A stretch of 64,000 nucleotides of DNA from Escherichia coli. GTDB lineage: Bacteria > Pseudomonadota > Gammaproteobacteria > Enterobacterales > Enterobacteriaceae. Location of the stretch: the NCBI RefSeq assembly GCF_003991155.1, contig NZ_CP031293.1. One strand, given 5' to 3'. The notes under the pieces are model-generated. The model searched no databases, had not been told where the DNA came from, and was given only the letters and a program-made list of their open reading frames with translations. Positions 1 to 64,000 of the stretch are shown here, one piece after another. A program made the position numbers and the translations under genes. How positions within the stretch are numbered: the stretch's first letter is position 1; every line of letters starts with the position of its first letter.

Positions 1-634
1 TGATAAATCCAGAATGGGTGACTTTAGCTGAATCAGGTAGAGACCATGAAATTCAAACAACCCTTAATCCACAACTTGTTCATGAATTAACCATTCCGGA
101 TAAACTATGGGATCAAATTCAGACATCGAAAGGAACTGGCTGGTTTCCGTTAATGGATTAAATATCTATTACTCTCCCGAGAGTAAAACTATCAAACCAA
201 TGAGTAACCGATACAGCCTCACAAATTCTTTCAGATAATTAACCCGTCACTGCGGCACGTTCTCTCGTAAGGCGTGCCTGCAGTGTAATCCAGTATGTAT
301 CCGGCATAGTTGACGGTTTAATAGAACTCAATTCCTCTCCCTGGTTACCTACAACGATATCTTGTATAACACCCCAGGAGATACGACATTACGATGAGAT
401 GCGATATGCTCCTCAGCGCCAATCAACGCCAGGGCTGGGCCAATCTTGAGATCAGACTCATTCCCGGAACTGACTTCAGGCGACATATATCAATGACGTT
501 GGTGCAATAAAAGATAGCCGATGTAATACATCTATTCAAATTTGTGATACATGTCAAAAAATTGGTTGACCAAACTCGTTATTTATATAAGGGCACTTAC
601 GAAGTGCACTCTTTTTTAAAGCGAGGAAGTACCA

Positions 635-736
635 ATGAAAGAGAATAAAGTACAGCAAATCAGTCATAAACTGATTAATATCGTTGTTTTTGTCGCAATT
701 GTAGAATACGCCTATTTATTTCTCCATTTCTATTAA
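635..736 (+). CDS. ykgR: Small hydrophobic protein (33 aa), YkgR-like
   Basis: Read directly: ATG..TAA encoding MKENKVQQISHKLINIVVFVAIVEYAYLFLHFY; below the ORF-track size cutoff; position next to ykgM matches K-12 gene order from memory. Confidence 0.45.
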   Translation: MKENKVQQISHKLINIVVFVAIVEYAYLFLHFY

Positions 737-1070
737 TAACGGCAATAAACTGTTCACTTCAGTGATATTTAAAATATGCATCCTCTCCCTTTTTTGTAAG
801 TAATTATTATATCCGTGGGAGAGGAATATACGCTGTCAGGTAATCAATCAAACTGCGATAAATCATCGGCCAGTAAAGTGGAGATAGCCTCCATTCTCGA
901 AAAATCCATACTCTCAGCGAAACCATCATCAATCACTCATCCAGGCGTTTATGGGAGCGTAGCCAATGGCTGCTAACAATGCCAGACTTCCCCGTTGCGG
1001 AAATTCCACATCCCACAAATAGTCACAGGGATTGGGTGTTGAAATGATCCGGATGAGCATGTATCTTTAT

Positions 1071-1092
1071 GGTTATGTTATAACATAACAGG
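1071..1092. promoter_or_regulatory. Zur-box-like palindrome upstream of ykgM
   Basis: GGTTATGTTATAACATAACAGG, palindromic core TGTTATAACATAACA a few bp upstream of the ykgM start; ykgM-ykgO are known Zur-repressed zinc-independent ribosomal paralogs. Confidence 0.55.
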
Positions 1093-1097
1093 TAAAA

Positions 1098-1364
1098 ATG
1101 ATGAAACCCAATATCCATCCTGAGTATCGTACTGTGGTGTTCCACGACACCATTGTTGATGAGTACTTTAAAATCGGCTCGACTATCAAAACAGACCGTG
1201 AGATTGAGCTGGATGGCGTAACGTATCCGTACGTAACAATTGATGTCTCTTCGAAATCGCACCCGTTCTATACAGGGAAGCTGAGAACAGTGGCATCAGA
1301 AGGAAATGTTGCACGGTTCACCCAACGTTTTGGTCGTTTTGTTAGCACGAAAAAGGGGGCATGA
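1098..1364 (+). CDS. ykgM: Ribosomal protein L31 paralog (type B, zinc-independent)
   Basis: ORF-track 88 aa [17 protein letters not shown]...; recognised as YkgM/RpmE2. Confidence 0.9.
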
Positions 1365-1504
1365 TGAAAGTCCTTAACTCTCTGCGTACCGCAAAAGAAC
1401 GCCATCCAGACTGTCAGATTGTGAAGCGAAAAGGACGGCTGTATGTGATTTGTAAATCTAATCCACGTTTTAAGGCCGTTCAGGGTCGTAAGAAAAAACG
1501 TTGA
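1364..1504 (+). CDS. ykgO: Ribosomal protein L36 paralog
   Basis: Read directly: ATG overlapping ykgM stop (ATGA), 46 aa [46 protein letters not shown]. Confidence 0.85.
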
Positions 1505-2519
1505 TTTAAAATTCGACGAATTAACGATATTTGTCTGATTAATAATCAGACCGGATTAATGTTGGTGTATTTATTACACCAGCATTAATTTTCCTGGGGA
1601 TGTATCTTCCTGTTCATTTAAGGTCAACTGCCTGACGTTTCTCTCCGAATATTCCATTATATTAATGTTGACTTGTTGACCAGCTTCGCCCTGTATGCTG
1701 GCATCAACTCTATTTTAGACTGAACACGTCACTCAGTTTCCTCCCTTTGCGACGCAGCCTGCATTTACACTCAAACTGTTAAGATGATAAATGTGGTAAA
1801 TCTGTTGGTACTGACATAAAAACGTTTACGCCACAGGAACGGCCAGATCCATCGGTAACCCCATCGCCGACGTTCGAGTGCCAGTTAGAGTAACGCGCAC
1901 AGATGACTGAATGCAGTGCCCTGGCAAAGAGGCCATCGTTCCTGTGACAACTGGCAGTCTTCGTTTAACTTCACTTAATTTGGCTCTTAGGGGGCTTACC
2001 GGACATGATGACGCACTTACACCTGTTTAATTTTTCATCACTTATTGGAGTGAACACCCATAACCATTTTGTGCGGCATGTTAACCCATTAAAACACCTT
2101 ACTGATTGGCAAATCATCTTTAATTATGACTCATGATAGTTTTATATTCTATTTCTTATCATTTAAACTTGTTTTTTTACTAGTCCATTACACAACACAT
2201 TAAGACTATTCCTAACACCTCAGGGCAAAGTTCCTGGCTAATATAAAATGCAAGTAAGAATTGAACGTTATATTGCCAATAACCTTATGAAACTGAATGT
2301 CTTTTTCTTCTTATCAAAAAAGCAATATTTTCATTTTTTGTAAATATTGACTTAACCATGGAATTCATTTTCTGTTCACATATTGACACTCATCAGGAAA
2401 AAAACATAAATTTAAACCTAATCGAAATAATTAAAACTTAATCTCGTTTAACCTATATTGATATGTGCTACGTATCTTATTTACTTCCGATTTACTAAAG
2501 AAACTGAATGTACCTGTAA

Positions 2520-3131
<612 letters not shown>

Positions 3132-3205
3132 ACTCCAGGCAAGTTAGTTTTAAAAAATGACTCACCGGGACTTCATGTCCTCAATTCAACTCGGGAAGAA
3201 AAGCA

Positions 3206-3793
3206 ATGAAAAAAAAGGTTCTGGCAATAGCTCTGGTAACGGTGTTTACCGGTACAGGTGTGGCGCAGGCTGCTGACGTAACAGCTCAGGCTGTAGCGAC
3301 CTGGTCAGCAACAGCCAAAAAAGACACCACCAGTAAGCTGGTTGTGACGCCACTCGGTAGCCTGGCGTTCCAGTATGCCGAAGGCATTAAAGGTTTTAAC
3401 TCACAGAAAGGTCTATTTGACGTGGCTATCGAGGGTGACTCAACGGCTACCGCCTTTAAACTGACCTCACGTCTTATCACCAACACCTTAACCCAGTTGG
3501 ATACCTCAGGTTCCACACTGAATGTGGGCGTGGATTATAACGGCGCGGCAGTCGAAAAAACTGGCGATACCGTGATGATCGATACCGCCAACGGCGTACT
3601 GGGCGGCAACCTTAGCCCGCTGGCTAACGGTTACAATGCCAGCAATCGTACCACCGCACAGGATGGTTTCACTTTCTCCATCATCAGCGGCACCACCAAT
3701 GGTACCACCGCAGTAACCGATTACAGCACTCTACCGGAAGGCATCTGGAGCGGCGACGTTAGCGTACAGTTCGACGCGACCTGGACCAGTTAA
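3206..3793 (+). CDS. ecpA: E. coli common pilus major subunit
   Basis: 195 aa with signal peptide [22 protein letters not shown]; recognised as EcpA/MatB. Confidence 0.9.
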
Positions 3794-3808
3794 TCTCTCT
3801 GATGTACC

Positions 3809-3836
3809 AGCAGGGGTAGCCCCCCTGCTTTATTCC
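3809..3836 (+). terminator. Intra-operon hairpin (partial terminator/attenuator) after the pilin gene
   Basis: AGCAGGGGTAGCCCCCCTGCT stem-loop followed by TTATT between ecpA and ecpB. Confidence 0.45.
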
Positions 3837-3850
3837 TGGACGGAATTGTT

Positions 3851-4519
3851 ATGAAAAAGCACCTTCTGCCTCTCGCTTTGCTGTTATCCGGAATATCTCC
3901 GGCCCAGGCGCTGGATGTCGGCGATATATCATCGTTTATGAACAGTGACAGCAGCACGCTGAGCAAAACGATCAAAAACAGTACCGACAGTGGTCGCCTC
4001 ATCAATATCCGTCTCGAACGGCTCTCTTCACCGCTTGACGACGGGCAGGTTATCTCAATGGACAAGCCGGATGAGTTGCTACTCACTCCCGCTAGCTTGC
4101 TGCTACCCGCCCAAGCCAGCGAAGTGATCCGCTTCTTCTATAAGGGACCCGCAGATGAAAAAGAGCGCTACTACCGCATTGTCTGGTTTGATCAGGCCCT
4201 CAGTGATGCGCAGCGCGATAATGCCAACCGCAGCGCTGTGGCCACTGCTTCCGCCCGCATCGGCACCATTCTGGTCGTCGCACCCCGCCAGGCAAACTAC
4301 CACTTTCAGTACGCCAACGGCTCCCTGACAAATACAGGAAATGCGACGCTGCGGATCCTCGCCTACGGCCCCTGCCTGAAAGCCGCCAATGGTAAAGAGT
4401 GTAAAGAGAATTACTACCTGATGCCGGGCAAGTCGCGTCGTTTTACCCGCGTGGACACGGCGGATAACAAAGGACGGGTTGCACTTTGGCAGGGTGATAA
4501 GTTCATTCCCGTGAAATAG
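3851..4519 (+). CDS. ecpB: Pilus chaperone
   Basis: 222 aa with signal peptide; operon position. Confidence 0.85.
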
Positions 4520-4544
4520 ATAGCTGTGCAGATGGATAACGACA

Positions 4545-7070
4545 ATGCCTTTACGACGGTTCTCCCCAGGACTGAAAGCCCAGTTTGCCTTCGGCATGGT
4601 CTTTTTGTTCGTTCAGCCCGATGCCAGCGCTGCTGACATAAGTGCGCAGCAAATAGGTGGGGTGATTATTCCGCAGGCCTTCAGTCAGGCGCTCCAGGAC
4701 GGCATGAGCGTCCCGCTCTATATTCATCTCGCCGGTAGCCAGGGTCGCCAGGACGATCAGCGAATCGGCAGCGCTTTTATCTGGTTGGATGATGGACAGC
4801 TACGCATCCGGAAAATACAGCTGGAAGAGAGTGAAGATAACGCCAGTGTCAGCGAACAAACTCGACAGCAGCTGATGGCTCTGGCGAACGCCCCGTTCAA
4901 TGAGGCCCTTACCATCCCCCTGACTGACAACGCGCAGCTGGATCTCAGCTTGCGCCAACTGCTGCTGCAGCTGGTGGTCAAGCGCGAAGCGCTGGGCACT
5001 GTACTACGCTCACGTAGCGAAGACATCGGGCAGTCCAGTGTTAACACCCTCAGCAGTAATCTGAGCTATAACTTCGGCGTCTATAACAACCAGTTGCGTA
5101 ACGGCGGGAGCAACACATCCAGCTATCTGTCGCTGAATAACGTTACTGCACTGCGCGAACATCATGTGGTGCTCGACGGCTCACTGTACGGGATTGGTAG
5201 CGGTCAACAGGACAGTGAATTATATAAAGCGATGTATGAACGCGATTTTGCTGGTCACCGATTTGCCGGTGGAATGCTCGACACCTGGAACTTGCAGTCC
5301 TTAGGGCCGATGACCGCCATTTCAGCAGGGAAGATTTACGGCCTTTCCTGGGGAAACCAGGCCAGCTCCACCATCTTCGACAGCAGCCAATCGGCCACGC
5401 CAGTGATCGCCTTTTTACCGGCGGCGGGCGAAGTACATCTCACCCGTGATGGGCGACTACTAAGCGTTCAGAACTTCACCATGGGCAATCATGAAGTGGA
5501 TACCCGGGGTCTACCGTACGGTATTTACGATGTGGAAGTTGAGGTAATCGTTAACGGTCGCGTGATCAGCAAACGCACCCAGCGGGTCAATAAGCTGTTT
5601 AGCCGGGGGCGTGGTGTCGGTGCACCGCTGGCGTGGCAGATATGGGGCGGTAGCTTTCATATGGATCGCTGGTCGGAAAACGGGAAAAAGACGCGACCAG
5701 CCAAAGAGAGTTGGCTGGCAGGTGCCTCGACCTCCGGCTCACTGAGTACGTTTAGCTGGGCGGCAACGGGATATGGATACGATAATCAGGCGGTGGGTGA
5801 AACCCGTCTGACGCTGCCGCTTGGGGGGGCGATCAACGTTAACCTGCAAAACATGCTGGCCAGTGACAGCTCATGGAGCAACATCGCCAGCATCAGCGCC
5901 ACTCTACCTGGAGGCTTCAGTTCGCTGTGGGTTAACCAGGAAAAAACCCGCATTGGCAATCAATTGCGACGTAGCGATGCCGACAACCGTGCAATCGGCG
6001 GCACACTCAACCTGAACTCACTGTGGTCGAAGCTGGGTACGTTCAGCATCAGCTACAATGATGACCGCCGCTACAACAGCCATTATTACACGGCAGATTA
6101 CTATCAAAGTGTCTACAGCGGTACCTTTGGTTCGCTTGGCCTGCGGGCCGGTATTCAGCGCTATAACAACGGCGACAGCAGCGCCAATACAGGGAAATAT
6201 ATCGCTCTCGATCTCTCGCTACCACTGGGCAACTGGTTTAGCGCAGGGATGACCCATCAAAACGGCTACACCATGGCAAACCTGTCAGCACGCAAACAGT
6301 TTGATGAAGGAACCATTCGCACTGTTGGTGCCAATCTGTCACGAGCCATCTCCGGCGATACCGGTGATGACAAAACCCTCAGCGGTGGGGCGTATGCACA
6401 GTTCGACGCTCGTTACGCCAGCGGAACGCTGAACGTCAATAGCGCGGCGGACGGCTACATCAATACTAATTTGACCGCCAACGGCAGCGTCGGCTGGCAG
6501 GGTAAAAACATCGCTGCCAGCGGGCGGACCGATGGCAACGCTGGGGTGATATTCGACACTGGCCTGGAGAACGATGGTCAGATCAGCGCCAAAATCAACG
6601 GGCGGATTTTCCCGCTTAACGGCAAGCGTAACTATCTCCCGCTCTCTCCCTATGGAAGATATGAGGTGGAGTTGCAGAACAGCAAAAACTCACTCGACAG
6701 TTACGATATCGTCAGCGGTCGCAAAAGTCATCTGACTCTCTATCCAGGCAATGTCGCTGTCATTGAGCCAGAGGTGAAGCAGATGGTTACCGTCTCCGGT
6801 CGTATCCGTGCGGAAGACGGCACACTGCTGGCTAACGCACGGATTAACAACCATATCGGCCGAACCCGAACCGATGAAAACGGCGAGTTTGTCATGGACG
6901 TGGATAAGAAATACCCCACTATCGATTTTCGCTACAGTGGCAATAAAACCTGCGAAGTGGCACTGGAACTCAACCAGGCGCGCGGTGCCGTCTGGGTCGG
7001 TGATGTGGTCTGCAGCGGCCTCTCATCGTGGGCGGCGGTGACGCAGACAGGAGAAGAGAATGAGAGTTAA
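4545..7070 (+). CDS. ecpC: Outer-membrane usher
   Basis: 841 aa ORF; operon position, size typical of fimbrial usher. Confidence 0.85.
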
Positions 7071-8703
7071 CCTACTGATAGCGATGATAATCTTTGCGCT
7101 AATCTGGCCTGCAACCGCGCTCAGAGCGGCAGTGAGCAAAACAACCTGGGCGGATGCTCCGGCACGCGAGTTTGTGTTTGTCGAAAACAACTCAGACGAC
7201 AACTTTTTCGTCACTCCTGGCGGGGCGCTGGATCCGCGCCTGACCGGTGCCAACCGCTGGACCGGTTTAAAATACAATGGTTCAGGAACCATCTATCAGC
7301 AAAGCCTCGGCTACATTGATAACGGTTACAACACCGGCCTTTATACCAACTGGAAGTTTGATATGTGGCTGGAAAATTCACCAGTTTCATCTCCTTTAAC
7401 TGGCTTGCGCTGCATCAACTGGTACGCAGGGTGTAATATGACCACCAGTCTTATCCTGCCGCAAACCACCGACGCCAGTGGATTTTATGGCGCGACGGTG
7501 ACCAGCGGCGGCGCGAAATGGATGCACGGCATGTTGTCAGACGCGTTTTACCAGTATCTGCAACAAATGCCCGTCGGCAGCAGCTTTACAATGACCATCA
7601 ATGCCTGCCAGACCTCTGTGAACTATGACGCCAGCAGCGGCGCACGCTGTAAGGATCAGGCCTCCGGCAACTGGTATGTTCGCAACGTCACCCATACGAA
7701 AGCAGCAAATCTACGGTTGATAAATACCCACTCGCTGGCGGAAGTATTTATCAACAGCGACGGAGTACCGACTCTGGGCGAAGGGAACGCCGACTGCCGG
7801 ACGCAAACCATCGGCAGCCGTTCAGGATTAAGTTGTAAGATGGTTAACTATACCCTGCAAACAAACGGACTCAGCAACACCTCAATCCATATATTCCCTG
7901 CGATCGCCAACTCGTCGTTAGCCTCGGCCGTCGGGGCGTACGATATGCAGTTCAGTCTGAATGGCAGTTCATGGAAACCGGTGAGCAATACCGCCTATTA
8001 CTACACCTTCAACGAGATGAAGAGCGCAGACTCGATCTATGTTTTCTTCTCGAGCAATTTCTTTAAGCAGATGGTGAACCTCGGGATCAGCGATATCAAT
8101 ACCAAAGATCTGTTCAACTTTCGCTTTCAGAACACCACATCACCGGAGTCTGGCTGGTATGAATTTTCTACCTCCAACACGCTGATTATCAAACCCCGTG
8201 ATTTCAGCATCAGTATTATCTCCGATGAATATACTCAGACACCGTCGCGGGAGGGATATGTTGGCAGCGGCGAGTCGGCACTCGATTTCGGCTATATCGT
8301 AACCACCAGCGGTAAAACAGCTGCTGACGAAGTGCTGATCAAGGTGACCGGACCCGCGCAGGTGATTGGCGGGCGCTCCTATTGTGTCTTCAGCTCCGAT
8401 GACGGTAAGGCGAAAGTACCGTTCCCGGCGACGCTTTCCTTTATTACCCGCAACGGAGCTACAAAAACCTACGATGCCGGGTGCGATGATAGCTGGCGGG
8501 ATATGACCGATGCGCTGTGGCTGACTACACCGTGGACTGATATCTCTGGCGAAGTGGGGCAGATGGATAAGACCACAGTCAAATTTTCGATTCCAATGGA
8601 TAACGCCATTTCGCTGCGTACGGTAGATGATAACGGCTGGTTTGGCGAAGTCAGCGCTTCAGGAGAGATTCATGTTCAGGCGACGTGGCGTAACATTAAC
8701 TAA
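7060..8703 (+). CDS. ecpD: Pilus tip adhesin/polymerised minor subunit
   Basis: 547 aa with signal peptide; overlaps ecpC stop. Confidence 0.85.
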
Positions 8704-9382
8704 GGCCCTGCTGACAGTGGTCTGTATGCTGGCGGCACCTTTGACACAGGCGATTTCGGTCGGCAATCTGACATTTTCGCTGCCGTCCGAGACTGACTTT
8801 GTCAGCAAACGTGTAGTGAATAACAACAAAAGCGCGCGGATATACCGTATTGCCATCAGTGCTATCGATAGCCCGGGCAGCAGTGAATTGCGCACTCGAC
8901 CGGTGGATGGTGAACTGCTTTTCGCCCCCCGCCAGCTGGCGTTGCAGGCTGGTGAGAGCGAGTATTTTAAATTTTACTATCATGGTCCACAGGATAACCG
9001 CGAGCGCTACTACCGGGTCTCATTTCGCGAGGTCCCCACTCGCAACCAGACAAGACGTAGCCCAACCGGCGGCGAGGTCAGCACAGAGCCGGTGGTGGTG
9101 ATGGATACCATTCTGGTAGTACGACCACGTCAGGTTCAGTTTAAATGGTCCTTCGACCAGGTGACAGGAACGGTAAGTAACACCGGCAACACGTGGTTTA
9201 AGCTACTGATTAAACCAGGATGTGATTCGACCGAAGAGGAAGGCGACGCCTGGTATCTACGTCCGGGAGACGTGGTTCATCAGCCTGAGTTACGTCAGCC
9301 GGGGAATCACTATCTGGTCTATAACGACAAATTCATTAAGATTAGCGATTCCTGTCCGGCTAAGCCCCCTTCGGCGGACTAA
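8672..9382 (+). CDS. ecpE: Second pilus chaperone
   Basis: ORF-track frame 8627..9382; likely start at internal ATG 8672 (MFRRRGVTL..., 236 aa) overlapping ecpD end. Confidence 0.8.
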
Positions 9383-9694
9383 GACTTATCCATCAGACGA
9401 GGGAAGAATTCCACCTCAGAGACTCAAAAATCGTTTAAATGATGTGGAAGCGATCGTCAATGTCACCTGTAACGATGAGCTTTCTCATATGCACACCACA
9501 GTGTTCAGGAGACACGGAAAGGTACCAGGCGGCCTGCTAACGAGTGGTTTCTTCACGAATTAGGACGTAAAATCGGTAACGGCTGGAAATCATTCAATAC
9601 TCACACTATCGAAAGTACACCAGCCAACCGCGATACGTCCCTGCATACGACGTACCGCAGTTCTCTTTACGATTTATAGCTGTACTGGTGAATT

Positions 9695-10024
9695 ATGAGC
9701 AATCTGAATCCATGCATGACGTGTGGTGCCTGTTGTGCATTTTTCCGCGTCTCTTTTTACTGGGCCGAAGCCGACGATGCTGGCGGTACCATTCCCGCCA
9801 GGCTCACTGAACAAATATCCCCTTTTCACCGATGCATGAGCGGTACCAATCAGAAAAACCCCCGATGTATTGCCCTTGCAGGAACACCGGGCAAAAATGC
9901 CTGCTGCACGATATATAAAAATCGATCTTCCACGTGCAGAGAATTCGCCATGTCTGGTGAGAACGGAGTCGTCAATGAGGCTTGCAATCGTGCAAGAGCT
10001 AAATACGGGCTGACACCGTTATAA
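9695..10024 (+). CDS. ykgJ: Cys-rich putative Fe-S/zinc-binding protein (UPF0153-like)
   Basis: 109 aa [17 protein letters not shown]... with multiple Cys motifs. Confidence 0.8.
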
Positions 10025-10047
10025 ATATGCAATAATTAATTGCACTG

Positions 10048-10080
10048 CCCCGCCAGCTATAATCGCGGGGCTTCGTTTTT
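10048..10080 (+). terminator. Rho-independent terminator after ykgJ
   Basis: CCCCGCCAGCTATAATCGCGGGG hairpin followed by CTTCGTTTTT. Confidence 0.5.
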
Positions 10081-10273
10081 CAGGGATAACAAAACCCGAA
10101 ACTTCTTCCATCTGCCAGCAACAATGCCTCTTCCTCTATAGTGTTCTCCGGATCTACAGCATCCTGAAGTAGCGCGATGTACTCACTGGCTATCTGCCAT
10201 CAGAAAGTTAAAAACAATGTTTTTAACCTATAAAAATGGCGCTGTATTTGCGCCATTTTTATCATTCAATGCA

Positions 10274-10888
10274 TTATCTGTTTGAGCCTAAAGGGATCTC
10301 AGGGTCTGGCTCATGAGTAATTCTGTTTCGTAAATCTCTGCGAATAATTTCAATGGACCAGAACCAGACTAAATGTCCAAAAATTTCAGAAACATTCTCA
10401 TACCACGGGAGATCAAACAGAGGTGGCGTCAGTCCCATGAGAGGGAATGAAATCATATGAACAAAAAGTTGGGCTAAAGCACCTGCCAGTAAGCCCTGCC
10501 AGAGTTTAATTTTTGGAAATACTTCAGCGACCACACAATAACCGACAGCAAACACTATCGAAAAGATAATGTGCGTAACACCAACCCAGTTAAAGACATG
10601 CCCGGCAAAGGTATAAACAGCCGCATTGGGATCTGTCAGCCCCAGCCAGTCTCGAAGAAAAATATACGGAGGATTGAGAAAATTACGGGAGCAATCAATT
10701 TGCCCAGCAGCCCTGATTAATGATTCCGGACCACACGCTGCATTAAACATATCCACCGGGCTACGTGGCGGCAATGGAACTTCAGCCCCCCACTTCACAA
10801 ATGCGGAAACAACGCCAGCAATCAGCCCAATGAATGCAGCAAGACCATAACGTCTGCGGTTCGGTGGAGTTTGTTCAAATATATTCAT
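10274..10888 (-). CDS. yagU: DUF1440 inner-membrane protein
   Basis: 204 aa [36 protein letters not shown]...; recognised. Confidence 0.85.
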
Positions 10889-11095
10889 ATTTACCCTGTT
10901 TGTTTAATTATGTTGTACACCTCTTCAGGAGTATTCATAAAACAAGACAAATGTAAAGAACTGTATTGTTTTGTATAACCACATGGTTACCTAATCGCCA
11001 ATTAATATAAGCTCCATTATTTCTCCATATTTTTATGTTAGAAGTGACAAGGAGAAATGTAATGTTTCTCTCAGAGAATATAAATCATTCCTTTT

Positions 11096-11121
11096 GCCCA
11101 CCTTAATGGTGGGCTTTTTTA
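11096..11121 (+). terminator. Rho-independent terminator-like hairpin (orphan)
   Basis: GCCCACCTTAATGGTGGGC followed by TTTTTT; no annotated plus-strand gene upstream, possibly ends a short transcript. Confidence 0.4.
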
Positions 11122-11339
11122 TGCAAAACCTGAACGTCCTGTGGTATTCCTCTGGCATAATGATTTTCGCGATTAACCAACAACCAGACCAGCAAAGACG
11201 CCACCACAAGCACAGCAACATCCTTCAGGCTTGCCACACCCCATACGTGCGGCTCAAAGCCGCCATGGCATATTAATCCGCTTGCCATTTTCGAACAGCT
11301 GATTGGTTTAGTCCGGTGTTTCCCTGCTTGCACTTAAAA

Positions 11340-11474
11340 ATGAGCGGATGGGAAACTCTCGAAATGGTTCGTCGATATGCTCACCTTTCAGTCAGGCATT
11401 TCACCGCGCACGCGAGCAAAATCAAAGGCACAAGAGGAGAACGTAGTTTACTGAAATGTGAGGTAACTTATTGA
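11340..11474 (+). pseudogene. 3'-terminal remnant of a tyrosine integrase gene
   Basis: Translates to MSGWETLEMVRRYAHLSVRHFTAHASKIKG...*, a typical integrase C-terminus (RYAHL motif); upstream frame does not continue as integrase. Confidence 0.5.
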
Positions 11475-11480
11475 TTTAAA

Positions 11481-11496
11481 TGGTGCGATAATAGGA
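11481..11496. repeat. Distal att repeat: partial copy of thrW 3' end
   Basis: TGGTGCGATAATAGGA versus thrW 3' end TGGTGCCGATAATAGGAG at 31061-31078, same orientation. Confidence 0.55.
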
Positions 11497-11558
11497 ACAA
11501 TACACATAGGCGATAAGCTTTGTTTTTGTTGCCTTTTTTATTGTTCATTTTTTATAGA

Positions 11559-11578
11559 TACCCCCAAAAGTACCCCCA
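11559..11578. repeat. Arm-type motif TACCCCCAAAAGTACCCCCA near distal att
   Basis: Near-identical copy TACCCCCATAAGTACCCCCA at 30928-30947 near the thrW-proximal att. Confidence 0.4.
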
Positions 11579-11697
11579 TATCTTTTTCCGCCCCTGAAAT
11601 TTGGTTGTTATTCATACAGCATATCAGGCGGTAACGCTCTCCCTTTAACCCACTTATTGTATGATAGTGCTATCCCACAATAAGGAATCAGCCAGCC

Positions 11698-12057
11698 ATG
11701 AGAATGACCAGTCGCAAAAAAGAGATACTTAGCTACTTTGAACCGGATAACCTCGAATGGGTGACTGGTGAGATTGGTGCGCCGCCGTTCGATGTGTCGG
11801 GTGTGGCCTACCTGCTTCATGGCATGGTGTCGTTCGATAAGCGTCACCAGCTCGAATCAACCCGGCGAACACTGGAAAGCATGGTTGCTGGTGGACTGCT
11901 TGAGCGGGTGACAGTGTATGAATCGCGCCAGATACGGCGCGGCGGTGATACTAACGCAACGGTCGTGCGCTACGGTTTACCCGGTCAGTGCGCTGTTATG
12001 CGCGATACTGGCGGCGCTGACAACGCAATATCAGGTGAATACATGCGGGTCAGTTAA
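11698..12057 (+). CDS. Hypothetical protein (119 aa), island cargo
   Basis: ORF-track; convergent and overlapping stop with next gene; no recognised domain. Confidence 0.35.
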   Translation: MRMTSRKKEILSYFEPDNLEWVTGEIGAPPFDVSGVAYLLHGMVSFDKRHQLESTRRTLESMVAGGLLERVTVYESRQIRRGGDTNATVVRYGLPGQCAVMRDTGGADNAISGEYMRVS

Positions 12058-12592
12058 TAGCCTGCAATCTGTCGTTGATGCGGCTCAGGTCGTAAACCCG
12101 GCGTTCAATATCCAGCATCAGGAAATTGTGGATCTCGGCCTGCTCAGGATTATCAGACTCTCTGGCCTGTAATAGCAATTCATTGTAACCATGCAAGCCG
12201 CCTGAGTTTTCCGCCGGGGTGGTGCCTTTCCCACGCAGGCAGCTAATGGGCTGATTACTCGTATCGTGTGTTTGCTTCTCCAGCACAATGACGCAATCCC
12301 ACCAGTCGCCAAAGTCATACGTGTAAACCAGCTTGTCACCCTCATTCTGGAGCGCCGCCCATAGTGGCGTGATTGCCGCGTTACCCATGCTTTCATCCTC
12401 ACCCCATACGCGATACTCGCTACCTGGATCACCTTTACGCCCTTTCTCGAACATATACAGGTGTTCGTCATTCCAGCCAAAAGCTAACTGGATCACGGCA
12501 TGAAGTTTACTAAAGGGGATTTGCTCTGGAACCAGCACACGCCGCCATATAGGTGGTTTGCTGTCTCGGATGGTTATCTTTAGCTGGTACAT
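12050..12592 (-). CDS. pRiA4b ORF-3-like family protein
   Basis: 180 aa with signature MYQLKIT..PPIWRRVLVP...LHAVIQLAFGW...YTYDFGDWWDCVI typical of the plasmid pRiA4b ORF-3-like domain. Confidence 0.6.
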   Translation of the reverse strand: MYQLKITIRDSKPPIWRRVLVPEQIPFSKLHAVIQLAFGWNDEHLYMFEKGRKGDPGSEYRVWGEDESMGNAAITPLWAALQNEGDKLVYTYDFGDWWDCVIVLEKQTHDTSNQPISCLRGKGTTPAENSGGLHGYNELLLQARESDNPEQAEIHNFLMLDIERRVYDLSRINDRLQAIN

Positions 12593-12712
12593 GCAAATCC
12601 TGAATAAATGCGAATCGGAAGGATAACGATACTGACGTACTCACAATTCTGTAAAGGTGAATAAAGGAAATTTGCTTAATACGCATAAGTTACATGTGGA
12701 ATAATCCCATAT

Positions 12713-12898
12713 CTACCTGCGCGGCGCTGGCTTCTTCCACTGGTAGGCAGGTGCTCGCATCATTTCGCGGAACCTGTCGCGCCGGGCTATATCGGCATTA
12801 ACTGATCGTTCTATCTCCCGTTGATCTGCCTGTGTAAGCTGGTGGCCTCCGTGCTCAAGTTTGGCGATGGTCAATAAGGCTATTTCGCGTGGTGTCAT
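12713..12898 (-). CDS. Hypothetical small protein (61 aa)
   Basis: ORF-track only. Confidence 0.25.
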   Translation of the reverse strand: MTPREIALLTIAKLEHGGHQLTQADQREIERSVNADIARRDRFREMMRAPAYQWKKPAPRR

Positions 12899-13195
12899 AC
12901 GTCATACCCTCTGGAAGGATGAAACACGCCCGGATTAAATTTCATTTTTCGCGGGTATAAAAAAACGATGGGGCGGGCAGTCCCGGATAGTCAGGGCTGT
13001 AGAGATTTGACTACCCCCTCCCCACTGGATTCAGGTTACTGCTATTCCGTTAAGCGCTGCTTACGGGGATAGCTGCGTTGTGATTTTGACCATTCAGGTC
13101 GCCGCTATTTCCTCACCGATTGGGTGCTACGCGCGCGCGTACTTGTCCCGAAATACCAGAAACCGCCAGCCAGAGGATGATTTCCCTCTGGTGGT

Positions 13196-13477
13196 CTACC
13201 TTTGCCTCTTGCCGCCATTTAACCGGAAGGCGTTACCGTTCGGTTGCGCTATCCCCATGCGGTGTTGCGTTTCGGTAACAGCTTTATGCAGGTCGCCAAA
13301 TTCCTCAACCTTCACGGGCGGGCGCTTCACGTTCTCCAGACACGTTTCACGGCGGCGCTTTATCCATTCCCGATCATCGTCCTCGGTGCATAACAGCATG
13401 ACTTCCATCCATCGTGCGGCAGCTCTCCGGTATAGCCCTTTTGACTCCAGCTCTTCAGCTTTCCTGTCCCTTATCAT
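13196..13477 (-). CDS. PerC/Pch-family transcriptional activator-like protein
   Basis: 93 aa with ..ELESKGLYRRAAARWMEVM.. resembling the conserved PerC/Pch core. Confidence 0.55.
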   Translation of the reverse strand: MIRDRKAEELESKGLYRRAAARWMEVMLLCTEDDDREWIKRRRETCLENVKRPPVKVEEFGDLHKAVTETQHRMGIAQPNGNAFRLNGGKRQR

Positions 13478-13506
13478 TTCTGCCTCTCAGATTATATAGA
13501 TAAGCA

Positions 13507-13636
13507 AAAAGGTGTTGGTTCAGTTGGTTCAGTTGGTTCAATTTGTAAAGATCGTTGTTTTTATTGTGTTTTTTCTGAAATGTTGAACCAACATCAACTC
13601 ATTTTGAACCAACACAGCCCAGCTCTGAACCAACAA
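13507..13636. repeat. Iteron cluster A (GTTGGTTCA / TGAACCAAC repeats), left inverted repeat
   Basis: 13507-13550 is the exact reverse complement of 21756-21799; followed by AT-rich stretch and further TGAACCAAC-like repeats. Confidence 0.65.
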
Positions 13637-13748
13637 CACAGCGATAGCTTTGTGATTGGTCCGTTATTTTCTGGCTGATATTTGAGCGTATAACAGTGTT
13701 ATACAGTGGTATACTGTATGGATATTACTCACTGATATGGTCTTTGCA

Positions 13749-14192
13749 ATGAGCAAATCTAATCTGATCGCGTTCCGCATCCCATCTGAATTGCAGGATG
13801 AGTTTAATCGGTCTGTTCTCGCTTCTGGAGGGGATAAAACCTCCTGGCTTGTTGATGCGATTCGCATGAAGCTGGGACAGCCGGAAAAGTCTATTGATTC
13901 ACGAATGCTTGGGCTGGTGGAGCGCATGGAAAAAGCCGCTGCGTCGCTTATTGCCGGAAAGCCGAACATCCCACCAAAGCCATATAACGAAACGGCAGTT
14001 ATAAAGATCATTGCCGATACCATCCAACAGGGATTTGATAATGGGCGTGTGATAGCTGAACGGATCAATGAAGCAGGCTATCAAACAAAAGCTGGTAAAG
14101 CGTGGGATAAAGATATTTACAGCGCGTGGAAGCGTCAGGGAAGCAATGCTGAAAAGTTAAAAGCGGTGATTGATTGTAAGGTCAGCGTATAA
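13749..14192 (+). CDS. Putative ribbon-helix-helix DNA-binding protein
   Basis: N-terminus SKSNLIAFRIPSELQDEFNRSVLASGGDKTSWLVDAIRMKL is RHH-like; preceded by inverted repeat ATACAGT-N5-ACTGTAT at about 13700-13725; start 13737 or 13749. Confidence 0.4.
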   Translation: MSKSNLIAFRIPSELQDEFNRSVLASGGDKTSWLVDAIRMKLGQPEKSIDSRMLGLVERMEKAAASLIAGKPNIPPKPYNETAVIKIIADTIQQGFDNGRVIAERINEAGYQTKAGKAWDKDIYSAWKRQGSNAEKLKAVIDCKVSV

Positions 14193-14271
14193 ACATGAGT
14201 GCCCATTGGAAAGCTGCTTGGGCCAATACCTTTATACACCAGCAGGTGGTGACGATAGGTGAGGATTAGGC

Positions 14272-14493
14272 ATGAAAGGCAGAACGCCACACATTGAACA
14301 TCAAGCCAACCACTTCTCGGATGTTCGCAATGAGATGATTGCCATTCGCGGTGATATGCACGGCTTGGAGCGTCGAATTATTGATAAGATTGATGAAAAT
14401 AGAGATAAGGCCAGTGAAAATCAAAAGTGGATCATCGGCCTGTTGATTTTATCAATTCTTATCCCGCTACTTATCGCATTGGTCACAAAATGA
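14272..14493 (+). CDS. XhlA-like small membrane protein (coiled coil plus C-terminal TM)
   Basis: 73 aa; ..LERRIIDKIDENRDKASENQKWIIGLLILSILIPLLIALVTK matches XhlA/holin-like architecture. Confidence 0.4.
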   Translation: MKGRTPHIEHQANHFSDVRNEMIAIRGDMHGLERRIIDKIDENRDKASENQKWIIGLLILSILIPLLIALVTK

Positions 14494-15036
14494 ATATCCA
14501 ATGTGTATGCTGTCGATGCTACGCGCGCGTACTTGTCGCAAAATATCAGGCAAAGGCCAGATTCAGAAATTCGTGATAACCACCAGCACAACATGAGAGG
14601 TCATGTAACGCGATTTATCACACCAGATACATGTGATTGGTGTACCCGCATAAAACATCGTCATAGCGCGTCCTGTGCGCATATACGCCGATAATCAACA
14701 CATCACCACCACTCTGTCTCATGTAGAGAACAGTTTTATGGTACTCCCCTCCATCGTGCGCGTACTGGTCGGACGTAGTTGCAAAATTTTTTGCAACTGA
14801 TACCCCTCGCGCGCGTACTGGTCACGAAATTGGTGTTTTGCTGTGGCAGTGATATCAGAAAAATCTTCCTGTTTCACATAAAGCGGATATGCGCGTAATG
14901 TAACGGCCCCATCAACTGGGAGCGGATTTGAGCCCGAATGTGTAGGCAATGTCACTTAACGTTTGTCGCATACCTTCCAGAAAAAGCGATTCATGAATAA
15001 TAGGGGCATGAATGCCCGGCGTACCGGGCTTATTAG

Positions 15037-15735
15037 TTAATTTGGTGCTTTAGGGTCAACATTAAAAGTTATATCACCTTCTGTATTTTTCCCGGCATAG
15101 CTAGCGGCTATTCTCGCCAACCCTTTGTAATCAGCAATTCCATCAGACTGTTGCGAGACGACTGAGCTACCAACTTTCCATAACATATTAATCTGCCGAT
15201 TATTGAGATAAGCCTTGGCATCAAACGACTGGAGTATCACCCCTGCGCCGTAGAACGTGTCCGTCACAGTTGTGTTATACGCGCCAGTAATTCCATAAGT
15301 AGGCGTATAAACTGTTGTTGCCGTTCCAGTGGTATTAGCTGTACCGTAGCCACCACCATAACTATTGAACGTGGTGTTCGAGTTTCCGTACGTTGTTGCT
15401 GAGCTCACACCAGTTTGCCCGTATATTGGGATGGTTACATTACGAGTATTTGAAATGGCCCCGCTTCTCAAAAAGTTCAAGAGAATTACCTGGTCAGCCA
15501 ATTTTTCATCTTTAACTTGTGTATATCCTTGGCTTGATAAACTGGCGGCTACTACCGTAGCTATTTGAGTGTATTCAATCTGTTTGGTGTTCCAAAGTTC
15601 TTGGCTTGCGGGGATGATCAAGAACTTCTTACCGACAGATTGCCCGGAAGATAAAGCATTGACCGTTACTAACGGTTTTTGTACGCATCCAGCCAATAAT
15701 GACAGGGATAATATTAAAAGAAGATTTTTAATCAT
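15037..15735 (-). CDS. Lipoprotein, unknown function (Thr/Gly/Tyr-rich)
   Basis: Signal peptide with lipobox LLAGC; 232 aa. Confidence 0.6.
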   Translation of the reverse strand: MIKNLLLILSLSLLAGCVQKPLVTVNALSSGQSVGKKFLIIPASQELWNTKQIEYTQIATVVAASLSSQGYTQVKDEKLADQVILLNFLRSGAISNTRNVTIPIYGQTGVSSATTYGNSNTTFNSYGGGYGTANTTGTATTVYTPTYGITGAYNTTVTDTFYGAGVILQSFDAKAYLNNRQINMLWKVGSSVVSQQSDGIADYKGLARIAASYAGKNTEGDITFNVDPKAPN

Positions 15736-15885
15736 GATAATCTCACCTAAGAATTGCGTGGTTATAAATTATCATCACTGTAAGCGAATGTAAGCCACAG
15801 GCTCGTAATGTGATATGGAATTTTGATAGTTGGCTCAATATCAGTATGCCGTCCTTGGCTATTATGGTTTTGTTAGTTAGAGCGT

Positions 15886-18612
15886 CTATTCCCATTCGCT
15901 AACATCTTTCATGCCACTGAGGGTAGCTACAATCCCGGCCCTTGTCAGTTTCACGAATTCTTCAGCCCCAACGGCATCACGAATTGCTTTCATGGCAATT
16001 TTATTGGCCGAAAATCGTTTCTCTGCTGCGGCGATCGCTGCTGGTGATGCCCCTGCGCGCACTGCTTTTGTAGCTTCCTGAACGGCTTTCTCTATCGCAT
16101 ATCGACCACTTCTTGTCGCCCCAATCTTAGCCACAGCATTTCTTAGCGCGCCACCAGCAACCAAACCACTAATCGAACCAATTACACCACCGCCAAAGCC
16201 TCCAGCGATCGCACCTGACTGTTGAACTCCGTTCATAATCACGCCGACGATCTTTGGAAGGCCTGAATCGAGCGTTTTGAGAGCCTCAGTTGTTCTTCCC
16301 GTGCGCTCTACGTATCGCTGCGGTCTGGTACTGGCTTTAGCGAGTACACCGAACTCTTTCATCATTCTACCGAGATCTGGCGCATGACGACTGATGGCGT
16401 TTACATTCTGCTGGGTCATGAGCTTGGCAAAATACTGGATACCTGACTCTTCACCGATTCCTCCCTTCTCTCCCTGCGCCACAGCATGCTGAAGAATAGA
16501 TGCTATTGCAGGTTGGCGTTCTGCTTCCGGCAGCGCGGAGATAAGACGGTGAAAAGCTCCCGTTCCAGTGTTTGCGGATGCCTTAAGCGTATCGGCACCT
16601 TTTCTTACCATAGCGTCTGATGCGAGATCTCGACCAAAAACAGATTCGGCATTTTGTTTGGCGATAATGTAACTTTTAGAGAGATCGTTAGCTTTCTGCC
16701 ATTCTGTGAGGAAGTTTCCTTTTTCAGCCATGATGCGCATGTCATCAGTGATAGCTCTGCGCATTTCTCCGGCAATCCGGGCGGCATTGGCCTTACCTGC
16801 CCGGGTGTTTGCTTGTTCAGCATCAGCAAACTTAGCACGCCATGCCTTCATCCCGTCGAAGGTTATGCCGCCACCTTGGTTGTTGGCAGCCTGAAACTGT
16901 TTCATCTCCGGGCTGAGTGGAACATTGGCTGCTTTTTCTGCTTGGACGACAGCCATCCCATTACTCATTTTCATCCTTTCGCGTGGCATCGTGCTTCGCA
17001 GTTCTGCCCATGCCATATTCTCTGCTGTTTTCATATCACTGAGGCTCGCGATGATGCGCTCTTTAATTGCTGCGCTTTTTTCTGATGCGCTTCCAGACTC
17101 AGCACCGAAATCAGACAACTGCTTATTCAACTTTGAGGATATTTCATTGAAGGCCGTAAGGTGAGCATCCTGAACATTCCCAGGAGTTGATGCCAGAACA
17201 CCTTCTGCTTGGGCAATTCCACGACTACCTGAGCGCATTCCAGGCGTCAGGGTGTTGATATTAATACCAGTGATTTTCGCCGCCTTAGCGACATCATCTC
17301 TGACGTTTGATGCCTGCGATGCGATATGCTCTCGGCCTACGGCAGAACGCGCTGCTTTCGATACATCATTGGCGGTTTCCAGAGTATTTGCTGCCCCTAA
17401 CACATGGCCTGATTGATTTGTATTACTCCGCAATACATCTCGCATTACGTCACTGGCTGTCTGTCCGCTCTTTATTAAAGCGCGTGCTCCTAGCGATCCT
17501 GCTAGGCCAATACCTGTCTCTTTTGCTAGGTCTTCTGGGCTGATCTGCCCGTTCTTTTGGGCGTTCACCAATGTACCTGGCAGGTTTTCTGCCAACATAC
17601 TAGCCACCTTTGTGGCCGCACGTTCAGCACGTGGAGCGTTGGCAACTGAAGAAGCTGCGGTAGCTGCCTTTCCTGCACCTAATCCTGTAATAAGGTAAGG
17701 TGCTAGCTGCTCACCAGCCTGCGCGTATGGATCTGTAGGTTGGTCTACTGGGCGAAAGACAGGTGATATGGGCGTGTATGTGCCATCACCCACACCAAGC
17801 TTCTGAGCTGCCCATGCTCCGGCTGATTGCGCCGCATTGACTACCCCCACGCCTGCGTCCATTACATCAAACGGTATATTAGCAATCCCTCTGGCCATCT
17901 GCTCTGGCGCAGCTTTCAGTCCTGGCGAAAGATATTCCATCTCAGGATTAAGGTTAGACTTGGCTACTTGCTGCTGCGGTTCCCCGGCATTTTCATCGGC
18001 GAGAAACTGAGCTCTTTTCTGCTCCCATGAACTGGCTGTTGGTAGTCCTGCTTCTATGTTCTTAAATTGCTGACGTTTTGCTTCCCATGCAGAAATATCT
18101 CCCACCTGAGAGATTTCTTTATCAAGCTCTGAGTAGTCAGGCTGCTGAAGATTGCGATGTTGACTGGTTTGTGCAAACTGCAAGATTTCACTGTCATCAG
18201 GGATTATTCCGGCATCTGCAAATTTACTTACGTAATTAGCCGTTTCATCTGGCAGTGTAGATTTACCGTTTCTGACGGCATTAATACGAGCATAGCCAGA
18301 ATTATACCCAGCCAATGCCATACCTATATCACCAAATCGCTTCATTCCTTTATTGAGATGGTTTGCTGCGATATCCATTTGCTTTTCAAATGGCAGTGAG
18401 CGCGGATCTGTTCCACGATAACCAGCATCACTCATTACTGAGGGCATCAGTTGAGCAAATCCTCTAGCTCCTTTCGGTGACTCGGCACTTCCGTTACCAC
18501 TAGATTCATTGCCAACTAATGTTTCCATCGTCCCTGATGGGAAACCATATTTTTCATCGAGATGACGGGAATAGGCTTTCTGTTTTTCTGTCAGTTGTGC
18601 CATCATTGCCAT
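15886..18612 (-). CDS. Large Ala-rich protein with N-terminal lytic transglycosylase (SLT) motif; phage internal virion/ejection protein-like
   Basis: 908 aa; N-terminus contains ESSGNG...GFAQLMPS...AGYNSGYARI (family-1 LT ES / GLMQ / AYNxG motifs); rest is long Ala/Gly-rich. Confidence 0.6.
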   Translation of the reverse strand: MAMMAQLTEKQKAYSRHLDEKYGFPSGTMETLVGNESSGNGSAESPKGARGFAQLMPSVMSDAGYRGTDPRSLPFEKQMDIAANHLNKGMKRFGDIGMALAGYNSGYARINAVRNGKSTLPDETANYVSKFADAGIIPDDSEILQFAQTSQHRNLQQPDYSELDKEISQVGDISAWEAKRQQFKNIEAGLPTASSWEQKRAQFLADENAGEPQQQVAKSNLNPEMEYLSPGLKAAPEQMARGIANIPFDVMDAGVGVVNAAQSAGAWAAQKLGVGDGTYTPISPVFRPVDQPTDPYAQAGEQLAPYLITGLGAGKAATAASSVANAPRAERAATKVASMLAENLPGTLVNAQKNGQISPEDLAKETGIGLAGSLGARALIKSGQTASDVMRDVLRSNTNQSGHVLGAANTLETANDVSKAARSAVGREHIASQASNVRDDVAKAAKITGININTLTPGMRSGSRGIAQAEGVLASTPGNVQDAHLTAFNEISSKLNKQLSDFGAESGSASEKSAAIKERIIASLSDMKTAENMAWAELRSTMPRERMKMSNGMAVVQAEKAANVPLSPEMKQFQAANNQGGGITFDGMKAWRAKFADAEQANTRAGKANAARIAGEMRRAITDDMRIMAEKGNFLTEWQKANDLSKSYIIAKQNAESVFGRDLASDAMVRKGADTLKASANTGTGAFHRLISALPEAERQPAIASILQHAVAQGEKGGIGEESGIQYFAKLMTQQNVNAISRHAPDLGRMMKEFGVLAKASTRPQRYVERTGRTTEALKTLDSGLPKIVGVIMNGVQQSGAIAGGFGGGVIGSISGLVAGGALRNAVAKIGATRSGRYAIEKAVQEATKAVRAGASPAAIAAAEKRFSANKIAMKAIRDAVGAEEFVKLTRAGIVATLSGMKDVSEWE

Positions 18613-19922
18613 CCCTTAAGTTTTGCCTGATAGTAACTTTCCGGCAGATAGCCATGTGCGGTCACATAATCCTTAACCAGTGAAGGATCCTGCAACAGCA
18701 TTTTGGTATCAGTTTCTTCGTCCTTAGATTTGGTTACAGGAATACCGAGCCCGGCAATCTGTCGTTTCTGCATTCGAATAATTACGTCCTGCGCTTTATT
18801 CAACTCTCGCAAAAATGCCTCATTGCTGGTTGCTGACTTAATGCCATTTTGAGATTGCATAAGGGCAGCCCTTTCCCCTTCGGTTGGGTTAGAGCCAAAA
18901 GTCCCTTTGAGGCTAGGCAGAATAACCTTTAGGTTGTATTCATCAGCTTTGGCGCGTAGGCTTCGTGTGTCTTCTGCTACATCAGGAAGGAATCCAAACC
19001 CCAGCGTCAGGGGGTTATAGTTCTGCGAGCGGGTAACGGCCGAAGGATGTTTCCCTACAATTCCCGCCAGTTCATGACCCACTTCAAGCGCAGAGTTCAA
19101 GGAGTCGATGTTACCTACAACAGTATTAATTTTATCGTTCATCTTCTCCACTTTCGCCTGCTGTACCTTGCTCAGTTCAGCATTGAGCTTGTCTCTCTCG
19201 ATGTCATTTTGAGCACGTCCAAGTCGTGCTTTCAGAACCATTTCTCTCGTGCGTAGTTGGTTATCGGATAGGACTTTGAACTGCTCCATATCGAGACGTC
19301 GATTACCCTGTTCCGCATTAACCTGAGCATTATATGCGGATGTATCTGCGTTCTGCTGTGCAATGCTCTGCCCTTGCTGCTTCTCTTGAACACTAAAGTA
19401 ACTATTTGGATCAGCATGGAGGTGGATGAGGTCAGTGATTCTGTTGAATTCCTGTGGGTCATTCTGCCAAGACTGATAAACCTCTTCAGCAGGAAGACCA
19501 AATCGCTGTAATACTGGATTTGCCTGCTGAATGGCCTTCTGCATGGTCAGTGGATCTCCAGTTTGTGACGCAAGACGCAGATTCATGGCAGCGTCAGCGG
19601 TCTGTCGATTTTGCTCAGCATCAATGAATCCCATCTGTTTTTGAGAATCAGCCATAAACTGGGGATACTGGGCCATTAACTTCTGCACGCCAACACGATC
19701 ATTATTAGCTACCGCACTACCCAACCGTGCCTGATATTCTTTTAACTGCTGGGAAATTTGCGCCTGCTGATTAATCTCAGCAACGCCTCTTAGCCCCTGT
19801 AGCGCCATTAAACCTACGTTTGGCTGCTGCTGATACTGCACAGGCTGAGGAACGGAAGAACGAGGAGCATTATCATTTTGCGGTGCCATGCTAGGCAGCC
19901 CGCCAAGTTGCCATGTCGCCAT
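18603..19922 (-). CDS. Gln-rich coiled-coil protein, ejection-protein-like
   Basis: 439 aa; overlaps downstream gene start (operon). Confidence 0.45.
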   Translation of the reverse strand: MATWQLGGLPSMAPQNDNAPRSSVPQPVQYQQQPNVGLMALQGLRGVAEINQQAQISQQLKEYQARLGSAVANNDRVGVQKLMAQYPQFMADSQKQMGFIDAEQNRQTADAAMNLRLASQTGDPLTMQKAIQQANPVLQRFGLPAEEVYQSWQNDPQEFNRITDLIHLHADPNSYFSVQEKQQGQSIAQQNADTSAYNAQVNAEQGNRRLDMEQFKVLSDNQLRTREMVLKARLGRAQNDIERDKLNAELSKVQQAKVEKMNDKINTVVGNIDSLNSALEVGHELAGIVGKHPSAVTRSQNYNPLTLGFGFLPDVAEDTRSLRAKADEYNLKVILPSLKGTFGSNPTEGERAALMQSQNGIKSATSNEAFLRELNKAQDVIIRMQKRQIAGLGIPVTKSKDEETDTKMLLQDPSLVKDYVTAHGYLPESYYQAKLKGWQ

Positions 19923-20599
19923 TAGAATCCAAGCCCCCCAACAAGACCAATAAGCCCACCACCAATAGCGCCGGCCGCAGTTCCTATTCCAGGAACAACG
20001 GAACCAAGTTGCGCACCCGCTAAAGCGCCTGATGCTGCCCCACCAATACCACGCGCAAGACTGGATGGCTGCTGCGCCTGACCTGCACGAATAGCGCCAA
20101 GCCCCTGCAAGAGTTGTCCGGTATTATTGGCGTAGTTTTGCCCTGCCGTTGCCTGCCCTGATGCCGCATTCATCCCGACATTTAGCAGGTTTCCATAATT
20201 TTGCATTTGCCCACTAAGCCAATTGTTATAAAGCATGGGCGCAATGGAAGATAACTGGTTACTGGTAGCTGTTGAGCCAAGCCCCCCGGTAGCTTCTGCT
20301 GAGACAAGGTTCTGATAACGGGCCTGATCTGCCTGTGTTTTATATAAACCAGAACCAAAGAAATCATTCGCGGCTTTATTCTGCCCTTCCAGAGTCATCA
20401 GTCCTTGCAGTTGTTGTAAAGCAGGCAATCCGACTTCTGCATACGGCTTGAGATTATTCATCACCGTATTCCACTGCTCGCGCTGCAAATCAATTGCCTG
20501 CTGCTGGGCCTTCGCCTGAGCTTTAGAGGCACCACCATCACCGCCTTTTTCGTATACGGCACGATTGAGATGTTTATGAGCTATATGGGTAATTAACAT
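19922..20599 (-). CDS. Gly/Ala-rich protein with hydrophobic C-terminus, ejection-protein-like
   Basis: 225 aa; C-terminal GxxxG-rich hydrophobic segment; contiguous with neighbours. Confidence 0.45.
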   Translation of the reverse strand: MLITHIAHKHLNRAVYEKGGDGGASKAQAKAQQQAIDLQREQWNTVMNNLKPYAEVGLPALQQLQGLMTLEGQNKAANDFFGSGLYKTQADQARYQNLVSAEATGGLGSTATSNQLSSIAPMLYNNWLSGQMQNYGNLLNVGMNAASGQATAGQNYANNTGQLLQGLGAIRAGQAQQPSSLARGIGGAASGALAGAQLGSVVPGIGTAAGAIGGGLIGLVGGLGF

Positions 20600-21054
20600 T
20601 CGCTGAATTCCTTATATTGTTGCCGAGTTAACTGATAAAGCGTTACGCCGACGGGTTTACCACATCTGATATAAGCATCATCAAGGTGACCAACACGGGT
20701 AGCGCCAAGCAAACGGATAATTGCCCGTCCATATTTTGTGGTGTCAGGAACCATAGTGATGCTGTTAAGGAATGGTGAGTTTTCGAGAAGCCATTTGCAG
20801 AATAATCGATGCCCTTGCAGTGCATATTCACCACGGAATCCGGGGTCGTACACCGCATGGCATTCAACAACGCTATGCCAGAAGTTACGCACTTCATGAA
20901 CGCCAGCCAGCACTAATCCTTCGTAGATGCCGAGATATACCGCATCAGGCTTGATGTAGTACGTGTGCCCCGGCTCAACAATATTTTCGGTATTGCCTGG
21001 CTCGTTAAGAAAGGCCTGTAATCGCACAGGGTTATCAATAAATTTTAGTTCCAT
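20593..21054 (-). CDS. Hypothetical protein (153 aa), first large gene of the module
   Basis: ORF-track; overlaps next gene start. Confidence 0.4.
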   Translation of the reverse strand: MELKFIDNPVRLQAFLNEPGNTENIVEPGHTYYIKPDAVYLGIYEGLVLAGVHEVRNFWHSVVECHAVYDPGFRGEYALQGHRLFCKWLLENSPFLNSITMVPDTTKYGRAIIRLLGATRVGHLDDAYIRCGKPVGVTLYQLTRQQYKEFSEC

Positions 21055-21070
21055 GCGATGCCATCCATTT

Positions 21071-21232
21071 TCACATACAGCCTGCCAGCGCCTTATCTAT
21101 TAACCCTCGTGCAATTTCATGCAGAGTTGGCGCTACTCCAATTCCTGATTTTTTACGCTGCTCTTCCTGAATTTTCTTTATCGCTTCCATTTGCTTCTCA
21201 CTTATCAATACCGGCTTTACTGAAATAGCCAT
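21071..21232 (-). CDS. Small RHH-like protein (about 53 aa)
   Basis: Internal start MAISVKPVLISEKQMEAIKKIQEE... within the 96-aa track ORF; beta-strand plus two helices pattern. Confidence 0.3.
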   Translation of the reverse strand: MAISVKPVLISEKQMEAIKKIQEEQRKKSGIGVAPTLHEIARGLIDKALAGCM

Positions 21233-21685
21233 AACGCCCCCCTTAGAACTGTATAAAACAACAGTTATTATAGTTTCACAAATCGCAATATTCATCATCG
21301 TAATTGCAAAATATGAAACAAATAGCACAAAAAAATGCCACCGCTCAGTAGCTGGTGGCATCGTTCTGTGTGTCAGGTTTTGACAGGTTTTTTATGGACT
21401 CTAAAAACTATATTTATGGTATCGCATTACTCTTCACGGCAGGTGCTTTTCAGTTCTGCCCTTGCTTCTGGCTCCATTGGTAATTTGATTCGCGATCAGC
21501 TATGCGGATGGTTTGCTGAACAGGCATAACAACTTCTCAGAGGCTGTTTTTTGAACTACGAAAATTTCGTAGTGCTCACTTTCAAAAACGTCACGCCCTT
21601 GTACACAGGATTTTACGAAAGTCTCGTAAAACACTCTCTGATGCCAGCCAGGTGTTGTGCGCATCAATTCAGTCACATTGTGTCG

Positions 21686-21799
21686 GTTCAAAATACCGTG
21701 TTGTTGGTTCAGTGTTGGTTCAATAAAAAGAATAAAATCCTTATAAAACAATACACTTTACAAATTGAACCAACTGAACCAACTGAACCAACACCTTTT
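21686..21799. repeat. Iteron cluster B (TGAACCAAC repeats), right inverted repeat
   Basis: Three tandem 9-mers at 21762-21793; degenerate copies at 21686-21722; immediately 3' of the primase gene. Confidence 0.65.
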
Positions 21800-21817
21800 C
21801 TACGCACATGAAGAAGC

Positions 21818-24577
21818 TCATTCTTCAGATGAGTTATAATCTCCTGGCTGGTAATTGAGTACATAAACGTTTATTTGTCGTCCCTGAATACGTGGTGATT
21901 TTCTTTGGTATCCACGACCGCTGTTTGGTGGGGTTAGCATCCCGGCTTTTTTCAACACTTCAGCAAACTGTTTTGCGTTGAAACCACATGCGATCTCCTT
22001 TTCAAATGTGGCCGGGAATGTGTAGAAAATCATTGGGCTTTCGTCATGTTCTCCACGCTGACGGTATCCGGCTAAATCTTTGATGGGCAAATCTGCCGGG
22101 CTGTATGGAAATGGTGCAAAACGGCTAAGCCCATAGGCATTAAGAAATGCCTCCGTTTGTTCAATAATCTGCTGATGCTCTTTGTTACCTGTGCCGAACT
22201 CGCGCAACCATGCGTTATAGCTGTGCTGTATCGCATCACGGCATGTCTGAGCATCCCAGCCTGTTACAACCTCGCCTAACAACAATGCGGCCTCCAGAAT
22301 GGCAAATCGCGCGGCTACACGGTGAACCTGCTCACCATAATCGGATGGGATCAGGCTTCTCCATCTGCTTTCGCAATCACGAACGGTTTTAATAGCCTGT
22401 TGCTGGTGGTGTGCCAGCCATTTAATCCACTCACGCCCGGACGCGCCGTGGTGATGCTGGTAAGCGTCTTTCAGTGCGTCTGCGTGCTGTTTTCCGTTCT
22501 GGTAATCGTGAAAGCGTACTGCTTTACTCAACGGAATATTCAGCAGTCGCACCAGTTGCCCGGCTTTGGTTTTTCGCCCGGAAGTAGCGATAAATGTTTC
22601 TAAATCCATTTCTCCGGTGCTGATTGCCACTGTACGCCAGCGTTTTAGATCCCGGTTTCCACCATCTTTAGCGCCTTGCAGTTTCCCTACACCGTTAAAT
22701 AACGCATAGGCAGACTGTGAAACGCTGACAGGATCAGCGCCCTGACCAACTTCATCAAGCGGCATTAGTCCGTCATTGTGGGCGGCGGCCTCATTTGCCA
22801 GCCCCAGCGCGGTTCCGTACCACGTCAGCCGCAGTAAATCAGGGTTGCCGTATAAGCTGCTCGCCACGTTTGCCGTGGTGGTCTTACCTGCGCTCGACTG
22901 CTCATAGAAATGAATGCCGAACCCGTCAGCGCCCACCAGCCCAATCAATGGCGCTGCCAGTGCTGCGCCGATCCCGGTCATCATTGAATAGTTACCAAAG
23001 GCCAGACGCGCCACGTTATCACGCCAGCTTTTCGCGCTCCCTGAGACGGTATATCCGGCTGCGGCTGAGCTTCTCCCGCTGAACAGCACAGGATTTTCAG
23101 GTGTTCCGATGATTTCCCCATCAGGCATGATGTACGCTCCGCATTGCCAGCCAGTGGCATGAGCAACACGCCACAATTCACGAGAGCCACTGCGTTGTAG
23201 CCAGTCTGCCAGTATTGCTCTGAGGCTGCTTTTGGTCGTGACATTTACCCCACCAGCTTTAAGTGTGCGCCATCCTTCACGTTCACCAATATCAGCCAGT
23301 GGAATGGCAGCGGTTGTCGGCGTTTCAGAACCAAACGACAGCCAGCGAAGAATGAGATACTGGTCTTTATCGTCTCTGCCAGTACCGATAACGCTTAACG
23401 GAGAACATAACCAGCTTTCGTTATTGATGATTTCTCCACTCTGGCTGTCAGCTCTCGGAGATACCCAATAAATACCATCCTCGCGGCTTTCTATTCTTGG
23501 TTTCAGTGGGTCGGTATCCATAACCTTAAAATCGCTTCCCTCAATGGTCTGTGGCTCCTGTTTCACGCCATTACCCTGTGGTTGGTACATTGACTTATTG
23601 AACGCTTCTGTGGCGCATTTAATGCCGTGTTTTTGGTGGTAATCATTCCAGTCTGCTTTGTGATCTGTCGGGGGTAATGCCACCCATCCAGAAACAGATA
23701 AAGCTGCTTTTTCTGCTGCTATTCTCCCCGTGTTTTGTCTTCCTTCGCTGTGGTCGTTATCCGCAGCAATGATGATTTGTGCTGAAGGAAATTTATCCCG
23801 CAGTACCTGGGCGACATATAACAGGTTCCCGGCATCAATCGCCGCCACTGTCAGCGCCTCTGGACGAATTAAATGGGCAGATAATGCCGTTGCCAGACCT
23901 TCTGCGATTAAGATGCTCTGTGTTGTTTCTGGTGCGTTTATGGCGTGATATGCCCCCCGCTTTGCTGAACCTGTCAGGAGTCTTTTTTCACCATGTGAGG
24001 TAATAGTCTGTGCTGCTGTGACTGCGCCGGATTTATCCACCAGCGCCAGCAACAGAGATCCATCGGGCAACACGGGGAATGTAAAATCACCTACCCCTTT
24101 CGCAACCAGATAATCAGATTTGCCGTTTACAGCCTTTCTGCGCATGTCATCAAACTGACGGGAAAACGTATCCCGTCTTTGTTGTTCGTCCTTCTCTGCC
24201 CTTTTCAGGCGCTCCTGTTCGCGTCGCTGGCGCTCGGTTTCCAGTTGTTCCCGTTTCTGGCTGGTGGCTTCTGGTGTTTCCGTTGTCCGGTAATCAATAC
24301 CCAGAACATCAGCGGCAAGAAGCGCCGCCTCTGTTGTGTCGCAGTTATTTACGCGTTTAATTAAATCCAGCCCATCACCAGCGCCGCACTGATTACAGAT
24401 GAAGCTACCGCGCCCGTTGTCATCGAACCGGAATCGATCTTTGCCCCCACATGCAGGGCAGGGAGCATGACGGCGCGGAGAGTCAGGGACATTTATGTTC
24501 AGGCAGCCCAGCACATGAGGCCAGTTGTTTTCAGACGCACTGATAACCTGACGGATAAGATCAATGTTTCGCATCAC
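21818..24577 (-). CDS. P4 alpha-like primase-helicase (zinc finger + toprim + P-loop NTPase)
   Basis: 919 aa; CPACGG..CNQCG zinc-binding motif, toprim-like IIIAADNDH, Walker A SSAGKTTT and Walker B LMPLDEV. Confidence 0.8.
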   Translation of the reverse strand: MMRNIDLIRQVISASENNWPHVLGCLNINVPDSPRRHAPCPACGGKDRFRFDDNGRGSFICNQCGAGDGLDLIKRVNNCDTTEAALLAADVLGIDYRTTETPEATSQKREQLETERQRREQERLKRAEKDEQQRRDTFSRQFDDMRRKAVNGKSDYLVAKGVGDFTFPVLPDGSLLLALVDKSGAVTAAQTITSHGEKRLLTGSAKRGAYHAINAPETTQSILIAEGLATALSAHLIRPEALTVAAIDAGNLLYVAQVLRDKFPSAQIIIAADNDHSEGRQNTGRIAAEKAALSVSGWVALPPTDHKADWNDYHQKHGIKCATEAFNKSMYQPQGNGVKQEPQTIEGSDFKVMDTDPLKPRIESREDGIYWVSPRADSQSGEIINNESWLCSPLSVIGTGRDDKDQYLILRWLSFGSETPTTAAIPLADIGEREGWRTLKAGGVNVTTKSSLRAILADWLQRSGSRELWRVAHATGWQCGAYIMPDGEIIGTPENPVLFSGRSSAAAGYTVSGSAKSWRDNVARLAFGNYSMMTGIGAALAAPLIGLVGADGFGIHFYEQSSAGKTTTANVASSLYGNPDLLRLTWYGTALGLANEAAAHNDGLMPLDEVGQGADPVSVSQSAYALFNGVGKLQGAKDGGNRDLKRWRTVAISTGEMDLETFIATSGRKTKAGQLVRLLNIPLSKAVRFHDYQNGKQHADALKDAYQHHHGASGREWIKWLAHHQQQAIKTVRDCESRWRSLIPSDYGEQVHRVAARFAILEAALLLGEVVTGWDAQTCRDAIQHSYNAWLREFGTGNKEHQQIIEQTEAFLNAYGLSRFAPFPYSPADLPIKDLAGYRQRGEHDESPMIFYTFPATFEKEIACGFNAKQFAEVLKKAGMLTPPNSGRGYQRKSPRIQGRQINVYVLNYQPGDYNSSEE

Positions 24578-24932
24578 CGTACCCCACGTGGTCTATAGCG
24601 TTTGCGATATGGCTAACCAGCATCTGCCACTTGGTTATTCCGTAATCAGTCAGCATGCCATCATTGTTTAGCCACATATCAAATTCAGCGGTTGTCGCAA
24701 GTTTCCACTTATCGCCGTGGACAGTCCTCATTGCTGGGTACATGAATGCGCAAATCAGATCACAAACATCTGACGGCTTCAGAGATGTAGTAATGGTGCG
24801 TCCCTCTGGCGTCTGAATTGCCATTTTCTCTTCACCAGTAGAATGAAGGTTATGAATCCACACAGCACCAGCAATCTTTGCCACCTGCTCTCCGATTGCG
24901 GAGCTAAGCGCCATTTCTGCATTTTCACGCAT
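24561..24932 (-). CDS. Hypothetical protein (123 aa)
   Basis: ORF-track; overlapping stops/starts with neighbours. Confidence 0.35.
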   Translation of the reverse strand: MRENAEMALSSAIGEQVAKIAGAVWIHNLHSTGEEKMAIQTPEGRTITTSLKPSDVCDLICAFMYPAMRTVHGDKWKLATTAEFDMWLNNDGMLTDYGITKWQMLVSHIANAIDHVGYGDAKH

Positions 24933-25266
24933 GAGAACCTCCCGCTACAGTTGCGCCCATGTCATTAACCATGCTTTGCCATATCTCACGCCCGACGTCA
25001 GTCAATCCGTCCTTAGTGACGCAACGTTCAAGAAGCTCGATCCCCACGGTTTCCCACTGCGGGTAGAACACTTTCATGGCTGCCAGTGTGTAGCTATCGA
25101 TCAGGCTGCGAACGCCTTTTACTCCATTGACGATTTCCACACGGACGGCCTCGCCGTCCGCATCAACCATGAAATAGTCCCCGCCGCTGGTGGAGGTAAT
25201 GTGGTTATACAGTGCCGACGCATACTTATTTGCCAGCGCATTCAGTCGGAAATTTTTAGTAATCAT
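24925..25266 (-). CDS. Hypothetical protein (113 aa)
   Basis: ORF-track. Confidence 0.35.
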   Translation of the reverse strand: MITKNFRLNALANKYASALYNHITSTSGGDYFMVDADGEAVRVEIVNGVKGVRSLIDSYTLAAMKVFYPQWETVGIELLERCVTKDGLTDVGREIWQSMVNDMGATVAGGSHA

Positions 25267-25276
25267 GGCTCCATCC

Positions 25277-25879
25277 TCAGTGCGTCACTGGTTCCGCTGG
25301 CATGCCGTTTTCATTCAGTTCAGCTATAAAGCTGTTGTGAAGTTCAGCAAGCGTTTCACGCCCAAATGGAGTCAGTGCTCCTTGTTCCACATCCATCATG
25401 GCTCTGTAGAAAATAATGGCGCGTTCTGTGCCAGACTCGATGCCAAAACGTTCTATCATCGCGCCCTCAATGTTGTTTGCCATAGCGAGGCGCTCTGCTA
25501 CTGGATACAGCGGCATGGCGACGATGCCGTTGGAATAAACAGCCACTTCGGAAGGATTGCCAGTATCATCAATGATGCTGACAGTGCCGTTTTCCTCTCT
25601 CATTTCCAGCATGAATACTGTTGCGATCAGCCATCTCCACATAATGACGTTATGCTGTGATGTGTAATCGAAATATCCCTGGTTACCGCCATCGGCAATA
25701 GCGAGATGTATTGACATACCTTCATCTGGTTTATCGTCATAATCCCCGGCATCCAGACGATTTACGGCATCAATATATGAGATGGCCTCAACGCGTTCTG
25801 TCATGCCATCGTTGCTGCGGTACATGATGTTTACGCCGTCAGGCGTTGCTTCTGCATGGAAAGTTAAGAAATTATTCAT
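25277..25879 (-). CDS. Hypothetical protein (about 200 aa)
   Basis: ORF-track frame 25277..25984; likely start at internal Met (MNNFLTFHAE...). Confidence 0.35.
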   Translation of the reverse strand: MNNFLTFHAEATPDGVNIMYRSNDGMTERVEAISYIDAVNRLDAGDYDDKPDEGMSIHLAIADGGNQGYFDYTSQHNVIMWRWLIATVFMLEMREENGTVSIIDDTGNPSEVAVYSNGIVAMPLYPVAERLAMANNIEGAMIERFGIESGTERAIIFYRAMMDVEQGALTPFGRETLAELHNSFIAELNENGMPAEPVTH

Positions 25880-26093
25880 GTTTCGCCTCGCCTGAATGAT
25901 TCTGTAACTCATATTTGCCCAACAATTCGTCCGCTTCCTGAATAGCTTCTGGTACGCCATTGAGCAGTGACATAACCGCGCCAATCATTAACTTGTCTCT
26001 GTTGCTGGGGCTGGCCCCTTCAAGCCAGAACCCTAAAACAGTCTGAACCTGTTCGATGCGACATTGCGCTTCAATGAGCTGGATGTTGGTCAT
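25872..26093 (-). CDS. Hypothetical small protein (73 aa)
   Basis: ORF-track; 4-nt overlap with upstream gene. Confidence 0.3.
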   Translation of the reverse strand: MTNIQLIEAQCRIEQVQTVLGFWLEGASPSNRDKLMIGAVMSLLNGVPEAIQEADELLGKYELQNHSGEAKHE

Positions 26094-26353
26094 TTCGCAC
26101 TCTCCACATCGATTAAACCGATATCTATCAGGGAGGTAACTTTTTGTAGCCAGCTATTGATTACTGTCGCCTGTTCCCCTCCCACCGAGGGAACAATCTC
26201 ATTCATCACATGAACCAGACCTGTGCGCGCTCTGGTAAGCCGTTCAGTCGCGCAATCTGCGGGAGTGAATGTGTCTGGATATGGCTCTTCACGCCCCAGC
26301 AATGATTCAATTTCCAGCTCACACGGATGACGATAAATTAAGTTGATATTCAT
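26090..26353 (-). CDS. Hypothetical small protein (87 aa)
   Basis: ORF-track; ATGA-type overlaps. Confidence 0.3.
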   Translation of the reverse strand: MNINLIYRHPCELEIESLLGREEPYPDTFTPADCATERLTRARTGLVHVMNEIVPSVGGEQATVINSWLQKVTSLIDIGLIDVESAK

Positions 26354-26544
26354 TTTTCACCCCCAAGAATTACCAGCTCGGCACGGGCATCGTTAACCAA
26401 AGATGAGCACGCTTTAATCGCATCCACGACATCAGCAGCGTCCATTTCTTCAGCCGAAAGACTGACAGCAACCAGGACAGCCGCTGCTTGCTCGATTAAT
26501 TGAAGTGCGGACGTAAGTCGAGGGGCATTAATTGAGTTATTCAT
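26350..26544 (-). CDS. Hypothetical small protein (about 64 aa)
   Basis: Internal start [10 protein letters not shown]... in track ORF 26350..26601. Confidence 0.3.
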   Translation of the reverse strand: MNNSINAPRLTSALQLIEQAAAVLVAVSLSAEEMDAADVVDAIKACSSLVNDARAELVILGGEK

Positions 26545-27604
26545 TGGTTGCCCCCGTTTTTCCTGGCATTTCGCCACCTTCCAGCAGGAAATGAACGTCA
26601 CGAACGGCGAGATCCAATATCGCGAGTAACGCCTTCAGTCTTTCGTCTCGTGAGGGAGAGTTGCTCACCAGAATGTCGTTAATCACTTCTGTCAGTGTGA
26701 TGATCTGGCTTGTGCGTTCGAGGGGATCCATATGCACATCGTAGGTTTTAATCATGAGCCACCTCCATGCGGATACGACCAGCAAAAAAGCAGACGTGAT
26801 CGCGCACCAGAGAACGGCGAGCATCGCGTTCAGACTCGGCAGCAATATGATGAATTTTGGCGGTAATTGTCGAGCAATCGCGGCGAACTGCGGCGATAAT
26901 CCAGATAAATTGCGGTTTTTGGGTAGGGGTAGTAGCCAGCATGTGGCAGCCTCCATTCGATAGCATGTAACGCTACCACCGGAAACGCCAATTTCGCTGG
27001 TGGTAGCCCAGACAGGGTTGGCGTAACCGGCTCGAATGGATACCGGCGCTTCCGAAGAAGCCCCTGCCTGAGCCACCATTGATTGACAAAGGCGCTGGAT
27101 TATACACCAACGCCCAAAAAATGGGTGAGTCAGACCTACGACATAAAAAAAGACGCTCGGCGCGTCATATGTCGCCATTCGATTTACTAGGACGCCAATC
27201 CCGGCACCCGTTTTATGAGGTGCCTTATAACCATAAACCGTGTTGCCGCATAACGGCAAGCTCTTTTTTATGGACTCCGAAAACTCGCTATTGGAAGCAC
27301 CAGATGCACAGTACATCGCGCTCATTTCGTTAACGTCACGCGCGTGGACGAATGTTTTTGTGGAGTCACTACACGAGCGGAAGACATCATCTACGACCAG
27401 AAATTTTCTGGCGCAGCCGCTGACCTTCTCAATGCTAATATCATCGCCCGAGATTTCTGATATGGTTAAGGCATCCGTTCCGACCACCAGCAAATGATAA
27501 ACTTTGCTTGTATCTGCTGTATTAATGCCTGACTTTGCCGTCATATTGCTGGATTTTGGCGACATACCAGCCAGTGAAAATGTCTTCTTCTGGACGGTTA
27601 GCAT
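26537..27604 (-). CDS. Long open frame of uncertain gene structure (possibly a 72-aa gene 26537..26755 plus upstream gene)
   Basis: 355 codons without stop; composition atypical in middle part; start overlaps stop of upstream gene. Confidence 0.25.
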
Positions 27605-27780
27605 TTGTTAACCTCCGCGAACTCCTTCATGAAACGCGCCAGCGGTTGTACGCATGGCGATTGATACCCGTCGCGATAAAACGTCACTCGGTTGTGAGAC
27701 ACGCTTTCGACAGTAACGAGTGCTCCGTGGGCATCTTTGTAGCGTTTTTGTGGTTGTGGTGTTCCTGTTGGCTTAGACAT
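27598..27780 (-). CDS. Hypothetical small protein (about 60 aa)
   Basis: Internal start MSKPTGTPQPQKRYKD... with GGAGGTG Shine-Dalgarno upstream. Confidence 0.3.
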   Translation of the reverse strand: MSKPTGTPQPQKRYKDAHGALVTVESVSHNRVTFYRDGYQSPCVQPLARFMKEFAEVNKC

Positions 27781-28606
27781 TGACCACCTCCAGACGCTTG
27801 GCGAGCCAGCGTTGCGACAGGCGGGTGAGTTCTCCTTTGCGCTGCTCATATTCCATGCCCATATCAATTAACGTGATATTGGTGCTTTCGAGATATGAGA
27901 GGTGCTCAAGCTGTTCTGCGTTCATATGGTCGCGAGGTTCGCCAGAATAGCCATTTATCCGCGCCCACTGCTTAGCAGTTAGCCCACCAAGAACGATACG
28001 AGAAATCATATTGCTCTCGTTTGTGTAGTGGTGTTGCTGCGTCGTTTTACCCATCTCGGCACGGGCCATATTCAGCGCATCGCACATTGGCTTAAAGTTG
28101 TTTGCGGCACTGAGACGGGCTTTTAGCTGGCGACGATAGCGGGCGGCGATTTCAGGCACGCTACGCTGTAATTCTTCCTCGCACTGGATGAAATAACGGC
28201 GGATAGCGCGACCCTGATCATTGCGTTCGATCATTGCCAGTTCTTTCGCCATTCCGACACTTAACAGATAGTCTTTGCCGGGTCTGCCAGAGTGCTTTAT
28301 CTTGCTGTAAGCCGCGCCATTCGGGCTTTTCCCCAAATTTGGGGAAATTGTTTTATGGACTGAGTAATCGTGCCCAATGGTGAAGTCATATTCAGAGATG
28401 CGATCAGTGATCCATGTAGAGAAGTCTTTTCCCACGCCCAACGCTTTGTGTAACGCTTTTGCGCTAACAATATTGGTTTCACGCCCACCGATATGACCAG
28501 GAATAACCGGGACAATTGCGGCAAATTCATTACCGTTAATTGTGCTCAGAGAGGCGTTCAGATGAGGGGCGGCCTCAGAAATTAATCTGCTTTTTTCGAT
28601 GTTCAT
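27773..28606 (-). CDS. Phage antirepressor-like protein (AntA/KilAC-type)
   Basis: 277 aa; N-terminus ..INGNEFAAIVPV.. and ..DYLLSVGMAKELAMIERNDQGRAIRRYFIQCEEE.. resemble antirepressor domains. Confidence 0.5.
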   Translation of the reverse strand: MNIEKSRLISEAAPHLNASLSTINGNEFAAIVPVIPGHIGGRETNIVSAKALHKALGVGKDFSTWITDRISEYDFTIGHDYSVHKTISPNLGKSPNGAAYSKIKHSGRPGKDYLLSVGMAKELAMIERNDQGRAIRRYFIQCEEELQRSVPEIAARYRRQLKARLSAANNFKPMCDALNMARAEMGKTTQQHHYTNESNMISRIVLGGLTAKQWARINGYSGEPRDHMNAEQLEHLSYLESTNITLIDMGMEYEQRKGELTRLSQRWLAKRLEVVNV

Positions 28607-28618
28607 TTTCAGTCTCCG

Positions 28619-29050
28619 TTAGGCGGCGTTAAACGCGTCCGGGTAGAGTTTCAGAATGTCGGCAATTTCCTGCTGAGAAAGTCCGTTGTGATCATTTATG
28701 TTCGCAAGATGGTTAATATGAGTGATCACTTTCAGAACATCACCACGGCAGGAGAAACGGTAGCGAAGGTGTGTTCCGATACCATCAGGATTCTTTTCGT
28801 CGATACGCTCCAGAGTGATTCCAAGCTGGCGTTCTAACTCTGTTGCATAGTTACGACCAGAAGACAGACGGCAGTAGCGAAGAATGTCATTTTCTGTCCA
28901 TCCCTCTATACCAGTACGCAGCATATAGACTCTGGCACGATGCTTTTTCGGTGTGCGCTTTGGTGCTTGAAGGGATTTTGTAAGGGGCGTAACATCAGAT
29001 ACACGAATATCTGAATTAGCCGCCTGTAATGGGCGGTTTTTCTTTTCCAT
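28619..29050 (-). CDS. Hypothetical protein (143 aa)
   Basis: ORF-track; immediately downstream of alpA. Confidence 0.35.
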   Translation of the reverse strand: MEKKNRPLQAANSDIRVSDVTPLTKSLQAPKRTPKKHRARVYMLRTGIEGWTENDILRYCRLSSGRNYATELERQLGITLERIDEKNPDGIGTHLRYRFSCRGDVLKVITHINHLANINDHNGLSQQEIADILKLYPDAFNAA

Positions 29051-29253
29051 CAGGCCACCTCGTCTCTAGATTCTAATATACACTTCTCAATCCATTCATC
29101 TATTTCAGACTCAACAAAAGCAATTGCCCGACTTCCAATTTTTACCTGTTTAGGGAACCTCCCCTGACTAATAAGACGATAAATCCATGCTTTGCTATAA
29201 CCAGTTCGCCTTTGAACTTCAGAGAGACGAATTAATGAATTGTAATTAGCCAT
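29050..29253 (-). CDS. alpA: AlpA-family transcriptional regulator/excisionase-like
   Basis: 67 aa MANYNSLIRLSEVQRRTGYSKAWIYRLISQGRFPKQVKIGSRAIAFVESEIDEWI; classic AlpA HTH. Confidence 0.75.
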   Translation of the reverse strand: MANYNSLIRLSEVQRRTGYSKAWIYRLISQGRFPKQVKIGSRAIAFVESEIDEWIEKCILESRDEVA

Positions 29254-29680
29254 TTATTAATATCCTGTACTAATGACGCAATAACCCCCTCCTGCAACGA
29301 ATGGCGAGAGTTTTATTTGCGTCAAATGTCGAATACGCCAAAGACCACAATATGAAAAACATATTGCGGTCTTTTATAAAAGATAGTCAGATTGTTTTGG
29401 TTTGTTTGCTCCACAAGGGTAGAGCTACCCTGCATTTCGGCAGGATCACGCTATTAGGCGTGACATCCAGTAGTTTTAAAGAACAATTGCGCTTTGTCAG
29501 CGCCAAAGCCTGTTAAAGAACATTCCGCTTTTCAGCAGCGTAGAAGGCTCAATACACCTTCGTTTATAAAAGAGCGATTGCCCTTCTCCAGGGCTAACTG
29601 TTAAATAGCAATCCTCTGTGAGTTTTTATCAATCTACTCCCCTATACTTTAGTAAACCTCTGTATACTTGTCCAGTTGTT

Positions 29681-30895
29681 TCATGCGTGTTTTTCAAACA
29701 CCATATGCACCACATTTCCGCCATGCTCGAGAGAATCCATATAGTCGGCATACCATTGAAGCATCTCCCGCCGTCCATCCAGATATTGCGCATGGTTGTA
29801 TGTGCCACGAATTGAGTTCTTATCAACGTGAGCGAGCTGCGTTTCTATCCACGCGGTGTTATAGCCCTGCTCATGCAAAATCGTGCTCATAGTGTGTCGG
29901 AACCCATGACCAGTTACACGTCCAGCGTAGCCAATGCGCTTAAACACTTGGTTTATGCTGGCCTCACTCATTGTTTTCCTTGGATCATTGCGCCCGGGAA
30001 ACATAAGAGGGTAATTGCCTGTTATTTCTCTAATCTTCCCAATAAGCGAAAGAGCCTGCTCAGACAATGGCACAATATGAGGCCGCCGCATTTTCATACG
30101 TGAAGCGGGTATCTCCCATATAGCCTTGTTGAAATCAATTTCATCCCATAATGCGCCACGTAGTTCGCCAGTTCGCAAGCCGGTGATAATCAGTAGACGA
30201 GCCGCCATAACAACCAATGCGCTTCCTGAGTAACTGGACAATGCCTTGAAAAAATCAGGTAATTCTTTGGTCGTAAGGAAAGGGTAATGATTAGATTCAT
30301 GGCCTTGCATCGCGCTAGTAAGGTCTGGTGCAGGGTTATACTCTGCGCGACCAGTGACTATTGCATAGCGGAAAACTTCCCCGCACCGCTGCCTCACTTT
30401 TTTGGCTTTTTCTGTCGCACCGCGCCCCTCGATGCGCCGCAGCACATTCAGAAGTTCAAGTGGTTTGATTTCGGCGATTGGTTTTTTGCCAATGTAAGGG
30501 AACACATCTTTGTTGAAGGCTTCGAGGATGTCTGAAGCATAACCAGCAGACCATTTTTTTAATTTGCTGCTGTGCCACTCAAGGGCAATATCTTTGAAGG
30601 TGTTGTTTAACTGCGTTTCCCGGGCAATCTTTTCCTCTCGTTTCGCTTCCATCGGATCGATACCACCAGCGATACCTCTTTTCGCATCTTCACGTTTTGC
30701 CCGAGCATCGGCTAGAGTAACCTCAGGATACACACCTAGTGCCAATAGCTTCTCTTTACCAGCTACACGATATTTAAGTCGCCAGTATTTACCTCCATTA
30801 GGTTTTACCAAGAGATACAAACCGCCACCATCGGCCAGCTTGTAAGCCTTCTCTTTTGGCTTGGCTGTGTCTATTTGACGGGCATTGAGTTTCAC
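29681..30895 (-). CDS. P4-type tyrosine integrase, thrW-adjacent
   Basis: 404 aa; N-terminal arm-binding domain (..KLADGGGLYLLVKPNGGKYWRLKYR..) and catalytic HGFRHT...Y motifs; adjacent to tRNA. Confidence 0.85.
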   Translation of the reverse strand: MKLNARQIDTAKPKEKAYKLADGGGLYLLVKPNGGKYWRLKYRVAGKEKLLALGVYPEVTLADARAKREDAKRGIAGGIDPMEAKREEKIARETQLNNTFKDIALEWHSSKLKKWSAGYASDILEAFNKDVFPYIGKKPIAEIKPLELLNVLRRIEGRGATEKAKKVRQRCGEVFRYAIVTGRAEYNPAPDLTSAMQGHESNHYPFLTTKELPDFFKALSSYSGSALVVMAARLLIITGLRTGELRGALWDEIDFNKAIWEIPASRMKMRRPHIVPLSEQALSLIGKIREITGNYPLMFPGRNDPRKTMSEASINQVFKRIGYAGRVTGHGFRHTMSTILHEQGYNTAWIETQLAHVDKNSIRGTYNHAQYLDGRREMLQWYADYMDSLEHGGNVVHMVFEKHA

Positions 30896-30965
30896 TTGGG
30901 GGTACCTCCACTAAACCGAACAGCAAATACCCCCATAAGTACCCCCATCTGACCGTAGATTTTGA

Positions 30966-31043
30966 GGGACTTTAGTAGACGTCAAAAGACGAACGGGGCT
31001 TTAATACGCGGATTATAAGGGGTTTTGAAAGACTTTAGTAGAC
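30966..31043. promoter_or_regulatory. attL arm region with direct repeats GACTTTAGTAGAC x2
   Basis: Copies at 30967-30980 and 31031-31043 between integrase start and thrW; putative arm-type binding sites. Confidence 0.4.
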
Positions 31044-31060
31044 TTGGGGAGATGTTTGAA

Positions 31061-31136
31061 TGGTGCCGATAATAGGAGTCGAACCTACGACCTTCGCATT
31101 ACGAATGCGCTGCTCTACCAACTGAGCTATATCGGC
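31061..31136 (-). tRNA. thrW: tRNA-Thr (anticodon CGU)
   Basis: Reverse complement GCCGATATAGCTCAGTTGGTAGAGCAGCGCATTCGTAATGCG...GGTTCGACTCCTATTATCGGCACCA. Confidence 0.9.
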
Positions 31137-31250
31137 CCTGAAAGGACATATTCACGAACGTGAATCACGGTGGACAAGGTTAAAACTAACCGGGCGATGC
31201 GTCAATGGCCTTGTGAATCAAATGGCTACTTTTGCATCACCCGGTTTTAT

Positions 31251-32504
31251 TTACGCACGAATGGTGTAATCACCGATGCCGATCCACTTGTAAGTGGTCA
31301 GTGCTTCCAGGCCCATCGGGCCACGCGCGTGGAGTTTTTGTGTGCTTACCGCCACTTCCGCTCCCAGACCAAACTGGCCGCCGTCGGTAAAACGCGTAGA
31401 GGCGTTAACGTAAACAGCGGACGAATCCACTTCGTTAACAAAACGCTGGGCGTTGCGCATATCGCGGGTCAGGATCGCATCGGAGTGTTGCGTGCCGTGT
31501 TCACGAATATGGGCGATGGCATCGTCAAGATCGCTGACGATTTTGACGTTCAAATCTAATGACAGAAACTCATCGTCATACTCTTCGGCTTTAACCGCCA
31601 CCACCTTCGCGGGGCCTGTCTGCAACTGCGCCAGCGCAGCAGCATCTGCGTGTAACGTCACGCCGCTTTCCGCCATTTGCTTGCTTAATGCGGGCAGGAA
31701 GCTATCGGCGATGTTTTTATTTACCAGCAAGGTTTCTACCGTATTACATGTGCTCGGTCGCTGAGTTTTCGCGTTGACGATCACTTTTAATGCTTCAGCG
31801 ATCTCTGCGCTTTCATCAACGTAAATATGGCATACGCCTATACCACCAGTGATCACCGGGATTGTCGACTGTTCGCGGCACAGTTTATGCAAACCAGCCC
31901 CGCCGCGCGGGATCAGCATGTCGATGTATTTATCCATACGCAGCATTTCACTGACCAGCGCACGGTCAGGATTATCAATCGCCTGCACGGCACCCGCCGG
32001 TAAGCCACAGGATTTCAGGGCGTCCTGAATCACTGCCACCGTTGCCGCGTTAGTGCGACACGTTTCTTTGCCGCCGCGCAGGATCACTGCGTTACCTGTT
32101 TTCAGGCACAGCGAAGCGACATCAACCGTCACGTTCGGGCGCGCTTCATAAATCACGCCAATAACCCCCAGCGGTACGCGACGACGCTCCAGACGCAGGC
32201 CACTGTCCAGTACGCCGCCATCGATTACCCGCCCCACCGGATCGGCGAGATTGCACACCTGGCGCACATCGTCGGCAATGCCTTTCAGCCGTGCGGGCGT
32301 CAGTGCCAGACGGTCAAGCATCGCTTCGCTAAGGCCATTGGCACGCGCGTCAGCAACATCCTGGGCGTTAGCGTTGAGGATGATTTCGCTTTGTGCTTCC
32401 AGTTCATCGGCGATTTTTTCCAGCACGCGATTTTTTTCGCGGCTGGAGAGTTGCGCTAATTTATAAGAGGCTTGCTTCGCGGCAATGCCCATTTGTTCCA
32501 GCAT
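31251..32504 (-). CDS. proA: Gamma-glutamyl phosphate reductase
   Basis: 417 aa; recognised. Confidence 0.9.
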
Positions 32505-32515
32505 CAGCCTGCTCC

Positions 32516-33619
32516 TTAACGGGTAATCATGTCATCACGGTGAACGGCAACCGGGCCGTATTCATATCCCAGTATTGCATCAATTTCTTGCGAGTGGTGT
32601 CCGGCAATACGGCGTAATGCATCGCTGTTGTAACGACTGACGCCGTGAGCGATATCGCGACCTTCGAGGTTGCAAATGCGGATGACTTCACCACGCGAGA
32701 AGTTGCCAGTCACGCTTTTAATGCCTTTCGGCAACAGGGAGCTGCCGCGTTCGAGAATGGCGGCGGTTGCCCCTTCATCTACCGTGATTTCACCCGCCGG
32801 CGGCGCACCGAAAATCCAGCGTTTGCGGTTTTCAAGCGGAGTCGCCTGGGCATGGAACAACGTACCGACGGAGATGCCTTCCATCACATCACCAATAACG
32901 CCCGGCTTGCTGCCCGCGGCAATAATGGTGTCGATACCCGCACGGCAAGCCACGTCTGCGGCCTGCAATTTGGTACTCATGCCGCCAGTTCCGAGGCCTG
33001 AAACGCTGTCACCGGCAATCGCGCGCAGTGCGTCATCAATGCCGTAAACATCTTTAATCAGTTCTGCCTGCGGATTGCTGCGCGGGTCAGCGGTATACAA
33101 ACCTTTTTGATCGGTCAGCAGCAACAGTTTATCGGCACCCGCCAGAATCGCCGCCAGCGCAGAAAGGTTATCGTTATCGCCGACCTTAATCTCTGCAGTC
33201 GCGACAGCATCGTTCTCATTGATTACCGGAACGATATTGTTATCGAGCAACGCACGCATGGTGTCGCGGGCGTTCAGGAAGCGTTCACGGTCTTCCATAT
33301 CAGCACGGGTCAGCAACATCTGCCCGACATGAATGCCGTAAATTGAAAACAGCTGTTCCCACAGTTGAATCAGTCGACTCTGCCCTACCGCCGCCAGCAG
33401 TTGTTTCGAGGCGATAGTCGCTGGCAGTTCCGGGTAACCCAGGTGCTCACGTCCGGCGGCGATCGCGCCCGACGTCACAATAACAATCCGATGCCCGGCG
33501 GCATGTAACTGCGCGCACTGGCGAACAAGTTCAACGATATGGGCACGGTTCAGGCGGCGCGATCCGCCTGTTAGCACACTGGTGCCGAGTTTTACCACCA
33601 GCGTCTGGCTGTCACTCAT
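32516..33619 (-). CDS. proB: Glutamate 5-kinase
   Basis: Start at [19 protein letters not shown] (367 aa) inside the longer track ORF. Confidence 0.9.
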
Positions 33620-33906
33620 GATTCTCTGCCATTCAATTTTAGGAAAAATGATATCAAACGAACGTTTTAGCAGGACTGTCGTCGGTTGCCAACCATCTGC
33701 AAGCAAAGCATGGCGTTTTGTTGCGCGGGATCAGCAAGCGTAGCGGCAGTTGTTTACGCTTTTATTACAGATTTAATAAATTACCACATTTTAAGAATAT
33801 CATTAATCTGTAATATATCTTTAACAATCTCAGGTTAAAAACTTTCCTGTTTTCAACGGGGCTCTCCCGCTGAATATTCGCGCGTTAATTAAAATCAGGA
33901 ATGAAA

Positions 33907-34962
33907 ATGAAAAAGAGCACTCTGGCATTAGTGGTGATGGGCATTGTGGCATCTGCGTCCGTAAAGGCCGCAGAAATATATAACAAAGACGGTAATAAAC
34001 TGGATGTCTATGGCAAAGTTAAAGCCATGCATTATATGAGTGATAACGACAGTAAAGATGGCGACCAGAGTTATATCCGTTTTGGTTTTAAAGGCGAAAC
34101 ACAAATTAACGATCAACTGACGGGTTATGGTCGTTGGGAAGCAGAGTTTGCCGGTAATAAAGCGGAGAGTGATACTGCACAGCAAAAAACACGTCTCGCT
34201 TTTGCCGGGTTGAAATATAAAGATTTGGGTTCTTTCGATTATGGTCGTAACCTGGGCGCGCTGTATGACGTGGAAGCCTGGACCGATATGTTCCCGGAGT
34301 TTGGTGGCGACTCCTCCGCACAGACCGACAACTTTATGACCAAACGTGCCAGCGGTCTGGCGACGTATAGGAACACCGACTTCTTCGGCGTTATCGATGG
34401 TCTGAACTTAACCCTGCAATATCAAGGGAAAAACGAAAACCGCGACGTTAAAAAGCAAAACGGCGATGGCTTCGGCACGTCATTGACATATGACTTTGGT
34501 GGCAGCGATTTCGCCATCAGTGGAGCCTATACCAACTCTGATCGCACCAACGAGCAGAACCTGCAAAGCCGTGGTACAGGCAAGCGTGCAGAAGCATGGG
34601 CAACAGGTCTGAAATACGATGCCAATAATATTTATCTGGCAACTTTCTATTCTGAAACACGCAAAATGACGCCAATAACTGGCGGCTTTGCCAATAAGAC
34701 ACAGAACTTTGAAGCGGTCGCCCAATACCAGTTTGACTTTGGTCTGCGTCCGTCGCTGGGTTATGTCTTATCGAAAGGGAAAGATATTGAAGGAATCGGT
34801 GATGAAGATCTGGTCAATTATATCGATGTTGGTGCTACGTATTATTTCAACAAAAATATGTCGGCATTTGTTGATTATAAAATAAACCAACTGGATAGCG
34901 ATAATAAGCTGAACATCAATAATGATGATATTGTCGCGGTTGGCATGACCTATCAGTTTTAA
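33907..34962 (+). CDS. phoE: Outer-membrane phosphoporin
   Basis: 351 aa from [19 protein letters not shown]...; ends ..GMTYQF. Confidence 0.9.
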
Positions 34963-35000
34963 TGGATATTGCCGGATGTGATGCATCCGGCACATTTCAC

Positions 35001-35459
<459 letters not shown>

Positions 35460-36704
35460 TTAACACAATCGTTTTTCGATCCAGTCGGTGATTTCCTGAA
35501 GACCTTTGTCAAAATTCCGATACACCGGGTTAAATGGGATCTCTAACAATTTACCGTCAGCAGATGATGAGGTGATTAAGCGTGAGTCCTCTTCCGGGCT
35601 GAACGGATCGTTCTTCCAGTAGCCTGATAACATTGGCGTTGGGCAGCGACGTCCCAGCAATCCTTGCACTTTTAATGAATAGCGATTCAGCTCCACGCGC
35701 AACGCTTCGTCGGAAGCATCATGCATCCCCAAACGGCTCGCCAGAACGTCAAGATACATTTCCGGCACCTGTTGCTGGCACTTAAAATCACTCAACAGGG
35801 TATGAACTACCGGACCAAGACAGGCAACCGCTTTCAGACGCGGCGATTCAAGGTATGCCAGACGCACGGCAACGTTAGCGCCGAAACGGAAACCAAAGGC
35901 CGCGACGCGAGTGTGATCTACCCACGGTACGTTAGGCAGCGCCTTTAAGACGTGCTGATGCAACAGGCTGGAGTCCTGGGTGAGCTTCCATTTTGAAGAA
36001 AAGCCCACCGACGGCATATCAATAGTCAGCATCGCAATGCCGCGCGGCGCAAAATAACGTTCATACAGGCTGTAATAGTCCGTCTGCATCGCATCCAGAC
36101 CACCACACATTAATACTGTCGGGAACGGGCCATCACCTTTCGGCATATGCAAAAAGCCGGTGATGGGCGCACCGCCGGGTACGGTAAACTCCATCTGCCG
36201 CATCGTGCCCGGCAGACGCTGAGCGGCCTCTTCATAGGCGCGGTTTGACAAAGCCTGCGCTTGCTCGGCCAGGTCATCTCCTTTCAGATGAGGATAGGCA
36301 GCAATGTTGTACAACGTAGCCGCATGCAGCCAGTGTCGACCGCTGAGTTGCGGATCTTCTTCCGCACAGGCTTTTTGTTGCCACACCATCGCCTGGGTAG
36401 CCCACTCATAAATCCAGTTGCCGCCGCGGTAGCCAATCACCGTATCGTATAAATCATCGTCGGTACGTTCGGCATCGCTCATCACAATACGCGCCTGGAC
36501 GTCGAGGATTTCACGTGGGTCAATGCCGCGCCAGATCCACATCAGACGGTTAATCATGCGATACCAGTGAGGGATGGTTTTACCATCAAGGGCCGACTGC
36601 ACAGGCGGTTGTGCGCCGTGATTAAAGCGGCGGACTAGCGTCGAGGTTTCAGGATGTTTAAAGCGGGGTTTGAACAGGGTTTCGCTCAGGTTTGCCTGTG
36701 TCAT
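35460..36704 (-). CDS. frsA: Esterase FrsA
   Basis: 414 aa; recognised. Confidence 0.9.
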
Positions 36705-36795
36705 GGATGCAGCCTCCAGAATACTTACTGGAAACTATTGTAACCCGCCTGAAGTTAAAAAGAACAACGCCCGGCAGTGCCAGGCGTTGAAAAGA

Positions 36796-37254
36796 TTAGC
36801 GACCGGAGATTGGCGGGACGAATACGACGCCCATATCCCACGGCTGTTCAATCCAGGTATCTTGCGGGATATCAACAACATAGTCATCAACCAGCGGACG
36901 ACCAGCCGGTTTTGCGAAGATGGTGACAAAGTGCGCTTTTGGATACATTTCACGAATCGCAACCGCAGTACCACCGGTATCCACCAGGTCATCAATAACG
37001 ATGAAGCCTTCGCCATCGCCTTCTGCGCGTTTCAGCACTTTAAGCTCGCGCTGGTTGTCGTGATCGTAGCTGGAAATACAAACGGTATCGACATGACGAA
37101 TACCCAGTTCACGCGCCAGTAACGCACCCGGTACCAGACCGCCACGGCTTACGGCAATAATGCCTTTCCATTGTTCAGAAGGCATCAGTCGGCTTGCGAG
37201 TTTACGTGCATGGATCTGCAACATGTCCCAGGTGACGATGTATTTTTCGCTCAT
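36796..37254 (-). CDS. gpt: Xanthine-guanine phosphoribosyltransferase
   Basis: 152 aa [23 protein letters not shown]... Confidence 0.9.
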
Positions 37255-37514
37255 GTGAAGTGTCCCAGCCTGTTTATCTACGGCTTAAAAAGTGTTCGAG
37301 GGGAAAATAGGTTGCGCGAGATTATAGAGATCTGGCGCACTAAAAACCAGTATTTCACATGAGTCCGCGTCTTTTTACGCACTGCCTCTCCCTGACGCGG
37401 GATAAAGTGGTATTCTCAAACATATCTCGCAAGCCTGTCTTGTGTTGACAACATTTTCTGCTAACCCTGTGACCTGCAATACTGTTTTGCGGGTGATCGA
37501 CAAGGAGACTTAAC

Positions 37515-38972
37515 GTGTCTGAACTGTCTCAATTATCTCCACAGCCGCTGTGGGATATTTTTGCCAAAATCTGTTCTATTCCTCACCCGTCCTATCATGA
37601 AGAGCAACTCGCTGAATACATTGTTGGTTGGGCAAAAGAGAAAGGTTTCCATGTCGAACGCGATCAGGTAGGTAATATCCTGATTCGTAAACCTGCTACC
37701 GCAGGTATGGAAAATCGTAAACCGGTCGTCTTGCAGGCCCACCTCGATATGGTGCCGCAGAAAAATAACGACACCGTGCATGACTTCACTAAAGATCCTA
37801 TCCAGCCTTATATTGATGGCGAATGGGTTAAAGCGCGCGGCACCACGCTGGGTGCGGATAACGGCATTGGTATGGCCTCTGCACTGGCGGTTCTGGCTGA
37901 CGAAAACGTGGTTCACGGCCCGCTGGAAGTGCTGCTGACCATGACCGAAGAAGCCGGTATGGACGGTGCTTTTGGCTTACAGAGCAACTGGTTGCAGGCT
38001 GATATTCTGATTAACACCGACTCCGAAGAAGAAGGTGAAATCTACATGGGTTGTGCGGGGGGTATCGACTTCACCTCCAACCTGCATTTAGATCGTGAAG
38101 CGGTTCCAGCTGGTTTTGAAACCTTCAAGTTAACCTTAAAAGGTCTGAAAGGCGGTCACTCCGGCGGTGAAATCCACGTTGGCCTGGGTAATGCCAACAA
38201 ACTGCTGGTGCGCTTCCTGGCGGGTCATGCGGAAGAGCTGGACCTGCGCCTTATCGATTTCAACGGTGGCACACTGCGTAACGCCATCCCGCGTGAAGCC
38301 TTTGCGACGATTGCTGTCGCAGCTGATAAAGTCGACGCACTGAAATCTCTGGTGAATACCTATCAGGAGATCCTGAAAAACGAGCTGGCAGAGAAAGAGA
38401 AAAATCTGGCATTGCTGCTGGACTCTGTTGCGAACGATAAAGCTGCCCTGATTGCGAAATCTCGCGATACCTTTATTCGTCTGCTGAACGCCACCCCGAA
38501 CGGTGTGATCCGCAACTCCGACGTGGCAAAAGGCGTGGTCGAAACCTCCCTGAACGTCGGTGTGGTGACCATGACTGACAATAACGTAGAAATTCACTGC
38601 CTGATCCGTTCTCTGATCGACAGCGGTAAAGACTACGTGGTGAGCATGCTGGATTCTCTGGGTAAACTGGCTGGCGCGAAAACCGAAGCGAAAGGCGCAT
38701 ATCCTGGCTGGCAGCCGGACGCTAATTCTCCGGTGATGCATCTGGTACGTGAAACCTATCAGCGTCTGTTCAACAAGACGCCGAACATCCAGATTATCCA
38801 CGCGGGCCTGGAATGTGGTCTGTTCAAAAAACCGTATCCGGAAATGGACATGGTTTCTATCGGGCCAACCATTACCGGTCCACACTCTCCGGATGAGCAG
38901 GTTCATATCGAAAGCGTTGGTCATTACTGGACACTGCTGACTGAACTGCTGAAAGAAATTCCGGCGAAGTAA
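37515..38972 (+). CDS. pepD: Cytosol nonspecific dipeptidase (aminoacyl-histidine dipeptidase)
   Basis: 485 aa; recognised. Confidence 0.9.
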   Translation: MSELSQLSPQPLWDIFAKICSIPHPSYHEEQLAEYIVGWAKEKGFHVERDQVGNILIRKPATAGMENRKPVVLQAHLDMVPQKNNDTVHDFTKDPIQPYIDGEWVKARGTTLGADNGIGMASALAVLADENVVHGPLEVLLTMTEEAGMDGAFGLQSNWLQADILINTDSEEEGEIYMGCAGGIDFTSNLHLDREAVPAGFETFKLTLKGLKGGHSGGEIHVGLGNANKLLVRFLAGHAEELDLRLIDFNGGTLRNAIPREAFATIAVAADKVDALKSLVNTYQEILKNELAEKEKNLALLLDSVANDKAALIAKSRDTFIRLLNATPNGVIRNSDVAKGVVETSLNVGVVTMTDNNVEIHCLIRSLIDSGKDYVVSMLDSLGKLAGAKTEAKGAYPGWQPDANSPVMHLVRETYQRLFNKTPNIQIIHAGLECGLFKKPYPEMDMVSIGPTITGPHSPDEQVHIESVGHYWTLLTELLKEIPAK

Positions 38973-39278
38973 TAACGATAACGTCCACGCCTGCGGGCGT
39001 GGACTTCTGTTTGAAGCCAATGGCTATCTATATCGAAATAACAAAACATTATGAAACTCATGAAAAGGTCGCATATTTATATAGCTGCGACCATATTTCA
39101 TGGGGGGAGTTTCTGATCACCAAAGAAAGTTTTGCGCTGGAATCCGTGAAAGAACTTAAGGGTGAAAAGCAGAATTTTTATATGTTCAGAGCCTGGGGCA
39201 AAGTCAGGAAAACATACTTAGCCACGGGAGAATTTCCCCAGGAAACATGTTACGCCGCTTAAAGTCAGAATTATTTTT

Positions 39279-39842
39279 TCATGCATTTACCATTTTGGCA
39301 TTACGCCTGTACCACATGGCAATGGCGGCAACCACTAATGCCAGTTCAAGTAAAAACGACCAGTGTAATAAAAAATTGAGCCACCACGGATGATGTACCG
39401 CCGTAATATGAAAGAGTGCAAAGGGTTGGTTAACGAAAGGCATCAACCACCAGATATCACCGACCAGCGTATCGAGTAATAAATGCACGATACCATTCAG
39501 GCAAAACACCACGCCCAACCACGCCGGAAGTTTATTCTTCGCAATTGCGGCCCAAACTAATGTCGCCGCCAGCAGAGCAAACCATAATAATGGCCAATGA
39601 GACGGGTAAAGATGATGATGGCGTTGCCCGTTATCAACCAGATAGCACCAGAAAAGATCAAAATCGGGCGCAATGGCCCCAACTAAGCCAATAACCATCG
39701 CCCAGCGCGCATGACGAGCAATCAGTGGCAAGCGTTTCACTAAAGTACAAGTTATTAAATAACCAGCCGGAAGATGACCGATAAACATGACGATTCCTTT
39801 CGTTTTGCCCGCCGCTTTCATATAGAAAACGGCGGGAGACAT
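39279..39842 (-). CDS. Polytopic inner-membrane protein, His-rich (metal-dependent hydrolase-like)
   Basis: 187 aa with multiple TM segments and H-rich motifs; family assignment tentative. Confidence 0.45.
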   Translation of the reverse strand: MSPAVFYMKAAGKTKGIVMFIGHLPAGYLITCTLVKRLPLIARHARWAMVIGLVGAIAPDFDLFWCYLVDNGQRHHHLYPSHWPLLWFALLAATLVWAAIAKNKLPAWLGVVFCLNGIVHLLLDTLVGDIWWLMPFVNQPFALFHITAVHHPWWLNFLLHWSFLLELALVVAAIAMWYRRNAKMVNA

Positions 39843-39849
39843 TCCTCAA

Positions 39850-40464
39850 TTACACAGCAACAAAAGCCATCCCTGTAAATGTCCGTCGCGGGTTGCCACG
39901 TTCAATCTGGTGATGGAACATTCGCCGCTGCGATTTCAGCACCGCGCTATTTTCCTGTTGCTGTTGTTCCAGCTTCCATGCAATCAGCAATCGCGCCAGC
40001 CGCTTGTTAGCATGCTGACTACGCTCTGACTGAACCTTCACGCTAATTCCGGTAGCCAAATGCGTGGCGCGTACCGCCGAGTCGGTTTTATTGACATGTT
40101 GACCGCCCGGCCCCGACGAACGCAGCGTCTCATAACGGATCGCGTCGGATTGCTCCTGCTCATCAGCGGTAAAACGCCCAATGCCCAGAAACCAGTTTTT
40201 GCGCCTATGATGAGGCCGATACGGACTCGGACAAATCCACTGAATAGTGCCGCACCAACTTTCGCTTAATGCCCATGCGTTATCGCCATCCAGAGAAACC
40301 AGCGCTGAACGCAGCGTGTCAGAGTAGCGGCCCGTTTCTGTTTCCAGCACCGTTACCGCGACGTCTTGTCGGGTAGCTTCTTTAATCAGCCTGTCCAGCG
40401 CCTTTTTCACTGCCAGGCAACATTCTTCCGGCCCCTGAGCTGAGGAGAGTTGTAGCAAGATCAT
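39850..40464 (-). CDS. prfH: Peptide chain release factor homolog PrfH (full length)
   Basis: [40 protein letters not shown] (GGQ motif); start taken at [11 protein letters not shown]. Confidence 0.7.
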
Positions 40465-41600
40465 CCTTTTTTCCCTCCACTGTTTTTGAGCGTTAGCACC
40501 GGACGCAGTCGCGCGACAGGAATAATTAACCCAGCCTGCACCAGACATTGCACCACGCTTTCAGCCGATTTATAAGCTTGTGGCGCTTCTTCAAAGATGA
40601 GTTGTTTATCGCGACAAATTACCCGGCTGCCAAGTTCAGTACGTGAGAGCTGCGTCGCTGTGTATTTCGCTGCCAGACGCCCTTTACACTCAGTACGTCC
40701 CCATTTGCGCCCTGCCCCATGCGCCAGCGAGTGGAGCGTTTTTTCGTTCGCAACAGGTTTAACCAGCCAGGAGTAATCGCCGCGTGAACCGGGAATAATC
40801 ACCAGACCGTTGTCATCCGGCGTGGCGCCTTTACGATGCAACCAGCCCTGTTGATCGCCGATTTGGCACGCGCTAACAAAGTTATGCGCCACATCCAGAA
40901 CCGGACTTCCGGTGGCCTTAACTTGTTGCATTATGCGCAAAGCGATCAGCTGGCGATTAATACGCGCAAACGCCAGCGCATCATCATGTTCCACAATATA
41001 ACTTAGCGCGTCGTCACTGCCTTCAGGCAAACCATGATGCGAAAACGAGGCAATATGCCGCTGTAAAATAGACTGGCCCAAACCCCGCGAGCCGCTATGA
41101 ACCAGCAGTTGCAGATGCTGCGCATCCAGACCTGTCAGTGCAAACAGTTCAGCGTCGATAATTTGATCAACTTGTTGCAGTTCTGCGAAGTGGTTTCCGC
41201 CACCGATGGAACCCAGCGAGCTGCGCCACGGATGCTGTGCTAACGCTGACGGCAGGTTTTCCTCCAGCCAGCTTTCTTCAGCAACGTCATCCAGCGCAGA
41301 TAATCGCTTTTCAAACTTATCGGCGTTGTATTTGCGCGCGAAAATATCTGTTTGCCATAGCGCCATACCGCAGCCGATATCATTGCCGACCAGTGCCGGG
41401 TAAAAACGGCCTACGGAGAAGAACGCTGCGCCAATCGGATAGCCGCGTCCGGGGTGTAAATCTGGCATCCCTACTACGCGTTGCATGTCGGGTAAATTTG
41501 CCGTGGTGTGTAATTGTTGGATCGCTAAACTCTCGATCCACAGGTCATCAGATGCGATGGTAAATACCGCATCGGATAAGGGACGAATATATTTGCCCAT
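40461..41600 (-). CDS. RtcB-family RNA ligase paralog (prfH-associated)
   Basis: About 380 aa with His/Cys-rich RtcB-like motifs; stop overlaps prfH start. Confidence 0.7.
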
Positions 41601-41790
41601 GTACCATTCCATTTATGAATAAAAATCAGGAAATGGCAGACGAATCCAGGGCAAGAAAAAAAGAATTAATCCTGGAAAGGTCTGCAAAGAGTCATTGATA
41701 AAGGATTTGTCATGATTTACCTCCTTGCAGTTTGTGGAATAAGAAAACGCGCACATACTAGGCGGGCGTTATTTTCTTTGCAAGCTGGAT

Positions 41791-42243
41791 TTAATGTTGC
41801 GGTTTATATCGCATATAAAAATTAGTAAACCACGCTCCCCGGCATTCAACGCGCTGCTGCTTAACTGTCTGAAAACCATAACGTTCAAAAAAGGGTTTTG
41901 CGGTTATGCTGGCATCTACCGTTAGTTCGGATTCAGACTTAATCAAAGGTTTTAACAAAGCGCTGGCAACCCCACGGCGGGTGTATTCAGGGTCAACAAA
42001 TAACATATCGATATAGTGTTCAACGCAGGTAATAAAGCCGACCAGTTTTGCATTAATGACTGCAACCCGCACTTGTGATTTCGCGAGTTTCTCCTTCCAG
42101 CGAGATTCGTCAATCTGCGCCCAGGCGGCAATTTGTTGTGGTGAATAATGCTGACTGGCGGTCATCGTAACCGCTCTAAGGAAAATAGCGCATAGTTGCT
42201 GAAAATCGCCAGGCTGATAGTTTCTTATTTGTATGTTATTCAT
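41791..42243 (-). CDS. yafP: GNAT-family acetyltransferase
   Basis: 150 aa; start codon overlaps dinB stop (ATGA). Confidence 0.8.
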
Positions 42244-43295
42244 AATCCCAGCACCAGTTGTCTTTCCATTTGAGGGTCAAGTAACGTCACATGCAGCCCC
42301 ACCAGACGCACACCGCGCCCGCCACGGCGTTCATTCCAGGTTTTACGCGCGGTGGCGATTAAGTCAGCTTTATTCAGCCGCGGCCAGACGTGCTCCTGAG
42401 TGGTTTGCTGAAAATCATCAAACTTTAATTTCACCCCCTGGCGAGCAATCAGTAAATCAGGTTTTACCTTTGCCAGACGGCGTTCAAGTTCAGGATACAG
42501 CCGCTCAATAATCGCTTCACATTCAGACCAGTGATGAATATCTTCCGCCATCGTGCGTTCCACGCCGACGGATTTTCGCAACCGTTCGCTGTTAACGTCG
42601 CGCTCGTCAATCCCCTGACTACGCTCCCACAAAATGCGTCCAAATTTGCCAAAACGTTTGAGCAGAGTCACCAGATCACACTTTTGCACATCACCGCAGG
42701 TCCGCAGCCCCATCGCTTCCAGTTTTGCCGCCGAGACTTTGCCGACGCCGGGAATTTTTGCCAGCGGTAAGGTTTGCAGAAATGCCGGAACTTCTGCCGG
42801 CGTAATCACAAACTGACCGTTGGGTTTATTCATGTCGGAAGCAATTTTGGCGAGAAACTTTACCGGCGCAACGCCCGCAGATGCCGTCAGTTGCAGCTCG
42901 TTAAAGATCGTCTGGCGGATTTCCTGGGCGATGAGGGTCGCGGAGCCGTGGCAATGCACACTATCGGTGACGTCGAGATAGGCTTCATCCAGTGATAACG
43001 GTTCAATGCGCGAGGTATAGCGCGAGAAAATTTCGCGGATATGATTTGAGGCTTCTTTGTAGGCGTCAAAGCGCCCTGGAAGCAGCGTGAGATGTGGGCA
43101 TAATTTGAGCGCCATCCCTGTCGGCATAGCGCTGCGTACGCCAAATTTACGCGCGGGATAATTGGCGGTGCTGATCACCCCCCGACGTTCGCGGCTGCCG
43201 CCAATAGCAATAGGGATATCGCGCAGGGCAGGATTGTCGCGCATCTCCACCGCTGCGAAAAAGCAGTCCATATCCACATGAATGATTTTACGCAT
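42240..43295 (-). CDS. dinB: DNA polymerase IV
   Basis: 351 aa [22 protein letters not shown]... Confidence 0.9.
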
Positions 43296-43309
43296 TGCTC
43301 ACCTCTCAA

Positions 43310-43329
43310 CACTGGTAAAGTATACAGTG
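43310..43329. promoter_or_regulatory. LexA (SOS) box upstream of dinB
   Basis: CACTGGTAAAGTATACAGTG palindrome (CTG-N10-CAG) about 15 bp upstream of dinB start. Confidence 0.55.
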
Positions 43330-43365
43330 ATTTCAGGGCTTGAGAAATGCGTAAAGATTCAGCAT

Positions 43366-44256
43366 TTAACGCGTTCGCTGTGAAAGCACCTGCTGCTTAT
43401 CCAGCTTTTGCACCAGCGGCTGCACCACTTTATCCCCATGCTGACCAAAGTATTGATACAGCGTATCGGACGCGCTTTTAGTCAGCACCATAATCTCAAT
43501 GCGCCGGTTGCCCGCGCTTTGCGGATTTTTCGCGTCCAGCAGCATCTGGTCCGCCATTGCGCTCACCTGCATCACTTTATCTTCCGGCATTCCTGCCTCT
43601 TCCAGCACCCGACGAGCCGAAAGCGCGCGGTCACCCGAAAGGTTCCAGTTGTTGTAGATATTGTTTTTGTAGGCCATCGCATCGGTATGCCCGGTAATAA
43701 TAATTTTGTTATCGAGCGAGTCGAACACTGGCGCGAGCTCCACCAGCAGCGTTTTAAAGAACGGCATAATCTGCGCGCTGCCACGTTCGAACATATTGCG
43801 ATTCTGGTCGTCTTTAATCAGCACGCGTAATCCCTGCGGGACAATCTCCATCTCCAGATTCGCTTCCATATGCGCATCACGGGCAATGGTGTTGATACTG
43901 GTTGCCAGCTCACCAAGCTCGGTGGCGGATTTCTTCTTCAGCAGCGCCGTTTTCTCGTTGACGTCGCGCGCTTTTTTCTCCGTTTCTTCCGGCACCGCCA
44001 CGGTGGCAGGTTTTGACGGATGAGACGGGCTGATTTTATTTAACGGCGACAGCCCACCACCGTTAAAAATCGACTGCCCGTGCAGCGCGGCGATAATGCT
44101 TTCACGCTCGGATTTACTGACGCTGTTGACAATCAACTTTATCGTCGTCACCAAAGGGGCCGAGCGTATTTCCGAGGTTTCTGCCCGCTTTACCCTGGAC
44201 GCGATGCCCGGCAAGCAGATGGCGATTGACGCCGATCTTAACGCCGGGTTGATCAA
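43366..44256 (-). pseudogene. lafU: Flag-2 remnant: MotB-like LafU fragment (C-terminal OmpA-like domain retained)
   Basis: C-terminal ..IIITGHTDAMAYKNNIYNNWNLSGDRALSARRVLEEAGMP... MotB/OmpA-like; N-terminus lacks the expected TM anchor; frame overlaps lfhA remnant. Confidence 0.55.
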
Positions 44257-45835
44257 TCAGGCGCAGGCGCAGACCCGGCGTAAAGATGTTGCCAGCGAGG
44301 CCGATTTCTACGGCGCGATGGACGGGGCATCGAAGTTTGTGCGCGGGGATGCCATCGCCGGGATGATGATTCTGGCGATCAACCTGATCGGCGGCGTCTG
44401 TATCGGGATCTTCAAATACAACCTGAGCGCCGACGCCGCCTTCCAGCAGTATGTGCTGATGACCATCGGCGACGGGCTGGTGGCGCAGATCCCTTCCCTG
44501 CTGCTCTCCACCGCGGCGGCGATTATCGTCACCCGCGTCAGCGACAACGGCGATATCGCCCATGACGTGCGCCACCAGCTGCTGGCAAGCCCGTCGGTGC
44601 TCTACACCGCCACCGGGATCATGTTTGTGCTGGCGGTGGTGCCGGGGATGCCGCATCTGCCATTTTTGCTGTTCAGCGCCCTGCTTGGCTTTACCGGCTG
44701 GCGGATGAGCAAACGCCCGCAGGCGGCGGAGGCGGAAGAGAAAAGCCTCGAAACACTGACCCGCACCATCACCGAAACCAGCGAGCAACAGGTCAGTTGG
44801 GAAACCATTCCGCTGATCGAGCCTATCAGCTTAAGTCTCGGCTACAAGCTGGTGGCGCTGGTGGACAAAGCGCAGGGGAACCCGCTCACCCAGCGGATTC
44901 GCGGCGTGCGGCAGGTGATATCCGACGGCAACGGCGTGCTGCTACCGGAGATCCGCATTCGGGAAAACTTCCGCCTCAAGCCCAGCCAGTACGCCATTTT
45001 CATCAACGGCATTAAGGCTGATGAAGCGGATATTCCGGCGGATAAACTGATGGCCCTGCCCTCCAGTGAAACCTACGGTGAGATTGACGGCGTGCTGGGG
45101 AACGACCCGGCGTATGGGATGCCGGTCACCTGGATCCAGCCCGCGCAGAAGGCGAAGGCGCTGAATATGGGGTATCAGGTGATCGACAGCGCCAGCGTAA
45201 TTGCCACACATGTGAATAAGATTGTGCGCAGCTATATTCCTGACCTCTTTAACTATGACGATATTACGCAGTTGCATAACCGCCTGTCGTCGATGGCACC
45301 GCGCCTGGCGGAGGATTTGAGCGCGGCGCTCAATTACAGTCAGTTGCTGAAAGTGTACCGGGCGCTGCTGACCGAAGGCGTTTCCCTGCGCGATATCGTC
45401 ACCATCGCCACCGTGCTGGTTGCCAGTAGCGCGGTGACCAAAGATCATATTCTGCTGGCGGCTGATGTGCGCCTGGCGCTGCGGCGCAGCATTACCCATC
45501 CGTTCGTTCGCAAACAGGAGCTGACGGTGTATACGCTGAATAATGAGCTGGAAAATCTGCTGACCAACGTAGTGAATCAGGCGCAACAGGGCGGCAAAGT
45601 GATGCTCGACAGCGTGCCGGTGGACCCGAATATGCTTAACCAGTTCCAGAACACGATGCCGCAGGTGAAGGAGCAGATGAAAGCGGCGGGGAAAGACCCT
45701 GTGCTGCTGGTGCCTCCGCAGTTGCGCCCTTTGCTGGCGCGCTACGCAAGGTTGTTTGCGCCGGGGCTGCATGTGCTGTCGTATAACGAAGTGCCGGACG
45801 AGCTGGAGTTGAAGATTATGGGGGCGTTGATGTAG
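44096..45835 (+). pseudogene. lfhA: Flag-2 remnant: FlhA-like LfhA fragment (N-terminally truncated)
   Basis: 579 aa FlhA-like C-terminal region (..FVRGDAIAGMMILAINLIGG..) without the N-terminal membrane domain. Confidence 0.6.
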
Positions 45836-45945
45836 GTATCCGGCATCTGCGCACAACCGCCGGATGCGGCGTGAACGCCTTATCCGGCCTACCGTTCAGG
45901 CACGATTCGTAGGCTAAGCGTAAGCGCATCCGGCATCGGCGCGCA
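45836..45945. repeat. REP/BIME elements
   Basis: GCCGGATGCGGCGTGAACGCCTTATCCGGCCTAC and related REP palindromes. Confidence 0.6.
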
Positions 45946-45946
45946 A

Positions 45947-46444
45947 TTATACAATGATACGCTCCCCGGCACTAAAATCCGTTACGTCCCCCGCCCAATC
46001 GATGGGATATAACCCCTTCGCGACATCGCGATGAAACGTTGAGAATGGCCAATCACTCACTTGCTTTACCCAGCCATGTTTTACTGGATTTATATAAATA
46101 TAATCAACATGATGGCGATAGTCTTTGGTATTGCGGATGGCGTGCTCCCAAAAACGCGGTTGCCAGATATTTTGCAATCCACAAGCATGGGTGAACTGTT
46201 TTTTAATCTCCCGCCAGCGAGAGGAAAAATCATCATCGCTTTCGGGTAATGTCCAGATACAGTGCATATGCTCCGGCAAAACTACCCAGGCGTTAATTTC
46301 AAAAGGTCTGGCTCGCTTAACGTTAATAATGACTTTACGGAGCATCTGGAACTGAGCGGTCAGAAGATGGCTTCGACGATTTCGTAGGTTAACCGTGAAA
46401 AACCAGGTTCCCCCTTTGATGTAATAACGACGATATTCAGACAT
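45947..46444 (-). CDS. rayT: REP-associated tyrosine transposase
   Basis: 165 aa IS200-like TnpA fold flanked by REP sequences on both sides. Confidence 0.8.
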   Translation of the reverse strand: MSEYRRYYIKGGTWFFTVNLRNRRSHLLTAQFQMLRKVIINVKRARPFEINAWVVLPEHMHCIWTLPESDDDFSSRWREIKKQFTHACGLQNIWQPRFWEHAIRNTKDYRHHVDYIYINPVKHGWVKQVSDWPFSTFHRDVAKGLYPIDWAGDVTDFSAGERIIV

Positions 46445-46539
46445 GGCGACTCCTTTTTCTCAACGGTAAGAAGAAAAGGAAAGGTCGGCAATGAGGTGAT
46501 GGAATAACGGGAAAGCGGCTCGCATAAACGCACAGATTT

Positions 46540-46620
46540 GTAGGCATGATAAGACGCGCCAGCGTCGCATCAGGCATCGGTGCACAATTGCCGAATCCGG
46601 CGTGAACGCCCTCTCCGTCC
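46540..46620. repeat. REP elements
   Basis: GCATCAGGCATCGGTGCACAATTGCCGAATCCGGCGTGAACGCC REP-type palindromes. Confidence 0.55.
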
Positions 46621-47369
46621 TACAAAATCGTCTCTTCCGTCAAAATCCGCCGCGCGCCTAAAAAATGATCCTGCCAGAAAGGTTCAGCTAACCGGCTTAT
46701 CCGAATGGTTTCGCCGGTACGTGGTGACTCGATAAACTGACCGTCTCCCAGATACACCCCCATATGATCGGCTATCTCGCGGCTGTGAATATGGAAAAAC
46801 AGCAAATCTCCCCGGCGCAGGTCGTTGTTCGCCACAATCGTTGCCCGATGGTAGTGATACATCTCATTGGCTGTGCGCGGGAGCTTCGCCTCAAGGATCT
46901 TGTTGTAGGCATAAAAAACCAACCCGCTACAGTCGAAGCCTTTATCGGGCCGCGTGCCGCCCCAGACATAAGGCTTGCCAAGCTGCTGCTCCAGGCGGTG
47001 AATCGCCACTTCGGTGATGTTATGCAGGTGATCGCTGCTTAAAAAGTGGTTGTTTTCCGCCAGCGCCTGCCAGCGTCTGTCACTCGCCTTGAGCGGCGCA
47101 GGAAACCATTCTGGATGCTGTTTTATCTGCTCCCGGTTGTGCTGGCGTAGCGCCCTTCTGCTTTCGGCATTGCCTTCCACAATATAGCTGGCCTGTTTTT
47201 TCAGATGGGTTTGGTACTGTTTTAATAAACGCGCACGGTTTTGCATCCGCTGGCGGGCGGCGTAGCTGAAAGAGATATGTGATGTGGTGGCGCTGGCAAA
47301 TGAAGAAAACGGCAAGCAAAGCAACAGTAATCCCGACAACACAAAAGAGGGAATCGACGGCAAAGACAT
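46620..47369 (-). CDS. yafL: NlpC/P60-family lipoprotein peptidase
   Basis: ..GKPYVWGGTRPDKGFDCSGLV.. NlpC/P60 catalytic Cys motif; start taken at MSLPSIPSFVL. Confidence 0.8.
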   Translation of the reverse strand: MSLPSIPSFVLSGLLLLCLPFSSFASATTSHISFSYAARQRMQNRARLLKQYQTHLKKQASYIVEGNAESRRALRQHNREQIKQHPEWFPAPLKASDRRWQALAENNHFLSSDHLHNITEVAIHRLEQQLGKPYVWGGTRPDKGFDCSGLVFYAYNKILEAKLPRTANEMYHYHRATIVANNDLRRGDLLFFHIHSREIADHMGVYLGDGQFIESPRTGETIRISRLAEPFWQDHFLGARRILTEETIL

Positions 47370-47546
47370 TCTCAATAATGGCTGGTCATGCATTGATGTT
47401 GCAGTGTATCCCGGCCCGTACCTGAACAAACTTAATAAACCATTATTATAAAATTAATAAATATATTTCAGTTAATTATGTAAAAACATCCGTTTATTAA
47501 ATTACTCATGGATTGTCGCTGTTGCTCATTTGAGCTACAATTCAAG

Positions 47547-47562
47547 CTGAATAAATATACAG
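47547..47562. promoter_or_regulatory. LexA-box-like site upstream of dinJ
   Basis: CTGAATAAATATACAG (CTG-N10-CAG) about 17 bp upstream of dinJ start. Confidence 0.45.
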
Positions 47563-47578
47563 CACAGGAGATATCCCA

Positions 47579-47839
47579 ATGGCTGCTAACGCGTTTGTTC
47601 GCGCCCGAATCGATGAAGATCTGAAGAATCAGGCGGCGGACGTACTGGCCGGGATGGGGCTGACCATCTCTGACCTGGTTCGCATAACCCTCACAAAGGT
47701 CGCGCGTGAAAAGGCATTGCCGTTTGATTTACGCGAGCCTAATCAATTAACTATTCAATCAATCAAAAACAGCGAAGCTGGCGTTGGTATTCATAAGGCC
47801 AAAGACGCCGATGATTTATTTGATAAATTAGGAATTTAA
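47579..47839 (+). CDS. dinJ: DinJ antitoxin
   Basis: 86 aa MAANAFVRARIDEDLKNQAADVLAGMGLTISDLVRITL... Confidence 0.85.
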   Translation: MAANAFVRARIDEDLKNQAADVLAGMGLTISDLVRITLTKVAREKALPFDLREPNQLTIQSIKNSEAGVGIHKAKDADDLFDKLGI

Positions 47840-47841
47840 AT

Positions 47842-48118
47842 ATGATTCAAAGGGATATTGAATACTCGGGACAATTTTCAAAGGATGTAAAACTTGCACA
47901 AAAGCGTCATAAGGATATGAATAAATTGAAATATCTTATGACGCTCTTATCAATAATACTTTACTGCTTCCAGCTGTTTATAAAGACCACCCGCTGCAAG
48001 GTTCATGGAAAGGTTATCGCGATGCTCATGTCGAACCGGACTGGATCCTGATTTACAAACTTACCGATAAACTTTTACGATTTGAGAGAACTGGAACTCA
48101 CGCGGCGCTATTTGGGTA
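47842..48118 (+). pseudogene. yafQ: YafQ toxin gene with apparent 1-bp frameshift
   Basis: Frame 1 gives MIQRDIEYSGQFSKDVKLAQKRHKDMNKLKYLMTLL then aberrant tail to stop at 48048; +1 frame from about 47951 gives NNTL.LPAVYKDHPLQGSWKGYRDAHVEPDWILIYKLTDKLLRFERTGTHAALFG* ending 48118. Confidence 0.6.
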
Positions 48119-48274
48119 AAGCCCGCTGCCGATGAAATTTGTAAACCCTGCGCCGACAGGCTTGCGTAAAACTCTTTTGGTGATAATGTGAGCCTTCCAA
48201 ATCCAGACTATTCCGATTTGGGATCCATTTTGCCGTCCTGGCGTGTGTAACCGTTTTATCAAGGAATAAGCAGT

Positions 48275-49015
48275 ATGCGTAAAATCGCATTAATTCTTGC
48301 GATGTTGTTGATCCCGTGCGTTTCGTTTGCCGGTTTGCTGGGCAGCAGTAGCTCGACCACGCCAGTGAGCAAAGAGTATAAGCAGCAGTTGATGGGATCC
48401 CCTGTCTACATCCAGATCTTCAAGGAAGAACGTACGCTCGATCTCTACGTCAAAATGGGCGAGCAATATCAACTGCTCGACAGCTATAAAATCTGTAAAT
48501 ATTCCGGCGGCTTAGGGCCAAAACAGCGTCAGGGCGATTTCAAAAGCCCGGAAGGGTTTTATAGCGTCCAGCGTAATCAGTTAAAACCAGACAGCCGTTA
48601 CTACAAAGCGATTAATATTGGATTCCCCAATGCCTATGACCGTGCGCATGGTTATGAAGGGAAATATCTGATGATCCACGGCGATTGTGTTTCCATCGGC
48701 TGCTACGCGATGACCAATCAGGGTATTGATGAGATCTTCCAGTTCGTTACTGGTGCGCTGGTGTTTGGTCAGCCGAGCGTGCAAGTGAGTATTTACCCGT
48801 TCCGCATGACCGACGCCAATATGAAGCGCCATAAATATTCCAACTTTAAGGACTTCTGGGAGCAACTGAAGCCGGGCTACGACTACTTTGAGCAAACCCG
48901 TAAGCCACCGACCGTTTCTGTGGTCAATGGCCGTTACGTGGTCAGCAAGCCGTTAAGCCACGAAGTTGTGCAGCCACAGCTGGCATCAAACTACACGCTC
49001 CCCGAGGCAAAATAA
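48275..49015 (+). CDS. yafK: L,D-transpeptidase-fold periplasmic protein
   Basis: 246 aa with signal peptide; YkuD-like HGDCVSIGC catalytic motif. Confidence 0.85.
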
Positions 49016-49753
49016 GCGCCATTCGCCTGGCATAATCTTTTGCCAGGTTTCATTGCCCGTCAGCGGCTGTGTTGCAATCACCGTGACCACATCATTCGGT
49101 GTGGTCTGCGAGCTGAAGTCGATTTCCACATCCTGATCCAGCAACGTTGCCACGCCAAACGGCGCGCGGCGGGTGATCCAGTGTAAATTAGTCGAGCAAT
49201 ACGCCATTACATAGCGTCCGTCAGAAAGCAGCATGTTGAAAACGCCCTTCTGCCGCAGTTCATCCGCCAGTGAGGCGATATATTTAAACACTGCCGCCAT
49301 ATTGCCCGGTGTGCGCGGGTAACGCTGCGTTAATTTATGCAGGAGCCAGCAGAAGGCTTTTTCGCTGTCGGTTTCACCGACCGGGCGGAAGTTGCCGGTT
49401 TCCAGTGATTTGTACCCCGTCAGTTGCCCGTTATGGGCATAAGTCCAGTTACGTCCCCATAACTCGCGGGTAAACGGGTGAGTATTTTCCAGCGCCACCT
49501 CGCCCCGATTGGCCTGGCGAATATGAGCCACAACCGAACAGGATTTTATCGGGTAGTCCTGGACAAGTTTGGCGATGGGGGAATTAAAGCTGGGTTGTGG
49601 ATCTTTAAATGTGCGACAGCCTTTACCTTCGTAAAAGGTGATGCCCCAGCCATCTTTATGTGGCCCGGTTCCACCACCACGCTGTACAAGCCCGGTGAAA
49701 CTAAAGCAGATATCAGTAGGGACGTTGGCGCTCATCCCGAGCAATTCGCACAT
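48986..49753 (-). CDS. yafJ: Class II glutamine amidotransferase-like protein
   Basis: Start at [19 protein letters not shown] (N-terminal Cys nucleophile). Confidence 0.85.
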
Positions 49754-49868
49754 GGGTAACCTCCACAACAGCGGGAGCGCATGGCCCCCGGCGAAGATTG
49801 ATTAAAAAGTACAAAGGTGCAGGCTGTTACCCTCACCCCGGCCCTCTCCCTGAAAGGGAGAAAAGACC

Positions 49869-50447
49869 TTACTTAACCATCTCTTTTTCAATTAACTGGA
49901 TCAGGATATGGATCACTTTAATGTGGATCTCCTGAATGCGGTCGGCATAACCAAAGTGCGGAACGCGAATTTCAATATCCGCCGTGCCAGCCATTTTGCC
50001 GCCATCTTTACCGGTCAGGGTGATCACTTTCATCCCCTTCTCACGCGCCGCTGCGATCGCTTTGATCACGTTTGCAGAGTTACCGGAGGTAGAGATCCCC
50101 AGCAGTACATCGCCTTCGCGACCTACCGCTTCAACGTAACGGGAGAAAATATCATTGAAACCAAAATCGTTACCGACGCAGGAAATATGACTAACGTCAG
50201 AAATGGCAATCGCCGGGTAGCCCGGACGGTTTTCACGGTAGCGCCCCGTCAACTCTTCAGCAAAGTGCATAGCGTCGCAATGGGAGCCGCCGTTGCCGCA
50301 AGAAAGCACTTTGCCACCGCCTTTAAAGCTGTCTGCTAACAGGACCGCCGCGCGCTGAATGGCGTGAATATTGGCGTCATCTTTTAAAAAATTAGCCAGC
50401 GTTTCCGCCGCTTCGTTCAGTTCGTTACAAATAAGATCCTGGTACAT
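49869..50447 (-). CDS. gmhA: Phosphoheptose isomerase
   Basis: 192 aa from [20 protein letters not shown]...; SIS domain. Confidence 0.9.
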
Positions 50448-50686
50448 GAGGATATCCTTCAGCATAAATGTAATAGACAAAATGCAGTGTACCGGATACC
50501 GCCAAAAGCGAGAAGTACGGGCAGATGCTATGACCAGGACTTTTTGACCTGAAGTGCGGATAAAAACAGCAACAATGTGAGCTTCGTTGTAATTATATTG
50601 TAAACACATTGCTAAATGTTTTTACATCCACTACAACCATATCATCACAAGTGGTCAGACCTCCTACAAGTAAGGGGCTTTTCGTT

Positions 50687-53131
50687 ATGATGATTTTGAG
50701 TATTCTCGCTACGGTTGTCCTGCTCGGCGCGTTGTTCTATCACCGCGTGAGCTTATTTATCAGCAGTCTGATTTTGCTCGCCTGGACAGCCGCACTCGGC
50801 GTTGCTGGTCTGTGGTCGGCGTGGGTACTGGTGCCTCTGGCCATTATCCTCGTGCCATTTAACTTTGCGCCTATGCGTAAGTCGATGATTTCCGCGCCGG
50901 TATTTCGCGGTTTCCGTAAGGTAATGCCGCCGATGTCGCGCACTGAGAAAGAAGCGATTGATGCGGGCACCACCTGGTGGGAGGGCGACTTGTTCCAGGG
51001 CAAGCCGGACTGGAAAAAGCTGCATAACTATCCGCAGCCGCGCCTGACCGCTGAAGAGCAAGCGTTTCTCGACGGTCCGGTAGAAGAAGCCTGCCGGATG
51101 GCGAATGATTTCCAGATTACCCATGAGCTGGCGGATTTGCCGCCGGAGCTGTGGGCGTATCTTAAAGAGCATCGCTTCTTCGCGATGATCATCAAAAAAG
51201 AGTACGGCGGGCTGGAGTTCTCGGCTTATGCCCAGTCTCGCGTGCTGCAAAAACTCTCCGGCGTGAGCGGGATCCTGGCGATTACCGTCGGCGTGCCAAA
51301 CTCATTAGGCCCGGGTGAGCTACTGCAACATTACGGCACTGACGAGCAGAAAGATCACTATCTGCCGCGTCTGGCGCGTGGTCAGGAGATCCCTTGCTTT
51401 GCACTGACCAGCCCCGAAGCGGGTTCCGATGCGGGCGCGATTCCGGATACCGGGATTGTTTGCATGGGCGAGTGGCAGGGCCAGCAGGTGCTGGGGATGC
51501 GACTGACCTGGAACAAACGTTACATTACGCTGGCACCGATTGCGACCGTGCTTGGTCTGGCGTTTAAACTCTCCGACCCGGAAAAACTGCTGGGTGGCGC
51601 AGAAGATTTAGGTATTACCTGTGCGCTGATCCCGACCACCACGCCGGGCGTGGAAATTGGTCGTCGCCACTTCCCGCTGAACGTACCGTTCCAGAACGGA
51701 CCGACGCGCGGTAAAGATGTCTTCGTGCCGATCGATTACATCATCGGCGGGCCGAAAATGGCCGGGCAAGGCTGGCGGATGCTGGTGGAGTGCCTCTCGG
51801 TAGGCCGCGGTATCACCCTGCCTTCCAACTCAACCGGCGGCGTGAAATCGGTAGCGCTGGCAACGGGTGCGTATGCGCACATCCGCCGTCAGTTCAAAAT
51901 CTCTATTGGTAAGATGGAAGGGATTGAAGAGCCGCTGGCGCGTATTGCCGGAAACGCTTATGTAATGGATGCTGCGGCATCGCTGATTACCTACGGCATT
52001 ATGCTCGGTGAAAAACCTGCCGTGCTGTCGGCTATCGTTAAGTATCACTGTACCCACCGTGGGCAGCAGTCGATTATTGATGCGATGGATATCACTGGTG
52101 GCAAAGGCATTATGCTCGGGCAAAGCAACTTCCTGGCCCGTGCTTACCAGGGCGCACCGATTGCCATCACCGTTGAAGGGGCTAACATTCTGACCCGCAG
52201 CATGATGATCTTCGGACAAGGAGCGATTCGTTGCCATCCGTACGTGCTGGAAGAGATGGAAGCGGCGAAGAACAATGACGTAAATGCGTTCGATAAACTG
52301 CTGTTCAAACATATCGGTCACGTCGGTAGCAACAAAGTTCGCAGCTTCTGGCTGGGCCTGACGCGCGGTTTAACCAGCAGCACGCCAACCGGCGATGCCA
52401 CTAAACGCTACTATCAGCACCTGAACCGCCTGAGCGCCAACCTCGCCCTGCTTTCTGATGTCTCGATGGCGGTGCTGGGCGGCAGCCTGAAACGTCGCGA
52501 GCGTATCTCGGCCCGTCTGGGGGATATTTTAAGTCAGCTTTACCTCGCCTCTGCCGTTCTGAAGCGTTATGACGACGAAGGCCGTAATGAAGCCGACCTG
52601 CCGCTGGTGCACTGGGGCGTACAGGATGCGCTGTATCAGGCTGAACAGGCGATGGATGATTTACTGCAAAACTTCCCGAGCCGCGTGGTTGCCGGGCTGC
52701 TGAATGTGGTGATCTTCCCGACCGGACGTCATTATCTGGCACCTTCTGATAAGCTGGATCATAAGGTGGCGAAGATTTTACAAGTGCCGAACGCCACCCG
52801 TTCACGTATTGGTCGCGGTCAGTACCTGACGCCGAGCGAGCATAACCCGGTTGGTTTACTGGAAGAGGCGCTGGTGGATGTGATTGCCGCCGACCCAATT
52901 CATCAGCGGATCTGTAAAGAGCTGGGTAAAAACCTGCCGTTTACCCGTCTGGATGAACTGGCGCATAACGCGCTGGCGAAGGGGCTGATTGATAAAGATG
53001 AAGCCGCTATTCTTGTGAAAGCTGAAGAAAGCCGTCTGCGCAGTATTAATGTTGATGACTTTGATCCGGAAGAGCTTGCGACGAAGCCGGTAAAGTTGCC
53101 GGAGAAAGTGCGAAAAGTTGAAGCCGCGTAA
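50687..53131 (+). CDS. fadE: Acyl-CoA dehydrogenase
   Basis: 814 aa from [20 protein letters not shown]... Confidence 0.9.
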
Positions 53132-53140
53132 TTGAATAAC

Positions 53141-53166
53141 GGAGCCGAAAGGCTCCGTTTCTTTAT
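53141..53166. terminator. Bidirectional rho-independent terminator (fadE/ivy)
   Basis: GGAGCCGAAAGGCTCC hairpin followed by GTTTCTTT. Confidence 0.6.
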
Positions 53167-53173
53167 CCGCTAA

Positions 53174-53647
53174 TTATTTAAAATTAAAGCCATCCGGATG
53201 GTTTTCCAGGCTGCCGGTCAACGCCGCGAACAGCACCGTTTTACCATCAATAGAAAGCGCATCGTTCACATTCAACCAGGTGAGTTTCTCTTGCGACGTT
53301 TTCTCATCAATGGTCGAGAACAGCCCCGTCATCTGATTAGATTTCTCGGACCACATCACAGCGATACGTTGCGAGCCACAGTCATGCGGTTTGCACGCGC
53401 TCATCACCTGATACGTCTCATCTCCCAACGTTACGGTTTGTGCAGGGGTATAAGTACCGCCTTTCATCACCCAGGCAGGCAGCTTATGCCCTTGCACCAT
53501 CTGATTAAACGCAGCTTTGGTGGTTTCGCCCTTTGCAAGGCTGCTAATGGTTAAATCATCCTGCGCCATTGCACTGGTGGCGATGACCAGAGCGGCGACT
53601 GTCGTTATTGCCTTAAACATCATTCCTCCCGAGCTTATCCTGCCCAT
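53174..53647 (-). CDS. ivy: Inhibitor of vertebrate lysozyme
   Basis: 157 aa with signal peptide and CKPHDCG loop. Confidence 0.85.
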   Translation of the reverse strand: MGRISSGGMMFKAITTVAALVIATSAMAQDDLTISSLAKGETTKAAFNQMVQGHKLPAWVMKGGTYTPAQTVTLGDETYQVMSACKPHDCGSQRIAVMWSEKSNQMTGLFSTIDEKTSQEKLTWLNVNDALSIDGKTVLFAALTGSLENHPDGFNFK

Positions 53648-53800
53648 GTTATTAACCTCCTAAAGCCTGGCGATAACACGATAATTTGCAAATCAGATAT
53701 TTCCAATATCAGCATTTGTTATCAATTTATTCTGCGCTAAGGCAACTGCCTGATAAGGTGTTAGAGTTATAAAACCCTTCGCATAAAGGAGTTGTACACC

Positions 53801-54571
53801 GTGCCTGGTTTGAAGATTACGCTTTTGCAGCAACCACTGGTGTGGATGGATGGCCCTGCCAACCTGCGCCATTTTGATCGTCAACTGGAAGGTATTACCG
53901 GGCGCGATGTGATCGTTCTACCGGAGATGTTTACCAGCGGCTTTGCCATGGAAGCGGCAGCTTCGTCGCTAGCACAAAATGACGTAGTGAACTGGATGAC
54001 AGCTAAGGCGCAGCAGTGCAATGCGCTGATTGCAGGCAGTGTTGCATTACAAACGGAGTCTGGTTCGGTTAACCGCTTTTTGCTGGTTGAGCCGGGCGGC
54101 ACGGTACATTTTTATGATAAGCGTCATCTGTTCCGCATGGCAGATGAGCATCTGCATTATAAAGCGGGCAATGCGCGAGTGATTGTGGAATGGCGCGGCT
54201 GGCGTATTTTGCCGCTGGTGTGCTACGACTTACGTTTTCCTGTGTGGTCGCGCAATCTCAACGATTATGACCTCGCCCTGTACGTCGCCAACTGGCCTGC
54301 TCCGCGCTCTCTGCACTGGCAGGCATTGCTGACAGCCCGCGCGATTGAGAATCAGGCGTATGTGGCGGGATGCAATCGCGTCGGCAGCGATGGCAACGGC
54401 TGCCATTATCGTGGTGACAGCAGGGTGATTAATCCACAGGGCGAGATTATCGCTACTGCCGACGCGCATCAGGCAACGCGCATTGATGCGGAGCTGTCGA
54501 TGGTGGCATTGCGGGAATATAGAGAAAAGTTTCCGGCATGGCGGGATGCGGATGAATTCACATTTCGTTAG
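53801..54571 (+). CDS. yafV: Nitrilase-superfamily omega-amidase
   Basis: Probable GTG start (PGLKITLLQQPLVWMDG...); nitrilase-like fold. Confidence 0.75.
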   Translation: MPGLKITLLQQPLVWMDGPANLRHFDRQLEGITGRDVIVLPEMFTSGFAMEAAASSLAQNDVVNWMTAKAQQCNALIAGSVALQTESGSVNRFLLVEPGGTVHFYDKRHLFRMADEHLHYKAGNARVIVEWRGWRILPLVCYDLRFPVWSRNLNDYDLALYVANWPAPRSLHWQALLTARAIENQAYVAGCNRVGSDGNGCHYRGDSRVINPQGEIIATADAHQATRIDAELSMVALREYREKFPAWRDADEFTFR

Positions 54572-54633
54572 AGGGTGAATATGGCTACGAGATAAGTTTC
54601 GTGGCTATTTTTCTCTGGAACTTAAACGACGAA

Positions 54634-54668
54634 AGCCCGAATCAGTAATGATTCGGGCTTTCTGAATA
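54634..54668. terminator. Hairpin terminator between yafV and aspV
   Basis: AAAGCCCGAATCAGTAATGATTCGGGCTTT followed by CTGAATATT. Confidence 0.5.
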
Positions 54669-54669
54669 T

Positions 54670-54746
54670 TGGCGGAACGGACGGGACTCGAACCCGCGAC
54701 CCCCTGCGTGACAGGCAGGTATTCTAACCGACTGAACTACCGCTCC
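54670..54746 (-). tRNA. aspV: tRNA-Asp (GUC)
   Basis: Reverse complement GGAGCGGTAGTTCAGTCGGTTAGAATACCTGCCTGTCACGCAGGGGGTCGCGGGTTCGAGTCCCGTCCGTTCCGCCA. Confidence 0.9.
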
Positions 54747-54878
54747 GCGTTGTGTTCCGTTGGGAACGAGGCGAATATTACGGATTGCCTCACCCTTCGT
54801 CAACGGTTTTTCTCATCTTTTGAATCGTTTGCTGCAAAAATCGCCCAAGTCGCTATTTTTAGCGCCTTTTACAGGTAT

Positions 54879-55610
54879 TTATGCCCGCCAGAGGCAGCTT
54901 CCGCCTTTCTTCTGCACCAGATCGAGACGGGCTTCATGTGCCGCAAGCTCTTCATCTGTCGCAAAAACAACGCGTAACTTACTTGCCTGACGCACAATGC
55001 GCTGAATTGTTGCTTCACCTTGTTGCTGTTGTGTCTCTCCTTCCATCGCAAAAGCCATCGACGTTTGACCACCGGTCATCGCCAGATAAACTTCCGCAAG
55101 GATCTGTGCATCGAGTAATGCCCCGTGTAGCGTTCGTTTACTGTTATCTATTTCGTAGCGGGCACATAACGCATCGAGGCTGTTGCGCTTACCAGGAAAC
55201 ATTTTCCTCGCCACCGCAAGGCTATCGGTGACCTTACAGAAGGTATTGGTCTTCGGAATATCGCGCTTAAGCAACGAAAACTCGTAGTCCATAAAGCCGA
55301 TATCGAACGCTGCGTTATGGATCACCAACTCCGCGCCGCGGATATAGTCCATGAACTCATCGGCTACCTCGGCAAACGTGGGCTTATCGAGCAAAAATTC
55401 ATCGGCAATACCATGTACGCCAAAGGCTTCCGGATCCACCAGCCGATCGGGTTTGAGATAAACATGGAAGTTATTGCCCGTCAGGCGACGGTTCACCACT
55501 TCAACGGCACCAATCTCAATGATCTTGTGGCCTTCATAGTGCGCACCAATCTGGTTCATACCGGTGGTTTCGGTATCGAGAACGATCTGGCGTGTAATTG
55601 CAGTGCTCAT
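54879..55610 (-). CDS. dnaQ: DNA polymerase III epsilon subunit (proofreading exonuclease)
   Basis: 243 aa from [17 protein letters not shown]... Confidence 0.9.
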
Positions 55611-55674
55611 AGCGGTCATTTATGTCAGACTTGTCGTTTTACAGTTCGATTCAATTACAGGAAGTCTACCAGAG

Positions 55675-56142
55675 ATGCTTAAACAGGTAGAAATTTTCAC
55701 CGATGGTTCGTGTCTGGGTAATCCTGGACCTGGGGGTTACGGCGCTATTTTACGCTATCGCGGACGCGAGAAAACCTTTAGCGCAGGCTACACCCGCACC
55801 ACCAACAACCGTATGGAGTTGATGGCCGCTATTGTCGCGCTGGAGGCGTTAAAAGAACATTGCGAAGTCATTTTGAGTACCGACAGCCAGTATGTCCGCC
55901 AGGGGATCACTCAGTGGATCCATAACTGGAAAAAACGTGGCTGGAAAACAGCAGACAAAAAACCAGTAAAAAATGTCGATCTCTGGCAACGTCTTGATGC
56001 TGCATTGGGGCAGCATCAAATCAAATGGGAATGGGTTAAAGGCCATGCCGGACACCCGGAAAACGAACGTTGCGATGAACTGGCTCGTGCCGCAGCGATG
56101 AATCCCACACTGGAAGATACGGGCTATCAAGTCGAAGTTTAA
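55675..56142 (+). CDS. rnhA: Ribonuclease HI
   Basis: 155 aa [26 protein letters not shown]...; divergent from dnaQ. Confidence 0.9.
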
Positions 56143-56861
56143 GCCTGTGGTTTACGACATTGCCGGGTGGCTCCAACCGCCTGGCGAATTCGTGGCTTGT
56201 TTTTACTCTGTTTCATCGGGTTTAGCGTTAAAGGAATAGTCCGTTTCCGGGCAACAATAAGTTGTAAGCAACCAAGCGCAGGAATATGCGCATTCAATAG
56301 TTTTCCTCCGTGTTTGTTCCACGGGAGAACGTGGAAACGGCTGGCGTGCAGCACTTCAAAATTCAACAAAGAGAGCCAGTCCAGTTGCCGCATCAGAGTA
56401 AACATCCGGCTGTTATAGGGCGAGGTTTTTCGCAATACCGGCACAAGTTTGCGTAATCCCATTAAACTGATGGGATTGAAGCCACTAATCACCAGCCAGC
56501 CATCATCAATCAGTACCCGATCGGCTTCACGCAATAAACGATGCGGATCGGTGCACCACGGCAAGGTATGTGCCAGTAGACAAACATCAACGGATTTATC
56601 GGCAAAAGGAAGATGAAGTGGATCTGCCTGCACCTGGACGGGCATTCCTTGCGCAGAAACATTCACTTGATGAGAAACCGCGCACGCTTCGCAATTGATT
56701 TCTGCGCTTAAATTGCCAATCTTAAGCAGATGAAAACCATACATTTTAGTGAACCACGGGTTGAGCTGGCGCTCCAGCGCCTTGCGATAAAGCTCTCCCC
56801 AGGGCAAATCGCCCCAGCAATCAGGAGCCACGACAGTTTGAGGGACTCTTGCCGGTTTCAT
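56139..56861 (-). CDS. yafS: SAM-dependent methyltransferase
   Basis: ORF-track; start taken at MKPARVP. Confidence 0.8.
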
Positions 56862-56891
56862 CACAACCTTCCGTTTCACACTGAGAGGTAA

Positions 56892-57650
<759 letters not shown>

Positions 57651-57721
57651 TAAAACTTTCTTGTCATCGGCTCCGTTCGCCGTTATGATCGGTCGTCTTT
57701 TAAGCAACTATTGACACACAC

Positions 57722-59080
57722 ATGAAGGCAAAAGCGATATTACTCGCCTCTGTCCTGCTCGTGGGTTGCCAGAGTACCGGCAACGTTCAACAGCACGCAC
57801 AGAGCCTTTCTGCAGCTGGTCAAGGGGAAGCAGCAAAGTTTACAAGTCAGGCACGATGGATGGACGATGGGACGTCTATCGCGCCAGATGGTGACTTGTG
57901 GGCTTTCATTGGCGACGAGCTAAAGATGGGAATTCCGGAAAATGACCGGATTCGCGAACAGAAACAGAAATATTTACGCAATAAGAGCTATCTCCACGAT
58001 GTAACTTTACGGGCAGAGCCGTATATGTACTGGATAGCAGGGCAAGTTAAAAAACGTAACATGCCTATGGAACTGGTACTACTACCCATAGTGGAGAGCG
58101 CTTTTGATCCTCACGCAACGTCTGGCGCCAATGCCGCAGGCATCTGGCAGATCATTCCGAGCACGGGGCGCAATTATGGTTTGAAACAGACCCGCAATTA
58201 TGACGCGCGTCGCGATGTTGTTGCTTCAACAACTGCCGCGCTGAATATGATGCAGCGTCTGAACAAAATGTTTGACGGCGACTGGCTTCTGACCGTAGCG
58301 GCTTATAACAGCGGCGAAGGTCGGGTCATGAAGGCAATTAAAACGAACAAAGCGCGTGGGAAATCCACGGACTTCTGGTCGTTACCGTTGCCGCAGGAAA
58401 CGAAGCAGTACGTGCCTAAAATGCTGGCATTGAGTGATATTCTCAAAAACAGCAAGCGTTATGGCGTACGTCTGCCAACGACCGATGAAAGCCGTGCTCT
58501 GGCGCGTGTGCACCTGAGTAGCCCGGTTGAAATGGCGAAGGTTGCAGATATGGCGGGGATTTCCGTCAGCAAGCTGAAGACATTCAACGCTGGCGTGAAA
58601 GGCTCCACGCTGGGCGCAAGTGGGCCGCAGTACGTGATGGTGCCAAAGAAGCATGCAGATCAACTGCGTGAATCTCTGGCTTCAGGCGAAATTGCTGCTG
58701 TACAGTCGACGCTGGTTGCCGACAATACGCCGCTTAACAGCCGTGTTTACACCGTACGCTCTGGCGACACGCTTTCAAGTATCGCTTCACGTCTCGGCGT
58801 AAGCACCAAAGATTTGCAGCAGTGGAACAAACTGCGCGGATCTAAGCTGAAGCCAGGCCAAAGTTTGACGATTGGCGCAGGCAGTAGCGCACAGCGACTG
58901 GCAAACAACAGCGATAGCATTACTTATCGTGTGCGCAAAGGCGATTCGCTTTCAAGCATTGCTAAACGCCACGGCGTGAACATCAAAGATGTGATGCGCT
59001 GGAACAGCGACACTGCGAATCTGCAACCAGGCGATAAGCTGACGTTGTTTGTGAAAAACAACAACATGCCAGATTCCTGA
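57722..59080 (+). CDS. mltD: Membrane-bound lytic murein transglycosylase D
   Basis: 452 aa lipoprotein with LT domain and C-terminal LysM repeats. Confidence 0.85.
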   Translation: MKAKAILLASVLLVGCQSTGNVQQHAQSLSAAGQGEAAKFTSQARWMDDGTSIAPDGDLWAFIGDELKMGIPENDRIREQKQKYLRNKSYLHDVTLRAEPYMYWIAGQVKKRNMPMELVLLPIVESAFDPHATSGANAAGIWQIIPSTGRNYGLKQTRNYDARRDVVASTTAALNMMQRLNKMFDGDWLLTVAAYNSGEGRVMKAIKTNKARGKSTDFWSLPLPQETKQYVPKMLALSDILKNSKRYGVRLPTTDESRALARVHLSSPVEMAKVADMAGISVSKLKTFNAGVKGSTLGASGPQYVMVPKKHADQLRESLASGEIAAVQSTLVADNTPLNSRVYTVRSGDTLSSIASRLGVSTKDLQQWNKLRGSKLKPGQSLTIGAGSSAQRLANNSDSITYRVRKGDSLSSIAKRHGVNIKDVMRWNSDTANLQPGDKLTLFVKNNNMPDS

Positions 59081-59097
59081 CAAATCAGATAATCAAA

Positions 59098-59127
59098 AGG
59101 CACCGATTCCCCCGGTGCCTTTTTTAT
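59098..59127. terminator. Bidirectional rho-independent terminator (mltD/yafE)
   Basis: AGGCACCGATTCCCCCGGTGCCT hairpin followed by TTTTTTATTT. Confidence 0.6.
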
Positions 59128-59898
59128 TTATGCCGCTTTATGTGCTTCTACCATGATGATATCACTGGTGAAAGAGCCGTCATTCTGCAAGGCAAAATAC
59201 GTTCTCACCTCTGTCGATGCGCTCTGTTGGTAAATGCGAATAGCGTCTACTAACGCTTCTGGCGTACGCATTCTCGCGACCCATGAAGAAAATTCCAGCG
59301 GTAACTTATCTGTAATTAAATTATCAACTATCAGATTGGCTTCATTGATTAACGTCAACCACTCACCGCTGGCGTAGTTTCGTACGTGAGAGGTATCGCG
59401 TAATGCTTCTACCGTCTGTAACCAGACGTCGCGCACTGGGTGACCCGGAGACATTACGTCCATCACAATCAGCCTACCGCCAGGTTTCAATATCCTATTC
59501 ACTTCTCGCAGTGCTGCACCAACATCATGCCAGTGATGGGCAGAATAACGGCTGATAACAATATCAAATGCGTTATCGGCAAATGGCAGACTTTCGGCAT
59601 ATCCCTGGCGGGTGGCGATATTTTTCAGGTGCCCGGCTTCGGCAGCTTGTGCCACGACATCCAGCATTTGGGCAGATAAGTCATACGCCACCACCGCGCT
59701 CACGTTTTGCGCAGCGACAAAGCTGGCATGCCCTGCTCCGCAGCCCATATCAAGTACGCTTGCATCAGGATAATCAGCCAGACGCACCGCCAGGCGCTGT
59801 AAATCTCGCCCGGATGCATGTACGGTACTGGTTAAATACTCACTGGCCTGCGAGCTAAACTGCTTTTCTACGTGGTCATGGTGGGATTGTGTTGTCAT
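59128..59898 (-). CDS. yafE: UbiE/COQ5-type SAM-dependent methyltransferase
   Basis: 256 aa with ..VLDMGCGAGH.. SAM-binding motif. Confidence 0.75.
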   Translation of the reverse strand: MTTQSHHDHVEKQFSSQASEYLTSTVHASGRDLQRLAVRLADYPDASVLDMGCGAGHASFVAAQNVSAVVAYDLSAQMLDVVAQAAEAGHLKNIATRQGYAESLPFADNAFDIVISRYSAHHWHDVGAALREVNRILKPGGRLIVMDVMSPGHPVRDVWLQTVEALRDTSHVRNYASGEWLTLINEANLIVDNLITDKLPLEFSSWVARMRTPEALVDAIRIYQQSASTEVRTYFALQNDGSFTSDIIMVEAHKAA

Positions 59899-59974
59899 TG
59901 CGCTGTCCTTTTATTGTTTGATTAAAAAGGGCAGCGCCAAACGTTGGTCTGCCCTGTGGCAGACTTGACATACC

Positions 59975-60826
<852 letters not shown>

Positions 60827-61015
60827 CTACTGTTATAGGGATTTTAGCTCACTCTTTCAACGAGCAATTGTATATTGCTATGTAAGCAAGTGCTTACACC
60901 GGTCAGAAATTTGCTCATTATTGAGAACATTAAATCGGATGACATATCTCGCATCCTGATGGTTTAATGACAATTAAATTCAAAATATCTCTTCTATTTT
61001 GCAACAGGAGCAAAA

Positions 61016-61930
61016 ATGAAAGCCACGTCGGAAGAACTCGCCATTTTTGTTTCAGTCGTCGAAAGCGGCAGCTTTAGCCGGGCAGCGGAACAATTAGGGC
61101 AAGCAAACTCAGCGGTAAGCCGGGCGGTGAAAAAGCTGGAGATGAAACTTGGCGTTAGCCTGCTTAATCGGACCACGCGGCAACTTAGCCTGACGGAAGA
61201 AGGCGAGCGTTATTTTCGTCGCGTACAGTCAATTTTGCAGGAGATGGCAGCGGCAGAATCAGAAATTATGGAGACGCGTAATACACCGCGTGGACTGTTA
61301 CGGATCGATGCCGCAACTCCAGTGGTGCTGCACTTTCTGATGCCGTTGATTAAGCCTTTTCGTGAACGCTATCCGGAAGTCACTTTATCGCTAGTCTCCT
61401 CCGAAACGATTATTAATTTGATCGAAAGAAAAGTGGATGTCGCGATACGCGCCGGTACGTTAACGGATTCCAGCTTACGTGCCAGGCCGTTATTTAACAG
61501 TTATCGAAAAATTATCGCCTCCCCCGATTATATTTCCCGCTACGGGAAGCCAGAAACGATCGACGATTTAAAGCAACATATTTGCCTGGGATTCACTGAA
61601 CCCGCTTCCCTCAATACCTGGCCGATAGCCTGTAGCGATGGACAATTACATGAGGTGAAGTACGGTTTGTCATCCAATAGTGGGGAAACACTGAAACAGC
61701 TTTGCCTGAGTGGCAACGGGATTGCGTGTTTGTCCGACTACATGATCGACAGAGAAATCGCTCGCGGAGAATTGGTGGAGTTAATGGCAGATAAAGTATT
61801 GCCAGTGGAAATGCCATTCAGTGCCGTATATTACAGCGACCGTGCGGTAAGTACACGCATCCGGGCTTTTATCGATTTCCTTAGCGAGCATGTAAAAACA
61901 GCTCCCGGAGGAGCTGTCAGAGAGGCTTAA
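61016..61930 (+). CDS. yafC: LysR-family transcriptional regulator
   Basis: 304 aa with N-terminal HTH (..[23 protein letters not shown]..); divergent from dkgB. Confidence 0.8.
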
Positions 61931-62730
61931 TCCCATTCAGGAGCCAGACCTTCCGGGCTAACCAGGCGGTCGTTGCAATCCAGTGCGGCGATCGCTTTTT
62001 TATCTTCGGCATCAAGCTGTAAATTTTGTGCCTTAAGATTACTTTCCAGGTTTTTACGTTTAGTAGAAGAAGGAATTACGGAGTAACCTTCCCCCATAGC
62101 CCACGCCAGAATCACTTGTGCCGGAGTCGCATTGTGTTTAGCTGCGATACGAGCAATAACCTCATCTTTCAGGGCCTTACCATACGCCAGCGTCATATAG
62201 GAAGTAATATGGATGCCGTGCTGTTTAGCCCAGGCGACCACTTTACGGTTTTGCAGATAAGGTGAGAGTTCAATCTGGTTAGTAGCGATGTTTTCAGCGC
62301 CAACAGCAGCAATCGCCTTTTCCATCAATGGGATCGTGAAGTTGGAAATACCGATCTCACGCGTCAGCCCTTGTTTTTTGGCTTCCAGCAGCGCCTGCAT
62401 AAACTCTTCAACAGAGACTTCATCGTTTGGTGACGGCCAGTGGATTAGCGTCAGATCAACATAATCGATACGCAATTTTTGCAGGCTCTCTTTCAGACTC
62501 GGGATCAATTTGTCTTTGCTGAGATTTTCAATCCAGATTTTAGTGGTGATGTAGAGTTCATGACGTGGCACGCCACTTTCTGCAATCGCCTGACCTACTG
62601 CGGCTTCGTTATCATAGATTTGTGCGGTATCAATTACGCGATAACCAAGTTCAAGCGCCGTTTTCACAGATGAAATAACAACGTCGTCTTTCAGACGGAA
62701 AGTACCTAAACCAAATGCAGGGATAGCCAT
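61927..62730 (-). CDS. dkgB: 2,5-diketo-D-gluconate reductase B (aldo-keto reductase)
   Basis: 267 aa [22 protein letters not shown]... Confidence 0.85.
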
Positions 62731-62851
62731 AATATGCCTCTTTTAATGCTATTTTCGTTAACTGAAGTGATTATGGGCTTTAGAATGTTGCGGAAAAAGG
62801 GCGTAAAACGCAGAGGATTTTTGCGATTTAAGCAATAATAGAAATATAGAC

Positions 62852-62885
62852 GAAAAAAAACCTCGAGCGTTAACTCGAGGCTTCT
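62852..62885 (-). terminator. rrn operon terminator after aspU
   Basis: On minus strand: CCTCGAGTTAACGCTCGAGG hairpin followed by TTTTTTTT. Confidence 0.55.
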
Positions 62886-62892
62886 TAATAAG

Positions 62893-62969
62893 TGGCGGAA
62901 CGGACGGGACTCGAACCCGCGACCCCCTGCGTGACAGGCAGGTATTCTAACCGACTGAACTACCGCTCC
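62893..62969 (-). tRNA. aspU: tRNA-Asp (GUC), distal gene of an rrn operon
   Basis: Identical tRNA-Asp sequence to the copy at 54670-54746; lies just downstream of 5S rRNA. Confidence 0.9.
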
Positions 62970-63021
62970 ACCGAATTCTTTTACAACCACCGGTTTTATG
63001 ACCGGCTTACTGCTTAATTTG

Positions 63022-63141
63022 ATGCCTGGCAGTTCCCTACTCTCGCATGGGGAGACCCCACACTACCATCGGCGCTACGGCGTTTCACTTCTGAGTTCGG
63101 CATGGGGTCAGGTGGGACCACCGCGCTAAGGCCGCCAGGCA
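63022..63141 (-). rRNA. rrfH: 5S ribosomal RNA
   Basis: Reverse complement matches 5S rRNA (TGCCTGGCGGCC...GGGAACTGCCAGGCAT), 120 nt. Confidence 0.9.
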
Positions 63142-63240
63142 AATTCTGTTTTATCAACACGTCCTGTTCTGACCTGTCGATTTAATCTGTATCAAGCTTA
63201 CTTGTCGATGTCTCTTCCGCCAAAACACCTTCGGCGTTGT

Positions 63241-64000
<760 letters not shown>

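Follow-up and report, generated by a model that had tools for sequence, protein, structure and literature searches.

Satellite P4, whose helper is P2, combines a tRNA-adjacent integrase with an AlpA/Vis-type regulator and an immunity RNA of the CI/C4 family, while Gram-negative PICIs (e.g. EcCICFT073), mobilised by lambdoid cos phages, have an int-alpA-primase layout and a fixed chromosomal att site. Both sets of features recur in an element occupying thrW in a 64-kb stretch of Escherichia coli DNA (hereafter the window; Table 1). Like P4, the element also possesses a primase with an alpha-related N-terminus (33% identity over 355 aa), two separated iteron clusters comparable to ori and crr, and a putative helper packaging signal unaccompanied by any terminase gene. 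Unlike P4, it lacks homologues of sid, delta, psu and epsilon, and no P2 cos site was found in it; further, the helicase part of its primase is of the DUF927 type and cannot be aligned to alpha, its putative packaging signal is similar to the pac of P22-type phages, it has ejection-protein genes, and its size fits about half a helper headful rather than a small capsid. Lysis and capsid genes are lacking, as in Gram-negative PICIs; in contrast to these, the element is larger (19.6 kb), has no terS gene among its ORFs (PHROGs), and combines C4/isrK RNA immunity with an ejection-protein operon. SaPIbov5-type cos islands and laboratory plasmids with a cloned P22 pac site owe their packaging to a copy of the helper's site and not to an own small terminase, whereas the site considered here is a putative pac (headful) signal from inside helper terS, is found in Enterobacteria, and sometimes forms tandem arrays. 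Schmidt and Schmieger reportedly obtained high-frequency plasmid transduction with a cloned P22 pac site in 1984.

Two further groups of loci resemble parts of the element. In P22-like prophages (Lederbergvirus), genes 14-7-20-16 follow the same phage order and the gp20/gp16 alleles are likewise mosaic, and the phages Dewey and Huey share a fusion of an SLT domain to gp16; unlike P22-like prophages, the element has no terminase, portal, coat, tail, lysis or lambdoid regulatory genes, and retains only 107 nt of terS. In P1 immI (c4-icd-ant) and Salmonella isrK-anrP, as here, one operon combines an isrK-like RNA and an antirepressor with a C4 RNA and, behind the latter, an icd-like ORF, but the element's ant lies upstream of the RNAs and in a satellite backbone. 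The P22 operon, the pac-bearing terS fragment and the C4/isrK RNAs are the features that tell which phages the element would exploit.

Table 1. Features of the thrW element and its flanks (window coordinates).
Feature	Position	Strand	Evidence
thrW tRNA-Thr(CGT)	31061-31136	-	ARAGORN; Rfam tRNA, 71.8 bits
attL core, last 17 nt of thrW	31061-31077		TGGTGCCGATAATAGGA; pattern search
Repeats adjoining attL	30927-31043	+	Repeat families D14, D19
Tyrosine integrase, 404 aa, reading away from thrW	29681-30895	-	phrog_1, E 1.5e-77; RefSeq; dN/dS 0.03
AlpA/Vis-like excisionase-regulator, 67 aa	29050-29253	-	phrog_66, phrog_2790 'excisionase and transcriptional regulator'
Conserved 143-aa protein preceding antirepressor	28619-29050		
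AntA/AntB-family antirepressor, 277 aa	27773-28606	-	phrog_5817, E 2e-37; RefSeq name
DUF4222 protein following antirepressor	27598-27780		
Non-coding 107-nt copy of P22-type gene 3 (terS) nt 268-374	27350-27456	+	
isrK-like sRNA	27146-27223	-	Rfam RF01394, 60.5 bits (gathering score 50)
C4 antisense RNA	26996-27083	-	Rfam RF01695, 79.5 bits (gathering score 45)
Icd-like ORF after C4 RNA	26748-26966		RefSeq 'Icd-like'
Conserved small ORFs upstream of primase	24561-26544		
Primase-helicase, TOPRIM + DUF927, 918 aa	21818-24574	-	phrog_1139, E 2e-178; dN/dS 0.13
Iteron cluster just downstream of primase gene, TGAACCAAC repeats	21679-21799		Repeat pairs I1-I3, I5, I7
Conserved 53-aa ORF upstream of gp14 homologue	21071-21232		
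P22 gp14-like head-morphogenesis protein, DUF2824, 153 aa	20593-21054	-	phrog_651, E 1e-66; dN/dS 0.14
P22 gp7-like ejection protein, 225 aa	19922-20599	-	phrog_598 'DNA ejection', E 3e-70; dN/dS 0.10
P22 gp20-like ejection protein, 439 aa	18603-19922	-	phrog_917, phrog_2534; RefSeq 'phage DNA ejection protein'; dN/dS 0.11
P22 gp16-like DNA transfer protein, N-terminal lytic transglycosylase fusion, 906 aa	15886-18606	-	phrog_770, E 5e-121; dN/dS 0.10
Lipoprotein directly after gp16 homologue, 232 aa	15037-15735	-	Signal peptide, lipobox LLAGC (translation)
Second pac-like 22-mer	14847-14868	-	GAAGATTTTTCTGATATCACTG; orientation as in most relatives
Distal cargo region	11497-14493		RefSeq names; PHROG
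Second iteron cluster, inverted relative to the first	13507-13639		Repeat search
PerC-family regulator (distal cargo)	13196-13477	-	
pRiA4b ORF-3 family protein (distal cargo)	12050-12592	-	
119-aa ORF (distal cargo)	11698-12057	+	
61-aa ORF (distal cargo)			
151-aa and 73-aa ORFs (distal cargo)		+	
attR core, 16-nt copy of thrW 3' end, one C deleted	11481-11496	+	TGGTGCGATAATAGGA
Flank remnant outside element, between yagU core and attR: 62-aa ORF + C-terminal pseudogene of older integrase	11050-11480	+	

A preliminary description of this DNA had proposed an element of about 19.6 kb bounded by a partial, 16-bp repeat of the thrW 3' end. This delimitation is borne out, with thrW and the attR copy enclosing 19,597 bp. 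The pattern TGGTGC[N0-1]GATAATAGGA, scanned across the window, matched only at the two att cores and was absent from all shuffles (0/100). Other islands use the same junction: in strain 2016C-3878 the left flank is 100% identical up to 11480, where a 37-nt stretch from the thrW 3' end leads into a different element, and in SK1144 this stretch measures 45 nt and leads into a third one. Together with the circular form described below, these observations argue against a coincidental repeat, and the 16-nt copy is a genuine att remnant. The repeat does not, as first described, lie just before the yagU-side core, since K-12-like sequence stops at 11049 and is followed by a flank with an integrase remnant (11263-11474), common to about 1,200 E. 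coli genomes. Strain 2016C-3878 matches the window at 100% identity in both flanks despite its different thrW occupant, which points to recent turnover at this site. Strain STEC383 carries the same island at 99.9% identity, but there it adjoins yagP-paoD, whereas pao and yagP are absent from the yagU-attR flank of the window. As the preliminary description had held, the occupant differs from CP4-6 of K-12, a 34-kb cryptic prophage; nor is it the published VAT-PAI of APEC O1, where thrW holds a capsid-encoding element plus the vat islet, and no previously characterised family was found to match it. Both share the tRNA hotspot and att core, but not the gene content, with our element, which in strain MP1 lies in tandem with a vat islet.

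Beside the att cores, ATACCCCCATAAGTACCCCCAT (30927-30948) has a second copy at 11558-11579 next to attR, and TTTTGARRGACTTTAGTAGAC is present twice near attL (30960 and 31023); these repeats are probably arm-type recombinase sites. We also identified a public 21.4-kb contig (IMGVR_UViG_2617270975_000009) comprising the element in circular permutation, joined at an intact 17-nt core (...GATGTTTGAA/TGGTGCCGATAATAGGA/ACAATACACATAGG...) and with 391-nt identical ends. This apparent attP form supports excision, although the contig could instead reflect a tandem array; two metagenome scans yielded no match to the junction. Taken together, the thrW island is a real, excisable P4-like mobile element.

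PHROG and RefSeq assignments agree with the integrase, AlpA, antirepressor, small ORFs and primase reported from initial inspection, and the P4- or PICI-like character then proposed is reinforced by the two RNAs and the iteron clusters (Table 1). The C4 RNA family includes the P1 c4 and P4 CI immunity RNAs, and the paired inverted iteron clusters represent a putative bipartite origin. The reported lack of psu-, sid-, delta- and terS-type genes stands with respect to genes, but has to be qualified by the presence of a terS-derived DNA fragment. This fragment, the P22-type operon and the C4/isrK RNAs had escaped the preliminary description.

The gp14-gp7-gp20-gp16 operon comprises full-length genes in phage order. 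Genes 14 and 7 are ~90% identical in DNA sequence to those of phages Kapi1 and Louie, and the gp16 homologue, with a Pfam SLT domain at aa 15-117 (E 3.8e-12), aligns across 97% of its length with the Dewey and Huey counterpart, at 47% identity. Pooled substitutions (32 synonymous versus 12 non-synonymous; dN/dS ~0.1) indicate constraint, the ORFs are intact in at least 48 genomes, and at least three allelic sets occur on near-identical backbones, at thrW and beside yicC. Based on their length, order, dN/dS and exchange of alleles on a common backbone, the ejection genes are predicted to be functional.

What this function may be is less certain. The operon, perhaps with the lipoprotein that follows it, might be interference cargo of an element that spreads in some other way, the gp7, gp20 and gp16 homologues poisoning procapsid loading or conduit assembly of P22-like phages and so protecting the host or lowering helper yield. 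Defence hotspots are known in satellites, and the module occupies a variable region 3' of the primase where relatives hold other cargo; the tape-measure gene of one relative adjoins an 'immunity to superinfection' protein, and one thrW variant contains an Abi pseudogene. The lipoprotein itself, which weakly resembles TraT and DUF4136 (E about 0.1) and has no match in PHROG, NCBIfam or PADLOC, is a candidate surface or entry-exclusion protein. We nevertheless regard interference as unlikely: the entire operon is kept in phage order, including the assembly factor gp14, it co-occurs with a pac-like site in all nine loci possessing it, and PADLOC returned no family match for it or the distal cargo. 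Poisoning is, moreover, not expected because divergent E-proteins assemble and work in P22 virions (PMC10461980).

The terS fragment begins exactly at pac nt 1, and over its first 22 nt (GAATGTTTTTGTGGAGTCACTA) it can be aligned with the pac site of P22, whose sequence is confirmed in PMC5261728; the annotation of phage g341c likewise places pac at gene 3 nt 268-289. The fragment, antisense relative to the element's operon, is 91.6% identical to terS of Dewey and CurroJimenez_Bas106, 90.7% to IME10 and 86% to P22. Among E. coli genomes, 257 have a full terS gene and ~346 more, or ~6% of complete genomes, only the fragment, whose boundaries (268-374) are invariant across these ~346 and which lies within 'ash/Icd' loci. 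Fragment alleles are mosaics of different phage terS alleles with an invariant 22-mer centre, and relatives have between one and five pac-like units in tandem at the corresponding point of the leader. Every related element that has the ejection module keeps the second pac-like 22-mer 3' of it; in the window the terS fragment is inverted relative to most relatives, and the second site faces the opposite way. At 6-7 positions the 22-nt core departs from known pac sites (16/22 matches with Dewey, 15/22 with P22); GTGGA, at its centre, is element-specific, and we found no phage with a pac matching it. The motif agrees at 24 of 28 positions with the pac region defined by experiment in Dewey-type terS.

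Such a core, matching no known pac exactly, in a hotspot where decayed islets lie in tandem (the flank's integrase remnant; the vat islet of MP1), could also be expected of an essentially dead composite, in which illegitimate recombination gave a P4-like element four ejection genes plus part of terS from a P22-like prophage; the element would then not be mobilised by phages, and these scraps would have no role. This is very improbable given the intact, constrained ejection ORFs, the repeated allele swaps on one backbone, the recurrence of module and fragment at another integration site, the identical boundaries of a non-coding fragment in ~346 genomes, the circular form, and analogous tape-measure modules in distant relatives.

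Among 134 related loci, the pac-like motif accompanies ejection genes in 9/9 cases, siphovirus tape-measure modules in 0/26, tape-measure/hub modules in 1/29 (1/55 for both types pooled), and neither module in 10/70, an association drawn from only ~3-4 independent lineages. This distribution bears on whether the repeats are packaging signals at all. They might have a regulatory role in the isrK/C4 leader or be its iterons, being located in tandem just upstream of isrK and resembling its 5' end, with a similar leader piece ahead of the ejection operon; or the 107 nt might serve as recombination homology, generating helper cointegrates packaged from the helper's own pac site, and exchange with phage terS does take place, as is evident from the mosaic alleles. 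We consider either version quite improbable, as the motif is missing from 54 of 55 tape-measure relatives sharing the same backbone, closely matches the Dewey-type pac region, and in E. coli belongs to an unmistakable terS copy whose first base is pac nt 1; by eye, there is also no complementarity to C4 RNA.

On balance, we lean towards the element being a satellite packaged by P22-like (Lederbergvirus) helpers through pac mimicry while supplying its own DNA-delivery conduit, a satellite function that we infer from sequence. The element undergoes site-specific recombination at the final 17 nt of thrW, and its excision as a circle, by the integrase and AlpA, is supported by the attP contig. By homology, the primase and the two iteron clusters may drive replication, with the C4/isrK RNAs, Icd and the AntA/B antirepressor conferring immunity and possibly derepressing a resident helper. 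A helper small terminase would then recognise the pac-like site, and element concatemers would be headful-packaged into normal helper capsids at ~2.2 copies per head, given the headful size of P22; redirection of capsid size would play no part. A P22-type terS prophage is absent from three element-bearing genomes. The capsids might be loaded with ejection proteins from the element's operon, which could form a periplasm-spanning conduit for the DNA; what the element would most likely gain is entry into cells that block the helper conduit, e.g. SieA-expressing lysogens. Thus, a pac copy together with own injection proteins suggests a hitherto undescribed way of parasitising P22-type phages. Gp20 and gp16 are the targets of SieA, which excludes transducing particles, and P22 virions assembled with foreign E-proteins partly escape it (PMC10461980). 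Ltp and HK97 gp15, in turn, target tape measure proteins (PMC10461980).

The direct repeat proposed in the preliminary description as the limit of the island was borne out as a true boundary. The 3'-terminal 17 nt of thrW (plus-strand reading TGGTGCCGATAATAGGA) recur once more in the window, as a copy one C short of the 17-nt core, with 19,597 bp enclosed by the two copies, and neither form of the core occurred in any shuffle of the window. Different elements of other strains begin at the identical junction: in 2016C-3878, a left flank 100% identical through 11480 gives way to 37 nt from the 3' end of thrW and then to a different element, while in SK1144 the tRNA end accounts for 45 nt ahead of a third. 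The repeat stands where it had been placed, but not directly beside the yagU core, since K-12-like core stops at 11049. Between the two lies a remnant (an ORF of 62 aa plus a pseudogene of the C-terminal part of an older integrase), standing after yagU where paoABCD-yagP are otherwise found; it forms an outer hotspot flank common to ~1,200 complete E. coli genomes, and various thrW islands abut it. K-12 itself carries CP4-6 at thrW together with the pao genes, as had been stated. At least 80% of the island was present in 48 of 5,426 complete E. coli genomes, and STEC383 possesses the same island at 99.9% identity but adjoining yagP-paoD.

Both flanks (11050-11480 and 54600-63000) are 100% identical to 2016C-3878 (NZ_CP029747.1), whose thrW occupant, with an integrase, GNAT and major capsid protein, differs from that of the window. 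Turnover at the site therefore appears to have been recent, and a very recent island swap within one clone is suggested. The GC content of the element (48.1%) equals that of the flanks and is uninformative. Copies of ATACCCCCAWAAGTACCCCCAT just inside each end, and two of TTTTGARRGACTTTAGTAGAC near attL, probably represent arm-type recombinase sites. Two tRNA-Asp genes also lie 8.2 kb apart in the window, separated by ordinary core DNA (mltD, yafC, dkgB, yafD) found in 5,414 of 5,426 genomes.

Searching public contigs with the predicted joined ends of the element (attP) returned a single match, IMGVR_UViG_2617270975_000009 (21,415 bp), which runs from window position 21418 down to 11475, through an intact 17-nt core, and onward from 31077 down to 21414. 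This contig is a circular permutation of the element, and its terminal 391 nt are identical at both ends and therefore bear the signature of a circular assembly. The rival to an excised circle as its source is a tandem array of the element; that the element can exist with its ends joined is observed directly. The att-core direct repeats at both ends and the joined attP form are those of a site-specific integrative element, and we regard the element as very probably mobile and att-bounded. In the circular contig (L074/L077), a ~1.3-kb insertion sequence at ~21414, with an apparent 3-bp target duplication, splits the stretch between the primase and the ejection operon described below. Across JGI metagenomes, two patterns for the attP junction gave 0 matches.

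On the minus strand, in order of increasing distance from thrW, the backbone of the element comprises a tyrosine integrase beside thrW (phrog_1), an AlpA/Vis-like regulator (phrog_66/2790), a conserved 143-aa protein, an AntA/B antirepressor, a DUF4222 protein, an isrK-like RNA, a C4 antisense RNA, an Icd-like ORF, six small ORFs and a primase (see table). The first two are P4-like traits, and the C4 RNA family, which includes P1 c4 and P4 CI, supplies an immunity RNA of the CI/C4 type. Residues 7-361 of the primase are 32.9% identical to P4 alpha, with the C-terminal 550 aa giving no alignment, and two mutually inverted clusters of TGAACCAAC iterons form a pair that appears to resemble the ori/crr pair of P4. 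The reported lack of sid, delta and psu was confirmed and extends to epsilon, terminase and capsid, none of which was matched among the 30 ORFs of a PHROG scan; P2 and PSP3 cos 19-mers likewise had no match at ≤3 mismatches anywhere in the window.

RefSeq also annotates an 'ash family protein' ORF in this region. We rejected it as a real regulator given the same-strand isrK and C4 RNAs inside it and its frequent RefSeq status as a pseudogene, so labelled in several strains; it is probably an annotation artefact overlying these RNAs. The protein families 'ash' and phrog_6928 may in part have been built on translations of the isrK/C4 RNA locus. Immediately 5' of the ejection operon, parts of the isrK leader occur a second time, the 5' end of isrK among them, a hint that the two operons share regulation; additional isrK/C4 copies sought there and at 14.3-15.1 kb yielded chance matches only in Rfam. 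The motif GACCAGTACGCGCG (minus-strand reading) occurs four times in the cargo region, and in relatives the same motif borders pac-like units.

Two features of the element had gone unnoticed in the preliminary description. The first, 3' of the primase, is an intact operon in P22 gene order encoding homologues of the virion proteins gp14 (phrog_651), gp7 (phrog_598), gp20 (phrog_917) and gp16 (phrog_770). The gp16 homologue, 47-52% identical to DNA transfer proteins of E. coli and Salmonella P22-like phages, carries a fused N-terminal SLT lytic transglycosylase domain, a fusion also present in phages Dewey and Huey, and the gene 14/7 DNA is ~90% identical to phages Kapi1 and Louie. Comparison with the allele of strain MP1 gave 32 synonymous and 12 non-synonymous changes over the four genes (dN/dS 0.10-0.14); the genes are therefore under purifying selection, and it is against this result that the rival account of the island as a dead composite has to be weighed. 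A second rival treats the operon as defence or interference cargo. The operon is followed by a lipoprotein gene, presumably in the place where P22 carries sieA, whose product gave weak TraT and DUF4136 hints with no other family assignment; neither the lipoprotein nor the small ORFs produced anything significant in PADLOC, NCBIfam or Pfam.

The second feature is a non-coding 107-nt fragment derived from terS (gene 3, the small terminase gene of P22-type phages), which lies on the strand opposite to the operon and corresponds to gene 3 nt 268-374, with an identity of 91.6% to Dewey and CurroJimenez_Bas106, 90.7% to IME10 and 86% to P22. The packaging site pac of P22 comprises 22 bp at gene 3 nt 268-289 (annotation in phage g341c; sequence confirmed in PMC5261728), and the match starts from nt 268, so that the homology opens at pac base 1. 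The element's own 22-mer, GAATGTTTTTGTGGAGTCACTA, agrees with Dewey at 16 of its 22 positions and with P22 at 15, and the 85 nt that follow share 82 with Dewey; no known pac site matched the 22-mer exactly, nor was a phage with this variant found. At the sequence level, the element thus holds a copy of a helper packaging site and no terminase gene. A second such site occurs in opposite orientation, and the E. coli fragment is inverted relative to most relatives.

With Dewey terS as query, the full gene was detected in 257 E. coli genomes, where it corresponds to prophages, and nt 268-374 alone in ~346 others, at 84-93.5% identity and within 'ash/Icd' loci. Among the matches listed, the fragment ends are invariant, and some element-bearing genomes lack a P22-type terS prophage. 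Fragment alleles are mosaic, being Dewey-like in the window and strain Z1323CEC0013 and P22-like in strains MP1 and D8, with the centre of the 22-mer, GTTTTTGTGGAGTCAC, invariant in all four; the fragment hence trades sequence with phages yet keeps its own core. Such exchange speaks for the rival proposal that the pac-like repeats serve regulation or homologous recombination with a helper. The motif was rejected as a C4 RNA target, with no complementarity by eye and a best RNAduplex score of -49.2 against a shuffle minimum of -48.7, so that signal and shuffles are not separated.

Sibling elements at thrW carry other ejection-protein sets, either gp14-gp7-gp20 (473 aa)-gp16 (701 aa) or gp20 (488-492 aa)-gp16 (701 aa) alone. 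In D8 (L156), the same backbone, pac fragment and ejection operon lie beside yicC with an unrelated integrase, and the integration module has therefore been swapped. Using the primase as query, we identified 64 loci in one-genome-per-species bacterial (GTDB) assemblies, of which ~54 are clear family members, all from Enterobacterales, together with 199 IMG/VR stretches, 80 of which were kept. The backbone is common to the family, and the region 3' of the primase is variable, often encoding virion DNA-delivery proteins of other phage types; with few queries only, a delivery module was found in 17 GTDB loci and 47 of 80 IMG/VR loci. Two loci (L087, from Klebsiella, and L012) encode siphovirus tape measure proteins of 900-1,000 aa and a tail-completion protein, and two others (L139 and L114) tape-measure or lytic tail proteins and a baseplate hub, to which a terS gene is sometimes added in this group. 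Among the relatives from Klebsiella and other Enterobacterales, the tape-measure genes are not accompanied by complete tail or head modules, and phage-derived DNA sought in L087 amounted to tRNA matches only. A Lonsdalea locus (L016) holds its delivery module inside a 17.6-kb element with an exact 17-nt thrW repeat at its ends; among 10 relatives examined for att repeats, these were clean only there and in L013 (15 nt).

Further relatives possess 1-5 tandem units of the form GAAGRTTTT-N5-6-RTCACYACRCGAG just upstream of isrK, a unit identical to the Dewey pac region at 24 of 28 positions. In Limnobaculum (L041) and Kosakonia (L014), 3-5 pac-like units at ~30-37 nt spacing lie directly 5' of the isrK homologue. 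Counting the 22-mer at ≤4 mismatches in 134 family loci grouped by module revealed an uneven distribution (see table), which argues for a helper-type-specific motif rather than a general backbone signal. One of the 10 positive loci with neither module is the circular contig in truncated form; in full, that contig has the ejection module. The association of motif and module has a nominal hypergeometric p of ~6e-9, drawn from only three or four independent lineages.

Coordinates of features in the window and in related loci, and occurrence of the pac-like motif by module
Feature	Position or count	Strand	Detail
att core, partial copy	11481-11496		
Remnant beside yagU core	11050-11480		
Iteron clusters	13507-13639; 21679-21799		mutually inverted
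GACCAGTACGCGCG motif	13132-13159; 14522-14549; 14734-14835	minus	
Second pac-like site	14868-14847		
Lipoprotein	15037-15735	minus	232 aa, lipobox LLAGC, after gp16 homologue
Ejection operon	15886-21054	minus	
isrK-leader pieces, duplicated	21388-21409 and 21580-21614		versus 27264-27285 and 27325-27359
Primase			TOPRIM/DUF927, 918 aa
'ash family protein' ORF	26537-27604	minus	355 aa, RefSeq
C4 antisense RNA	26996-27083	minus	Rfam RF01695, 79.5 bits vs gathering score 45
isrK-like RNA	27146-27223	minus	Rfam, 60.5 bits
terS-derived fragment	27350-27456		
att core at thrW 3' end	31061-31077		
tRNA-Thr(CGT) thrW	31061-31136	minus	ARAGORN
tRNA-Asp genes	54670-54746; 62893-62969		
Delivery module, L087	15436-18147		
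Delivery module, L012	17561-20557		
Delivery module, L139	12245-16210		
Delivery module, L114	12092-16096		
pac-like units, L041	8807-8967		
pac-like units, L014	6666-6755		
pac-like motif, loci with P22 ejection genes	9/9		
pac-like motif, siphovirus tape-measure loci	0/26		
pac-like motif, tape-measure/hub loci	1/29		
pac-like motif, loci with neither module	10/70		

Among known systems, the nearest in working is P4, whose kind of core for immunity and replication the element shares, as it does the presence of a helper packaging site where no terminase gene exists, but from which it differs in lacking sid, delta, psu, epsilon and a P2-type cos. It likewise shares an int-alpA-primase/replication module at a fixed att site with Gram-negative PICIs, whereas a packaging or capsid module of the PICI kind was not seen in the PHROG scan, which gave no terminase or capsid match among the element's ORFs. 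Relative to a P22-like prophage, only the homologues of genes 14, 7, 20 and 16 and 107 nt of gene 3 are present; terminase, portal, scaffold, coat, tail, tailspike and lambdoid early genes are missing. No satellite of P22-like phages came up in our literature searches, nor one with genes for ejection or tape measure proteins, and no description of a satellite for this phage group is known to us. Taken together, these comparisons suggest that the element is a phage satellite, a variant of that class for which we found no earlier description.

The element combines immunity RNAs and replication genes of the P4 type with P22-type ejection genes under selection and a pac-region copy that is non-coding. 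Its helper would be a P22-like phage whose small terminase is of the P22 type, and the pac-like site would direct headful packaging of element concatemers; P22 is a classic generalised transducer. Judged from the sequence, P22-like phages may well package the element through this site. At 19.6 kb, the element amounts to ~0.45 of a P22 headful, so that capsid remodelling would be unnecessary. In the manner of P4 epsilon, the antirepressor may release a resident helper from repression. The element's ejection proteins, if loaded into particles, could permit entry into cells that block the helper's own conduit, and a role in exclusion bypass is a possibility that we raise with some doubt.

SieA acts on gp20 and gp16 to block injection, excludes transducing particles, and is partly escaped when very different E-proteins stand in for those of P22 (Leavitt et al., PMC10461980); Ltp and HK97 gp15 target tape measure proteins (PMC10461980). 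The conduit proteins being known targets of SieA, Ltp and HK97 gp15, satellites could inject needed helper lysogens that are closed to ordinary transducing particles. A private injection conduit would account for both the ejection-protein and the tape-measure modules of the family. We therefore offer, as a tentative proposal, a large and so far unrecognised P4-like satellite family (~6-7% of complete E. coli genomes and many other Enterobacterales) whose members might combine their own delivery conduit (P22-type ejection or siphovirus tape measure proteins) with a mimic of the helper packaging signal and, free of capsid remodelling, inject into helper lysogens.

Known hijacking strategies comprise capsid remodelling (P4, SaPIs, PLE) and capsid formation (cf-PICIs); replacement of the injection machinery, if true, would be a third. 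It would also tie satellite biology to superinfection exclusion, provide a natural case of pac-site mimicry in headful packaging, and give a reason for gp16 and gp20 ranking among the most variable P22 virion genes.

The same proposal, if true, would explain rapid turnover of the thrW hotspot beside virulence islets such as vat. There is no vat in the window; that of MP1 belongs to a tandem islet beyond the limits of the element. Identity with VAT-PAI, the published thrW island of APEC O1, was rejected, as its gene content differs and vat occupies a separate tandem islet. This APEC O1 region (L155, NC_008563 295,000-315,000; published as 20 kb) pairs a small element encoding a major capsid protein and a baseplate protein with a separate vat-vatX islet that bears the N-terminal remnant of an integrase, an arrangement resembling a tandem array of two elements.

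Follow-up and report, generated by a model that had tools for sequence, protein, structure and literature searches.

The 64,000-nucleotide stretch of Escherichia coli DNA analysed here (contig NZ_CP031293.1; hereafter the window) contains a 44-bp sequence present in two opposed copies that bracket a block of 8.2 kb, which raises the question of what function, if any, the pair of repeats serves. The initial annotation offered three roles, namely a P4-style ori with a crr-like second site, operators for RHH-like genes reading inward from each end, or the ends of a mobile or invertible cassette. Sequence comparison favours, at a probability of roughly 0.6, a reading in which the repeats belong to two mirror-image copies of a phage-satellite replication origin flanking an accessory block.

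Genomic context of the repeats

Spanning 11487 to 31077 of the window is a phage-inducible chromosomal island (PICI) of the EcCIMP1 type, 19.6 kb long and located at tRNA-Thr, with copies of the att core starting at 11487 and 31068. The characters of the EcCIMP1 type, a tRNA-Thr integrase, the att core TCCTATTATC, alpA, an antirepressor, pri-rep and perC, are all present in the published order, and both the chromosomal site and the att core are common to this island and EcCIMP1. The backbone and cargo proteins compared share 97-100% amino acid identity with those of EcCIMP1, the exceptions being orfX and orf73, which EcCIMP1 lacks. Excision of EcCIMP1 and its transfer by the helper phage Kapi1 have been shown experimentally (PMC11773190). 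The locus is 100% identical to that of STEC383, whose RefSeq annotation was used. The features of the island that bear on the repeats are:

11487-11496, unstranded: distal att core GATAATAGGA, 10 bp, marking the left end of the island; the published EcCIMP1 core is the same (PMC11773190)
13196-13477, minus strand: regulator gene of the perC family, transcribed away from the left module (RefSeq annotation of the STEC383 locus; PHROG 994/10396)
13690-13722, plus strand: tandem GTTATAC/GGTATAC repeats 5' of orfX, likely its own operator/promoter
13749-14192, plus strand: orfX, 147 amino acids, a conserved inner gene reading inward, with a putative RHH-like N-terminus
14494-15036, unstranded: variable slot of the accessory block, differing in content among E. 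coli strains
15037-21054, minus strand: cargo, comprising a 232-amino-acid ORF and a P22-type ejection-protein operon (PHROG 770, 917/2534, 598, 651)
21071-21232, minus strand: orf53, a small conserved inner gene adjoining the proximal module
21337-21352, minus strand: intrinsic terminator-like hairpin in the gap between the proximal module and orf53
21818-24577, minus strand: Pri-Rep primase-helicase gene, encoding Zn-ribbon, Toprim, DUF927 and C-terminal domains (Pfam)
31061-31136, minus strand: tRNA-Thr; the att core inside it (31068-31077) is the proximal one and closes the island on the right

The ejection operon encodes a gp16-like protein with a lytic transglycosylase together with gp20-like, gp7-like and gp14-like proteins. 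Amino acid identity to the corresponding helper phage proteins is 84% for gp14-like (Kapi1 055), 58% for gp7-like (Kapi1 056), 26% for gp20-like (Kapi1 057) and 25% for gp16-like (Kapi1 058). Between orfX and the 232-amino-acid gene, other E. coli strains carry either an Abi protein or an ImmA/IrrE protein with a hypothetical protein. In strain MP1 the EcCIMP1 annotation lacks orfX, the place of which is occupied by an HTH gene (L068, 13402-13560) that is taken, by position and orientation, to be alpA_1 of the EcCIMP1 paper. The orfX product itself returned no Pfam, NCBIfam or PADLOC match, and its AF2 model (pLDDT 71) had no significant fold match.

Anatomy of the two modules

Direct comparison within the window confirmed the perfect 44-bp inverted repeat, with three tandem GTTGGTTCA units in each arm, that had been described initially: 13507-13550 and 21756-21799 are reverse complements without a mismatch. 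A repeat search extended the arm pair to 55 nt at 93% and put the distance from one arm to the other at 8183 nt. An assembly artefact was ruled out, because more than 70 complete E. coli genomes that are independent of one another carry the same structure, and 524 genomes out of 5426 contain the 44-mer, at a median of two places per genome. The window contains 12 copies of GTTGGTTCA against 0.53 expected, a count reached by none of 100 shuffles, and 11 of the 12 lie inside two modules of which the arms are only the beginning:

13507-13550, plus strand: left arm, consisting of AAAAGGT, three GTTGGTTCA units and ATTTGTAAAG
13507-13634, plus strand: distal origin-like module, with tandem iterons, AT-rich spacer and inverted iterons
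21756-21799, minus strand: right arm of the perfect 44-bp inverted repeat
21681-21799, minus strand: proximal candidate origin module, mirroring the distal module and separated from the primase stop by 18 bp

Each module spans about 125 bp and runs from three tandem GTTGGTTCA units through a 43-bp AT-rich stretch to three inverted, spaced units. On the left, the tandem units start at 13514, 13523 and 13532, the spacer occupies 13541-13583 (43 bp, 77% A+T) and the inverted units lie at 13584, 13605 and 13626 with a spacing of 21 bp. The right module has tandem units at 21766, 21775 and 21784, a spacer at 21723-21765 (84% A+T) and inverted units at 21714 and 21703, together with a degenerate GTCGGTTCA at 21681; the end of its arm lies 18 bp from the primase stop codon (21818-21820).

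Origins of SaPIs and PICIs are defined by iterons immediately 3' of rep, an AT-rich centre and at least two opposed iterons on each side of it (PMC9371898; PMC6092414 Fig. 2). Both modules have three iterons opposed to three across such a centre. The proximal module also lies immediately 3' of pri-rep, whereas the distal module is 8.2 kb away.

Split and compact forms in relatives

The scan covered 47 relatives representing many Enterobacterales genera, and in nearly all of them the first iterons of a cluster lie 19-60 bp past the primase stop (27-60 bp when exact 8-mers are counted). At least eight iteron sequences occur among these relatives, and one type is common to all sites within an element. 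A full distal module was found in 12 elements, three of them from E. coli and the others representing nine loci of eight other genera; it lies 1.2-8.9 kb away and on the opposite strand in all 12. In EcCIMP1 the two inverted modules are 8.5 kb apart. Alignment of 11 distal modules, from E. coli and the eight other genera, showed the iterons and ATTTGTAAAG to be near-invariant and the spacers between iterons to be variable. One 12,152-bp element with a split origin was deposited as a free circle, which is only suggestive of autonomous replication.

A compact form, in which the same inverted tandem blocks stand approximately 200-350 bp apart, was found at eight TGAACCAAC-type loci and at the EcCICFT073 origin, the function of which has been validated by experiment. 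In an Enterobacter element (L007), perC (92% identical) and pRiA4b (98% identical) lie directly past the compact origin. No second module was found within 10 kb in nine TGAACCAAC-type relatives, at least one of which (L037) probably has it just outside the fetched flank.

The initial annotation had attributed the perfect identity of the arms to selection or recent gene conversion, and the relatives bear out conversion. Variant iterons are common to both modules of an element, GTCGGTTCA in L023 and GTTGCCTCA in L052, and the length of the identical tract varies: the window has 44 bp, the 12-kb element 55 bp, and EcCIMP1 48 bp once a single mismatch at the outer edge is passed.

Pri-Rep as the candidate iteron-binding protein

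Pri-Rep had been called P4-alpha-like, a description that holds for its N-terminal primase half (33% identity to P4 alpha over 359 amino acids) and not for its helicase half. Beyond these 359 residues there was no alignment to the helicase/DNA-binding half of P4 alpha; this part carries DUF927 (Pfam, E 5.6e-47) and is SaPI-Rep-like, residues 403-814 matching PDB chain 8tch, a 'pathogenicity island protein' (E 1.8e-11). The SaPI Rep is a self-loading helicase in which a C-terminal winged helix reads the iterons (PMC9371898).

Only six of 919 aligned columns separate the Pri-Rep proteins of TGAACCAAC-type elements (n=20) from those of TGAGACAAC-type elements (n=6), and since the latter form a single close clade the co-variation amounts to essentially one evolutionary event. 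Four of the six columns cluster at residues 892-897, which read RKS-PRI in one group and GRV--RE in the other. In the AF2 model these residues fall in the loop joining the last strands of the C-terminal domain (beta-alpha-alpha-beta-beta), whose resemblance to a winged-helix fold is weak (pLDDT 74; best PDB match TcpK, E 0.046). That the repeat sequence and a six-residue C-terminal motif change together among relatives points to Pri-Rep as the likely iteron-binding protein.

A possible split origin

Among the three roles initially proposed, a P4-style ori with a crr-like second site fits best, both modules being complete and one of them lying 3' of the primase gene as crr does; the co-variation of iteron type with the Pri-Rep C-terminus lends it further support. 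By analogy with P4, the locus would be a split, two-site origin whose arms are kept alike by gene conversion, a proposal that is favoured without being secure.

Under this model the 44-bp arm would be the outer iteron block of a complete origin module. Pri-Rep would read the 9-bp iterons, of which the inverted ones are spaced by whole helical turns, through its C-terminal domain. It would next open the AT-rich stretch, load itself and begin priming, as has been demonstrated for the Rep/ori pairs of SaPIs and of E. coli PICIs. The canonical origin would be the module that adjoins the pri-rep stop, and firing is predicted there. Its distant mirror image would be a second Pri-Rep site, either a second origin or a cis partner resembling P4 crr. 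The whole may thus represent a split version of the compact PICI origin, with accessory genes now lying between the halves and with short-tract gene conversion and selection for Pri-Rep binding holding the arms identical. In EcCICFT073, Pri-Rep and the origin drive plasmid replication (Fillol-Salom et al. 2018, PMC6092414). A distant second site is therefore not generally required, as that element replicates from pri-rep and one compact origin.

Alternative explanations

The perfect 44-bp repeats around a discrete block of strain-dependent gene content could be taken for the inverted ends of a transposable cassette or for sites at which recombination inverts a segment, as the initial annotation had allowed. 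This reading is largely refuted and deserves next to no weight: none of 655 matching E. coli genomes gave a full-length match to an artificial inverted junction, annotation, PHROG and NCBIfam revealed no transposase, invertase or recombinase in the block, and the bases flanking the arms (AAGCA and CTACG) form no target duplication. Moreover, the same arms stand approximately 200-350 bp apart without cargo in relatives, and their repeat unit is that of the inner origin iterons. It is very improbable, too, that the repeats are operators for a neighbouring regulator, be it the RHH-like orfX product or PerC. Proximity speaks for this, orfX starting 115 bp from the distal module and encoding an N-terminus with a beta-alpha-alpha pattern, and perC beginning 30 bp outside the arm. 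Yet RHH-like genes had been placed at both ends, and only the left one (13749-14192) stood; on the right, an inward-reading gene beside the repeats is neither annotated nor conserved, leaving the proximal module with no adjacent regulator gene. In every relative orfX is preceded by its own tandem repeats and a -10-like box. These CTGTCTTAC repeats, equivalent to the window's, precede it in L014, L015, L017, L018, L019 and L034 and are present with or without iterons nearby, orfX lying far from any iteron in L017, L019 and L034. PerC does not track iteron type, since TGAGACAAC-iteron elements retain a PerC whose identity to that of the window is 80-94% in L007, L008 and L043 and 55% in L016.

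The remaining explanations concern the distal module, which might bind Pri-Rep without promoting replication and act as a control site, through handcuffing (intramolecular pairing) with the proximal origin, titration of Rep, or Rep-dependent control of the outward perC and inward orfX promoters. The extra iteron sets of plasmids P1, F and R6K act by handcuffing or titration, and second clusters that limit initiation are well known from such plasmids. The module does lie between the divergent genes perC and orfX, there is a TATAAT-like box 10-16 bp outside its tandem block that is conserved from genus to genus, and EcCICFT073 manages with one compact origin. Against this, a consensus scan of 13100-14300 found no sigma-70-like promoter, and a satellite that amplifies in a burst would gain little obvious from negative copy control. 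The full AT-rich unwinding region and the opposed 3+3 layout are kept over eight other genera, which is more than a pure titration or operator site would need. A control role appears unlikely. Less likely still is an insertion of accessory genes into a compact origin that orphaned one half, now a functionless by-product maintained by conversion only. Conversion tracts are indeed evident, and the same outer flanks accompany compact and split forms, both in Lonsdalea (L025 and L010) and between L007 and the window. The distal modules nevertheless form a conserved lineage of their own in the eight other genera, with iterons intact, the 21-bp spacing fixed and the spacer AT-rich. In Lonsdalea, Chimaeribacter and Leclercia the two modules share iterons but not adjacent sequence, and conversion alone is therefore insufficient to explain the conservation.

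Comparison with known replication systems

EcCIMP1 has in common with the locus the island family, integration site, att core, cargo and both modules, and differs in carrying an HTH gene where the window copy has orfX and orf73. The EcCIMP1 paper describes neither an origin nor iterons (Pick et al. 2025, PMC11773190). SaPI origins are similar in having 6-12 iterons just past rep, in opposed sets about an AT-rich centre, but their iterons are of 5-6 nt, a single origin is described and a distant inverted second copy is not (PMC9371898). The match of Pri-Rep to 8tch adds to the SaPI likeness. Iteron plasmids (P1 incA, F incC, R6K alpha/beta-gamma) are generally understood to share the principle of distant initiator-binding sets that act through the initiator; their extra sets, however, have no AT-rich unwinding region of their own or opposed layout, are mostly negative in effect and belong with an unrelated Rep.

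Satellite phage P4 reportedly combines an ori with a second site, crr. The annotation of NC_001609 places crr at 4291-4590, adjoining the alpha stop at 4636, with ori 4.5 kb away; thus in P4, as in the window, one kind of iteron recurs at two cis sites that are kilobases apart, and one of these sites directly follows the primase-helicase gene. A crr unit resembles the window modules in layout, its tandem iterons repeating every 9 bp and being separated from inverted ones by about 35 bp; the iteron cores share GTTCA, and the N-terminal primase domains are homologous. In P4, however, crr is made up of a 120-bp sequence repeated directly, in two copies, and ori is located upstream of the replication operon, whereas the window modules are single and mutually inverted, with the second site across the accessory block. 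The second repeat type of P4 ori (type I/type II) was not seen in the window modules, the hallmark genes sid, delta and psu are absent from the island annotation, and Pri-Rep is not an alpha-type initiator in the sense of primase, helicase and C-terminal origin-binding domain.

The origin of EcCICFT073 likewise has iteron sets around an AT-rich region directly 3' of pri-rep, and its genome sequence has tandem iterons, inverted, at both outer ends. There, everything falls within approximately 230 bp around one AT-rich region, with the iteron GTCTACC and another primase allele; in the window the two ends stand 8.2 kb apart, each with an AT-rich region of its own and with accessory genes between them.

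Anatomy of the inverted repeats

The pair of inverted repeats is best read as the split, mirrored replication origin of a satellite of the EcCIMP1 type. The principal features are as follows.

13491-13499, TATATA(G/T)AT box facing perC
13507-13634, distal (left) module, with its 44-bp arm at 13507-13550
13749-14192 (+), orfX
14494-15036, variable slot between orfX and the gene for a 232-aa protein
15886-21054 (-), P22-type 14-7-20-16 ejection-protein operon (PHROG)
21071-21232 (-), orf53
21337-21352, terminator-like hairpin
21681-21799, proximal (right) module, with its 44-bp arm at 21756-21799
21818-24577 (-), pri-rep, encoding the island primase-helicase Pri-Rep

The initial annotation had described the two arms as exact reverse complements; comparison by script bore this out, and a repeat search lengthened the inverted pair to 55 nt at 93%. 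The 44-bp arm was found in 524 of 5426 complete E. coli genomes (about one in ten), usually twice (median 2 copies), within a family that extends across the Enterobacterales; the arm pair is real and widespread. The window contains 12 occurrences of GTTGGTTCA (0.53 expected), a count reached in 0 shuffles, and 11 of these 12 lie inside the two modules of approximately 125 bp. From the outside inwards, each module comprises AAAAGGT, three contiguous GTTGGTTCA units, ATTTGTAAAG with more AT-rich sequence, and three units in the opposed orientation. Tandem iterons, an AT-rich stretch and further inner iterons, originally noted for each arm, are found in both modules. The AT-rich part including ATTTGTAAAG measures 43 bp, with an A+T content of 77% (left) and 84% (right). 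Inner units are spaced by 21 + 21 bp in the left module and by 11 + 21 bp in the right, where the third unit is degenerate.

Searches of Rfam over the modules yielded nothing credible, the sole match there being a spurious miRNA (E 0.46), and no promoter was called by a sigma-70 scan around either module. The TATATA(G/T)AT box, missed by this consensus scan, lies 10-16 bp outside the distal tandem block and is also conserved on the outer flank of the distal module in 8 other genera; it may represent an outward promoter with a -35 element overlapping the outermost iteron.

Two further motifs are conserved across genera: CTGGCTGGCA (approximately 21634-21643), some 30 bp inside the last iteron of the proximal module, and (T)CACATGCGTAG (21800-21817), between the primase stop codon and the tandem block. 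Both occur at matching positions in the related loci L005, L007, L018, L019, L023, L025, L034 and L036, and the iteron model accounts for neither. Short palindromes, CTACGAAAATTTCGTAG and TTTTACGAAAGTCTCGTAAAA, are present at 21540-21625 within the 450-bp non-coding stretch that runs from the proximal module to the terminator.

Probable identity of the replication origin

The origins of SaPIs and PICIs are defined by 6-12 iterons immediately 3' of rep, arranged around an AT-rich centre with at least two iterons per side in opposite directions, and recognised by a winged helix at the C-terminus of Rep (PMC9371898; PMC6092414 Fig. 2). The right module, which begins 18 bp past the pri-rep stop codon, agrees with this definition at every point. 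Sixty-four loci encoding relatives of Pri-Rep were fetched, one genome per species, and 47 were scanned for iterons; nearly all of these 47 have a short-repeat cluster beginning 19-60 bp past the primase stop codon. As judged from sequence comparison, both arms are likely, with a probability of about 0.85, to consist of origin iterons bound by Pri-Rep. The chances that the distal module adds positively to replication are roughly even. This reading places the origin of the EcCIMP1 satellite family and gives it an unusual architecture, both split and mirrored.

The number of tandem iterons is expandable, reaching seven in an Erwinia MAG (L048 3988-4050). In a locus of Yersinia pekkanenii (L030) the complete module is present three times in direct orientation, at -5712, -1130 and +51 from the primase end, and the primase gene that the copies surround is disrupted.

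The island is a PICI of the EcCIMP1 type

Over the island region the window is 100% identical to E. coli STEC383, whose annotation places the island between tRNA-Thr/proA and the pao/yagU region. Reading from the tRNA, the genes are an integrase, a small HTH gene adjoining it, an AntA/B antirepressor, ash, an Icd-like gene, the 919-aa TOPRIM/DUF927 primase-helicase, the phage ejection-protein block, two small plus-strand genes, perC and a pRiA4b-ORF3 gene. Site and gene order are those of EcCIMP1, a PICI for which excision and transfer by the P22-like phage Kapi1 have been shown (Pick et al. 2025, PMC11773190). The published EcCIMP1 att core is present at 11487 and 31068, which gives an island of approximately 19.6 kb. 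Except for orfX and orf73, both of which EcCIMP1 lacks, the backbone and cargo proteins share 97-100% identity with their EcCIMP1 counterparts.

EcCIMP1 itself carries two inverted modules, 8.5 kb apart. The paper describing it (PMC11773190) mentions neither iterons nor an origin, and no mapping of an origin for the family was found there or in the further literature searched. A search for iterons in the helper phage Kapi1 returned zero, and GC skew across the island was dominated by coding strand and uninformative.

An EcCIMP1-like element with an integrase and a split origin was identified in a chicken E. coli isolate (L001; NZ_CP148430.1, 12,152 bp, circular). It was deposited as a free circular 'plasmid', with its modules 1.9 kb apart, and is possibly an excised, replicating satellite. 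A decayed copy in E. coli E2863 (L073; NZ_AP018802.1 331026-355069) retains only the distal arm, perC and pRiA4b, which adjoin unrelated island genes; decayed copies such as this explain the genomes in which the 44-mer occurs only once. At 26996-27083 (-) and 27146-27223 (-), inside an 'ash family' pseudogene stretch and just upstream of the Icd-like gene, Rfam matched C4 antisense RNA (79.5 bits) and isrK (60.5 bits). In sequence, this region resembles an RNA-based immunity module of the P1/P7/P4 type, here carried by a PICI.

Pri-Rep and its probable recognition of the iterons

Pri-Rep contains primase zinc ribbon, Toprim and DUF927 domains (Pfam). Its first 359 residues share 33% identity with P4 alpha and the remainder is not alignable, while residues 403-814 match PDB 8tch, a 'pathogenicity island protein' (E 1.8e-11), and more weakly 5dgk, an 'active helicase'. 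On these alignments and structure matches Pri-Rep joins a P4-alpha-like primase to a SaPI-Rep-like helicase, a combination already reported for Gram-negative PICIs (PMC6092414).

At least eight iteron types were distinguished (TGAACCAAC, TGAGACAAC, TGAACCGAC, ACGGGTTA, GTGGGTTA, TGGGATAA, TGGGCTAA and AACCGACC), each element using one type at all its sites. Along most of the sequence, the similarity between TGAGACAAC-type and TGAACCAAC-type proteins matches that among the TGAACCAAC-type proteins themselves. Only 6 of 919 columns fully separate the Pri-Rep proteins of the two types, and four of the six fall at residues 892-897 (RKS-PRI in the TGAACCAAC type versus GRV--RE in the TGAGACAAC type). 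AlphaFold modelling of the C-terminal 185 residues (pLDDT 74) gives a beta-alpha-alpha-beta-beta domain with residues 892-897 situated in the loop that connects its last strands; the best PDB match of the model, to the winged-helix oriT-binding protein TcpK, is weak (E 0.046). The co-variation, behind which lies essentially one evolutionary switch, points to Pri-Rep as the probable reader of the repeats, and the analysis predicts candidate specificity-determining residues of the protein.

Split and compact forms

Compact origins of approximately 200-350 bp were found at eight TGAACCAAC-type loci and at most loci of other iteron types. They are bounded by the same two inverted tandem blocks and contain one AT-rich region, with a GC-richer spacer on the far side. 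The validated origin of EcCICFT073, read from the CFT073 genome, is of the compact type without a distant second site. Split origins, with two full modules 1.2-8.9 kb apart, were present in three E. coli elements and at nine loci, from Lonsdalea, Rosenbergiella, Chimaeribacter, Cedecea, Serratia (two loci), an Erwinia MAG, Enterobacter and Leclercia. In every one of them the second module occupies the opposite strand, and the tandem blocks form the outer ends. Nine loci showed a single module within 10 kb, at least one of which probably has its partner just past the fetched flank.

The backbone outside the arms is also that of compact-type elements, and in Enterobacter L007 perC (92% identical) and pRiA4b (98% identical) directly follow a compact origin. 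Since this outer backbone is shared, the window corresponds to a compact origin that has been opened, with genes inside and an AT-rich region in each half. Across 11 aligned distal modules the iterons and ATTTGTAAAG are near-invariant and the 21-bp spacing is fixed, with variable sequence between iterons, a pattern that is the apparent footprint of protein-binding sites under selection.

Both modules of a Serratia locus (L023) carry the variant GTCGGTTCA, and both modules of an Enterobacter locus (L052) carry GTTGCCTCA. Three close E. coli elements differ in where the identical tract ends: its length is 44 bp here, 55 bp in the 12-kb element and, beyond one outer-edge mismatch, 48 bp in EcCIMP1. 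Each of the two modules appears to have been the donor at times. Gene conversion and selection, invoked at the outset for the perfect identity of the core, gain support from these shared variants and shifting tract ends, which are the signature of repeated short-tract conversion between the inverted copies in addition to selection on the iterons.

Genes between the modules

Two conserved inner genes bound the interval: orf53, which adjoins the proximal module past a terminator-like hairpin, and orfX on the distal side. Only these two lie between the modules of the 12,152-bp element. The Escherichia interval also contains the ejection-protein operon, whose products are 84, 58, 26 and 25% identical to Kapi1 055-058, a steep fall along the operon; the gp16 homologue is extended at its N-terminus by an additional lytic transglycosylase domain. 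In the satellite's particles, its own injected proteins may take the place of those of the helper.

The slot between orfX and the 232-aa gene is variable. Here it consists of orf73 plus 540 bp of non-coding DNA, while in other strains an Abi protein, or ImmA/IrrE with a hypothetical protein, is encoded there (L069 1304-2167; L070 1694-2656). In EcCIMP1, orfX and orf73 are replaced by an HTH gene, taken to be alpA_1 of the published description. Other genera possess unrelated cargo between the modules. OrfX gave no match in Pfam, PHROG, NCBIfam or PADLOC; its AF2 model was mediocre and yielded nothing significant with Foldseek. The location of accessory genes (ejection proteins, defence-gene slot) inside the origin region may bear on cargo exchange.

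A repeat with GCGCGTACT(G/T)GTC, of 15-28 nt, occurs in four copies (13132-13159, 14522-14549, 14756-14770 and 14808-14835), of which the first adjoins the 3' end of perC and the others fall within the variable slot. A perC-like pseudogene was rejected as the source of the short repeats at 14522-14835 for want of protein similarity; a 78-aa ORF (14719-14955) overlapping two of the copies is without similarity to PerC. These repeats may be recombination anchors or gene remnants.

Alternative explanations

Perfect inverted repeats around a block of cargo also suggested the ends of a mobile or invertible cassette. A search with an artificial inverted junction gave no full-length match (655 matching of 5426 E. 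coli genomes); the segment was inverted in 0 of the 655, no recombinase lies inside it, no target duplication was found and the arms also occur without cargo, so the proposal was abandoned. The suggestion that the arms are operators for the RHH-like genes fared no better, as in every relative orfX is preceded by separate tandem repeats of its own, together with a -10-like box, and three relatives keep those repeats without any iteron near. Operators for PerC were likewise rejected: of the four elements of the TGAGACAAC type that have PerC, three retain it at 80-94% identity. The distal module may instead be a negative control site, or it may be an inert remnant of an origin, although it keeps complete origin anatomy across 8 other genera.

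Comparison with P4 and other satellites

A single module alone is an ordinary PICI origin. As a split, mirrored origin, the module pair is closest to that of P4, in which crr, built on the same internal plan, lies just 3' of the alpha gene and another iteron site (ori) is located 4.5 kb from crr (NC_001609 annotation). Unlike in P4, the direct 120-bp repeats of crr are absent here and the second site is placed differently, and similarity to P4 alpha was detected only in the primase domain; the module pair falls outside the P4 system. The literature searched, coverage of which was incomplete, contained no account of a PICI origin that is split or duplicated, and the missing description is therefore no proof of novelty.

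P4 alpha is reported to bridge ori and crr, looping the DNA between them. That the two modules here constitute one bipartite origin, bridged by Pri-Rep with the accessory block looped and with the modules, being conserved and inverted, serving also as fixed homology anchors, is considered rather unlikely. Were it true, ejection operons and Abi or ImmA/IrrE slots could be exchanged between satellites by double crossover without deletion, tying origin architecture to cargo turnover, and the long-puzzling crr of P4 would be the remnant of a PICI-type origin module. The split architecture offers a simple, testable system in which to ask what makes a pair of distant initiator-binding sites necessary in some satellite replicons, among them P4.

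Follow-up and report, generated by a model that had tools for sequence, protein, structure and literature searches.

EcCIMP1, a phage-inducible chromosomal island (PICI) of Escherichia coli MP1 with the attachment (att) core TCCTATTATC, owes its mobilisation to the P22-like phage Kapi1 (Pick, Stadel and Raivio, ISME J 2025, PMC11773190). It excises, circularises and is transduced, and it adds superinfection immunity to its host (PMC11773190). P22-like phages are the helper type of the EcCIMP1-like satellite family. Two further systems bear on the locus described here: the omega repressor of plasmid pSM19035, a ribbon-helix-helix (RHH) protein whose binding repeats can be direct or inverted, and the PBSX lysis cassette of Bacillus subtilis, in which xhlB follows xhlA.

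The window analysed in this work is a 64-kb stretch of the E. coli chromosome (64,000 nucleotides), to which all coordinates refer. A preliminary description of this DNA had pointed out the inverted repeat ATACAGT-N5-ACTGTAT immediately upstream of an RHH-like gene that is followed by a gene for a 73-aa coiled-coil/transmembrane protein resembling XhlA, and had suggested either an autoregulated two-gene lysis unit or a toxin-like module under RHH control. The reading that we prefer, at a probability of roughly 60%, is an autorepressing gene for an RHH-helix-turn-helix (HTH) protein with read-through into a membrane-protein cargo gene, located at the variable left end of a PICI (Table 1).

Table 1. 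Positions of the cassette, its parts and the neighbouring features in the window.
Feature	Position	Strand	Basis
Divergently transcribed PerC-family gene (EcCIMP1_025 equivalent)	13196-13477	-	Pfam PerC E 3.7e-30; annotation and PMC11773190 agree
Iteron cluster at the left cassette border: 3 x GTTGGTTCA (9-bp period), AT-rich spacer, 3 x TGAACCAAC (21-bp period)	13514-13634		repeat analysis
Replaceable cassette (operator/promoter, RHH gene, 73-aa gene)	13636-14512	+	EcCIMP1 comparison
Heptads GTATAAC and GTTATAC (centres 10 bp apart), conserved core of the operator	13688-13704	+	conservation in 31 loci, covariation
Inverted repeat ATACAGT-N5-ACTGTAT, interpreted as heptad 2 and a third, degenerate heptad (GTATACT)	13701-13719	+	sequence; third heptad inferred
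Candidate extended -10 promoter element TGGTATACT, no good -35	13707-13715	+	read from sequence
Gene for the 147-aa protein (WP_001409589): RHH, central helix and HTH-like C-terminal domain	13749-14192	+	annotation, homologues, models
GAGGA, ribosome-binding site 6 nt 5' of the ATG of the 73-aa gene	14261-14265	+	read from sequence; kept in the P22-like prophage copy
73-aa gene (product WP_001378274): coiled-coil membrane protein with a C-tail anchor and remote likeness to XhlA	14272-14493	+	sequence, profiles
Terminator-like hairpin, possible end of the RHH/73-aa transcript	15014-15029	+	sole + strand candidate in 13100-15100; weak T-run

A replaceable cassette in an EcCIMP1-like island

The RHH/73-aa region is contained in a ~19.6-kb island at the tRNA-Thr gene thrW (31061-31136), which is bounded by direct repeats CGATAATAGGA at 11486-11496 and 31067-31077 and has paired TACCCCCA motifs inside both ends. 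The island encodes an integrase, an AlpA-type regulator, an AntA/AntB antirepressor, an Ash protein and a TOPRIM-DUF927 primase, together with P22-like ejection proteins, a lipoprotein and PerC. The features that define EcCIMP1-like PICIs are all found here, namely an integrase at tRNA-Thr, AlpA, a P4-alpha-like primase, the att core and a length of ~20 kb; judged by this gene content, the island is an EcCIMP1-like PICI and the region under study is its variable left-end cassette.

Direct comparison with EcCIMP1 of E. coli MP1 delimits the cassette sharply. The two islands share the insertion site at tRNA-Thr between proA and yagU as well as the att core, and they are 98% identical over 11479-13635 and 14513-31300, a backbone that includes the PerC-family gene, the primase and the ejection-protein-like genes. 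They differ in that EcCIMP1 lacks exactly the operator/RHH/73-aa region: the intervening 877 bp are exchanged there for 1.24 kb with a 72-aa gene and alpA_1. Because of this replacement, the studied region coincides almost exactly with a replaceable cassette, and because EcCIMP1 is a functional satellite without the whole of it, the cassette is dispensable. The RHH gene, the operator, the iterons and the 73-aa gene are not described in the EcCIMP1 paper (PMC11773190). The 73-aa protein can be ruled out as the source of EcCIMP1 superinfection immunity, since EcCIMP1 is without the gene. We also rejected the idea that the RHH gene is the terminal gene of the island next to the att repeat, the left att copy lying 2.2 kb further left. 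A search of Rfam over 11400-15900 gave a single chance match, located on the iteron inverted repeat.

The RHH gene borders a cargo slot

A variable association between the two genes of the cassette is evident from the distribution of the region in E. coli. The number of genomes with the RHH region is 360 out of 5426, and the 73-aa gene accompanies it in only 165; the remaining E. coli matches (~195) end near window position 14159, within the variable 3' tail of the RHH gene. Elsewhere, the genes found directly after the RHH gene encode Abi_2, SoFic (E 2e-122), ShosT/ShosA (E 1e-47 and 2e-101), RnlA or SocA/Panacea, and in further cases a trypsin-like protein or, on the other strand, a 62-aa gene; within E. 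coli, the slot can carry an ImmA/IrrE pair or an Abi family protein. The same slot, limited by the iteron/RHH border on one side and by GCGCGTACTKGTC repeats on the other, holds different recognisable defence systems in different genomes, as befits a defence hotspot. Because the slot content varies and the 73-aa gene is present in only part of the E. coli genomes with the RHH region, we conclude from gene context that the RHH gene belongs to the conserved backbone and forms the left edge of a cargo/defence hotspot, and that the 73-aa gene is one cargo variant, accessory rather than the partner of the repressor.

A 2022 paper on satellite hotspots (PMC9122126) reportedly presents a similar situation, in which a fixed slot between backbone genes carries alternative anti-phage systems; the satellite family and the flanks are others than here, where the RHH gene and the iterons stand on one side. 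The RHH gene marks one border of a cargo/defence hotspot in EcCIMP1-like satellites across Enterobacterales, and the RHH/iteron border could anchor mining for new defence genes. The hotspots in the 2022 study are reportedly other than the EcCIMP1-like slot.

A conserved heptad operator at the RHH promoter

The inverted repeat of the preliminary description is indeed present, ~30 nt 5' of the conserved start codon at 13749. Since short inverted repeats are common in the window (112 perfect 7-nt repeats with spacers of 0-10 nt, against ~50 expected from Markov simulations), ATACAGT-N5-ACTGTAT is no evidence by itself. A better repeat, GTATAACA-n-TGTTATAC, overlaps it. Written as a pair of heptads, GTATAAC-N3-GTTATAC, it is perfect and occurs a single time in the 64-kb window; the next-best sites have 3 mismatches, about chance level.

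An alignment of the sequences 5' of the gene in 31 homologous loci (more than 15 genera of Enterobacterales) reveals one common architecture: a heptad, 3 bp, a second heptad, 5 bp and a -10-like hexamer that is usually preceded by TG. The heptad operator was found once per locus, always just 5' of the RHH gene, in 16 loci. The loci fall into two classes with equal spacing. In class A (10 loci, from E. coli, Klebsiella, Pluralibacter, Raoultella, Serratia, Buttiauxella izardii and Morganella) the heptads are inverted, GTATAAC-N3-GTTATAC, and are followed by TATACT, TACACT, TATTAT or TATAAT; in class B (21 loci, from Erwinia, Pantoea, Rosenbergiella, Tatumella, Mixta, Cedecea, Chimaeribacter and B. 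noackiae) they are direct, GTCTTAC-N3-GTCTTAC, and are followed by TAAAAT. The repeat ATACAGT-N5-ACTGTAT is kept only in the loci of E. coli, Klebsiella, Pluralibacter, Raoultella and Serratia marcescens, and is missing from loci L011, L021 and L033. It is thus the less conserved part of the operator, surviving in a subset of class A only, and the adjacent heptad pair is the conserved core; the claim that an operator lies at the gene's own promoter gains support from the conservation across the 31 loci.

In most of the 31 loci, a TGn-TAnAnT element follows heptad 2 at a distance of 5 nt; in class B it reads TGGTAAAAT. It is from this alignment that we propose an extended -10 promoter, since a consensus sigma-70 scan of 13100-15100, in which both hexamers were required, called no promoter. 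We infer that a third heptad overlaps the -10; it would read GTATACT in class A and GTAAAAT in class B, the latter resembling the reverse complement of GTCTTAC. A pair of dimers spaced by one helical turn and covering the -35/spacer of an extended -10 promoter would be the arrangement classically associated with RHH genes that repress themselves.

The beta-strand of the RHH domain follows the operator class without exception: in 30 loci, class A goes with S-N/T-L-V/I-A-F-R and class B with S-L/I-S-V-T-F-R, so that residues 5, 6 and 8 covary with the heptads, a pattern of two sequence classes that may reflect only one or a few evolutionary switches. In the register given by hhalign, L6, A8 and R10 of the RHH domain correspond to Q9, N11 and R13 of P22 Arc, which we take to be the base-contacting residues in the Arc-operator structure; positions 6 and 8 are class-specific and R10 is invariant. 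Because the heptad class covaries perfectly with the beta-strand residues, an autorepressor is indicated, and the covariation suggests that the 147-aa protein may bind the heptads via its beta-sheet. The two combinations of beta-strand and heptad, in class A and in class B, form a compact natural experiment in RHH specificity.

One could argue that the palindromes are promoter sequence or chance and that no protein binds there, given the 112 such inverted repeats in the window and the ease with which AT-rich -10 regions form them. We consider this most improbable in view of an architecture that stays fixed across genera and of a perfect covariation between heptads and beta-strand that is hard to explain without binding.

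The self-repressing RHH gene that we favour would have counterparts in the omega repressor, MetJ, ParG and CopG, which likewise place RHH dimers on short repeats and regulate their own promoters, as is predicted for the present gene. The present locus departs from the omega type in its heptads, which are 3 bp apart rather than contiguous, in having only two strong sites, in the absence of a partition ATPase or rep gene from the operon, and in the further domain at the C-terminus of the protein.

The 147-aa protein

The ORF of the RHH gene opens at 13737, and RefSeq and all homologues start at the ATG at 13749, giving 147 aa beginning with MSKS. The protein has no match in Pfam, NCBIfam or PADLOC, and a PDB-sequence profile search returned noise only. 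No curated RHH sequence model recognises it; the sequence signals are a match to phrog_30270 (E 4e-4) and a weak hhalign match, in the expected register, of RHH residues 1-28 to residues 3-31 of P22 Arc (E 0.0067, probability 5.7%). In a model of the monomer, the C-terminal helical domain (residues ~75-145) is confident (pLDDT >90) and the N-terminus is poorly packed, and Foldseek found no match to this model in the PDB. Because RHH domains fold only as dimers, two N-termini were then modelled joined by a linker. The resulting model, in which the linkage is artificial, has a pTM of 0.71 and contains beta-alpha-alpha twice, as an intertwined dimer with a two-stranded antiparallel sheet, which is the RHH fold; it matches TraY, Arc, AvtR, VirC2, NikR and CopG. 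The RHH label given to the gene in the preliminary description is borne out by this linked-dimer model for the N-terminus, and the models predict that the 147-aa protein is an RHH-type DNA binder.

The C-terminal domain gave weak matches to HTH domains, and a search with this domain alone recovered the same family and its fragments only, with no new architectures. At least 365 relatives of ~143 aa occur Enterobacterales-wide, with a mean column identity of 76%. A tblastn search of 50,697 phage genomes with the RHH protein found nothing, and we therefore place the family in islands and not in sequenced phages. In this way an unannotated family (at least 365 clusters, with no Pfam or NCBIfam model) gains a testable function and an operator with two natural specificity variants.

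Iterons beside the RHH gene

The iteron cluster to the left of the cassette has a counterpart at 21682-21792, just 3' of the primase gene, and the two-cluster arrangement presumably resembles ori/crr of satellite P4. Such a cluster lies at most 700 bp 5' of the RHH gene in at least 20 of the 31 loci; several loci with the RHH gene show no iterons within the flank examined. Across genera, hardly any variation is seen in the C-terminal domain or in the iteron sequence, while strand and heptads of the RHH system vary together.

These observations could point to a role at the origin, in which the protein would mainly govern replication or copy number of the island, comparable to plasmid CopG and P4 Cnr; the HTH-like C-terminal domain would bind the TGAACCAAC iterons and autoregulation would be secondary. 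The closeness of the RHH gene to the iterons in most loci, the primase gene adjoining the second cluster as in P4, and the shared invariance of C-terminal domain and iterons, as opposed to the covarying strand and heptads, are consistent with this proposal. We nevertheless regard it as unlikely, because EcCIMP1 has both iteron clusters and excises, circularises and is transduced without the RHH gene, because the iterons are more simply taken as binding sites of the P4-alpha-like primase, and because of the loci in which the gene stands without iterons.

The 73-aa protein and its relatives in prophages

The 73-aa gene begins 79 nt after the RHH gene, no promoter or terminator was called in the gap, and the two genes are probably in the same transcript. 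The product has a hydrophobic segment at residues ~53-71 (mean Kyte-Doolittle 2.95) and a charged, heptad-like N-terminal part. The architecture is accordingly that of XhlA of PBSX (PF10779), also a small protein, in which a coiled coil at the N-terminus precedes one transmembrane helix at the C-terminus, and this part of the earlier claim stands. The likeness in sequence is remote: the 73-aa protein has no Pfam hit at E values up to 1, and in its core relatives XhlA is the best or only Pfam hit, covering nearly the full model with 14-26 bits (E 1e-5 to 6e-2). XhlA hits at E up to 0.1 were obtained in 18 of 37 relatives (best 5.5e-8), and the gathering threshold of 34.7 bits is reached neither by the 73-aa protein nor by any relative. 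Since the relatives score below the Pfam threshold and the window protein has no hit, membership in XhlA is denied, and the resemblance would reflect remote homology or convergence of a simple architecture. The protein matches phrog_6324 (function unassigned, E 3e-11), with further, weak matches to PHROGs labelled 'holin' and 'hemolysin'; it has no PADLOC or NCBIfam match. Its family comprises 24 clusters, essentially all from E. coli, and an exhaustive profile search gave 57 representatives.

Relatives of the gene are found in the immI region of E. coli P22-like prophages, where the order is arc, divergent mnt, a 123-aa gene, a 77-aa homologue of the 73-aa gene, and a gene for a small transmembrane protein; these mnt-side genes are convergent with gp16-gp20-gp7, and P22 itself has mnt-orf59a-sieA at the corresponding place. 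The 77-aa homologue and the small two-transmembrane protein after it are reminiscent of the xhlA-xhlB order. XhlA belongs to a lysis cassette, whereas the prophage gene lies in a prophage-state regulatory/immunity region and not among late lysis genes. The DNA homology between the island and the P22-like prophages is confined to 14234-14491 (80% identity), which corresponds to the 73-aa gene with its ribosome-binding site, and suggests that the 73-aa cargo was imported from, or shares its origin with, the prophage-state mnt operon of P22-like phages. Genes for small membrane proteins evidently travel as single-gene cassettes between the immunity regions of P22-like prophages and the satellites of such phages. 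PADLOC found nothing meaningful among the prophage neighbours of the 73-aa homologue. Another copy lies among hypothetical genes just 5' of the tape-measure gene of a Klebsiella phage, without this RHH gene.

These contexts speak against the lysis unit and the toxin-like module of the preliminary description, in which the RHH protein would be the antitoxin-like or lysis regulator of a toxic, holin-like 73-aa protein. The order of the genes, RHH first and small membrane protein second, with an operator at the promoter, does resemble type II toxin-antitoxin loci, and the sub-threshold XhlA, holin and hemolysin profile hits point in the same direction. However, RHH homologues in other genera, as well as those in the ~195 E. 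coli genomes, have other genes downstream; the 73-aa family occurs behind Mnt and the 123-aa protein in P22-like prophages, and in the Klebsiella phage, independently of this RHH gene. The conserved co-occurrence typical of type II toxin-antitoxin genes is absent, each gene being widespread without the other. The 79-nt gap between the genes also counts against such a module, no endolysin or holin gene flanks the 73-aa family gene in the island, the P22-like prophages or the Klebsiella phage, and the conserved C-terminus of the RHH protein looks like a DNA-binding HTH and not like a toxin-binding tail. We have rejected both readings on gene context and missing co-conservation, and consider a dedicated pairing of this kind very unlikely.

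Comparison with the immunity region of P22

The cassette resembles P22 immI in several respects: the RHH repressor gene points toward the ejection-protein genes (the gene 16 side), small accessory/membrane genes lie behind it, and the operator is at the repressor's own promoter. It differs in that the RHH protein has 147 aa with an extra HTH-like domain and does not belong to the Arc/Mnt family by sequence, and in that the operator consists of two heptads and not of Mnt or Arc operator sequences. Mnt of the P22-like prophages, encoded upstream of the 77-aa gene, hits PF03869 (Pfam Arc); the 147-aa protein does not, and its hhalign comparison with this Mnt gives a probability of 1.5%. There is also no arc-ant pair at this locus: in place of divergent arc-ant genes with overlapping operators, the other side has perC, more than 200 bp away, with the iteron cluster in between.

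This comparison raises the question of whether the RHH protein is a maintenance repressor like Mnt, with its main target elsewhere (a helper-phage promoter, perC or the antirepressor) and its own promoter as one of several operators. The mnt-like position relative to the ejection-protein genes, divergent from the regulator gene perC, and the AntA/AntB antirepressor encoded by the same island would agree with such a role. The heptad pair is unique in the window and absent from the P22-like prophage segments examined, and for the sequence examined we rejected control of other island or helper genes by this operator. The distance of the operator from the perC start, the lack of a conserved divergent partner in other genera and the low similarity to Arc and Mnt further argue against it, and we hold a Mnt-like role to be quite unlikely.

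Proposed mechanism

The positions, the conservation and covariation, the folds as predicted, the limits of the cassette and the variety of cargo are shown above; beyond them, the autorepressor/cargo model would add DNA binding, repression, co-transcription and a function for the 73-aa protein. The 147-aa protein would dimerise through its N-terminal RHH, and two dimers would sit on GTATAAC-N3-GTTATAC, one helical turn apart, in the -35/spacer of the extended -10 promoter, with a weaker third site probably overlapping the -10. Occupancy of the operator would block RNA polymerase, and the RHH gene would in consequence repress itself, keeping expression low and buffered in the resting island. The transcript probably crosses the gap into the 73-aa gene, which has its own ribosome-binding site and no detectable promoter.

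The 73-aa product would be a C-tail-anchored inner-membrane protein with a cytoplasmic coiled coil, a remote relative of XhlA. Because of the position of the gene and the nature of the other cargo, our best guess, and it is only a guess, is a role in phage exclusion or abortion: a prophage-state membrane function against incoming phage, such as superinfection exclusion. The gene-sized unit that is common to island and prophages occupies the place that orf59a and sieA have in P22, opposite the ejection-protein genes. A probable RHH autorepressor and a tail-anchored protein of XhlA-like type, each of a known kind and each an unannotated family member, are combined here at the variable end of a recently described satellite; the unit is a fairly ordinary one of regulator and cargo, and the findings on the cassette do not overturn current understanding.

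We also considered a more elaborate version, which we think improbable, in which the RHH-HTH protein is a hitherto unrecognised regulator with two heads in the backbone of a widespread PICI family and the 73-aa protein a stand-alone exclusion effector analogous to SieA. With its RHH head the regulator would set up a promoter that is buffered against copy number and supplies the cargo slot. With its invariant C-terminal head it would bind either the origin iterons or the primase, and in this way tie cargo expression to satellite replication. The 73-aa protein, XhlA-like and tail-anchored, would block the delivery of P22-like phage DNA at the ejection-protein channel.

A second E. coli island, located beside dinD/yicG/ligB, carries a 66-aa variant behind the same RHH gene. 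In the prophages and the Klebsiella phage, the copies stand between a gene for a phrog_4293 protein on the 5' side and one for a small membrane protein on the 3' side. The cassette has neither of these partners, and a lone 73-aa gene without the phrog_4293 partner may be inactive.

Iteron clusters and border motifs

Two clusters of the 9-mer TGAACCAAC lie in the window, one adjoining the RHH gene and the other directly after the 3' end of the TOPRIM-DUF927 primase gene (see table). Each holds at least three direct and at least three inverted copies with an AT-rich spacer between them; across the window, matches to TGAACCAAC with at most one mismatch number 29, against 14.6 expected, and the exact copies are concentrated in these two places. 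The clusters look like P4-style ori/crr iterons belonging to this satellite; they are not described in the paper on EcCIMP1, the related satellite of E. coli MP1 (PMC11773190). In the Pantoea coffeiphila locus L019, two RHH genes and three iteron clusters follow one another in tandem within 2.5 kb (5700-8300), which suggests either tandem islands or a duplicated iteron-RHH unit.

A second motif, GCGCGTACT(T/G)GTC, occurs four times in the window, always on the + strand (0.34 copies expected). It flanks the variable slots, standing close to perC on its 3' side and at the right-hand edge of the cassette that carries the RHH gene and the 73-aa XhlA-like gene. In other E. coli islands the motif is likewise found after the cargo, and in Erwinia it stands directly after the RHH stop codon. 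These copies may be cassette-exchange or regulatory sites.

Features in the window and in comparison loci (L numbers; coordinates are those within each locus)
Feature	Locus	Coordinates	Strand	Remark
Recombinase fragment	window	11316-11474		tyrosine recombinase C-terminus; ends at left att copy (11481-11496), outside island
61-72-aa family	window	12713-12898	-	
61-72-aa family	L005	8511-8699		
61-72-aa family	L002	8440-8631		
61-72-aa family	L044	4931-5149		
GCGCGTACT(T/G)GTC	window	13135-13147, 14525-14537, 14758-14770, 14811-14823	+	
TGAACCAAC clusters	window	13514-13634; 21682-21792		
Predicted lipoprotein	window	15037-15735	-	232 aa; signal ending LLAGC
Ejection-protein set	window	15886-21054	-	P22-type
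Three-gene set	L040	4517-5518		
Three-gene set	L039	4517-5620		
Three-gene set	L043	3526-4584		

Genes associated with the cassette

The RHH gene repeatedly has as its neighbour a member of one family of small genes (61-72 aa, C-terminus ...APAYQWKKPAPRR; matching phrog_7271, of unknown function). In Klebsiella, Erwinia, Pantoea, Cedecea and Rosenbergiella this member is directly downstream of the RHH gene and convergent with it; in EcCIMP1 it lies within the replacement cassette, and the window's copy is 0.85 kb away from the RHH gene on the upstream side.

A three-gene set with an XhlA-like member recurs in P22-like E. coli prophages (in immI, downstream of mnt) and in one Klebsiella siphophage. 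Its products are a CxxC protein of about 120 aa assigned to phrog_4293, a tail-anchored XhlA-like protein assigned to phrog_6324, and a small membrane protein belonging to phrog_7294, 8100 or 19131. The set, for which PADLOC returned no match, could represent an accessory or exclusion system that has yet to be characterised.

Other genes of the island

The predicted lipoprotein gene is common to the window's island and EcCIMP1, and its product, with only faint TraT/DUF4136 similarity (E 0.06-0.09), is a candidate source of the superinfection immunity reported for EcCIMP1.

Possession of its own DNA-delivery proteins is unusual for a satellite. The ejection set of this one comprises a DUF2824 protein, a gp7-like protein and a gp20-like protein (Inj_translocase), with a 908-aa lytic-transglycosylase protein at the gp16 position, where related Klebsiella islands carry a 903-aa TMP_3 protein.

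At the left end, the recombinase fragment is left over from an older element at thrW, a case of tandem accretion; the equivalent place in MP1 is occupied by an Arm-domain integrase pseudogene.

Follow-up and report, generated by a model that had tools for sequence, protein, structure and literature searches.

A predicted complete P22-type ejection-protein set in an EcCIMP1-like satellite island of Escherichia coli

Positions 15886-21232 of the window (the whole 64,000-nt stretch of E. coli DNA analysed, from contig NZ_CP031293.1) hold five co-directional genes on the minus strand, coding for proteins of 53, 153, 225, 439 and 906/908 aa. An earlier reading made from the sequence alone (the sequence-only reading) had described here four co-directional overlapping genes behind a small ribbon-helix-helix (RHH) gene; the ORF list confirmed this arrangement, with overlaps of 1 to 10 nt between adjacent genes in the module. 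The RHH gene (21071..21232), which is conserved and heads the cassette, has a strong ribosome-binding site, AGGGGGG, ahead of it.

Precomputed Pfam calls for the four larger proteins were taken from orthologues 84-88% identical to them. The first protein (20593..21054, 153 aa) is a homologue of P22 gp14, an assembly factor of the ejection proteins (E-proteins): it matches phrog_651, the gp14-type head-morphogenesis family (1e-66), its orthologue carries PF11039 (DUF2824), and its identity to P22 gp14 is 23% (E = 2e-7). The second (19922..20599, 225 aa) is a homologue of the ejection protein gp7 (phrog_598, DNA ejection, 3e-70; PF25688, P22_gp7, on the orthologue; 56% identity to P22 gp7). The third (18603..19922, 439 aa; allelic type A) corresponds to gp20, an ejection protein of the periplasmic conduit (phrog_917/2534, about 1e-44; PF16928, Inj_translocase, on the orthologue); it is 28% identical to P22 gp20 within the N-terminal 200 aa. 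The last (15886..18606, also type A) is a gp16 homologue that carries an SLT lytic transglycosylase fused to its N-terminus; it is 908 aa long from the start at 18612, or 906 aa if the start set by PGAP at 18606 is taken. Its match to phrog_770 (DNA transfer, gp16; 5e-121) covers residues 189-864, its orthologue carries SLT together with PF26808 (Phage_P22_gp16), and the best sequenced phage is 47-52% identical to it. The lytic-transglycosylase motif pointed out earlier at its N-terminus is indeed an SLT domain (PF01464, residues 15-117, Pfam E = 3.8e-12), with all motifs complete: E36-S37, G51-F-A-Q-L-M-P and AGYNSGY.

In BLASTP against P22 proteins each module gene matched its own counterpart, and the order 14-7-20-16 is that of both P22 and the P22-like phage Kapi1. 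Judged by these matches, which are much too strong to be chance, the four genes make up a complete P22-type gp14/7/20/16 ejection set. The genes had been likened to T7 gp13-16 or to P22; the second likeness stands, while a T7-type internal core was excluded, as all matches are of P22 type except the SLT domain, the only part shared with T7 (phrog_342, residues 9-217). No module protein fell into conjugation or secretion families. The module lies outside the usual virion-operon setting (after needle gene 26, before sieA/tailspike): a primase and the RHH gene precede it, a lipoprotein and PerC follow, and PHROG and PGAP showed no needle, tailspike, coat, portal or terminase genes around it.

The host element is a 19.6-kb island (11479-31077) inserted at thrW, a tRNA-Thr CGT gene found by tRNA call at 31061-31136. 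One att repeat (31059..31077, plus strand, AATGGTGCCGATAATAGGA) overlaps the 3′ end of thrW and holds, in reverse complement, the published EcCIMP1 att core TCCTATTATC (PMC11773190); the distal repeat (11479..11496, plus strand, AATGGTGCGATAATAGGA) is the sole match in the window, with 0 expected by chance. On the minus strand there follow a tyrosine integrase (29681..30895; PGAP annotation of an identical island), the regulator AlpA (29050..29253; Pfam Phage_AlpA, 8.5e-20) and a satellite primase/helicase with zinc ribbon, TOPRIM and DUF927 (21818..24574; phrog_1139, 2e-178; PGAP; Pfam on the orthologue). Besides these three, PHROG searches with the larger ORFs of the island and the PGAP annotation of its identical counterpart gave an antirepressor, Ash, an Icd-like protein, PerC and hypotheticals; genes for capsid, terminase, tail or lysis appeared in neither. 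A P4/P1-like C4 RNA and isrK are further features. The statement that no other virion gene is present holds on this evidence, and the earlier claim of a P22-type ejection module inside a capsid-less mobile element was borne out by PHROG, Pfam and BLASTP to P22.

Over 18.8 of its 19.6 kb (all but 0.9 kb) the island is 98.3-98.9% identical in nucleotide sequence to the 19,963-bp EcCIMP1 of E. coli MP1 (Pick, Stadel & Raivio, ISME J 2025, PMC11773190; GenBank OR778291). Sequence features that mark PICIs of the EcCIMP1 type were found: int and att repeats at a tRNA, a size of ~20 kb, AlpA downstream of int and a primase of its own. By this comparison the island is a near-copy of the E. coli PICI satellite EcCIMP1. 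Experiments have shown that AlpA is the master activator of EcCIMP1, and that excision needs the P22-like helper Kapi1, which also transduces it (PMC11773190). Helper-dependent excision, replication and transduction, demonstrated for EcCIMP1, are predicted for the present copy. A Kapi1-like prophage was present in only 2 of 21 EcCIMP1 strains, and the natural helper is therefore uncertain.

We saw strong purifying selection on the module, dN/dS being 0.02-0.11 across comparisons: 0.11 against MP1 (32 synonymous and 12 non-synonymous differences) and 0.02-0.07, at dS of at least 1, against an orthologous Citrobacter freundii satellite. Most of the type A gp20/gp16 was found in 71 E. coli genomes, the same count as for most of the whole module plus its leader; among these carriers the module was intact in all 20 genomes listed. 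Because dN/dS is low and the reading frames are intact in the listed genomes, the module appears to be functional and not decaying. The sequence-only reading had considered a relic of a degraded podovirus prophage, lying beside satellite-like genes by chance. Degraded P22-like prophages that keep gp14/gp7/gp20 do occur in E. coli, e.g. at argW of O157:H7; here, unlike in that remnant, flanking needle, tailspike and immI remnants are absent and every reading frame is open. The low dN/dS, an identical position in many satellites, across two att sites and a further genus, and excision of the near-identical EcCIMP1 as a 20-kb unit (PMC11773190) all speak against a relic as well. Nor did any closely related island have capsid or terminase genes contiguous with the module, and we reject this explanation as extremely improbable.

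About 10% of complete E. coli genomes have an island of this family. What these islands constantly carry is a cognate gp20+gp16 pair, of which there are at least three allelic types. Across islands that occupy two different att sites and encode two kinds of replicase, the module keeps its slot behind the replication and RHH genes. Among the copies found, type A gp20/gp16 alleles were present in satellites only. Identity of the gp20/gp16 alleles to every phage or prophage copy found lies at 25-58%; no phage record exceeded 52% identity, and the nearest true prophage has 46-58%. Identity to the proven helper Kapi1 falls from 84% for gp14 (Kapi1_055) and 58% for gp7 to 26% for gp20 and 25% for gp16. 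Its distribution marks the module as part of the satellite's own gene complement.

A near-invariant non-coding leader (21233..21640, minus strand) lies upstream of the RHH gene, as seen by aligning seven islands whose replication genes and E-protein alleles differ. It holds two palindromes, TTTTACGAgactTCGTAAAA and CTACGAAATTTTCGTAG, and a terminator-like hairpin at 21337-21352 (terminator scan), then a TATAAT box; it had no Rfam match. We found no pac-like sequence common to the island and Kapi1, and no helper-type late promoter in the island.

In PICIs the packaging genes lie at this very position, downstream of the primase (PMC11773190), and the gp14-like and 'DNA transfer' proteins could be taken to redirect the assembly of helper capsids or the packaging of DNA in favour of the island. 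The EcCIMP1 authors named these genes as 'DNA-transfer/DUF2824-like' packaging candidates (PMC11773190), gp14 carries a 'head morphogenesis' annotation, and small-terminase genes sit in the corresponding region of some related islands (L066, L047). We consider such redirection quite unlikely: all four proteins are full-length members of ejection families, with no similarity to terminase, scaffold or capsid proteins in PHROG or Pfam, and P22 assembles and packages without them, its mutant particles being complete but non-infectious (established P22 genetics; PMC10461980).

Directly after gp16 lies a gene for a 232-aa lipoprotein with lipobox LLAGC (15037..15735, minus strand), which is swapped along with gp20/gp16 among island variants. 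Its predicted fold is TraT/PelC-like, in a type B island the position is taken by a weak SieA-like gene, and we regard the lipoprotein as a candidate exclusion protein. One could speculate that this lipoprotein or the E-proteins themselves, expressed in the resident cell, stop incoming P22-like phages, the whole being a domesticated device; indeed, EcCIMP1 raises superinfection immunity to Kapi1 and no known defence systems were found in it (PMC11773190), PADLOC also being negative. However, such a device would account better for the lipoprotein and SieA-like genes than for four E-protein genes, whose products work from within the virion. We know of no exclusion activity of E-proteins, and regard this explanation as very unlikely.

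In P22-like phages gp7, gp20 and gp16 are packed in the capsid, expelled on infection and build a DNA channel across the envelope. With an intact set of entry proteins in the island, it follows that the satellite probably equips the phage particles it steals with entry machinery of its own. The reading we favour, with somewhat better than even confidence, is that the virion-protein module of the EcCIMP1-type island is a complete, functional P22-type ejection set that co-assembles into helper-built procapsids to deliver island DNA. A satellite supplying its own ejection proteins is also the best fit among the three explanations offered initially. When a P22-like helper goes lytic, AlpA would turn the island on, and the island would excise and replicate by its own primase, steps demonstrated for the near-identical EcCIMP1 (PMC11773190). 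The E-proteins of the island would then be made and co-assemble into procapsids of the helper; because of this co-assembly, island DNA would be injected via a conduit consisting at least partly of satellite-encoded gp20/gp16.

The most likely benefit, a speculative one, would be that satellite transfer is freed from the gp20/gp16 allele of the helper. Since gp20 and gp16 are known targets of SieA-type superinfection exclusion (SieA escape maps to both; PMC10461980), the satellite could escape it too, although evasion as the benefit is pure speculation. The constant cognate gp20+gp16 pair matches published P22 genetics, where gp16 and gp20 must be cognate while whole E-protein sets are exchangeable among P22-like phages (PMC10461980). 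Several points count against the proposed delivery role: one cell would make helper and satellite E-proteins alike, transduction of EcCIMP1 via Kapi1 is very inefficient, about 5e3 particles/ml, and the EcCIMP1 authors favour packaging as the task of these genes (PMC11773190), Kapi1-like prophages are scarce among EcCIMP1 strains, and neither a pac-like sequence in common with Kapi1 nor a late promoter of helper type was found.

A rival possibility is that satellite E-proteins enter procapsids of the helper or of other P22-like phages mainly to spoil them. Mixed particles with non-cognate gp20/gp16 would be non-infectious, and the module would therefore shield the host population rather than serve transfer. 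P22 with only foreign gp16 or only foreign gp20 does give normal-looking, non-infectious particles (PMC10461980), the satellite alleles are just 25-26% identical to those of the helper, satellites commonly disturb helper assembly, and EcCIMP1 adds to immunity against Kapi1 (PMC11773190). Yet EcCIMP1 does not lower the yield of Kapi1, either on induction or in lytic infection of non-lysogens (PMC11773190), and poisoning needs less than a full cognate set plus gp14 kept under strong purifying selection. We judge interference of this kind unlikely.

Related islands from other genera have tape-measure, chaperone, baseplate-hub or lytic tail genes in the slot of the module. One could suppose, tentatively and with somewhat less than even expectation, that EcCIMP1-like satellites of Enterobacterales share an RHH-headed slot downstream of the replicase that holds genome-delivery proteins matched to the type of helper, and that conduit takeover is a general, previously unrecognised strategy. 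Under such a scheme gp20+gp16, with or without gp14 and gp7, would serve P22-like podovirus helpers, and long-tailed helpers would be matched by a chaperone-like 108-aa protein with tape-measure, lytic tail proteins or baseplate hub. Satellites could then enter cells that exclude the helper, e.g. past SieA-type blocks on gp20/gp16, and cassette-borne exclusion genes (TraT/PelC-like lipoprotein, SieA-like protein) would be the other half of the system.

Satellites are thought to take whole virions, altering chiefly capsid size and packaging. Replacement of the tape-measure protein by a satellite's own was first shown in 2025 and in one family, the Vibrio PLEs (PMC11838301). The thrW locus would be a podovirus counterpart of PLE, with widespread E. 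coli satellites keeping private, strongly conserved ejection proteins. New here are purifying selection, Citrobacter orthology, satellite-only gp20/gp16 alleles, the constant gp20+gp16 cargo and the swapped slot in other genera. Should transducing particles make use of the island's ejection proteins, the satellite and not the helper would set host range and exclusion sensitivity of transfer, the spread of PerC-type virulence regulators and defence cargo would be affected, and EcCIMP1 with Kapi1 would offer a tractable system for asking why satellites replace DNA-entry components.

Among known systems, EcCIMP1 shares with the island the gene order, including all five module genes, the thrW att core and the insertion site; its segment bearing alpA_1 is replaced here by positions 13614-14513, and the complete gp14/7/20/16 set was not recognised among its genes in the original description (PMC11773190). 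P22 (Lederbergvirus) shares the four homologues with their order, direction and overlap, and the P22-like coliphages Dewey and Huey have the SLT-gp16 fusion too; in P22 these genes lie within the virion operon, between needle and sieA/tailspike, whereas in the island they follow primase and RHH gene. The T7 internal core gp14-gp16 is an analogous ejected conduit, whose gp16-like proteins have the N-terminal lytic transglycosylase domain in common with the island protein; PHROG gave no homology outside it.

Vibrio cholerae PLEs have genes of their own for a tail-assembly chaperone, a tape-measure protein and a baseplate hub, proteins that are incorporated in satellite virions and needed for efficient transfer (PMC11838301). 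With this replacement and the 98-99% identical EcCIMP1 (PMC11773190) published, the earlier remark that no established precedent exists is outdated. PLE and island alike do without capsid or tail genes and yet encode divergent conduit proteins of helper type and a chaperone; PLEs differ in having a myovirus helper, proteins unrelated in sequence, and demonstrated presence of these in particles. By this analogy, the satellite would most likely place DNA-conduit proteins of its own in particles built by the helper, just as PLEs place their tape-measure proteins. Finally, the classical Gram-negative PICIs EcCICFT073 and EcCIEDL933 resemble the island in their int-alpA-primase backbone, in having a PerC-like accessory gene and in a cycle driven by AlpA; they have cos-type lambdoid helpers and Rpp or capsid-redirection genes, and the island carries E-proteins instead.

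The sequence-only reading of the genes at 15886-21232 as a P22-type ejection module in an element without a capsid was right. The leading gene of this minus-strand module (21071-21232, 53 aa, ribbon-helix-helix or RHH) lies upstream of four larger genes, also on the minus strand, for homologues of P22 gp14 (20593-21054, 153 aa), gp7 (19922-20599, 225 aa), gp20 (18603-19922, 439 aa) and gp16 (15886-18612, 908 aa, or 906 aa from the annotated start); by ORF coordinates, neighbors among these four overlap by 1 to 10 nt. PHROG searches placed the products in the gp14-type head-morphogenesis (1e-66), gp7 DNA-ejection (3e-70), gp20-type 'released upon infection' (∼1e-44) and gp16 DNA-transfer (5e-121, residues 189-864) families. 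Precomputed Pfam assignments of 84-88% identical orthologues were DUF2824, P22_gp7, Inj_translocase and SLT with Phage_P22_gp16, and in BLASTP comparison with P22 proteins each of the four window proteins was paired with its own counterpart. NCBIfam had no family for any of the four, and sequence searches of solved structures gave no match. A resemblance to the T7 module, also proposed earlier, is confined to the lytic-transglycosylase (SLT) domain of the gp16 homologue (residues 15-117 in Pfam), where the ES, GxxQLMP and AGYNSGY motifs are complete.

The island that holds the module is 19.6 kb long and is flanked by AATGGTGC(C)GATAATAGGA repeats (11479-11496 and 31059-31077), of which the second overlaps the thrW 3′-end; AGTACCCCCAT-type motifs occur close to both island ends. 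Other island genes code for an integrase, AlpA (Pfam, 8.5e-20), an antirepressor, Ash and Icd-like proteins, a TOPRIM/DUF927 primase, PerC and hypothetical proteins. In agreement with the earlier claim that no other virion gene is present, neither PHROG nor annotation revealed a capsid, portal, terminase, tail or lysis gene in the island; PADLOC found no known defence system among its accessory genes.

The element is already known, as the island is nearly identical to EcCIMP1, a published phage-inducible chromosomal island (PICI) of 19 963 bp, which in E. coli MP1 occupies tRNA-Thr, flanked by proA and yagU, and whose att core is TCCTATTATC (PMC11773190). Identity is 98.3-98.9% outside one replaced 0.9-kb segment at 13614-14513, the sole difference, where the window has ORFs of 151 aa (13737-14192) and 73 aa (14272-14493) and MP1 carries alpA_1, a second AlpA/excisionase-like gene. 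Excision and circularization of EcCIMP1 require the P22-like prophage vB_EcoP_Kapi1 as well as the element's own alpA and int, both of them necessary; transduction by Kapi1 is specific but inefficient, and the authors did not find structural genes (PMC11773190). The reading of a complete ejection-protein set is absent from that paper, nor did we find it in other literature. With the element itself published, the interest lies in the function of the module and in a possible general replacement of DNA-entry proteins.

Several further features were seen in and around the island. A C4 antisense RNA (26996-27083; 79.5 bits, gathering threshold 45) and isrK (27146-27223; 60.5 bits, gathering threshold 50) were matched by Rfam on the minus strand inside the ash/icd region; so the published PICI contains an RNA immunity module of the P4/P1 type. 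Right after the primase stop, at 21700-21800, there are iteron-like repeats, three copies of GGTTCAGTT and three to four of inverted GAACCAACA around an AT-rich tract, a probable origin of the satellite; in MP1 there is one additional copy, and islands with a DUF5906 replicase have other sequence at the same place. The junction of yagU and island (10900-11480) is variable in comparison with the related island loci L001 and L006: the window has a C-terminal integrase remnant and nothing more (about 11300-11470), paoABCD and a LysR fragment are found in STEC383, and MP1 has a 7-kb vat/MarR island. Rfam matches outside the island, IS009 RNA (10067-10268), naRNA4 (46543-46620) and the 5S/23S end of an rRNA operon with tRNA-Asp (63024-64000), are ordinary chromosomal features.

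One could regard the module as a relic of a degraded podovirus prophage, an explanation offered before; selection and distribution show it to be a maintained part of the satellite instead. Between MP1 and the window, 32 synonymous and 12 non-synonymous differences were counted in the four module genes (dN/dS 0.11; 0.125 for the primase). In Citrobacter freundii the genes are laid out identically (Ash, primase, SSB, ProQ, PerC, RHH, gp14, gp7, gp20 and SLT-gp16); amino-acid identity in the module genes is 84-91%, and dN/dS, with synonymous divergence close to saturation, is 0.02-0.07. In contrast, needle remnants and IS scars persist at argW of O157:H7, where a P22-like prophage has truly degraded. 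The closest genuine P22-like prophage that we found had identities of 77% (gp14), 59% (gp7), 46% (gp20) and 58% (gp16), and among 50 697 phage records none exceeded 52% identity to the gp20 and gp16 type of the window, type A. At ≥99% identity most of type A gp20/SLT-gp16 was present in 71 of 5426 complete E. coli genomes; the number was also 71 of 5426 for most of the whole module with its leader.

The RHH gene and its leader of ∼400 bp were found more widely, in 520 of 5426 genomes. We inspected islands at thrW and yicC/dinD, with either TOPRIM/DUF927 or DUF5906 replicases; apart from IS-decayed copies, such as the IS-disrupted one of TW10690, all had the RHH gene followed by a gp20-like and gp16-like pair. 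Three allelic types of this pair, with 25-50% identity to each other, were distinguished: type A (gp14, gp7, gp20 of 439 aa and SLT-gp16 of 906 aa), type B (gp20 of 488 aa and a 701-aa 'injection protein', gp14 and gp7 being optional) and type C (gp20 of 447 aa and a 705-aa protein). The gp16-like protein of type B had its best phage match at 67%, that of type C at 63%. Some genomes, STEC383 (NZ_CP091026.1) among them, have the RHH leader in two or three places, which suggests two islands of the family within one genome.

The non-coding leader (21233-21640) hardly varies among islands, even where these have different replicases and ejection-protein types or alleles. It contains a TATAAT box, a terminator-like hairpin followed by a T7 run (21337-21352), and the palindromes TTTTACGAgactTCGTAAAA and CTACGAAATTTTCGTAG, which have TACGA/TCGTA half-sites in common and could perhaps serve the RHH protein as operators. 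No Rfam family was matched in the leader, and conservation of the leader, palindromes included, was not found outside Escherichia.

Why would a satellite carry its own gp20 and gp16? The three ejection proteins of P22 (gp7, gp20 and gp16) build a trans-envelope conduit in which gp16 and gp20 have to be cognate: P22 with Sf6 gp16 alone or Sf6 gp20 alone makes non-infectious particles, while whole foreign sets are functional in P22 capsids (PMC10461980). From these genetics, a satellite with a complete cognate set could in principle arm any P22-like capsid. Identity to the proteins of Kapi1, the proven helper of EcCIMP1, is 84% for gp14, 58% for gp7, 26% for gp20 and 25% for gp16. Satellite ejection proteins would be loaded into the transducing particles, and an own set would alter sensitivity to exclusion; escape from SieA, an inner-membrane exclusion protein, is determined by gp16 and gp20, with partial escape for the HK620 set (PMC10461980). 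One could speculate that the benefit is evasion of Sie or independence from the helper allele. A strong role in interference with the helper is at odds with the Kapi1 yield, which is not lowered by EcCIMP1 (PMC11773190). A search of the complete Kapi1 genome with the island (BLASTN) gave no sign of a pac site or late promoter of the helper kind; the only matches were gp14-gp7 (81%) and two others, both short and weak; 14-15-mers common to both were at chance level.

Two neighboring genes are better candidates than the ejection proteins for the EcCIMP1-dependent superinfection immunity (PMC11773190). Following gp16 is a gene for a 232-aa lipoprotein of the DUF4136 family, exchanged jointly with gp20/gp16 and with no homologue in the 50 697 phage records; its predicted model is similar to PelC and TraT, outer-membrane lipoproteins that form rings; TraT is the surface-exclusion protein of the F plasmid. 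At the equivalent place a type B island has a weakly SieA-like gene, encoded, as P22 sieA is, on the opposite strand.

In a scan for the primase with one genome per species, 25 of 64 loci had an RHH homologue downstream of it. In this small survey, further structural genes were sought only among ORFs of ≥70 aa that run in the same direction within ∼9 kb downstream of RHH. A set of the P22 type followed RHH in Escherichia sp. and in Lelliottia. A 108-aa protein with a tape-measure protein was intact in seven genomes (four Pantoea and one each of Klebsiella, Chimaeribacter and uncultured Erwinia) and decayed in three more; Pluralibacter had a lone tape-measure protein. In five, the genes were for 'lytic tail protein' or for tape-measure-like proteins carrying peptidoglycan-hydrolase domains; Pectobacterium and Serratia had an internal-virion-type hydrolase, Rosenbergiella and Erwinia a baseplate hub, and two cases had small-terminase genes in addition. 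The island loci with a tape-measure protein (often beside the 108-aa partner), lytic tail protein, baseplate hub or internal-virion hydrolase after the RHH homologue, downstream of the primase (L015, L019, L021-L024, L026, L027, L029-L031, L035, L036, L038 and L045-L047) belong to Klebsiella, Pantoea, Erwinia, Chimaeribacter, Pluralibacter, Rosenbergiella, Cedecea, Pectobacterium, Serratia and Raoultella. The products are proteins that leave the virion and open a path for DNA; swapping the helper's DNA-entry proteins is a possible general strategy of satellites. A tape-measure gene is also present in mycobacterial EPIP satellites. The pattern has a parallel in the PLE satellites of Vibrio cholerae, whose own chaperone, tape measure and baseplate hub are present in PLE virions and needed for efficient transfer (PMC11838301, 2025).

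Follow-up and report, generated by a model that had tools for sequence, protein, structure and literature searches.

The window, a 64,000-nt stretch of Escherichia coli DNA, contains a phage satellite of the P4/PICI type at tRNA-Thr. PGAP annotation of the identical locus, together with Rfam, Pfam and iteron detection, gave the gene content of this island: int, alpA, antA/B, a DUF4222 gene, isrK, C4, an icd-like gene, a TOPRIM/DUF927 primase gene, iterons and homologues of the P22-like genes gp14/7/20/16. Gram-negative PICIs have a four-zone plan and are known to capture late genes of their helpers (PMC10111431). The island follows this plan, which it shares with P4-like elements: int and alpA are followed by the Bro zone (which holds the isrK and C4/CI immunity RNAs), the primase gene with the origin, and a late zone of captured ejection genes from P22-like phages. 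The likely origin of replication is a block of TGAACCAAC units at 21690–21800 that adjoins the primase gene, and a second, inverted copy of the block lies at 13507–13640; an intrinsic terminator on the minus strand (21337–21352) closes the primase operon. No terminase gene was found in the annotated stretch (about 9000–43000 of the window), and no capsid genes were found in the island examined. Comparison with relatives shows that the island family is highly mosaic.

The immunity leader lies on the minus strand. It includes an isrK-like RNA related to P4 seqA (27146–27223; Rfam RF01394, 60.5 bits) and a C4/CI-type immunity antisense RNA that matches P4 cI (26996–27083; RF01695, 79.5 bits). A putative sigma-70 promoter of isrK/CI (27230–27259, minus strand), with a −35 element TTGCCG at 27259–27254 and a −10 element TATGGT at 27235–27230, would be the analogue of P4 P_LE. 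Both elements resemble those of P4, which reads CTTGCC...TATAGT at the same place, and both are conserved among relatives while the spacer between them varies.

Two strong copies of a sequence that we term motif A occur in this island. The sequence-only reading had described a recurrent motif at three sites, two of which are real repeats: an exact 14-mer, TTTTTTATGGACTC, lies at 21388–21401, as given there, and at 27264–27277, one nucleotide away from the 27265–27278 given there, whereas the third copy is at chance level. The two strong copies extend to 21388–21409 and 27264–27285, where they match at 20 of 22 positions (TTTTTTATGGACTCYRAAAACT). The second of them, site 2 (27263–27286), reads GAGTTTTCGGAGTCCATAAAAAAG on the minus strand and contains an exact core, TTTTCGGAGTCCATAAAA, at 27266–27283. 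Site 1 (21388–21409, minus strand), with its core TTTTTAGAGTCCATAAAA at 21390–21407, agrees with the core wherever this is constrained; the one codon at which it departs from site 2 is the middle one, which is free to vary. Site 2 is just upstream of the isrK/seqA-like and C4/CI RNAs, a layout that recalls the P4 immunity leader, except that motif A is absent upstream of P_LE in P4. Site 1 is intergenic, between the primase/origin block and the minus-strand terminator. Near the motif, Rfam detected only isrK, C4 and a tRNA.

Exact direct repeats of 14 nt are unremarkable by themselves, as the window holds 19 of them and shuffled sequences hold 8.6 ± 2.6. Direct pairs matching at 20 of 22 positions number five in the whole window, compared with none in four Markov resamples, and shuffling the 11-kb module 40 times produced no such pair. 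Real repeats likewise account for the remaining four pairs: one is a tRNA duplicate, one consists of repeats near the ends of the island and two are formed by an Sf6-type motif described below. The third copy (28349–28362, plus strand) matches at 12 of 14 positions, when about 0.56 matches to the 14-mer with up to two mismatches are expected by chance. It lies inside the antA/B coding sequence, where it is read in a different frame as ...SVHKT..., and it departs from the conserved core at two near-invariant positions. Its exact part, TTTTATGGACT, is at 28351–28361 as originally placed, and the accompanying structures are also present: the palindrome CCCCAAATTTGGGG at 28331–28344, within a 20-nt perfect palindrome (28328–28347), and the hairpin TTGCCGCATAACGGCAA at 27243–27259 before site 2. 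The third copy beside the palindrome is probably a chance similarity inside coding sequence. The window holds no motif A beyond these two strong copies and the weak one in antA/B, and none lies near the int–alpA region.

Site 1 is carried by a 245-bp mosaic module (21391–21635) that relatives either have whole or lack altogether; homology breaks at about 21390 with locus L002 (HeN100) and at about 21635 with locus L003. Within the module, a 35-nt stretch at 21580–21614 is 71% identical to 27325–27359. Positions 21484–21585 share 76% identity with a gene of Klebsiella phage phiKp_30 that is uncharacterised (a 'hypothetical protein'), and part of this segment (21547–21585) matches phage antirepressor genes. 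Because this unrelated phage-gene fragment is also inside it, the module could be recombination debris.

On the minus strand, site 2 is identical at all 24 nucleotides to codons 48–55 of the small-terminase gene (terS) of the P22-like phage CUS-3. By tblastn, the CUS-3-type TerS family is found in P22-like coliphages and many other phages, and the same sequence is found, with no satellite involved, within the terS of phages that span several phyla; the conserved core is TTT NNN GAGTCC NTAAAA. In a set of 35–40 diverse CUS-3-family terS genes (<75–85% nucleotide identity), conservation of the third base reached 0.83–1.00 in codons 49 and 51–54, compared with a gene mean of 0.46–0.47 (s.d. 0.16). 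Codon choice at the motif is nearly fixed, with TCC used in 27 of 27 cases (15% elsewhere in the same genes) and ATA in 18 of 20 (20% elsewhere), and the observed best six-codon window was reached in 17 of 20,000 permutations. The terS segment at the motif is constrained as DNA, beyond the requirement of the protein. One core per terS locus was present in 71 of 79 loci, and the 40-kb CUS-3 genome contains a single core at up to two mismatches. The core is a near-palindrome, TTTTCGGA G TCCATAAA. A programmed −1 frameshift site in terS (A AAA AAG) was considered and rejected because conservation within the motif is lowest at codon 55. A literature search for the motif string returned nothing relevant.

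Motif A is also kept in related islands. It lies upstream of isrK in satellites of seven genera (Morganella, Providencia, Proteus, Raoultella, Kluyvera, Buttiauxella and Escherichia), 41–170 nt from that gene and in one orientation throughout, and it persists where the leader around it has diverged. Relative to the isrK 5′ end it occupies positions −60 to −43, both in the window and in five independent leader variants that were picked irrespective of the motif. Some satellites carry it in tandem, or beside perfect fits to the published P22 pseudo-pac pattern (PMC11226127). In 100,044 species genomes it was found at no fewer than 50 loci, when about 2 would be expected by our own calculation for 19 specified bases. 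The suggestion that the motif is a conserved, functional-looking cis element rather than background is borne out by this distribution.

The same reading proposed a binding site for an island regulator (AlpA, an antirepressor or an RHH protein), a role that the data argue against. The sequence is under constraint as DNA in terS genes of phages from several phyla, no copy in the window is near int–alpA, P4 lacks it in the equivalent promoter, and nothing ties it to any island protein. Known targets of P4 Vis are P_LE, P_LL and att. We also regard as unlikely the related idea that the motif is a UP element or a regulator operator of the constitutive isrK/CI immunity promoter and that the terS resemblance is secondary. 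The A-run of site 2, AAAAAAGAG, is at about −46 to −38 from the isrK 5′ end and matches the consensus of the proximal UP subsite, AAAAAARNR. The −35 and −10 elements are kept around a variable spacer, the motif has a fixed position in the five leader variants, motif-free elements keep an A-run next to the −35 (CTTGCC), and the near-palindromic core looks operator-like. Furthermore, isrK has its own promoter in Salmonella (PMC4825925). However, site 1 has no promoter and is followed 36 nt downstream by the terminator of the primase operon, the distance to isrK is 68–170 nt in Providencia, Proteus, Buttiauxella and Morganella, and P4 P_LE does without the motif. An element of the promoter would also leave unexplained both the freezing of synonymous sites in terS of unrelated phages and the co-travel of Sf6-type and P22-type terS pieces with the motif.

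The motif had further been proposed to form part of antisense terminators, a case that proves weak. Intrinsic terminators on the plus strand, made of the motif T-run and the hairpins that precede it, or a small plus-strand peptide started by the motif ATG, strike us as very improbable. A terminator scan does flag 27243–27259 and 28328–28347, each followed by a T-run, and a hydrophobic frame of 29 codons (MDSKNY..., plus strand, 21394–21483) runs from the ATG of site 1, within a 42-aa ORF with a GTG start (21355–21483). However, the flanking hairpins differ between relatives, are missing in several and show no covariation, and the stem at site 1 has only 5 bp. Neither ATG is preceded by a Shine–Dalgarno sequence, the frames agree in neither length nor sequence, whether the two sites or different genera are compared, and there is no Pfam family match and no Rfam family at the motif; the peptide was rejected. 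Base pairing between an RNA copy of the motif and isrK or the C4 loop was likewise set aside: inspection by eye found only 5-bp or A/U-run matches, and the near-palindrome would, as RNA, leave a 1-nt loop.

Pieces of two other terS types accompany motif A. A 107-nt fragment of a P22/IME10-type terS (27350–27456; gene 3, positions 268–374), separated from site 2 by 65 nt and located on the plus strand, has 86–92% nucleotide identity to terS of Bas106, IME10 and P22. It is inverted relative to the other motifs, and in a sister strain PGAP annotates the stretch as a 'DNA-packaging protein' fragment (a pseudogene fragment). The point in gene 3 at which the homology begins, position 268, coincides with the start of the annotated 22-bp P22 pac site (a pac feature at 4–25 in AF527608). 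Three papers (PMC11226127, PMC8022706, PMC9611059) give this site as the 22-bp sequence GAAGATTTATCTGAAGTCGTTA inside gene 3/terS. The island holds a diverged copy of it, the pac-aligned 22-mer GAATGTTTTTGTGGAGTCACTA at 27350–27371, and the next 85 nt of gene 3. The copy in the window fits only 15 of 17 positions of the pseudo-pac pattern, compared with 16 of 17 in sister islands. The sequence at 21606–21627 might be another P22-pac-like site but was not counted, because it fits only 13 of 17 positions of a degenerate pattern.

P22 pac and motif A are alike in being short sequences within terS that are unique in the phage genome, P22 pac being a recognition sequence for headful packaging. By contrast, motif A comes from a different terS family, of the CUS-3 type, and is only a candidate for a pac role; its core is near-palindromic, whereas P22 pac is asymmetric. 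CUS-3-type TerS has no detectable homology to P22 gp3 (hhalign 0.2%, BLASTP E = 35), so the parallel with the proven P22 pac is an analogy of position in terS and not one of descent. Homology to an experimentally defined pac is absent for motif A and present only for the neighbouring fragment at 27350–27456.

The other type is represented by motif B, an 18-mer of the Sf6 type with three copies in the island and none in shuffled sequences. The first copy, TTTCGGGACAAGTACGCG (13136–13153, minus strand), is identical at 17 of 18 positions to codons 56–61 of Sf6 gene 1, and a second, TTTTGCGACAAGTACGCG, matches the Sf6-type terS 18-mer at 14526–14543 (minus strand). The third (14812–14829) forms a minus-strand cluster (14812–14867) in which it follows a P22-pac-like 17-mer, AAGATTTTTCTGATATC, at 14851–14867, in the same order as in leaders L044 and L045. 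Copies of motif B are identical to the Sf6 terS codons at 17–18 of 18 positions. They were recognized by direct comparison with Sf6, as blastn against the phage collection gave nothing significant because the match is too short. In hhalign, Sf6 codons 56–61 align exactly with CUS-3 codons 49–54 (95.8% probability), and in motifs A and B only the second codon varies, in phage genes and in the non-coding satellite copies alike. Scans for P22- and Sf6-type terS genes, including those intended as a positive control for synonymous-site conservation at P22 pac, returned only relatives at least 90% identical, and with such near-identical relatives the Sf6-type check is weak. The pac site of Sf6 is reported to fall inside the DNA-binding-domain coding portion of gene 1. 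By hhalign, CUS-3-type TerS and Sf6 gp1 are homologues, and the island 18-mer maps to that portion of the gene, although motif A is the CUS-3-type counterpart and not the Sf6 sequence itself.

Because motif A is a short piece of a helper-phage terS gene, we lean, slightly, towards reading it as a mimic of the packaging recognition (pac) site of a helper terminase, carried by the satellite for packing into phage heads. The constrained segment of CUS-3-type terS would then be the pac site of that terminase family. On the basis of these sequence relationships, a P22-like helper with a CUS-3-type TerS would bind 27263–27286 and/or 21388–21409, the helper large terminase would cut near the bound copy, and headful packaging of replicated island DNA would start from that cut, giving the motif a role in island transfer. 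The P22/IME10-type fragment (27350–27456) and the Sf6-type 18-mers (at 13136, 14526 and 14812) would serve helpers with the other two TerS specificities. A second role is possible at site 2, where the A-run of the motif, at about −46 to −41, may also act as a UP-like element of the putative isrK/CI promoter.

The terS pieces might instead be non-functional scars of past recombination between island and helper phage, retained by chance. The mosaic character of the island family, the capture of helper late genes by PICIs (PMC10111431), the annotation of the 107-nt P22-type piece as a pseudogene fragment and the additional, partly antirepressor-matching phage-gene fragment in the site 1 module are in keeping with such an origin. 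Against it, a single terS position of 18–24 nt has been retained repeatedly and for three terS types, in flanks that bear no relation to terS. The positions at which the copies never vary are precisely those under constraint in the phage genes, and the positions at which they do vary are those left free there. The copies also share one orientation, and the motif persists across seven genera despite the diverging leader. We therefore consider chance retention decidedly unlikely.

The packaging reading can be extended, tentatively and with less than even confidence, to the island family as a whole: its members may carry a 'master-key' set of minimal pac sites for the P22, Sf6 and CUS-3 classes of TerS, such that any helper of these classes could package them. 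P4 carries the cos site of P2 and is packaged via cos, and, as a cos control for the packaging reading, it lacks the motif at the same place. Similarly, EcCICFT073 and 11capE carry the cos site of their helper (PMC10111431), and a report on the Vibrio satellite PLE describes an ICP1-like pac site (bioRxiv 10.1101/2024.04.22.590561). The proposal made here would place the island with these satellites in relying on a cis copy of a helper packaging site. It differs from them in that its candidate signals are minimal pieces of 18–24 nt (one of 107 nt) from inside terS genes, and in that they represent three TerS types in several copies, spread over the immunity leader, the late zone and the region downstream of the origin. 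We know of no description of such terS-derived minimal signals for Gram-negative PICIs or P4-like elements; satellites are known to pirate cos sites but, to our knowledge, mimicry of pac sites with multiple specificities has not been described for them.

If the master-key reading is true, the satellite copies define previously unmapped pac sites of the large Sf6/CUS-3 TerS superfamily, in which pac would be an 18-bp unit of TTT NNN and 12 specific bases at a fixed position in the region encoding the DNA-binding domain. The packaging reading itself, if right, would explain how a common class of E. coli chromosomal islands is mobilized by headful (pac-type) P22-like phages. DNA recognition by TerS is still poorly understood (PMC9611059), and motif A is an 18-bp candidate for the pac of a TerS family found in several phyla. 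On the master-key reading, the copy that lies against the immunity promoter could let binding of helper TerS feed into satellite derepression.

A protein-level explanation of the repeats, in which a peptide EFxESIKK recurs in an 'Ash' protein, was rejected because the Pfam domain of that ORF is the translated isrK and C4 RNA genes, because its N-terminal part is antisense to the terS fragment and because the different motifs occupy different frames and orientations. The annotations 'ash family protein' and 'DNA-packaging protein' at the locus seem to come from the translation of RNA genes and cis elements, and not to denote real proteins.

The 14-mer TTTTTTATGGACTC occurs as exact copies at 21388–21401 and 27264–27277. 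A sequence-only reading had described three copies; the two strong ones are real, with the second lying one base to the left of its proposed position, and the third is at chance level. This third site (28349–28362) matches the 14-mer at 12 of 14 positions, falls in coding sequence of antA/B, where it is read in a different frame, and is what chance would give (0.56 matches of this grade expected). By itself, an exact 14-nt repeat is unremarkable, because the window contains 19 of them compared with 8.6 ± 2.6 in shuffles. Sites 1 (21388–21409) and 2 (27264–27285) are, however, alignable beyond the 14-mer, with 20 of 22 positions identical, a level that only five direct pairs in the whole window reach and that neither four resamples nor 40 module shuffles produced. 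Site 2 is located 41 nt upstream of the 5′ end of an isrK-like RNA. Site 1 falls between genes, with iterons on one side and the primase-operon terminator on the other, and is carried by a 245-bp mosaic module in which homology breaks at 21390 (strain HeN100) and at 21635 (ETEC1721). The hairpin and palindrome noted near the copies are present at 27243–27259 and 28331–28344, respectively; the latter belongs to a longer perfect palindrome of 20 nt, TTTCCCCAAATTTGGGGAAA (28328–28347), which lies within the antA/B coding sequence, is kept in sister islands and has an expectation of about 0.06 per window.

The window has a 100% identical counterpart in E. coli STEC383, and the module is an island adjoining tRNA-Thr and proA. 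Its minus-strand gene order is int, alpA and a gene for a 143-aa protein; antA/B, DUF4222 and an 'ash' pseudogene; an icd-like gene and several small genes; a TOPRIM/DUF927 primase with iterons downstream; and an RHH gene followed by homologues of P22 genes 14, 7, 20 and 16. Rfam places the isrK-like RNA at 27223–27146 and a C4/CI RNA at 27083–26996, both on the minus strand; these are immunity RNAs of the P4 type, with a match to P4 cI in the C4 region. The island shares the four-zone plan of Gram-negative PICI (PMC10111431), with a late zone captured from P22-like phages that encodes, at 18603–21232, the RHH protein and homologues of the head-completion and ejection proteins gp14, gp7, gp20 and gp16. 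The gp16-like gene has 68–70% nucleotide identity to its CUS-3 counterpart. Ejection genes are not the usual cargo of a satellite. The iteron block, made of TGAACCAAC units, beside the primase gene (21690–21800) has an inverted duplicate 8.2 kb away at 13507–13640 (44 nt exact), so that the two blocks flank the captured late genes on either side. This pair is reminiscent of the ori and crr pair of P4; alternatively, it could be a trace of late-zone insertion. A direct repeat, ATACCCCCAWAAGTACCCCCAT (21 of 22 identical), lies near both island ends at 11556–11577 and 30925–30946, with one copy just upstream of int; these repeats may be integrase arm-type sites and mark the extent of the island, roughly 11.5–31.1 kb. 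The Rfam int-alpA RNA (RF02996) has a match between int and alpA in several related islands, and none at E ≤ 1 in the window, for which 29254–29680 is the stretch concerned.

By tblastn, the terminase family bearing the motif is the small terminase (TerS) of the P22-like coliphage CUS-3, a type also found in many phages of Vibrio, Acinetobacter, Riemerella, Lactococcus and other hosts. Site 2, taken as 27263–27286, is identical to codons 48–55 of CUS-3 terS at all 24 positions. From IMG/VR we retrieved 80 terS genes with degenerate peptide patterns, of which 35–40 sequences below 75–85% nucleotide identity were kept (median amino-acid identity of 51%). Third-position conservation at codons 49, 51, 52, 53 and 54 was 0.83–1.00, compared with a gene mean of 0.46–0.47 (s.d. 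0.16). The Ser52 codon was TCC in 27 of 27 genes and the Ile53 codon ATA in 18 of 20, whereas these codons account for 15% and 20%, respectively, of the serine and isoleucine codons elsewhere in the same genes. The best six-codon window began at codon 49 and was equalled in 17 of 20,000 permutations. The constrained core, TTT NNN GAGTCC NTAAAA, is a near-palindrome. Of 79 terS loci, 71 contain it a single time, as does the whole 40-kb CUS-3 genome. Sites 1 and 2 agree with the core at all constrained positions, and NNN is the one place where they differ; site 3 violates two constrained positions.

A scan for TTTTTTATGGACTCNNAAAAC in one genome per species recovered at least 50 loci, compared with about 2 expected (calculated for 19 specified bases). 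Ten are inside a small-terminase gene and translate, on the reverse strand, as W K x x x and 11 more residues; the remainder are non-coding and include satellites of seven enterobacterial genera, bearing out the earlier sense of a conserved cis element. Non-coding copies are often tandem (Morganella has three, spaced 33 and 36 nt) and share one orientation throughout, at 41–170 nt upstream of isrK and C4. In the window, and likewise in five leader variants that were sampled independently, the motif occupies −60 to −43 from isrK, with its A-run positioned as expected of a proximal UP element; elements that lack the motif retain an A-run there. A promoter role is therefore plausible for site 2 and compatible with a packaging function. 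It cannot account for site 1, for the distances in other genera, which vary, or for the constraint inside terS. Binding by AlpA, the antirepressor or the RHH protein, and antisense terminators, both suggested from the sequence, were not supported. Nor was a small peptide at the motif.

The island also contains pieces of two other terS types. On the plus strand, 27350–27456 has 86–92% identity to positions 268–374 of gene 3 (terS) of P22, IME10 and Bas106; the proven 22-bp pac (packaging recognition) site, annotated in P22-pbi and described in PMC11226127 and PMC8022706, begins at position 268. Of the 17 positions in the published pseudo-pac pattern, this copy fits 15 and those of sister islands 16; Buttiauxella and Kluyvera satellites have perfect fits co-oriented with the flagged motif. 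The parallel is functional rather than genealogical, because CUS-3-type TerS has no detectable homology to P22 gp3. The third type is represented by the 18-mer TTT NNN GACAAGTACGCG, which is 17–18/18 identical to codons 56–61 of Sf6 terS. Three minus-strand copies, absent from shuffles, lie in late-zone DNA that is non-coding (13136–13153, 14526–14543 and, starting at 14812, within 14812–14867); the last adjoins a P22-pac-like 17-mer, and in other satellites the 18-mer lies beside the flagged motif. CUS-3-type and Sf6 TerS are homologous (hhalign, 95.8% probability), and the alignment puts Sf6 F56–A61 exactly against CUS-3 F49–K54; two distinct sequences were therefore captured from one position of two homologous genes as isolated short elements. 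Variation in both motifs is confined to the second codon, in phage genes and non-coding satellite copies alike. Recombination debris would account neither for retention of the same 18–24 nt from three terS types nor for variation restricted to unconstrained positions.

Pac mimicry is the most economical reading, and we lean slightly towards the motifs being pac-site mimics. No terminase gene was found in the island. By presenting recognition sequences for the three classes of TerS specificity among P22-like phages, the island would lead the helper's terminase to start headful packaging on its DNA; TerS binding, cleavage and an effect on transfer are all inferred. The Sf6 pac site, which Leavitt et al. 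(2013) reportedly placed within the part of gene 1 encoding the DNA-binding domain, fits this interpretation. P4 is packaged via cos and lacks the motif at the equivalent promoter. Satellites that carry the packaging signal of their helper are already known; pac mimicry would add a new form of this strategy and would provide an 18-bp pac candidate, open to testing, for a very large TerS family.

Tandem copies and variants of the motif also occur outside terS in five Clostridia MAG contigs, in Wohlfahrtiimonas and in Chromobacterium; their presence in distant taxa suggests a range of similar elements that reaches far outside Enterobacterales. Two further contigs carry terS-like ORFs that are protein-identical to CUS-3 TerS (binned as a Collinsella MAG) or differ from it by one residue over the stretch shown (a Bacillota-bin MAG), and are probably coliphage contamination of the bins. 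Finally, in the 26909–27604 region (minus strand), the first 123 codons of the 355-aa 'ash' ORF are antisense to the terS fragment, and its Pfam Phage_ASH domain covers exactly the isrK and C4/CI RNA genes. Because of this coincidence, the ORF very probably encodes no protein; what is annotated as an 'ash family protein' looks like an RNA locus in translation, and the same perhaps holds for the Phage_ASH family itself.
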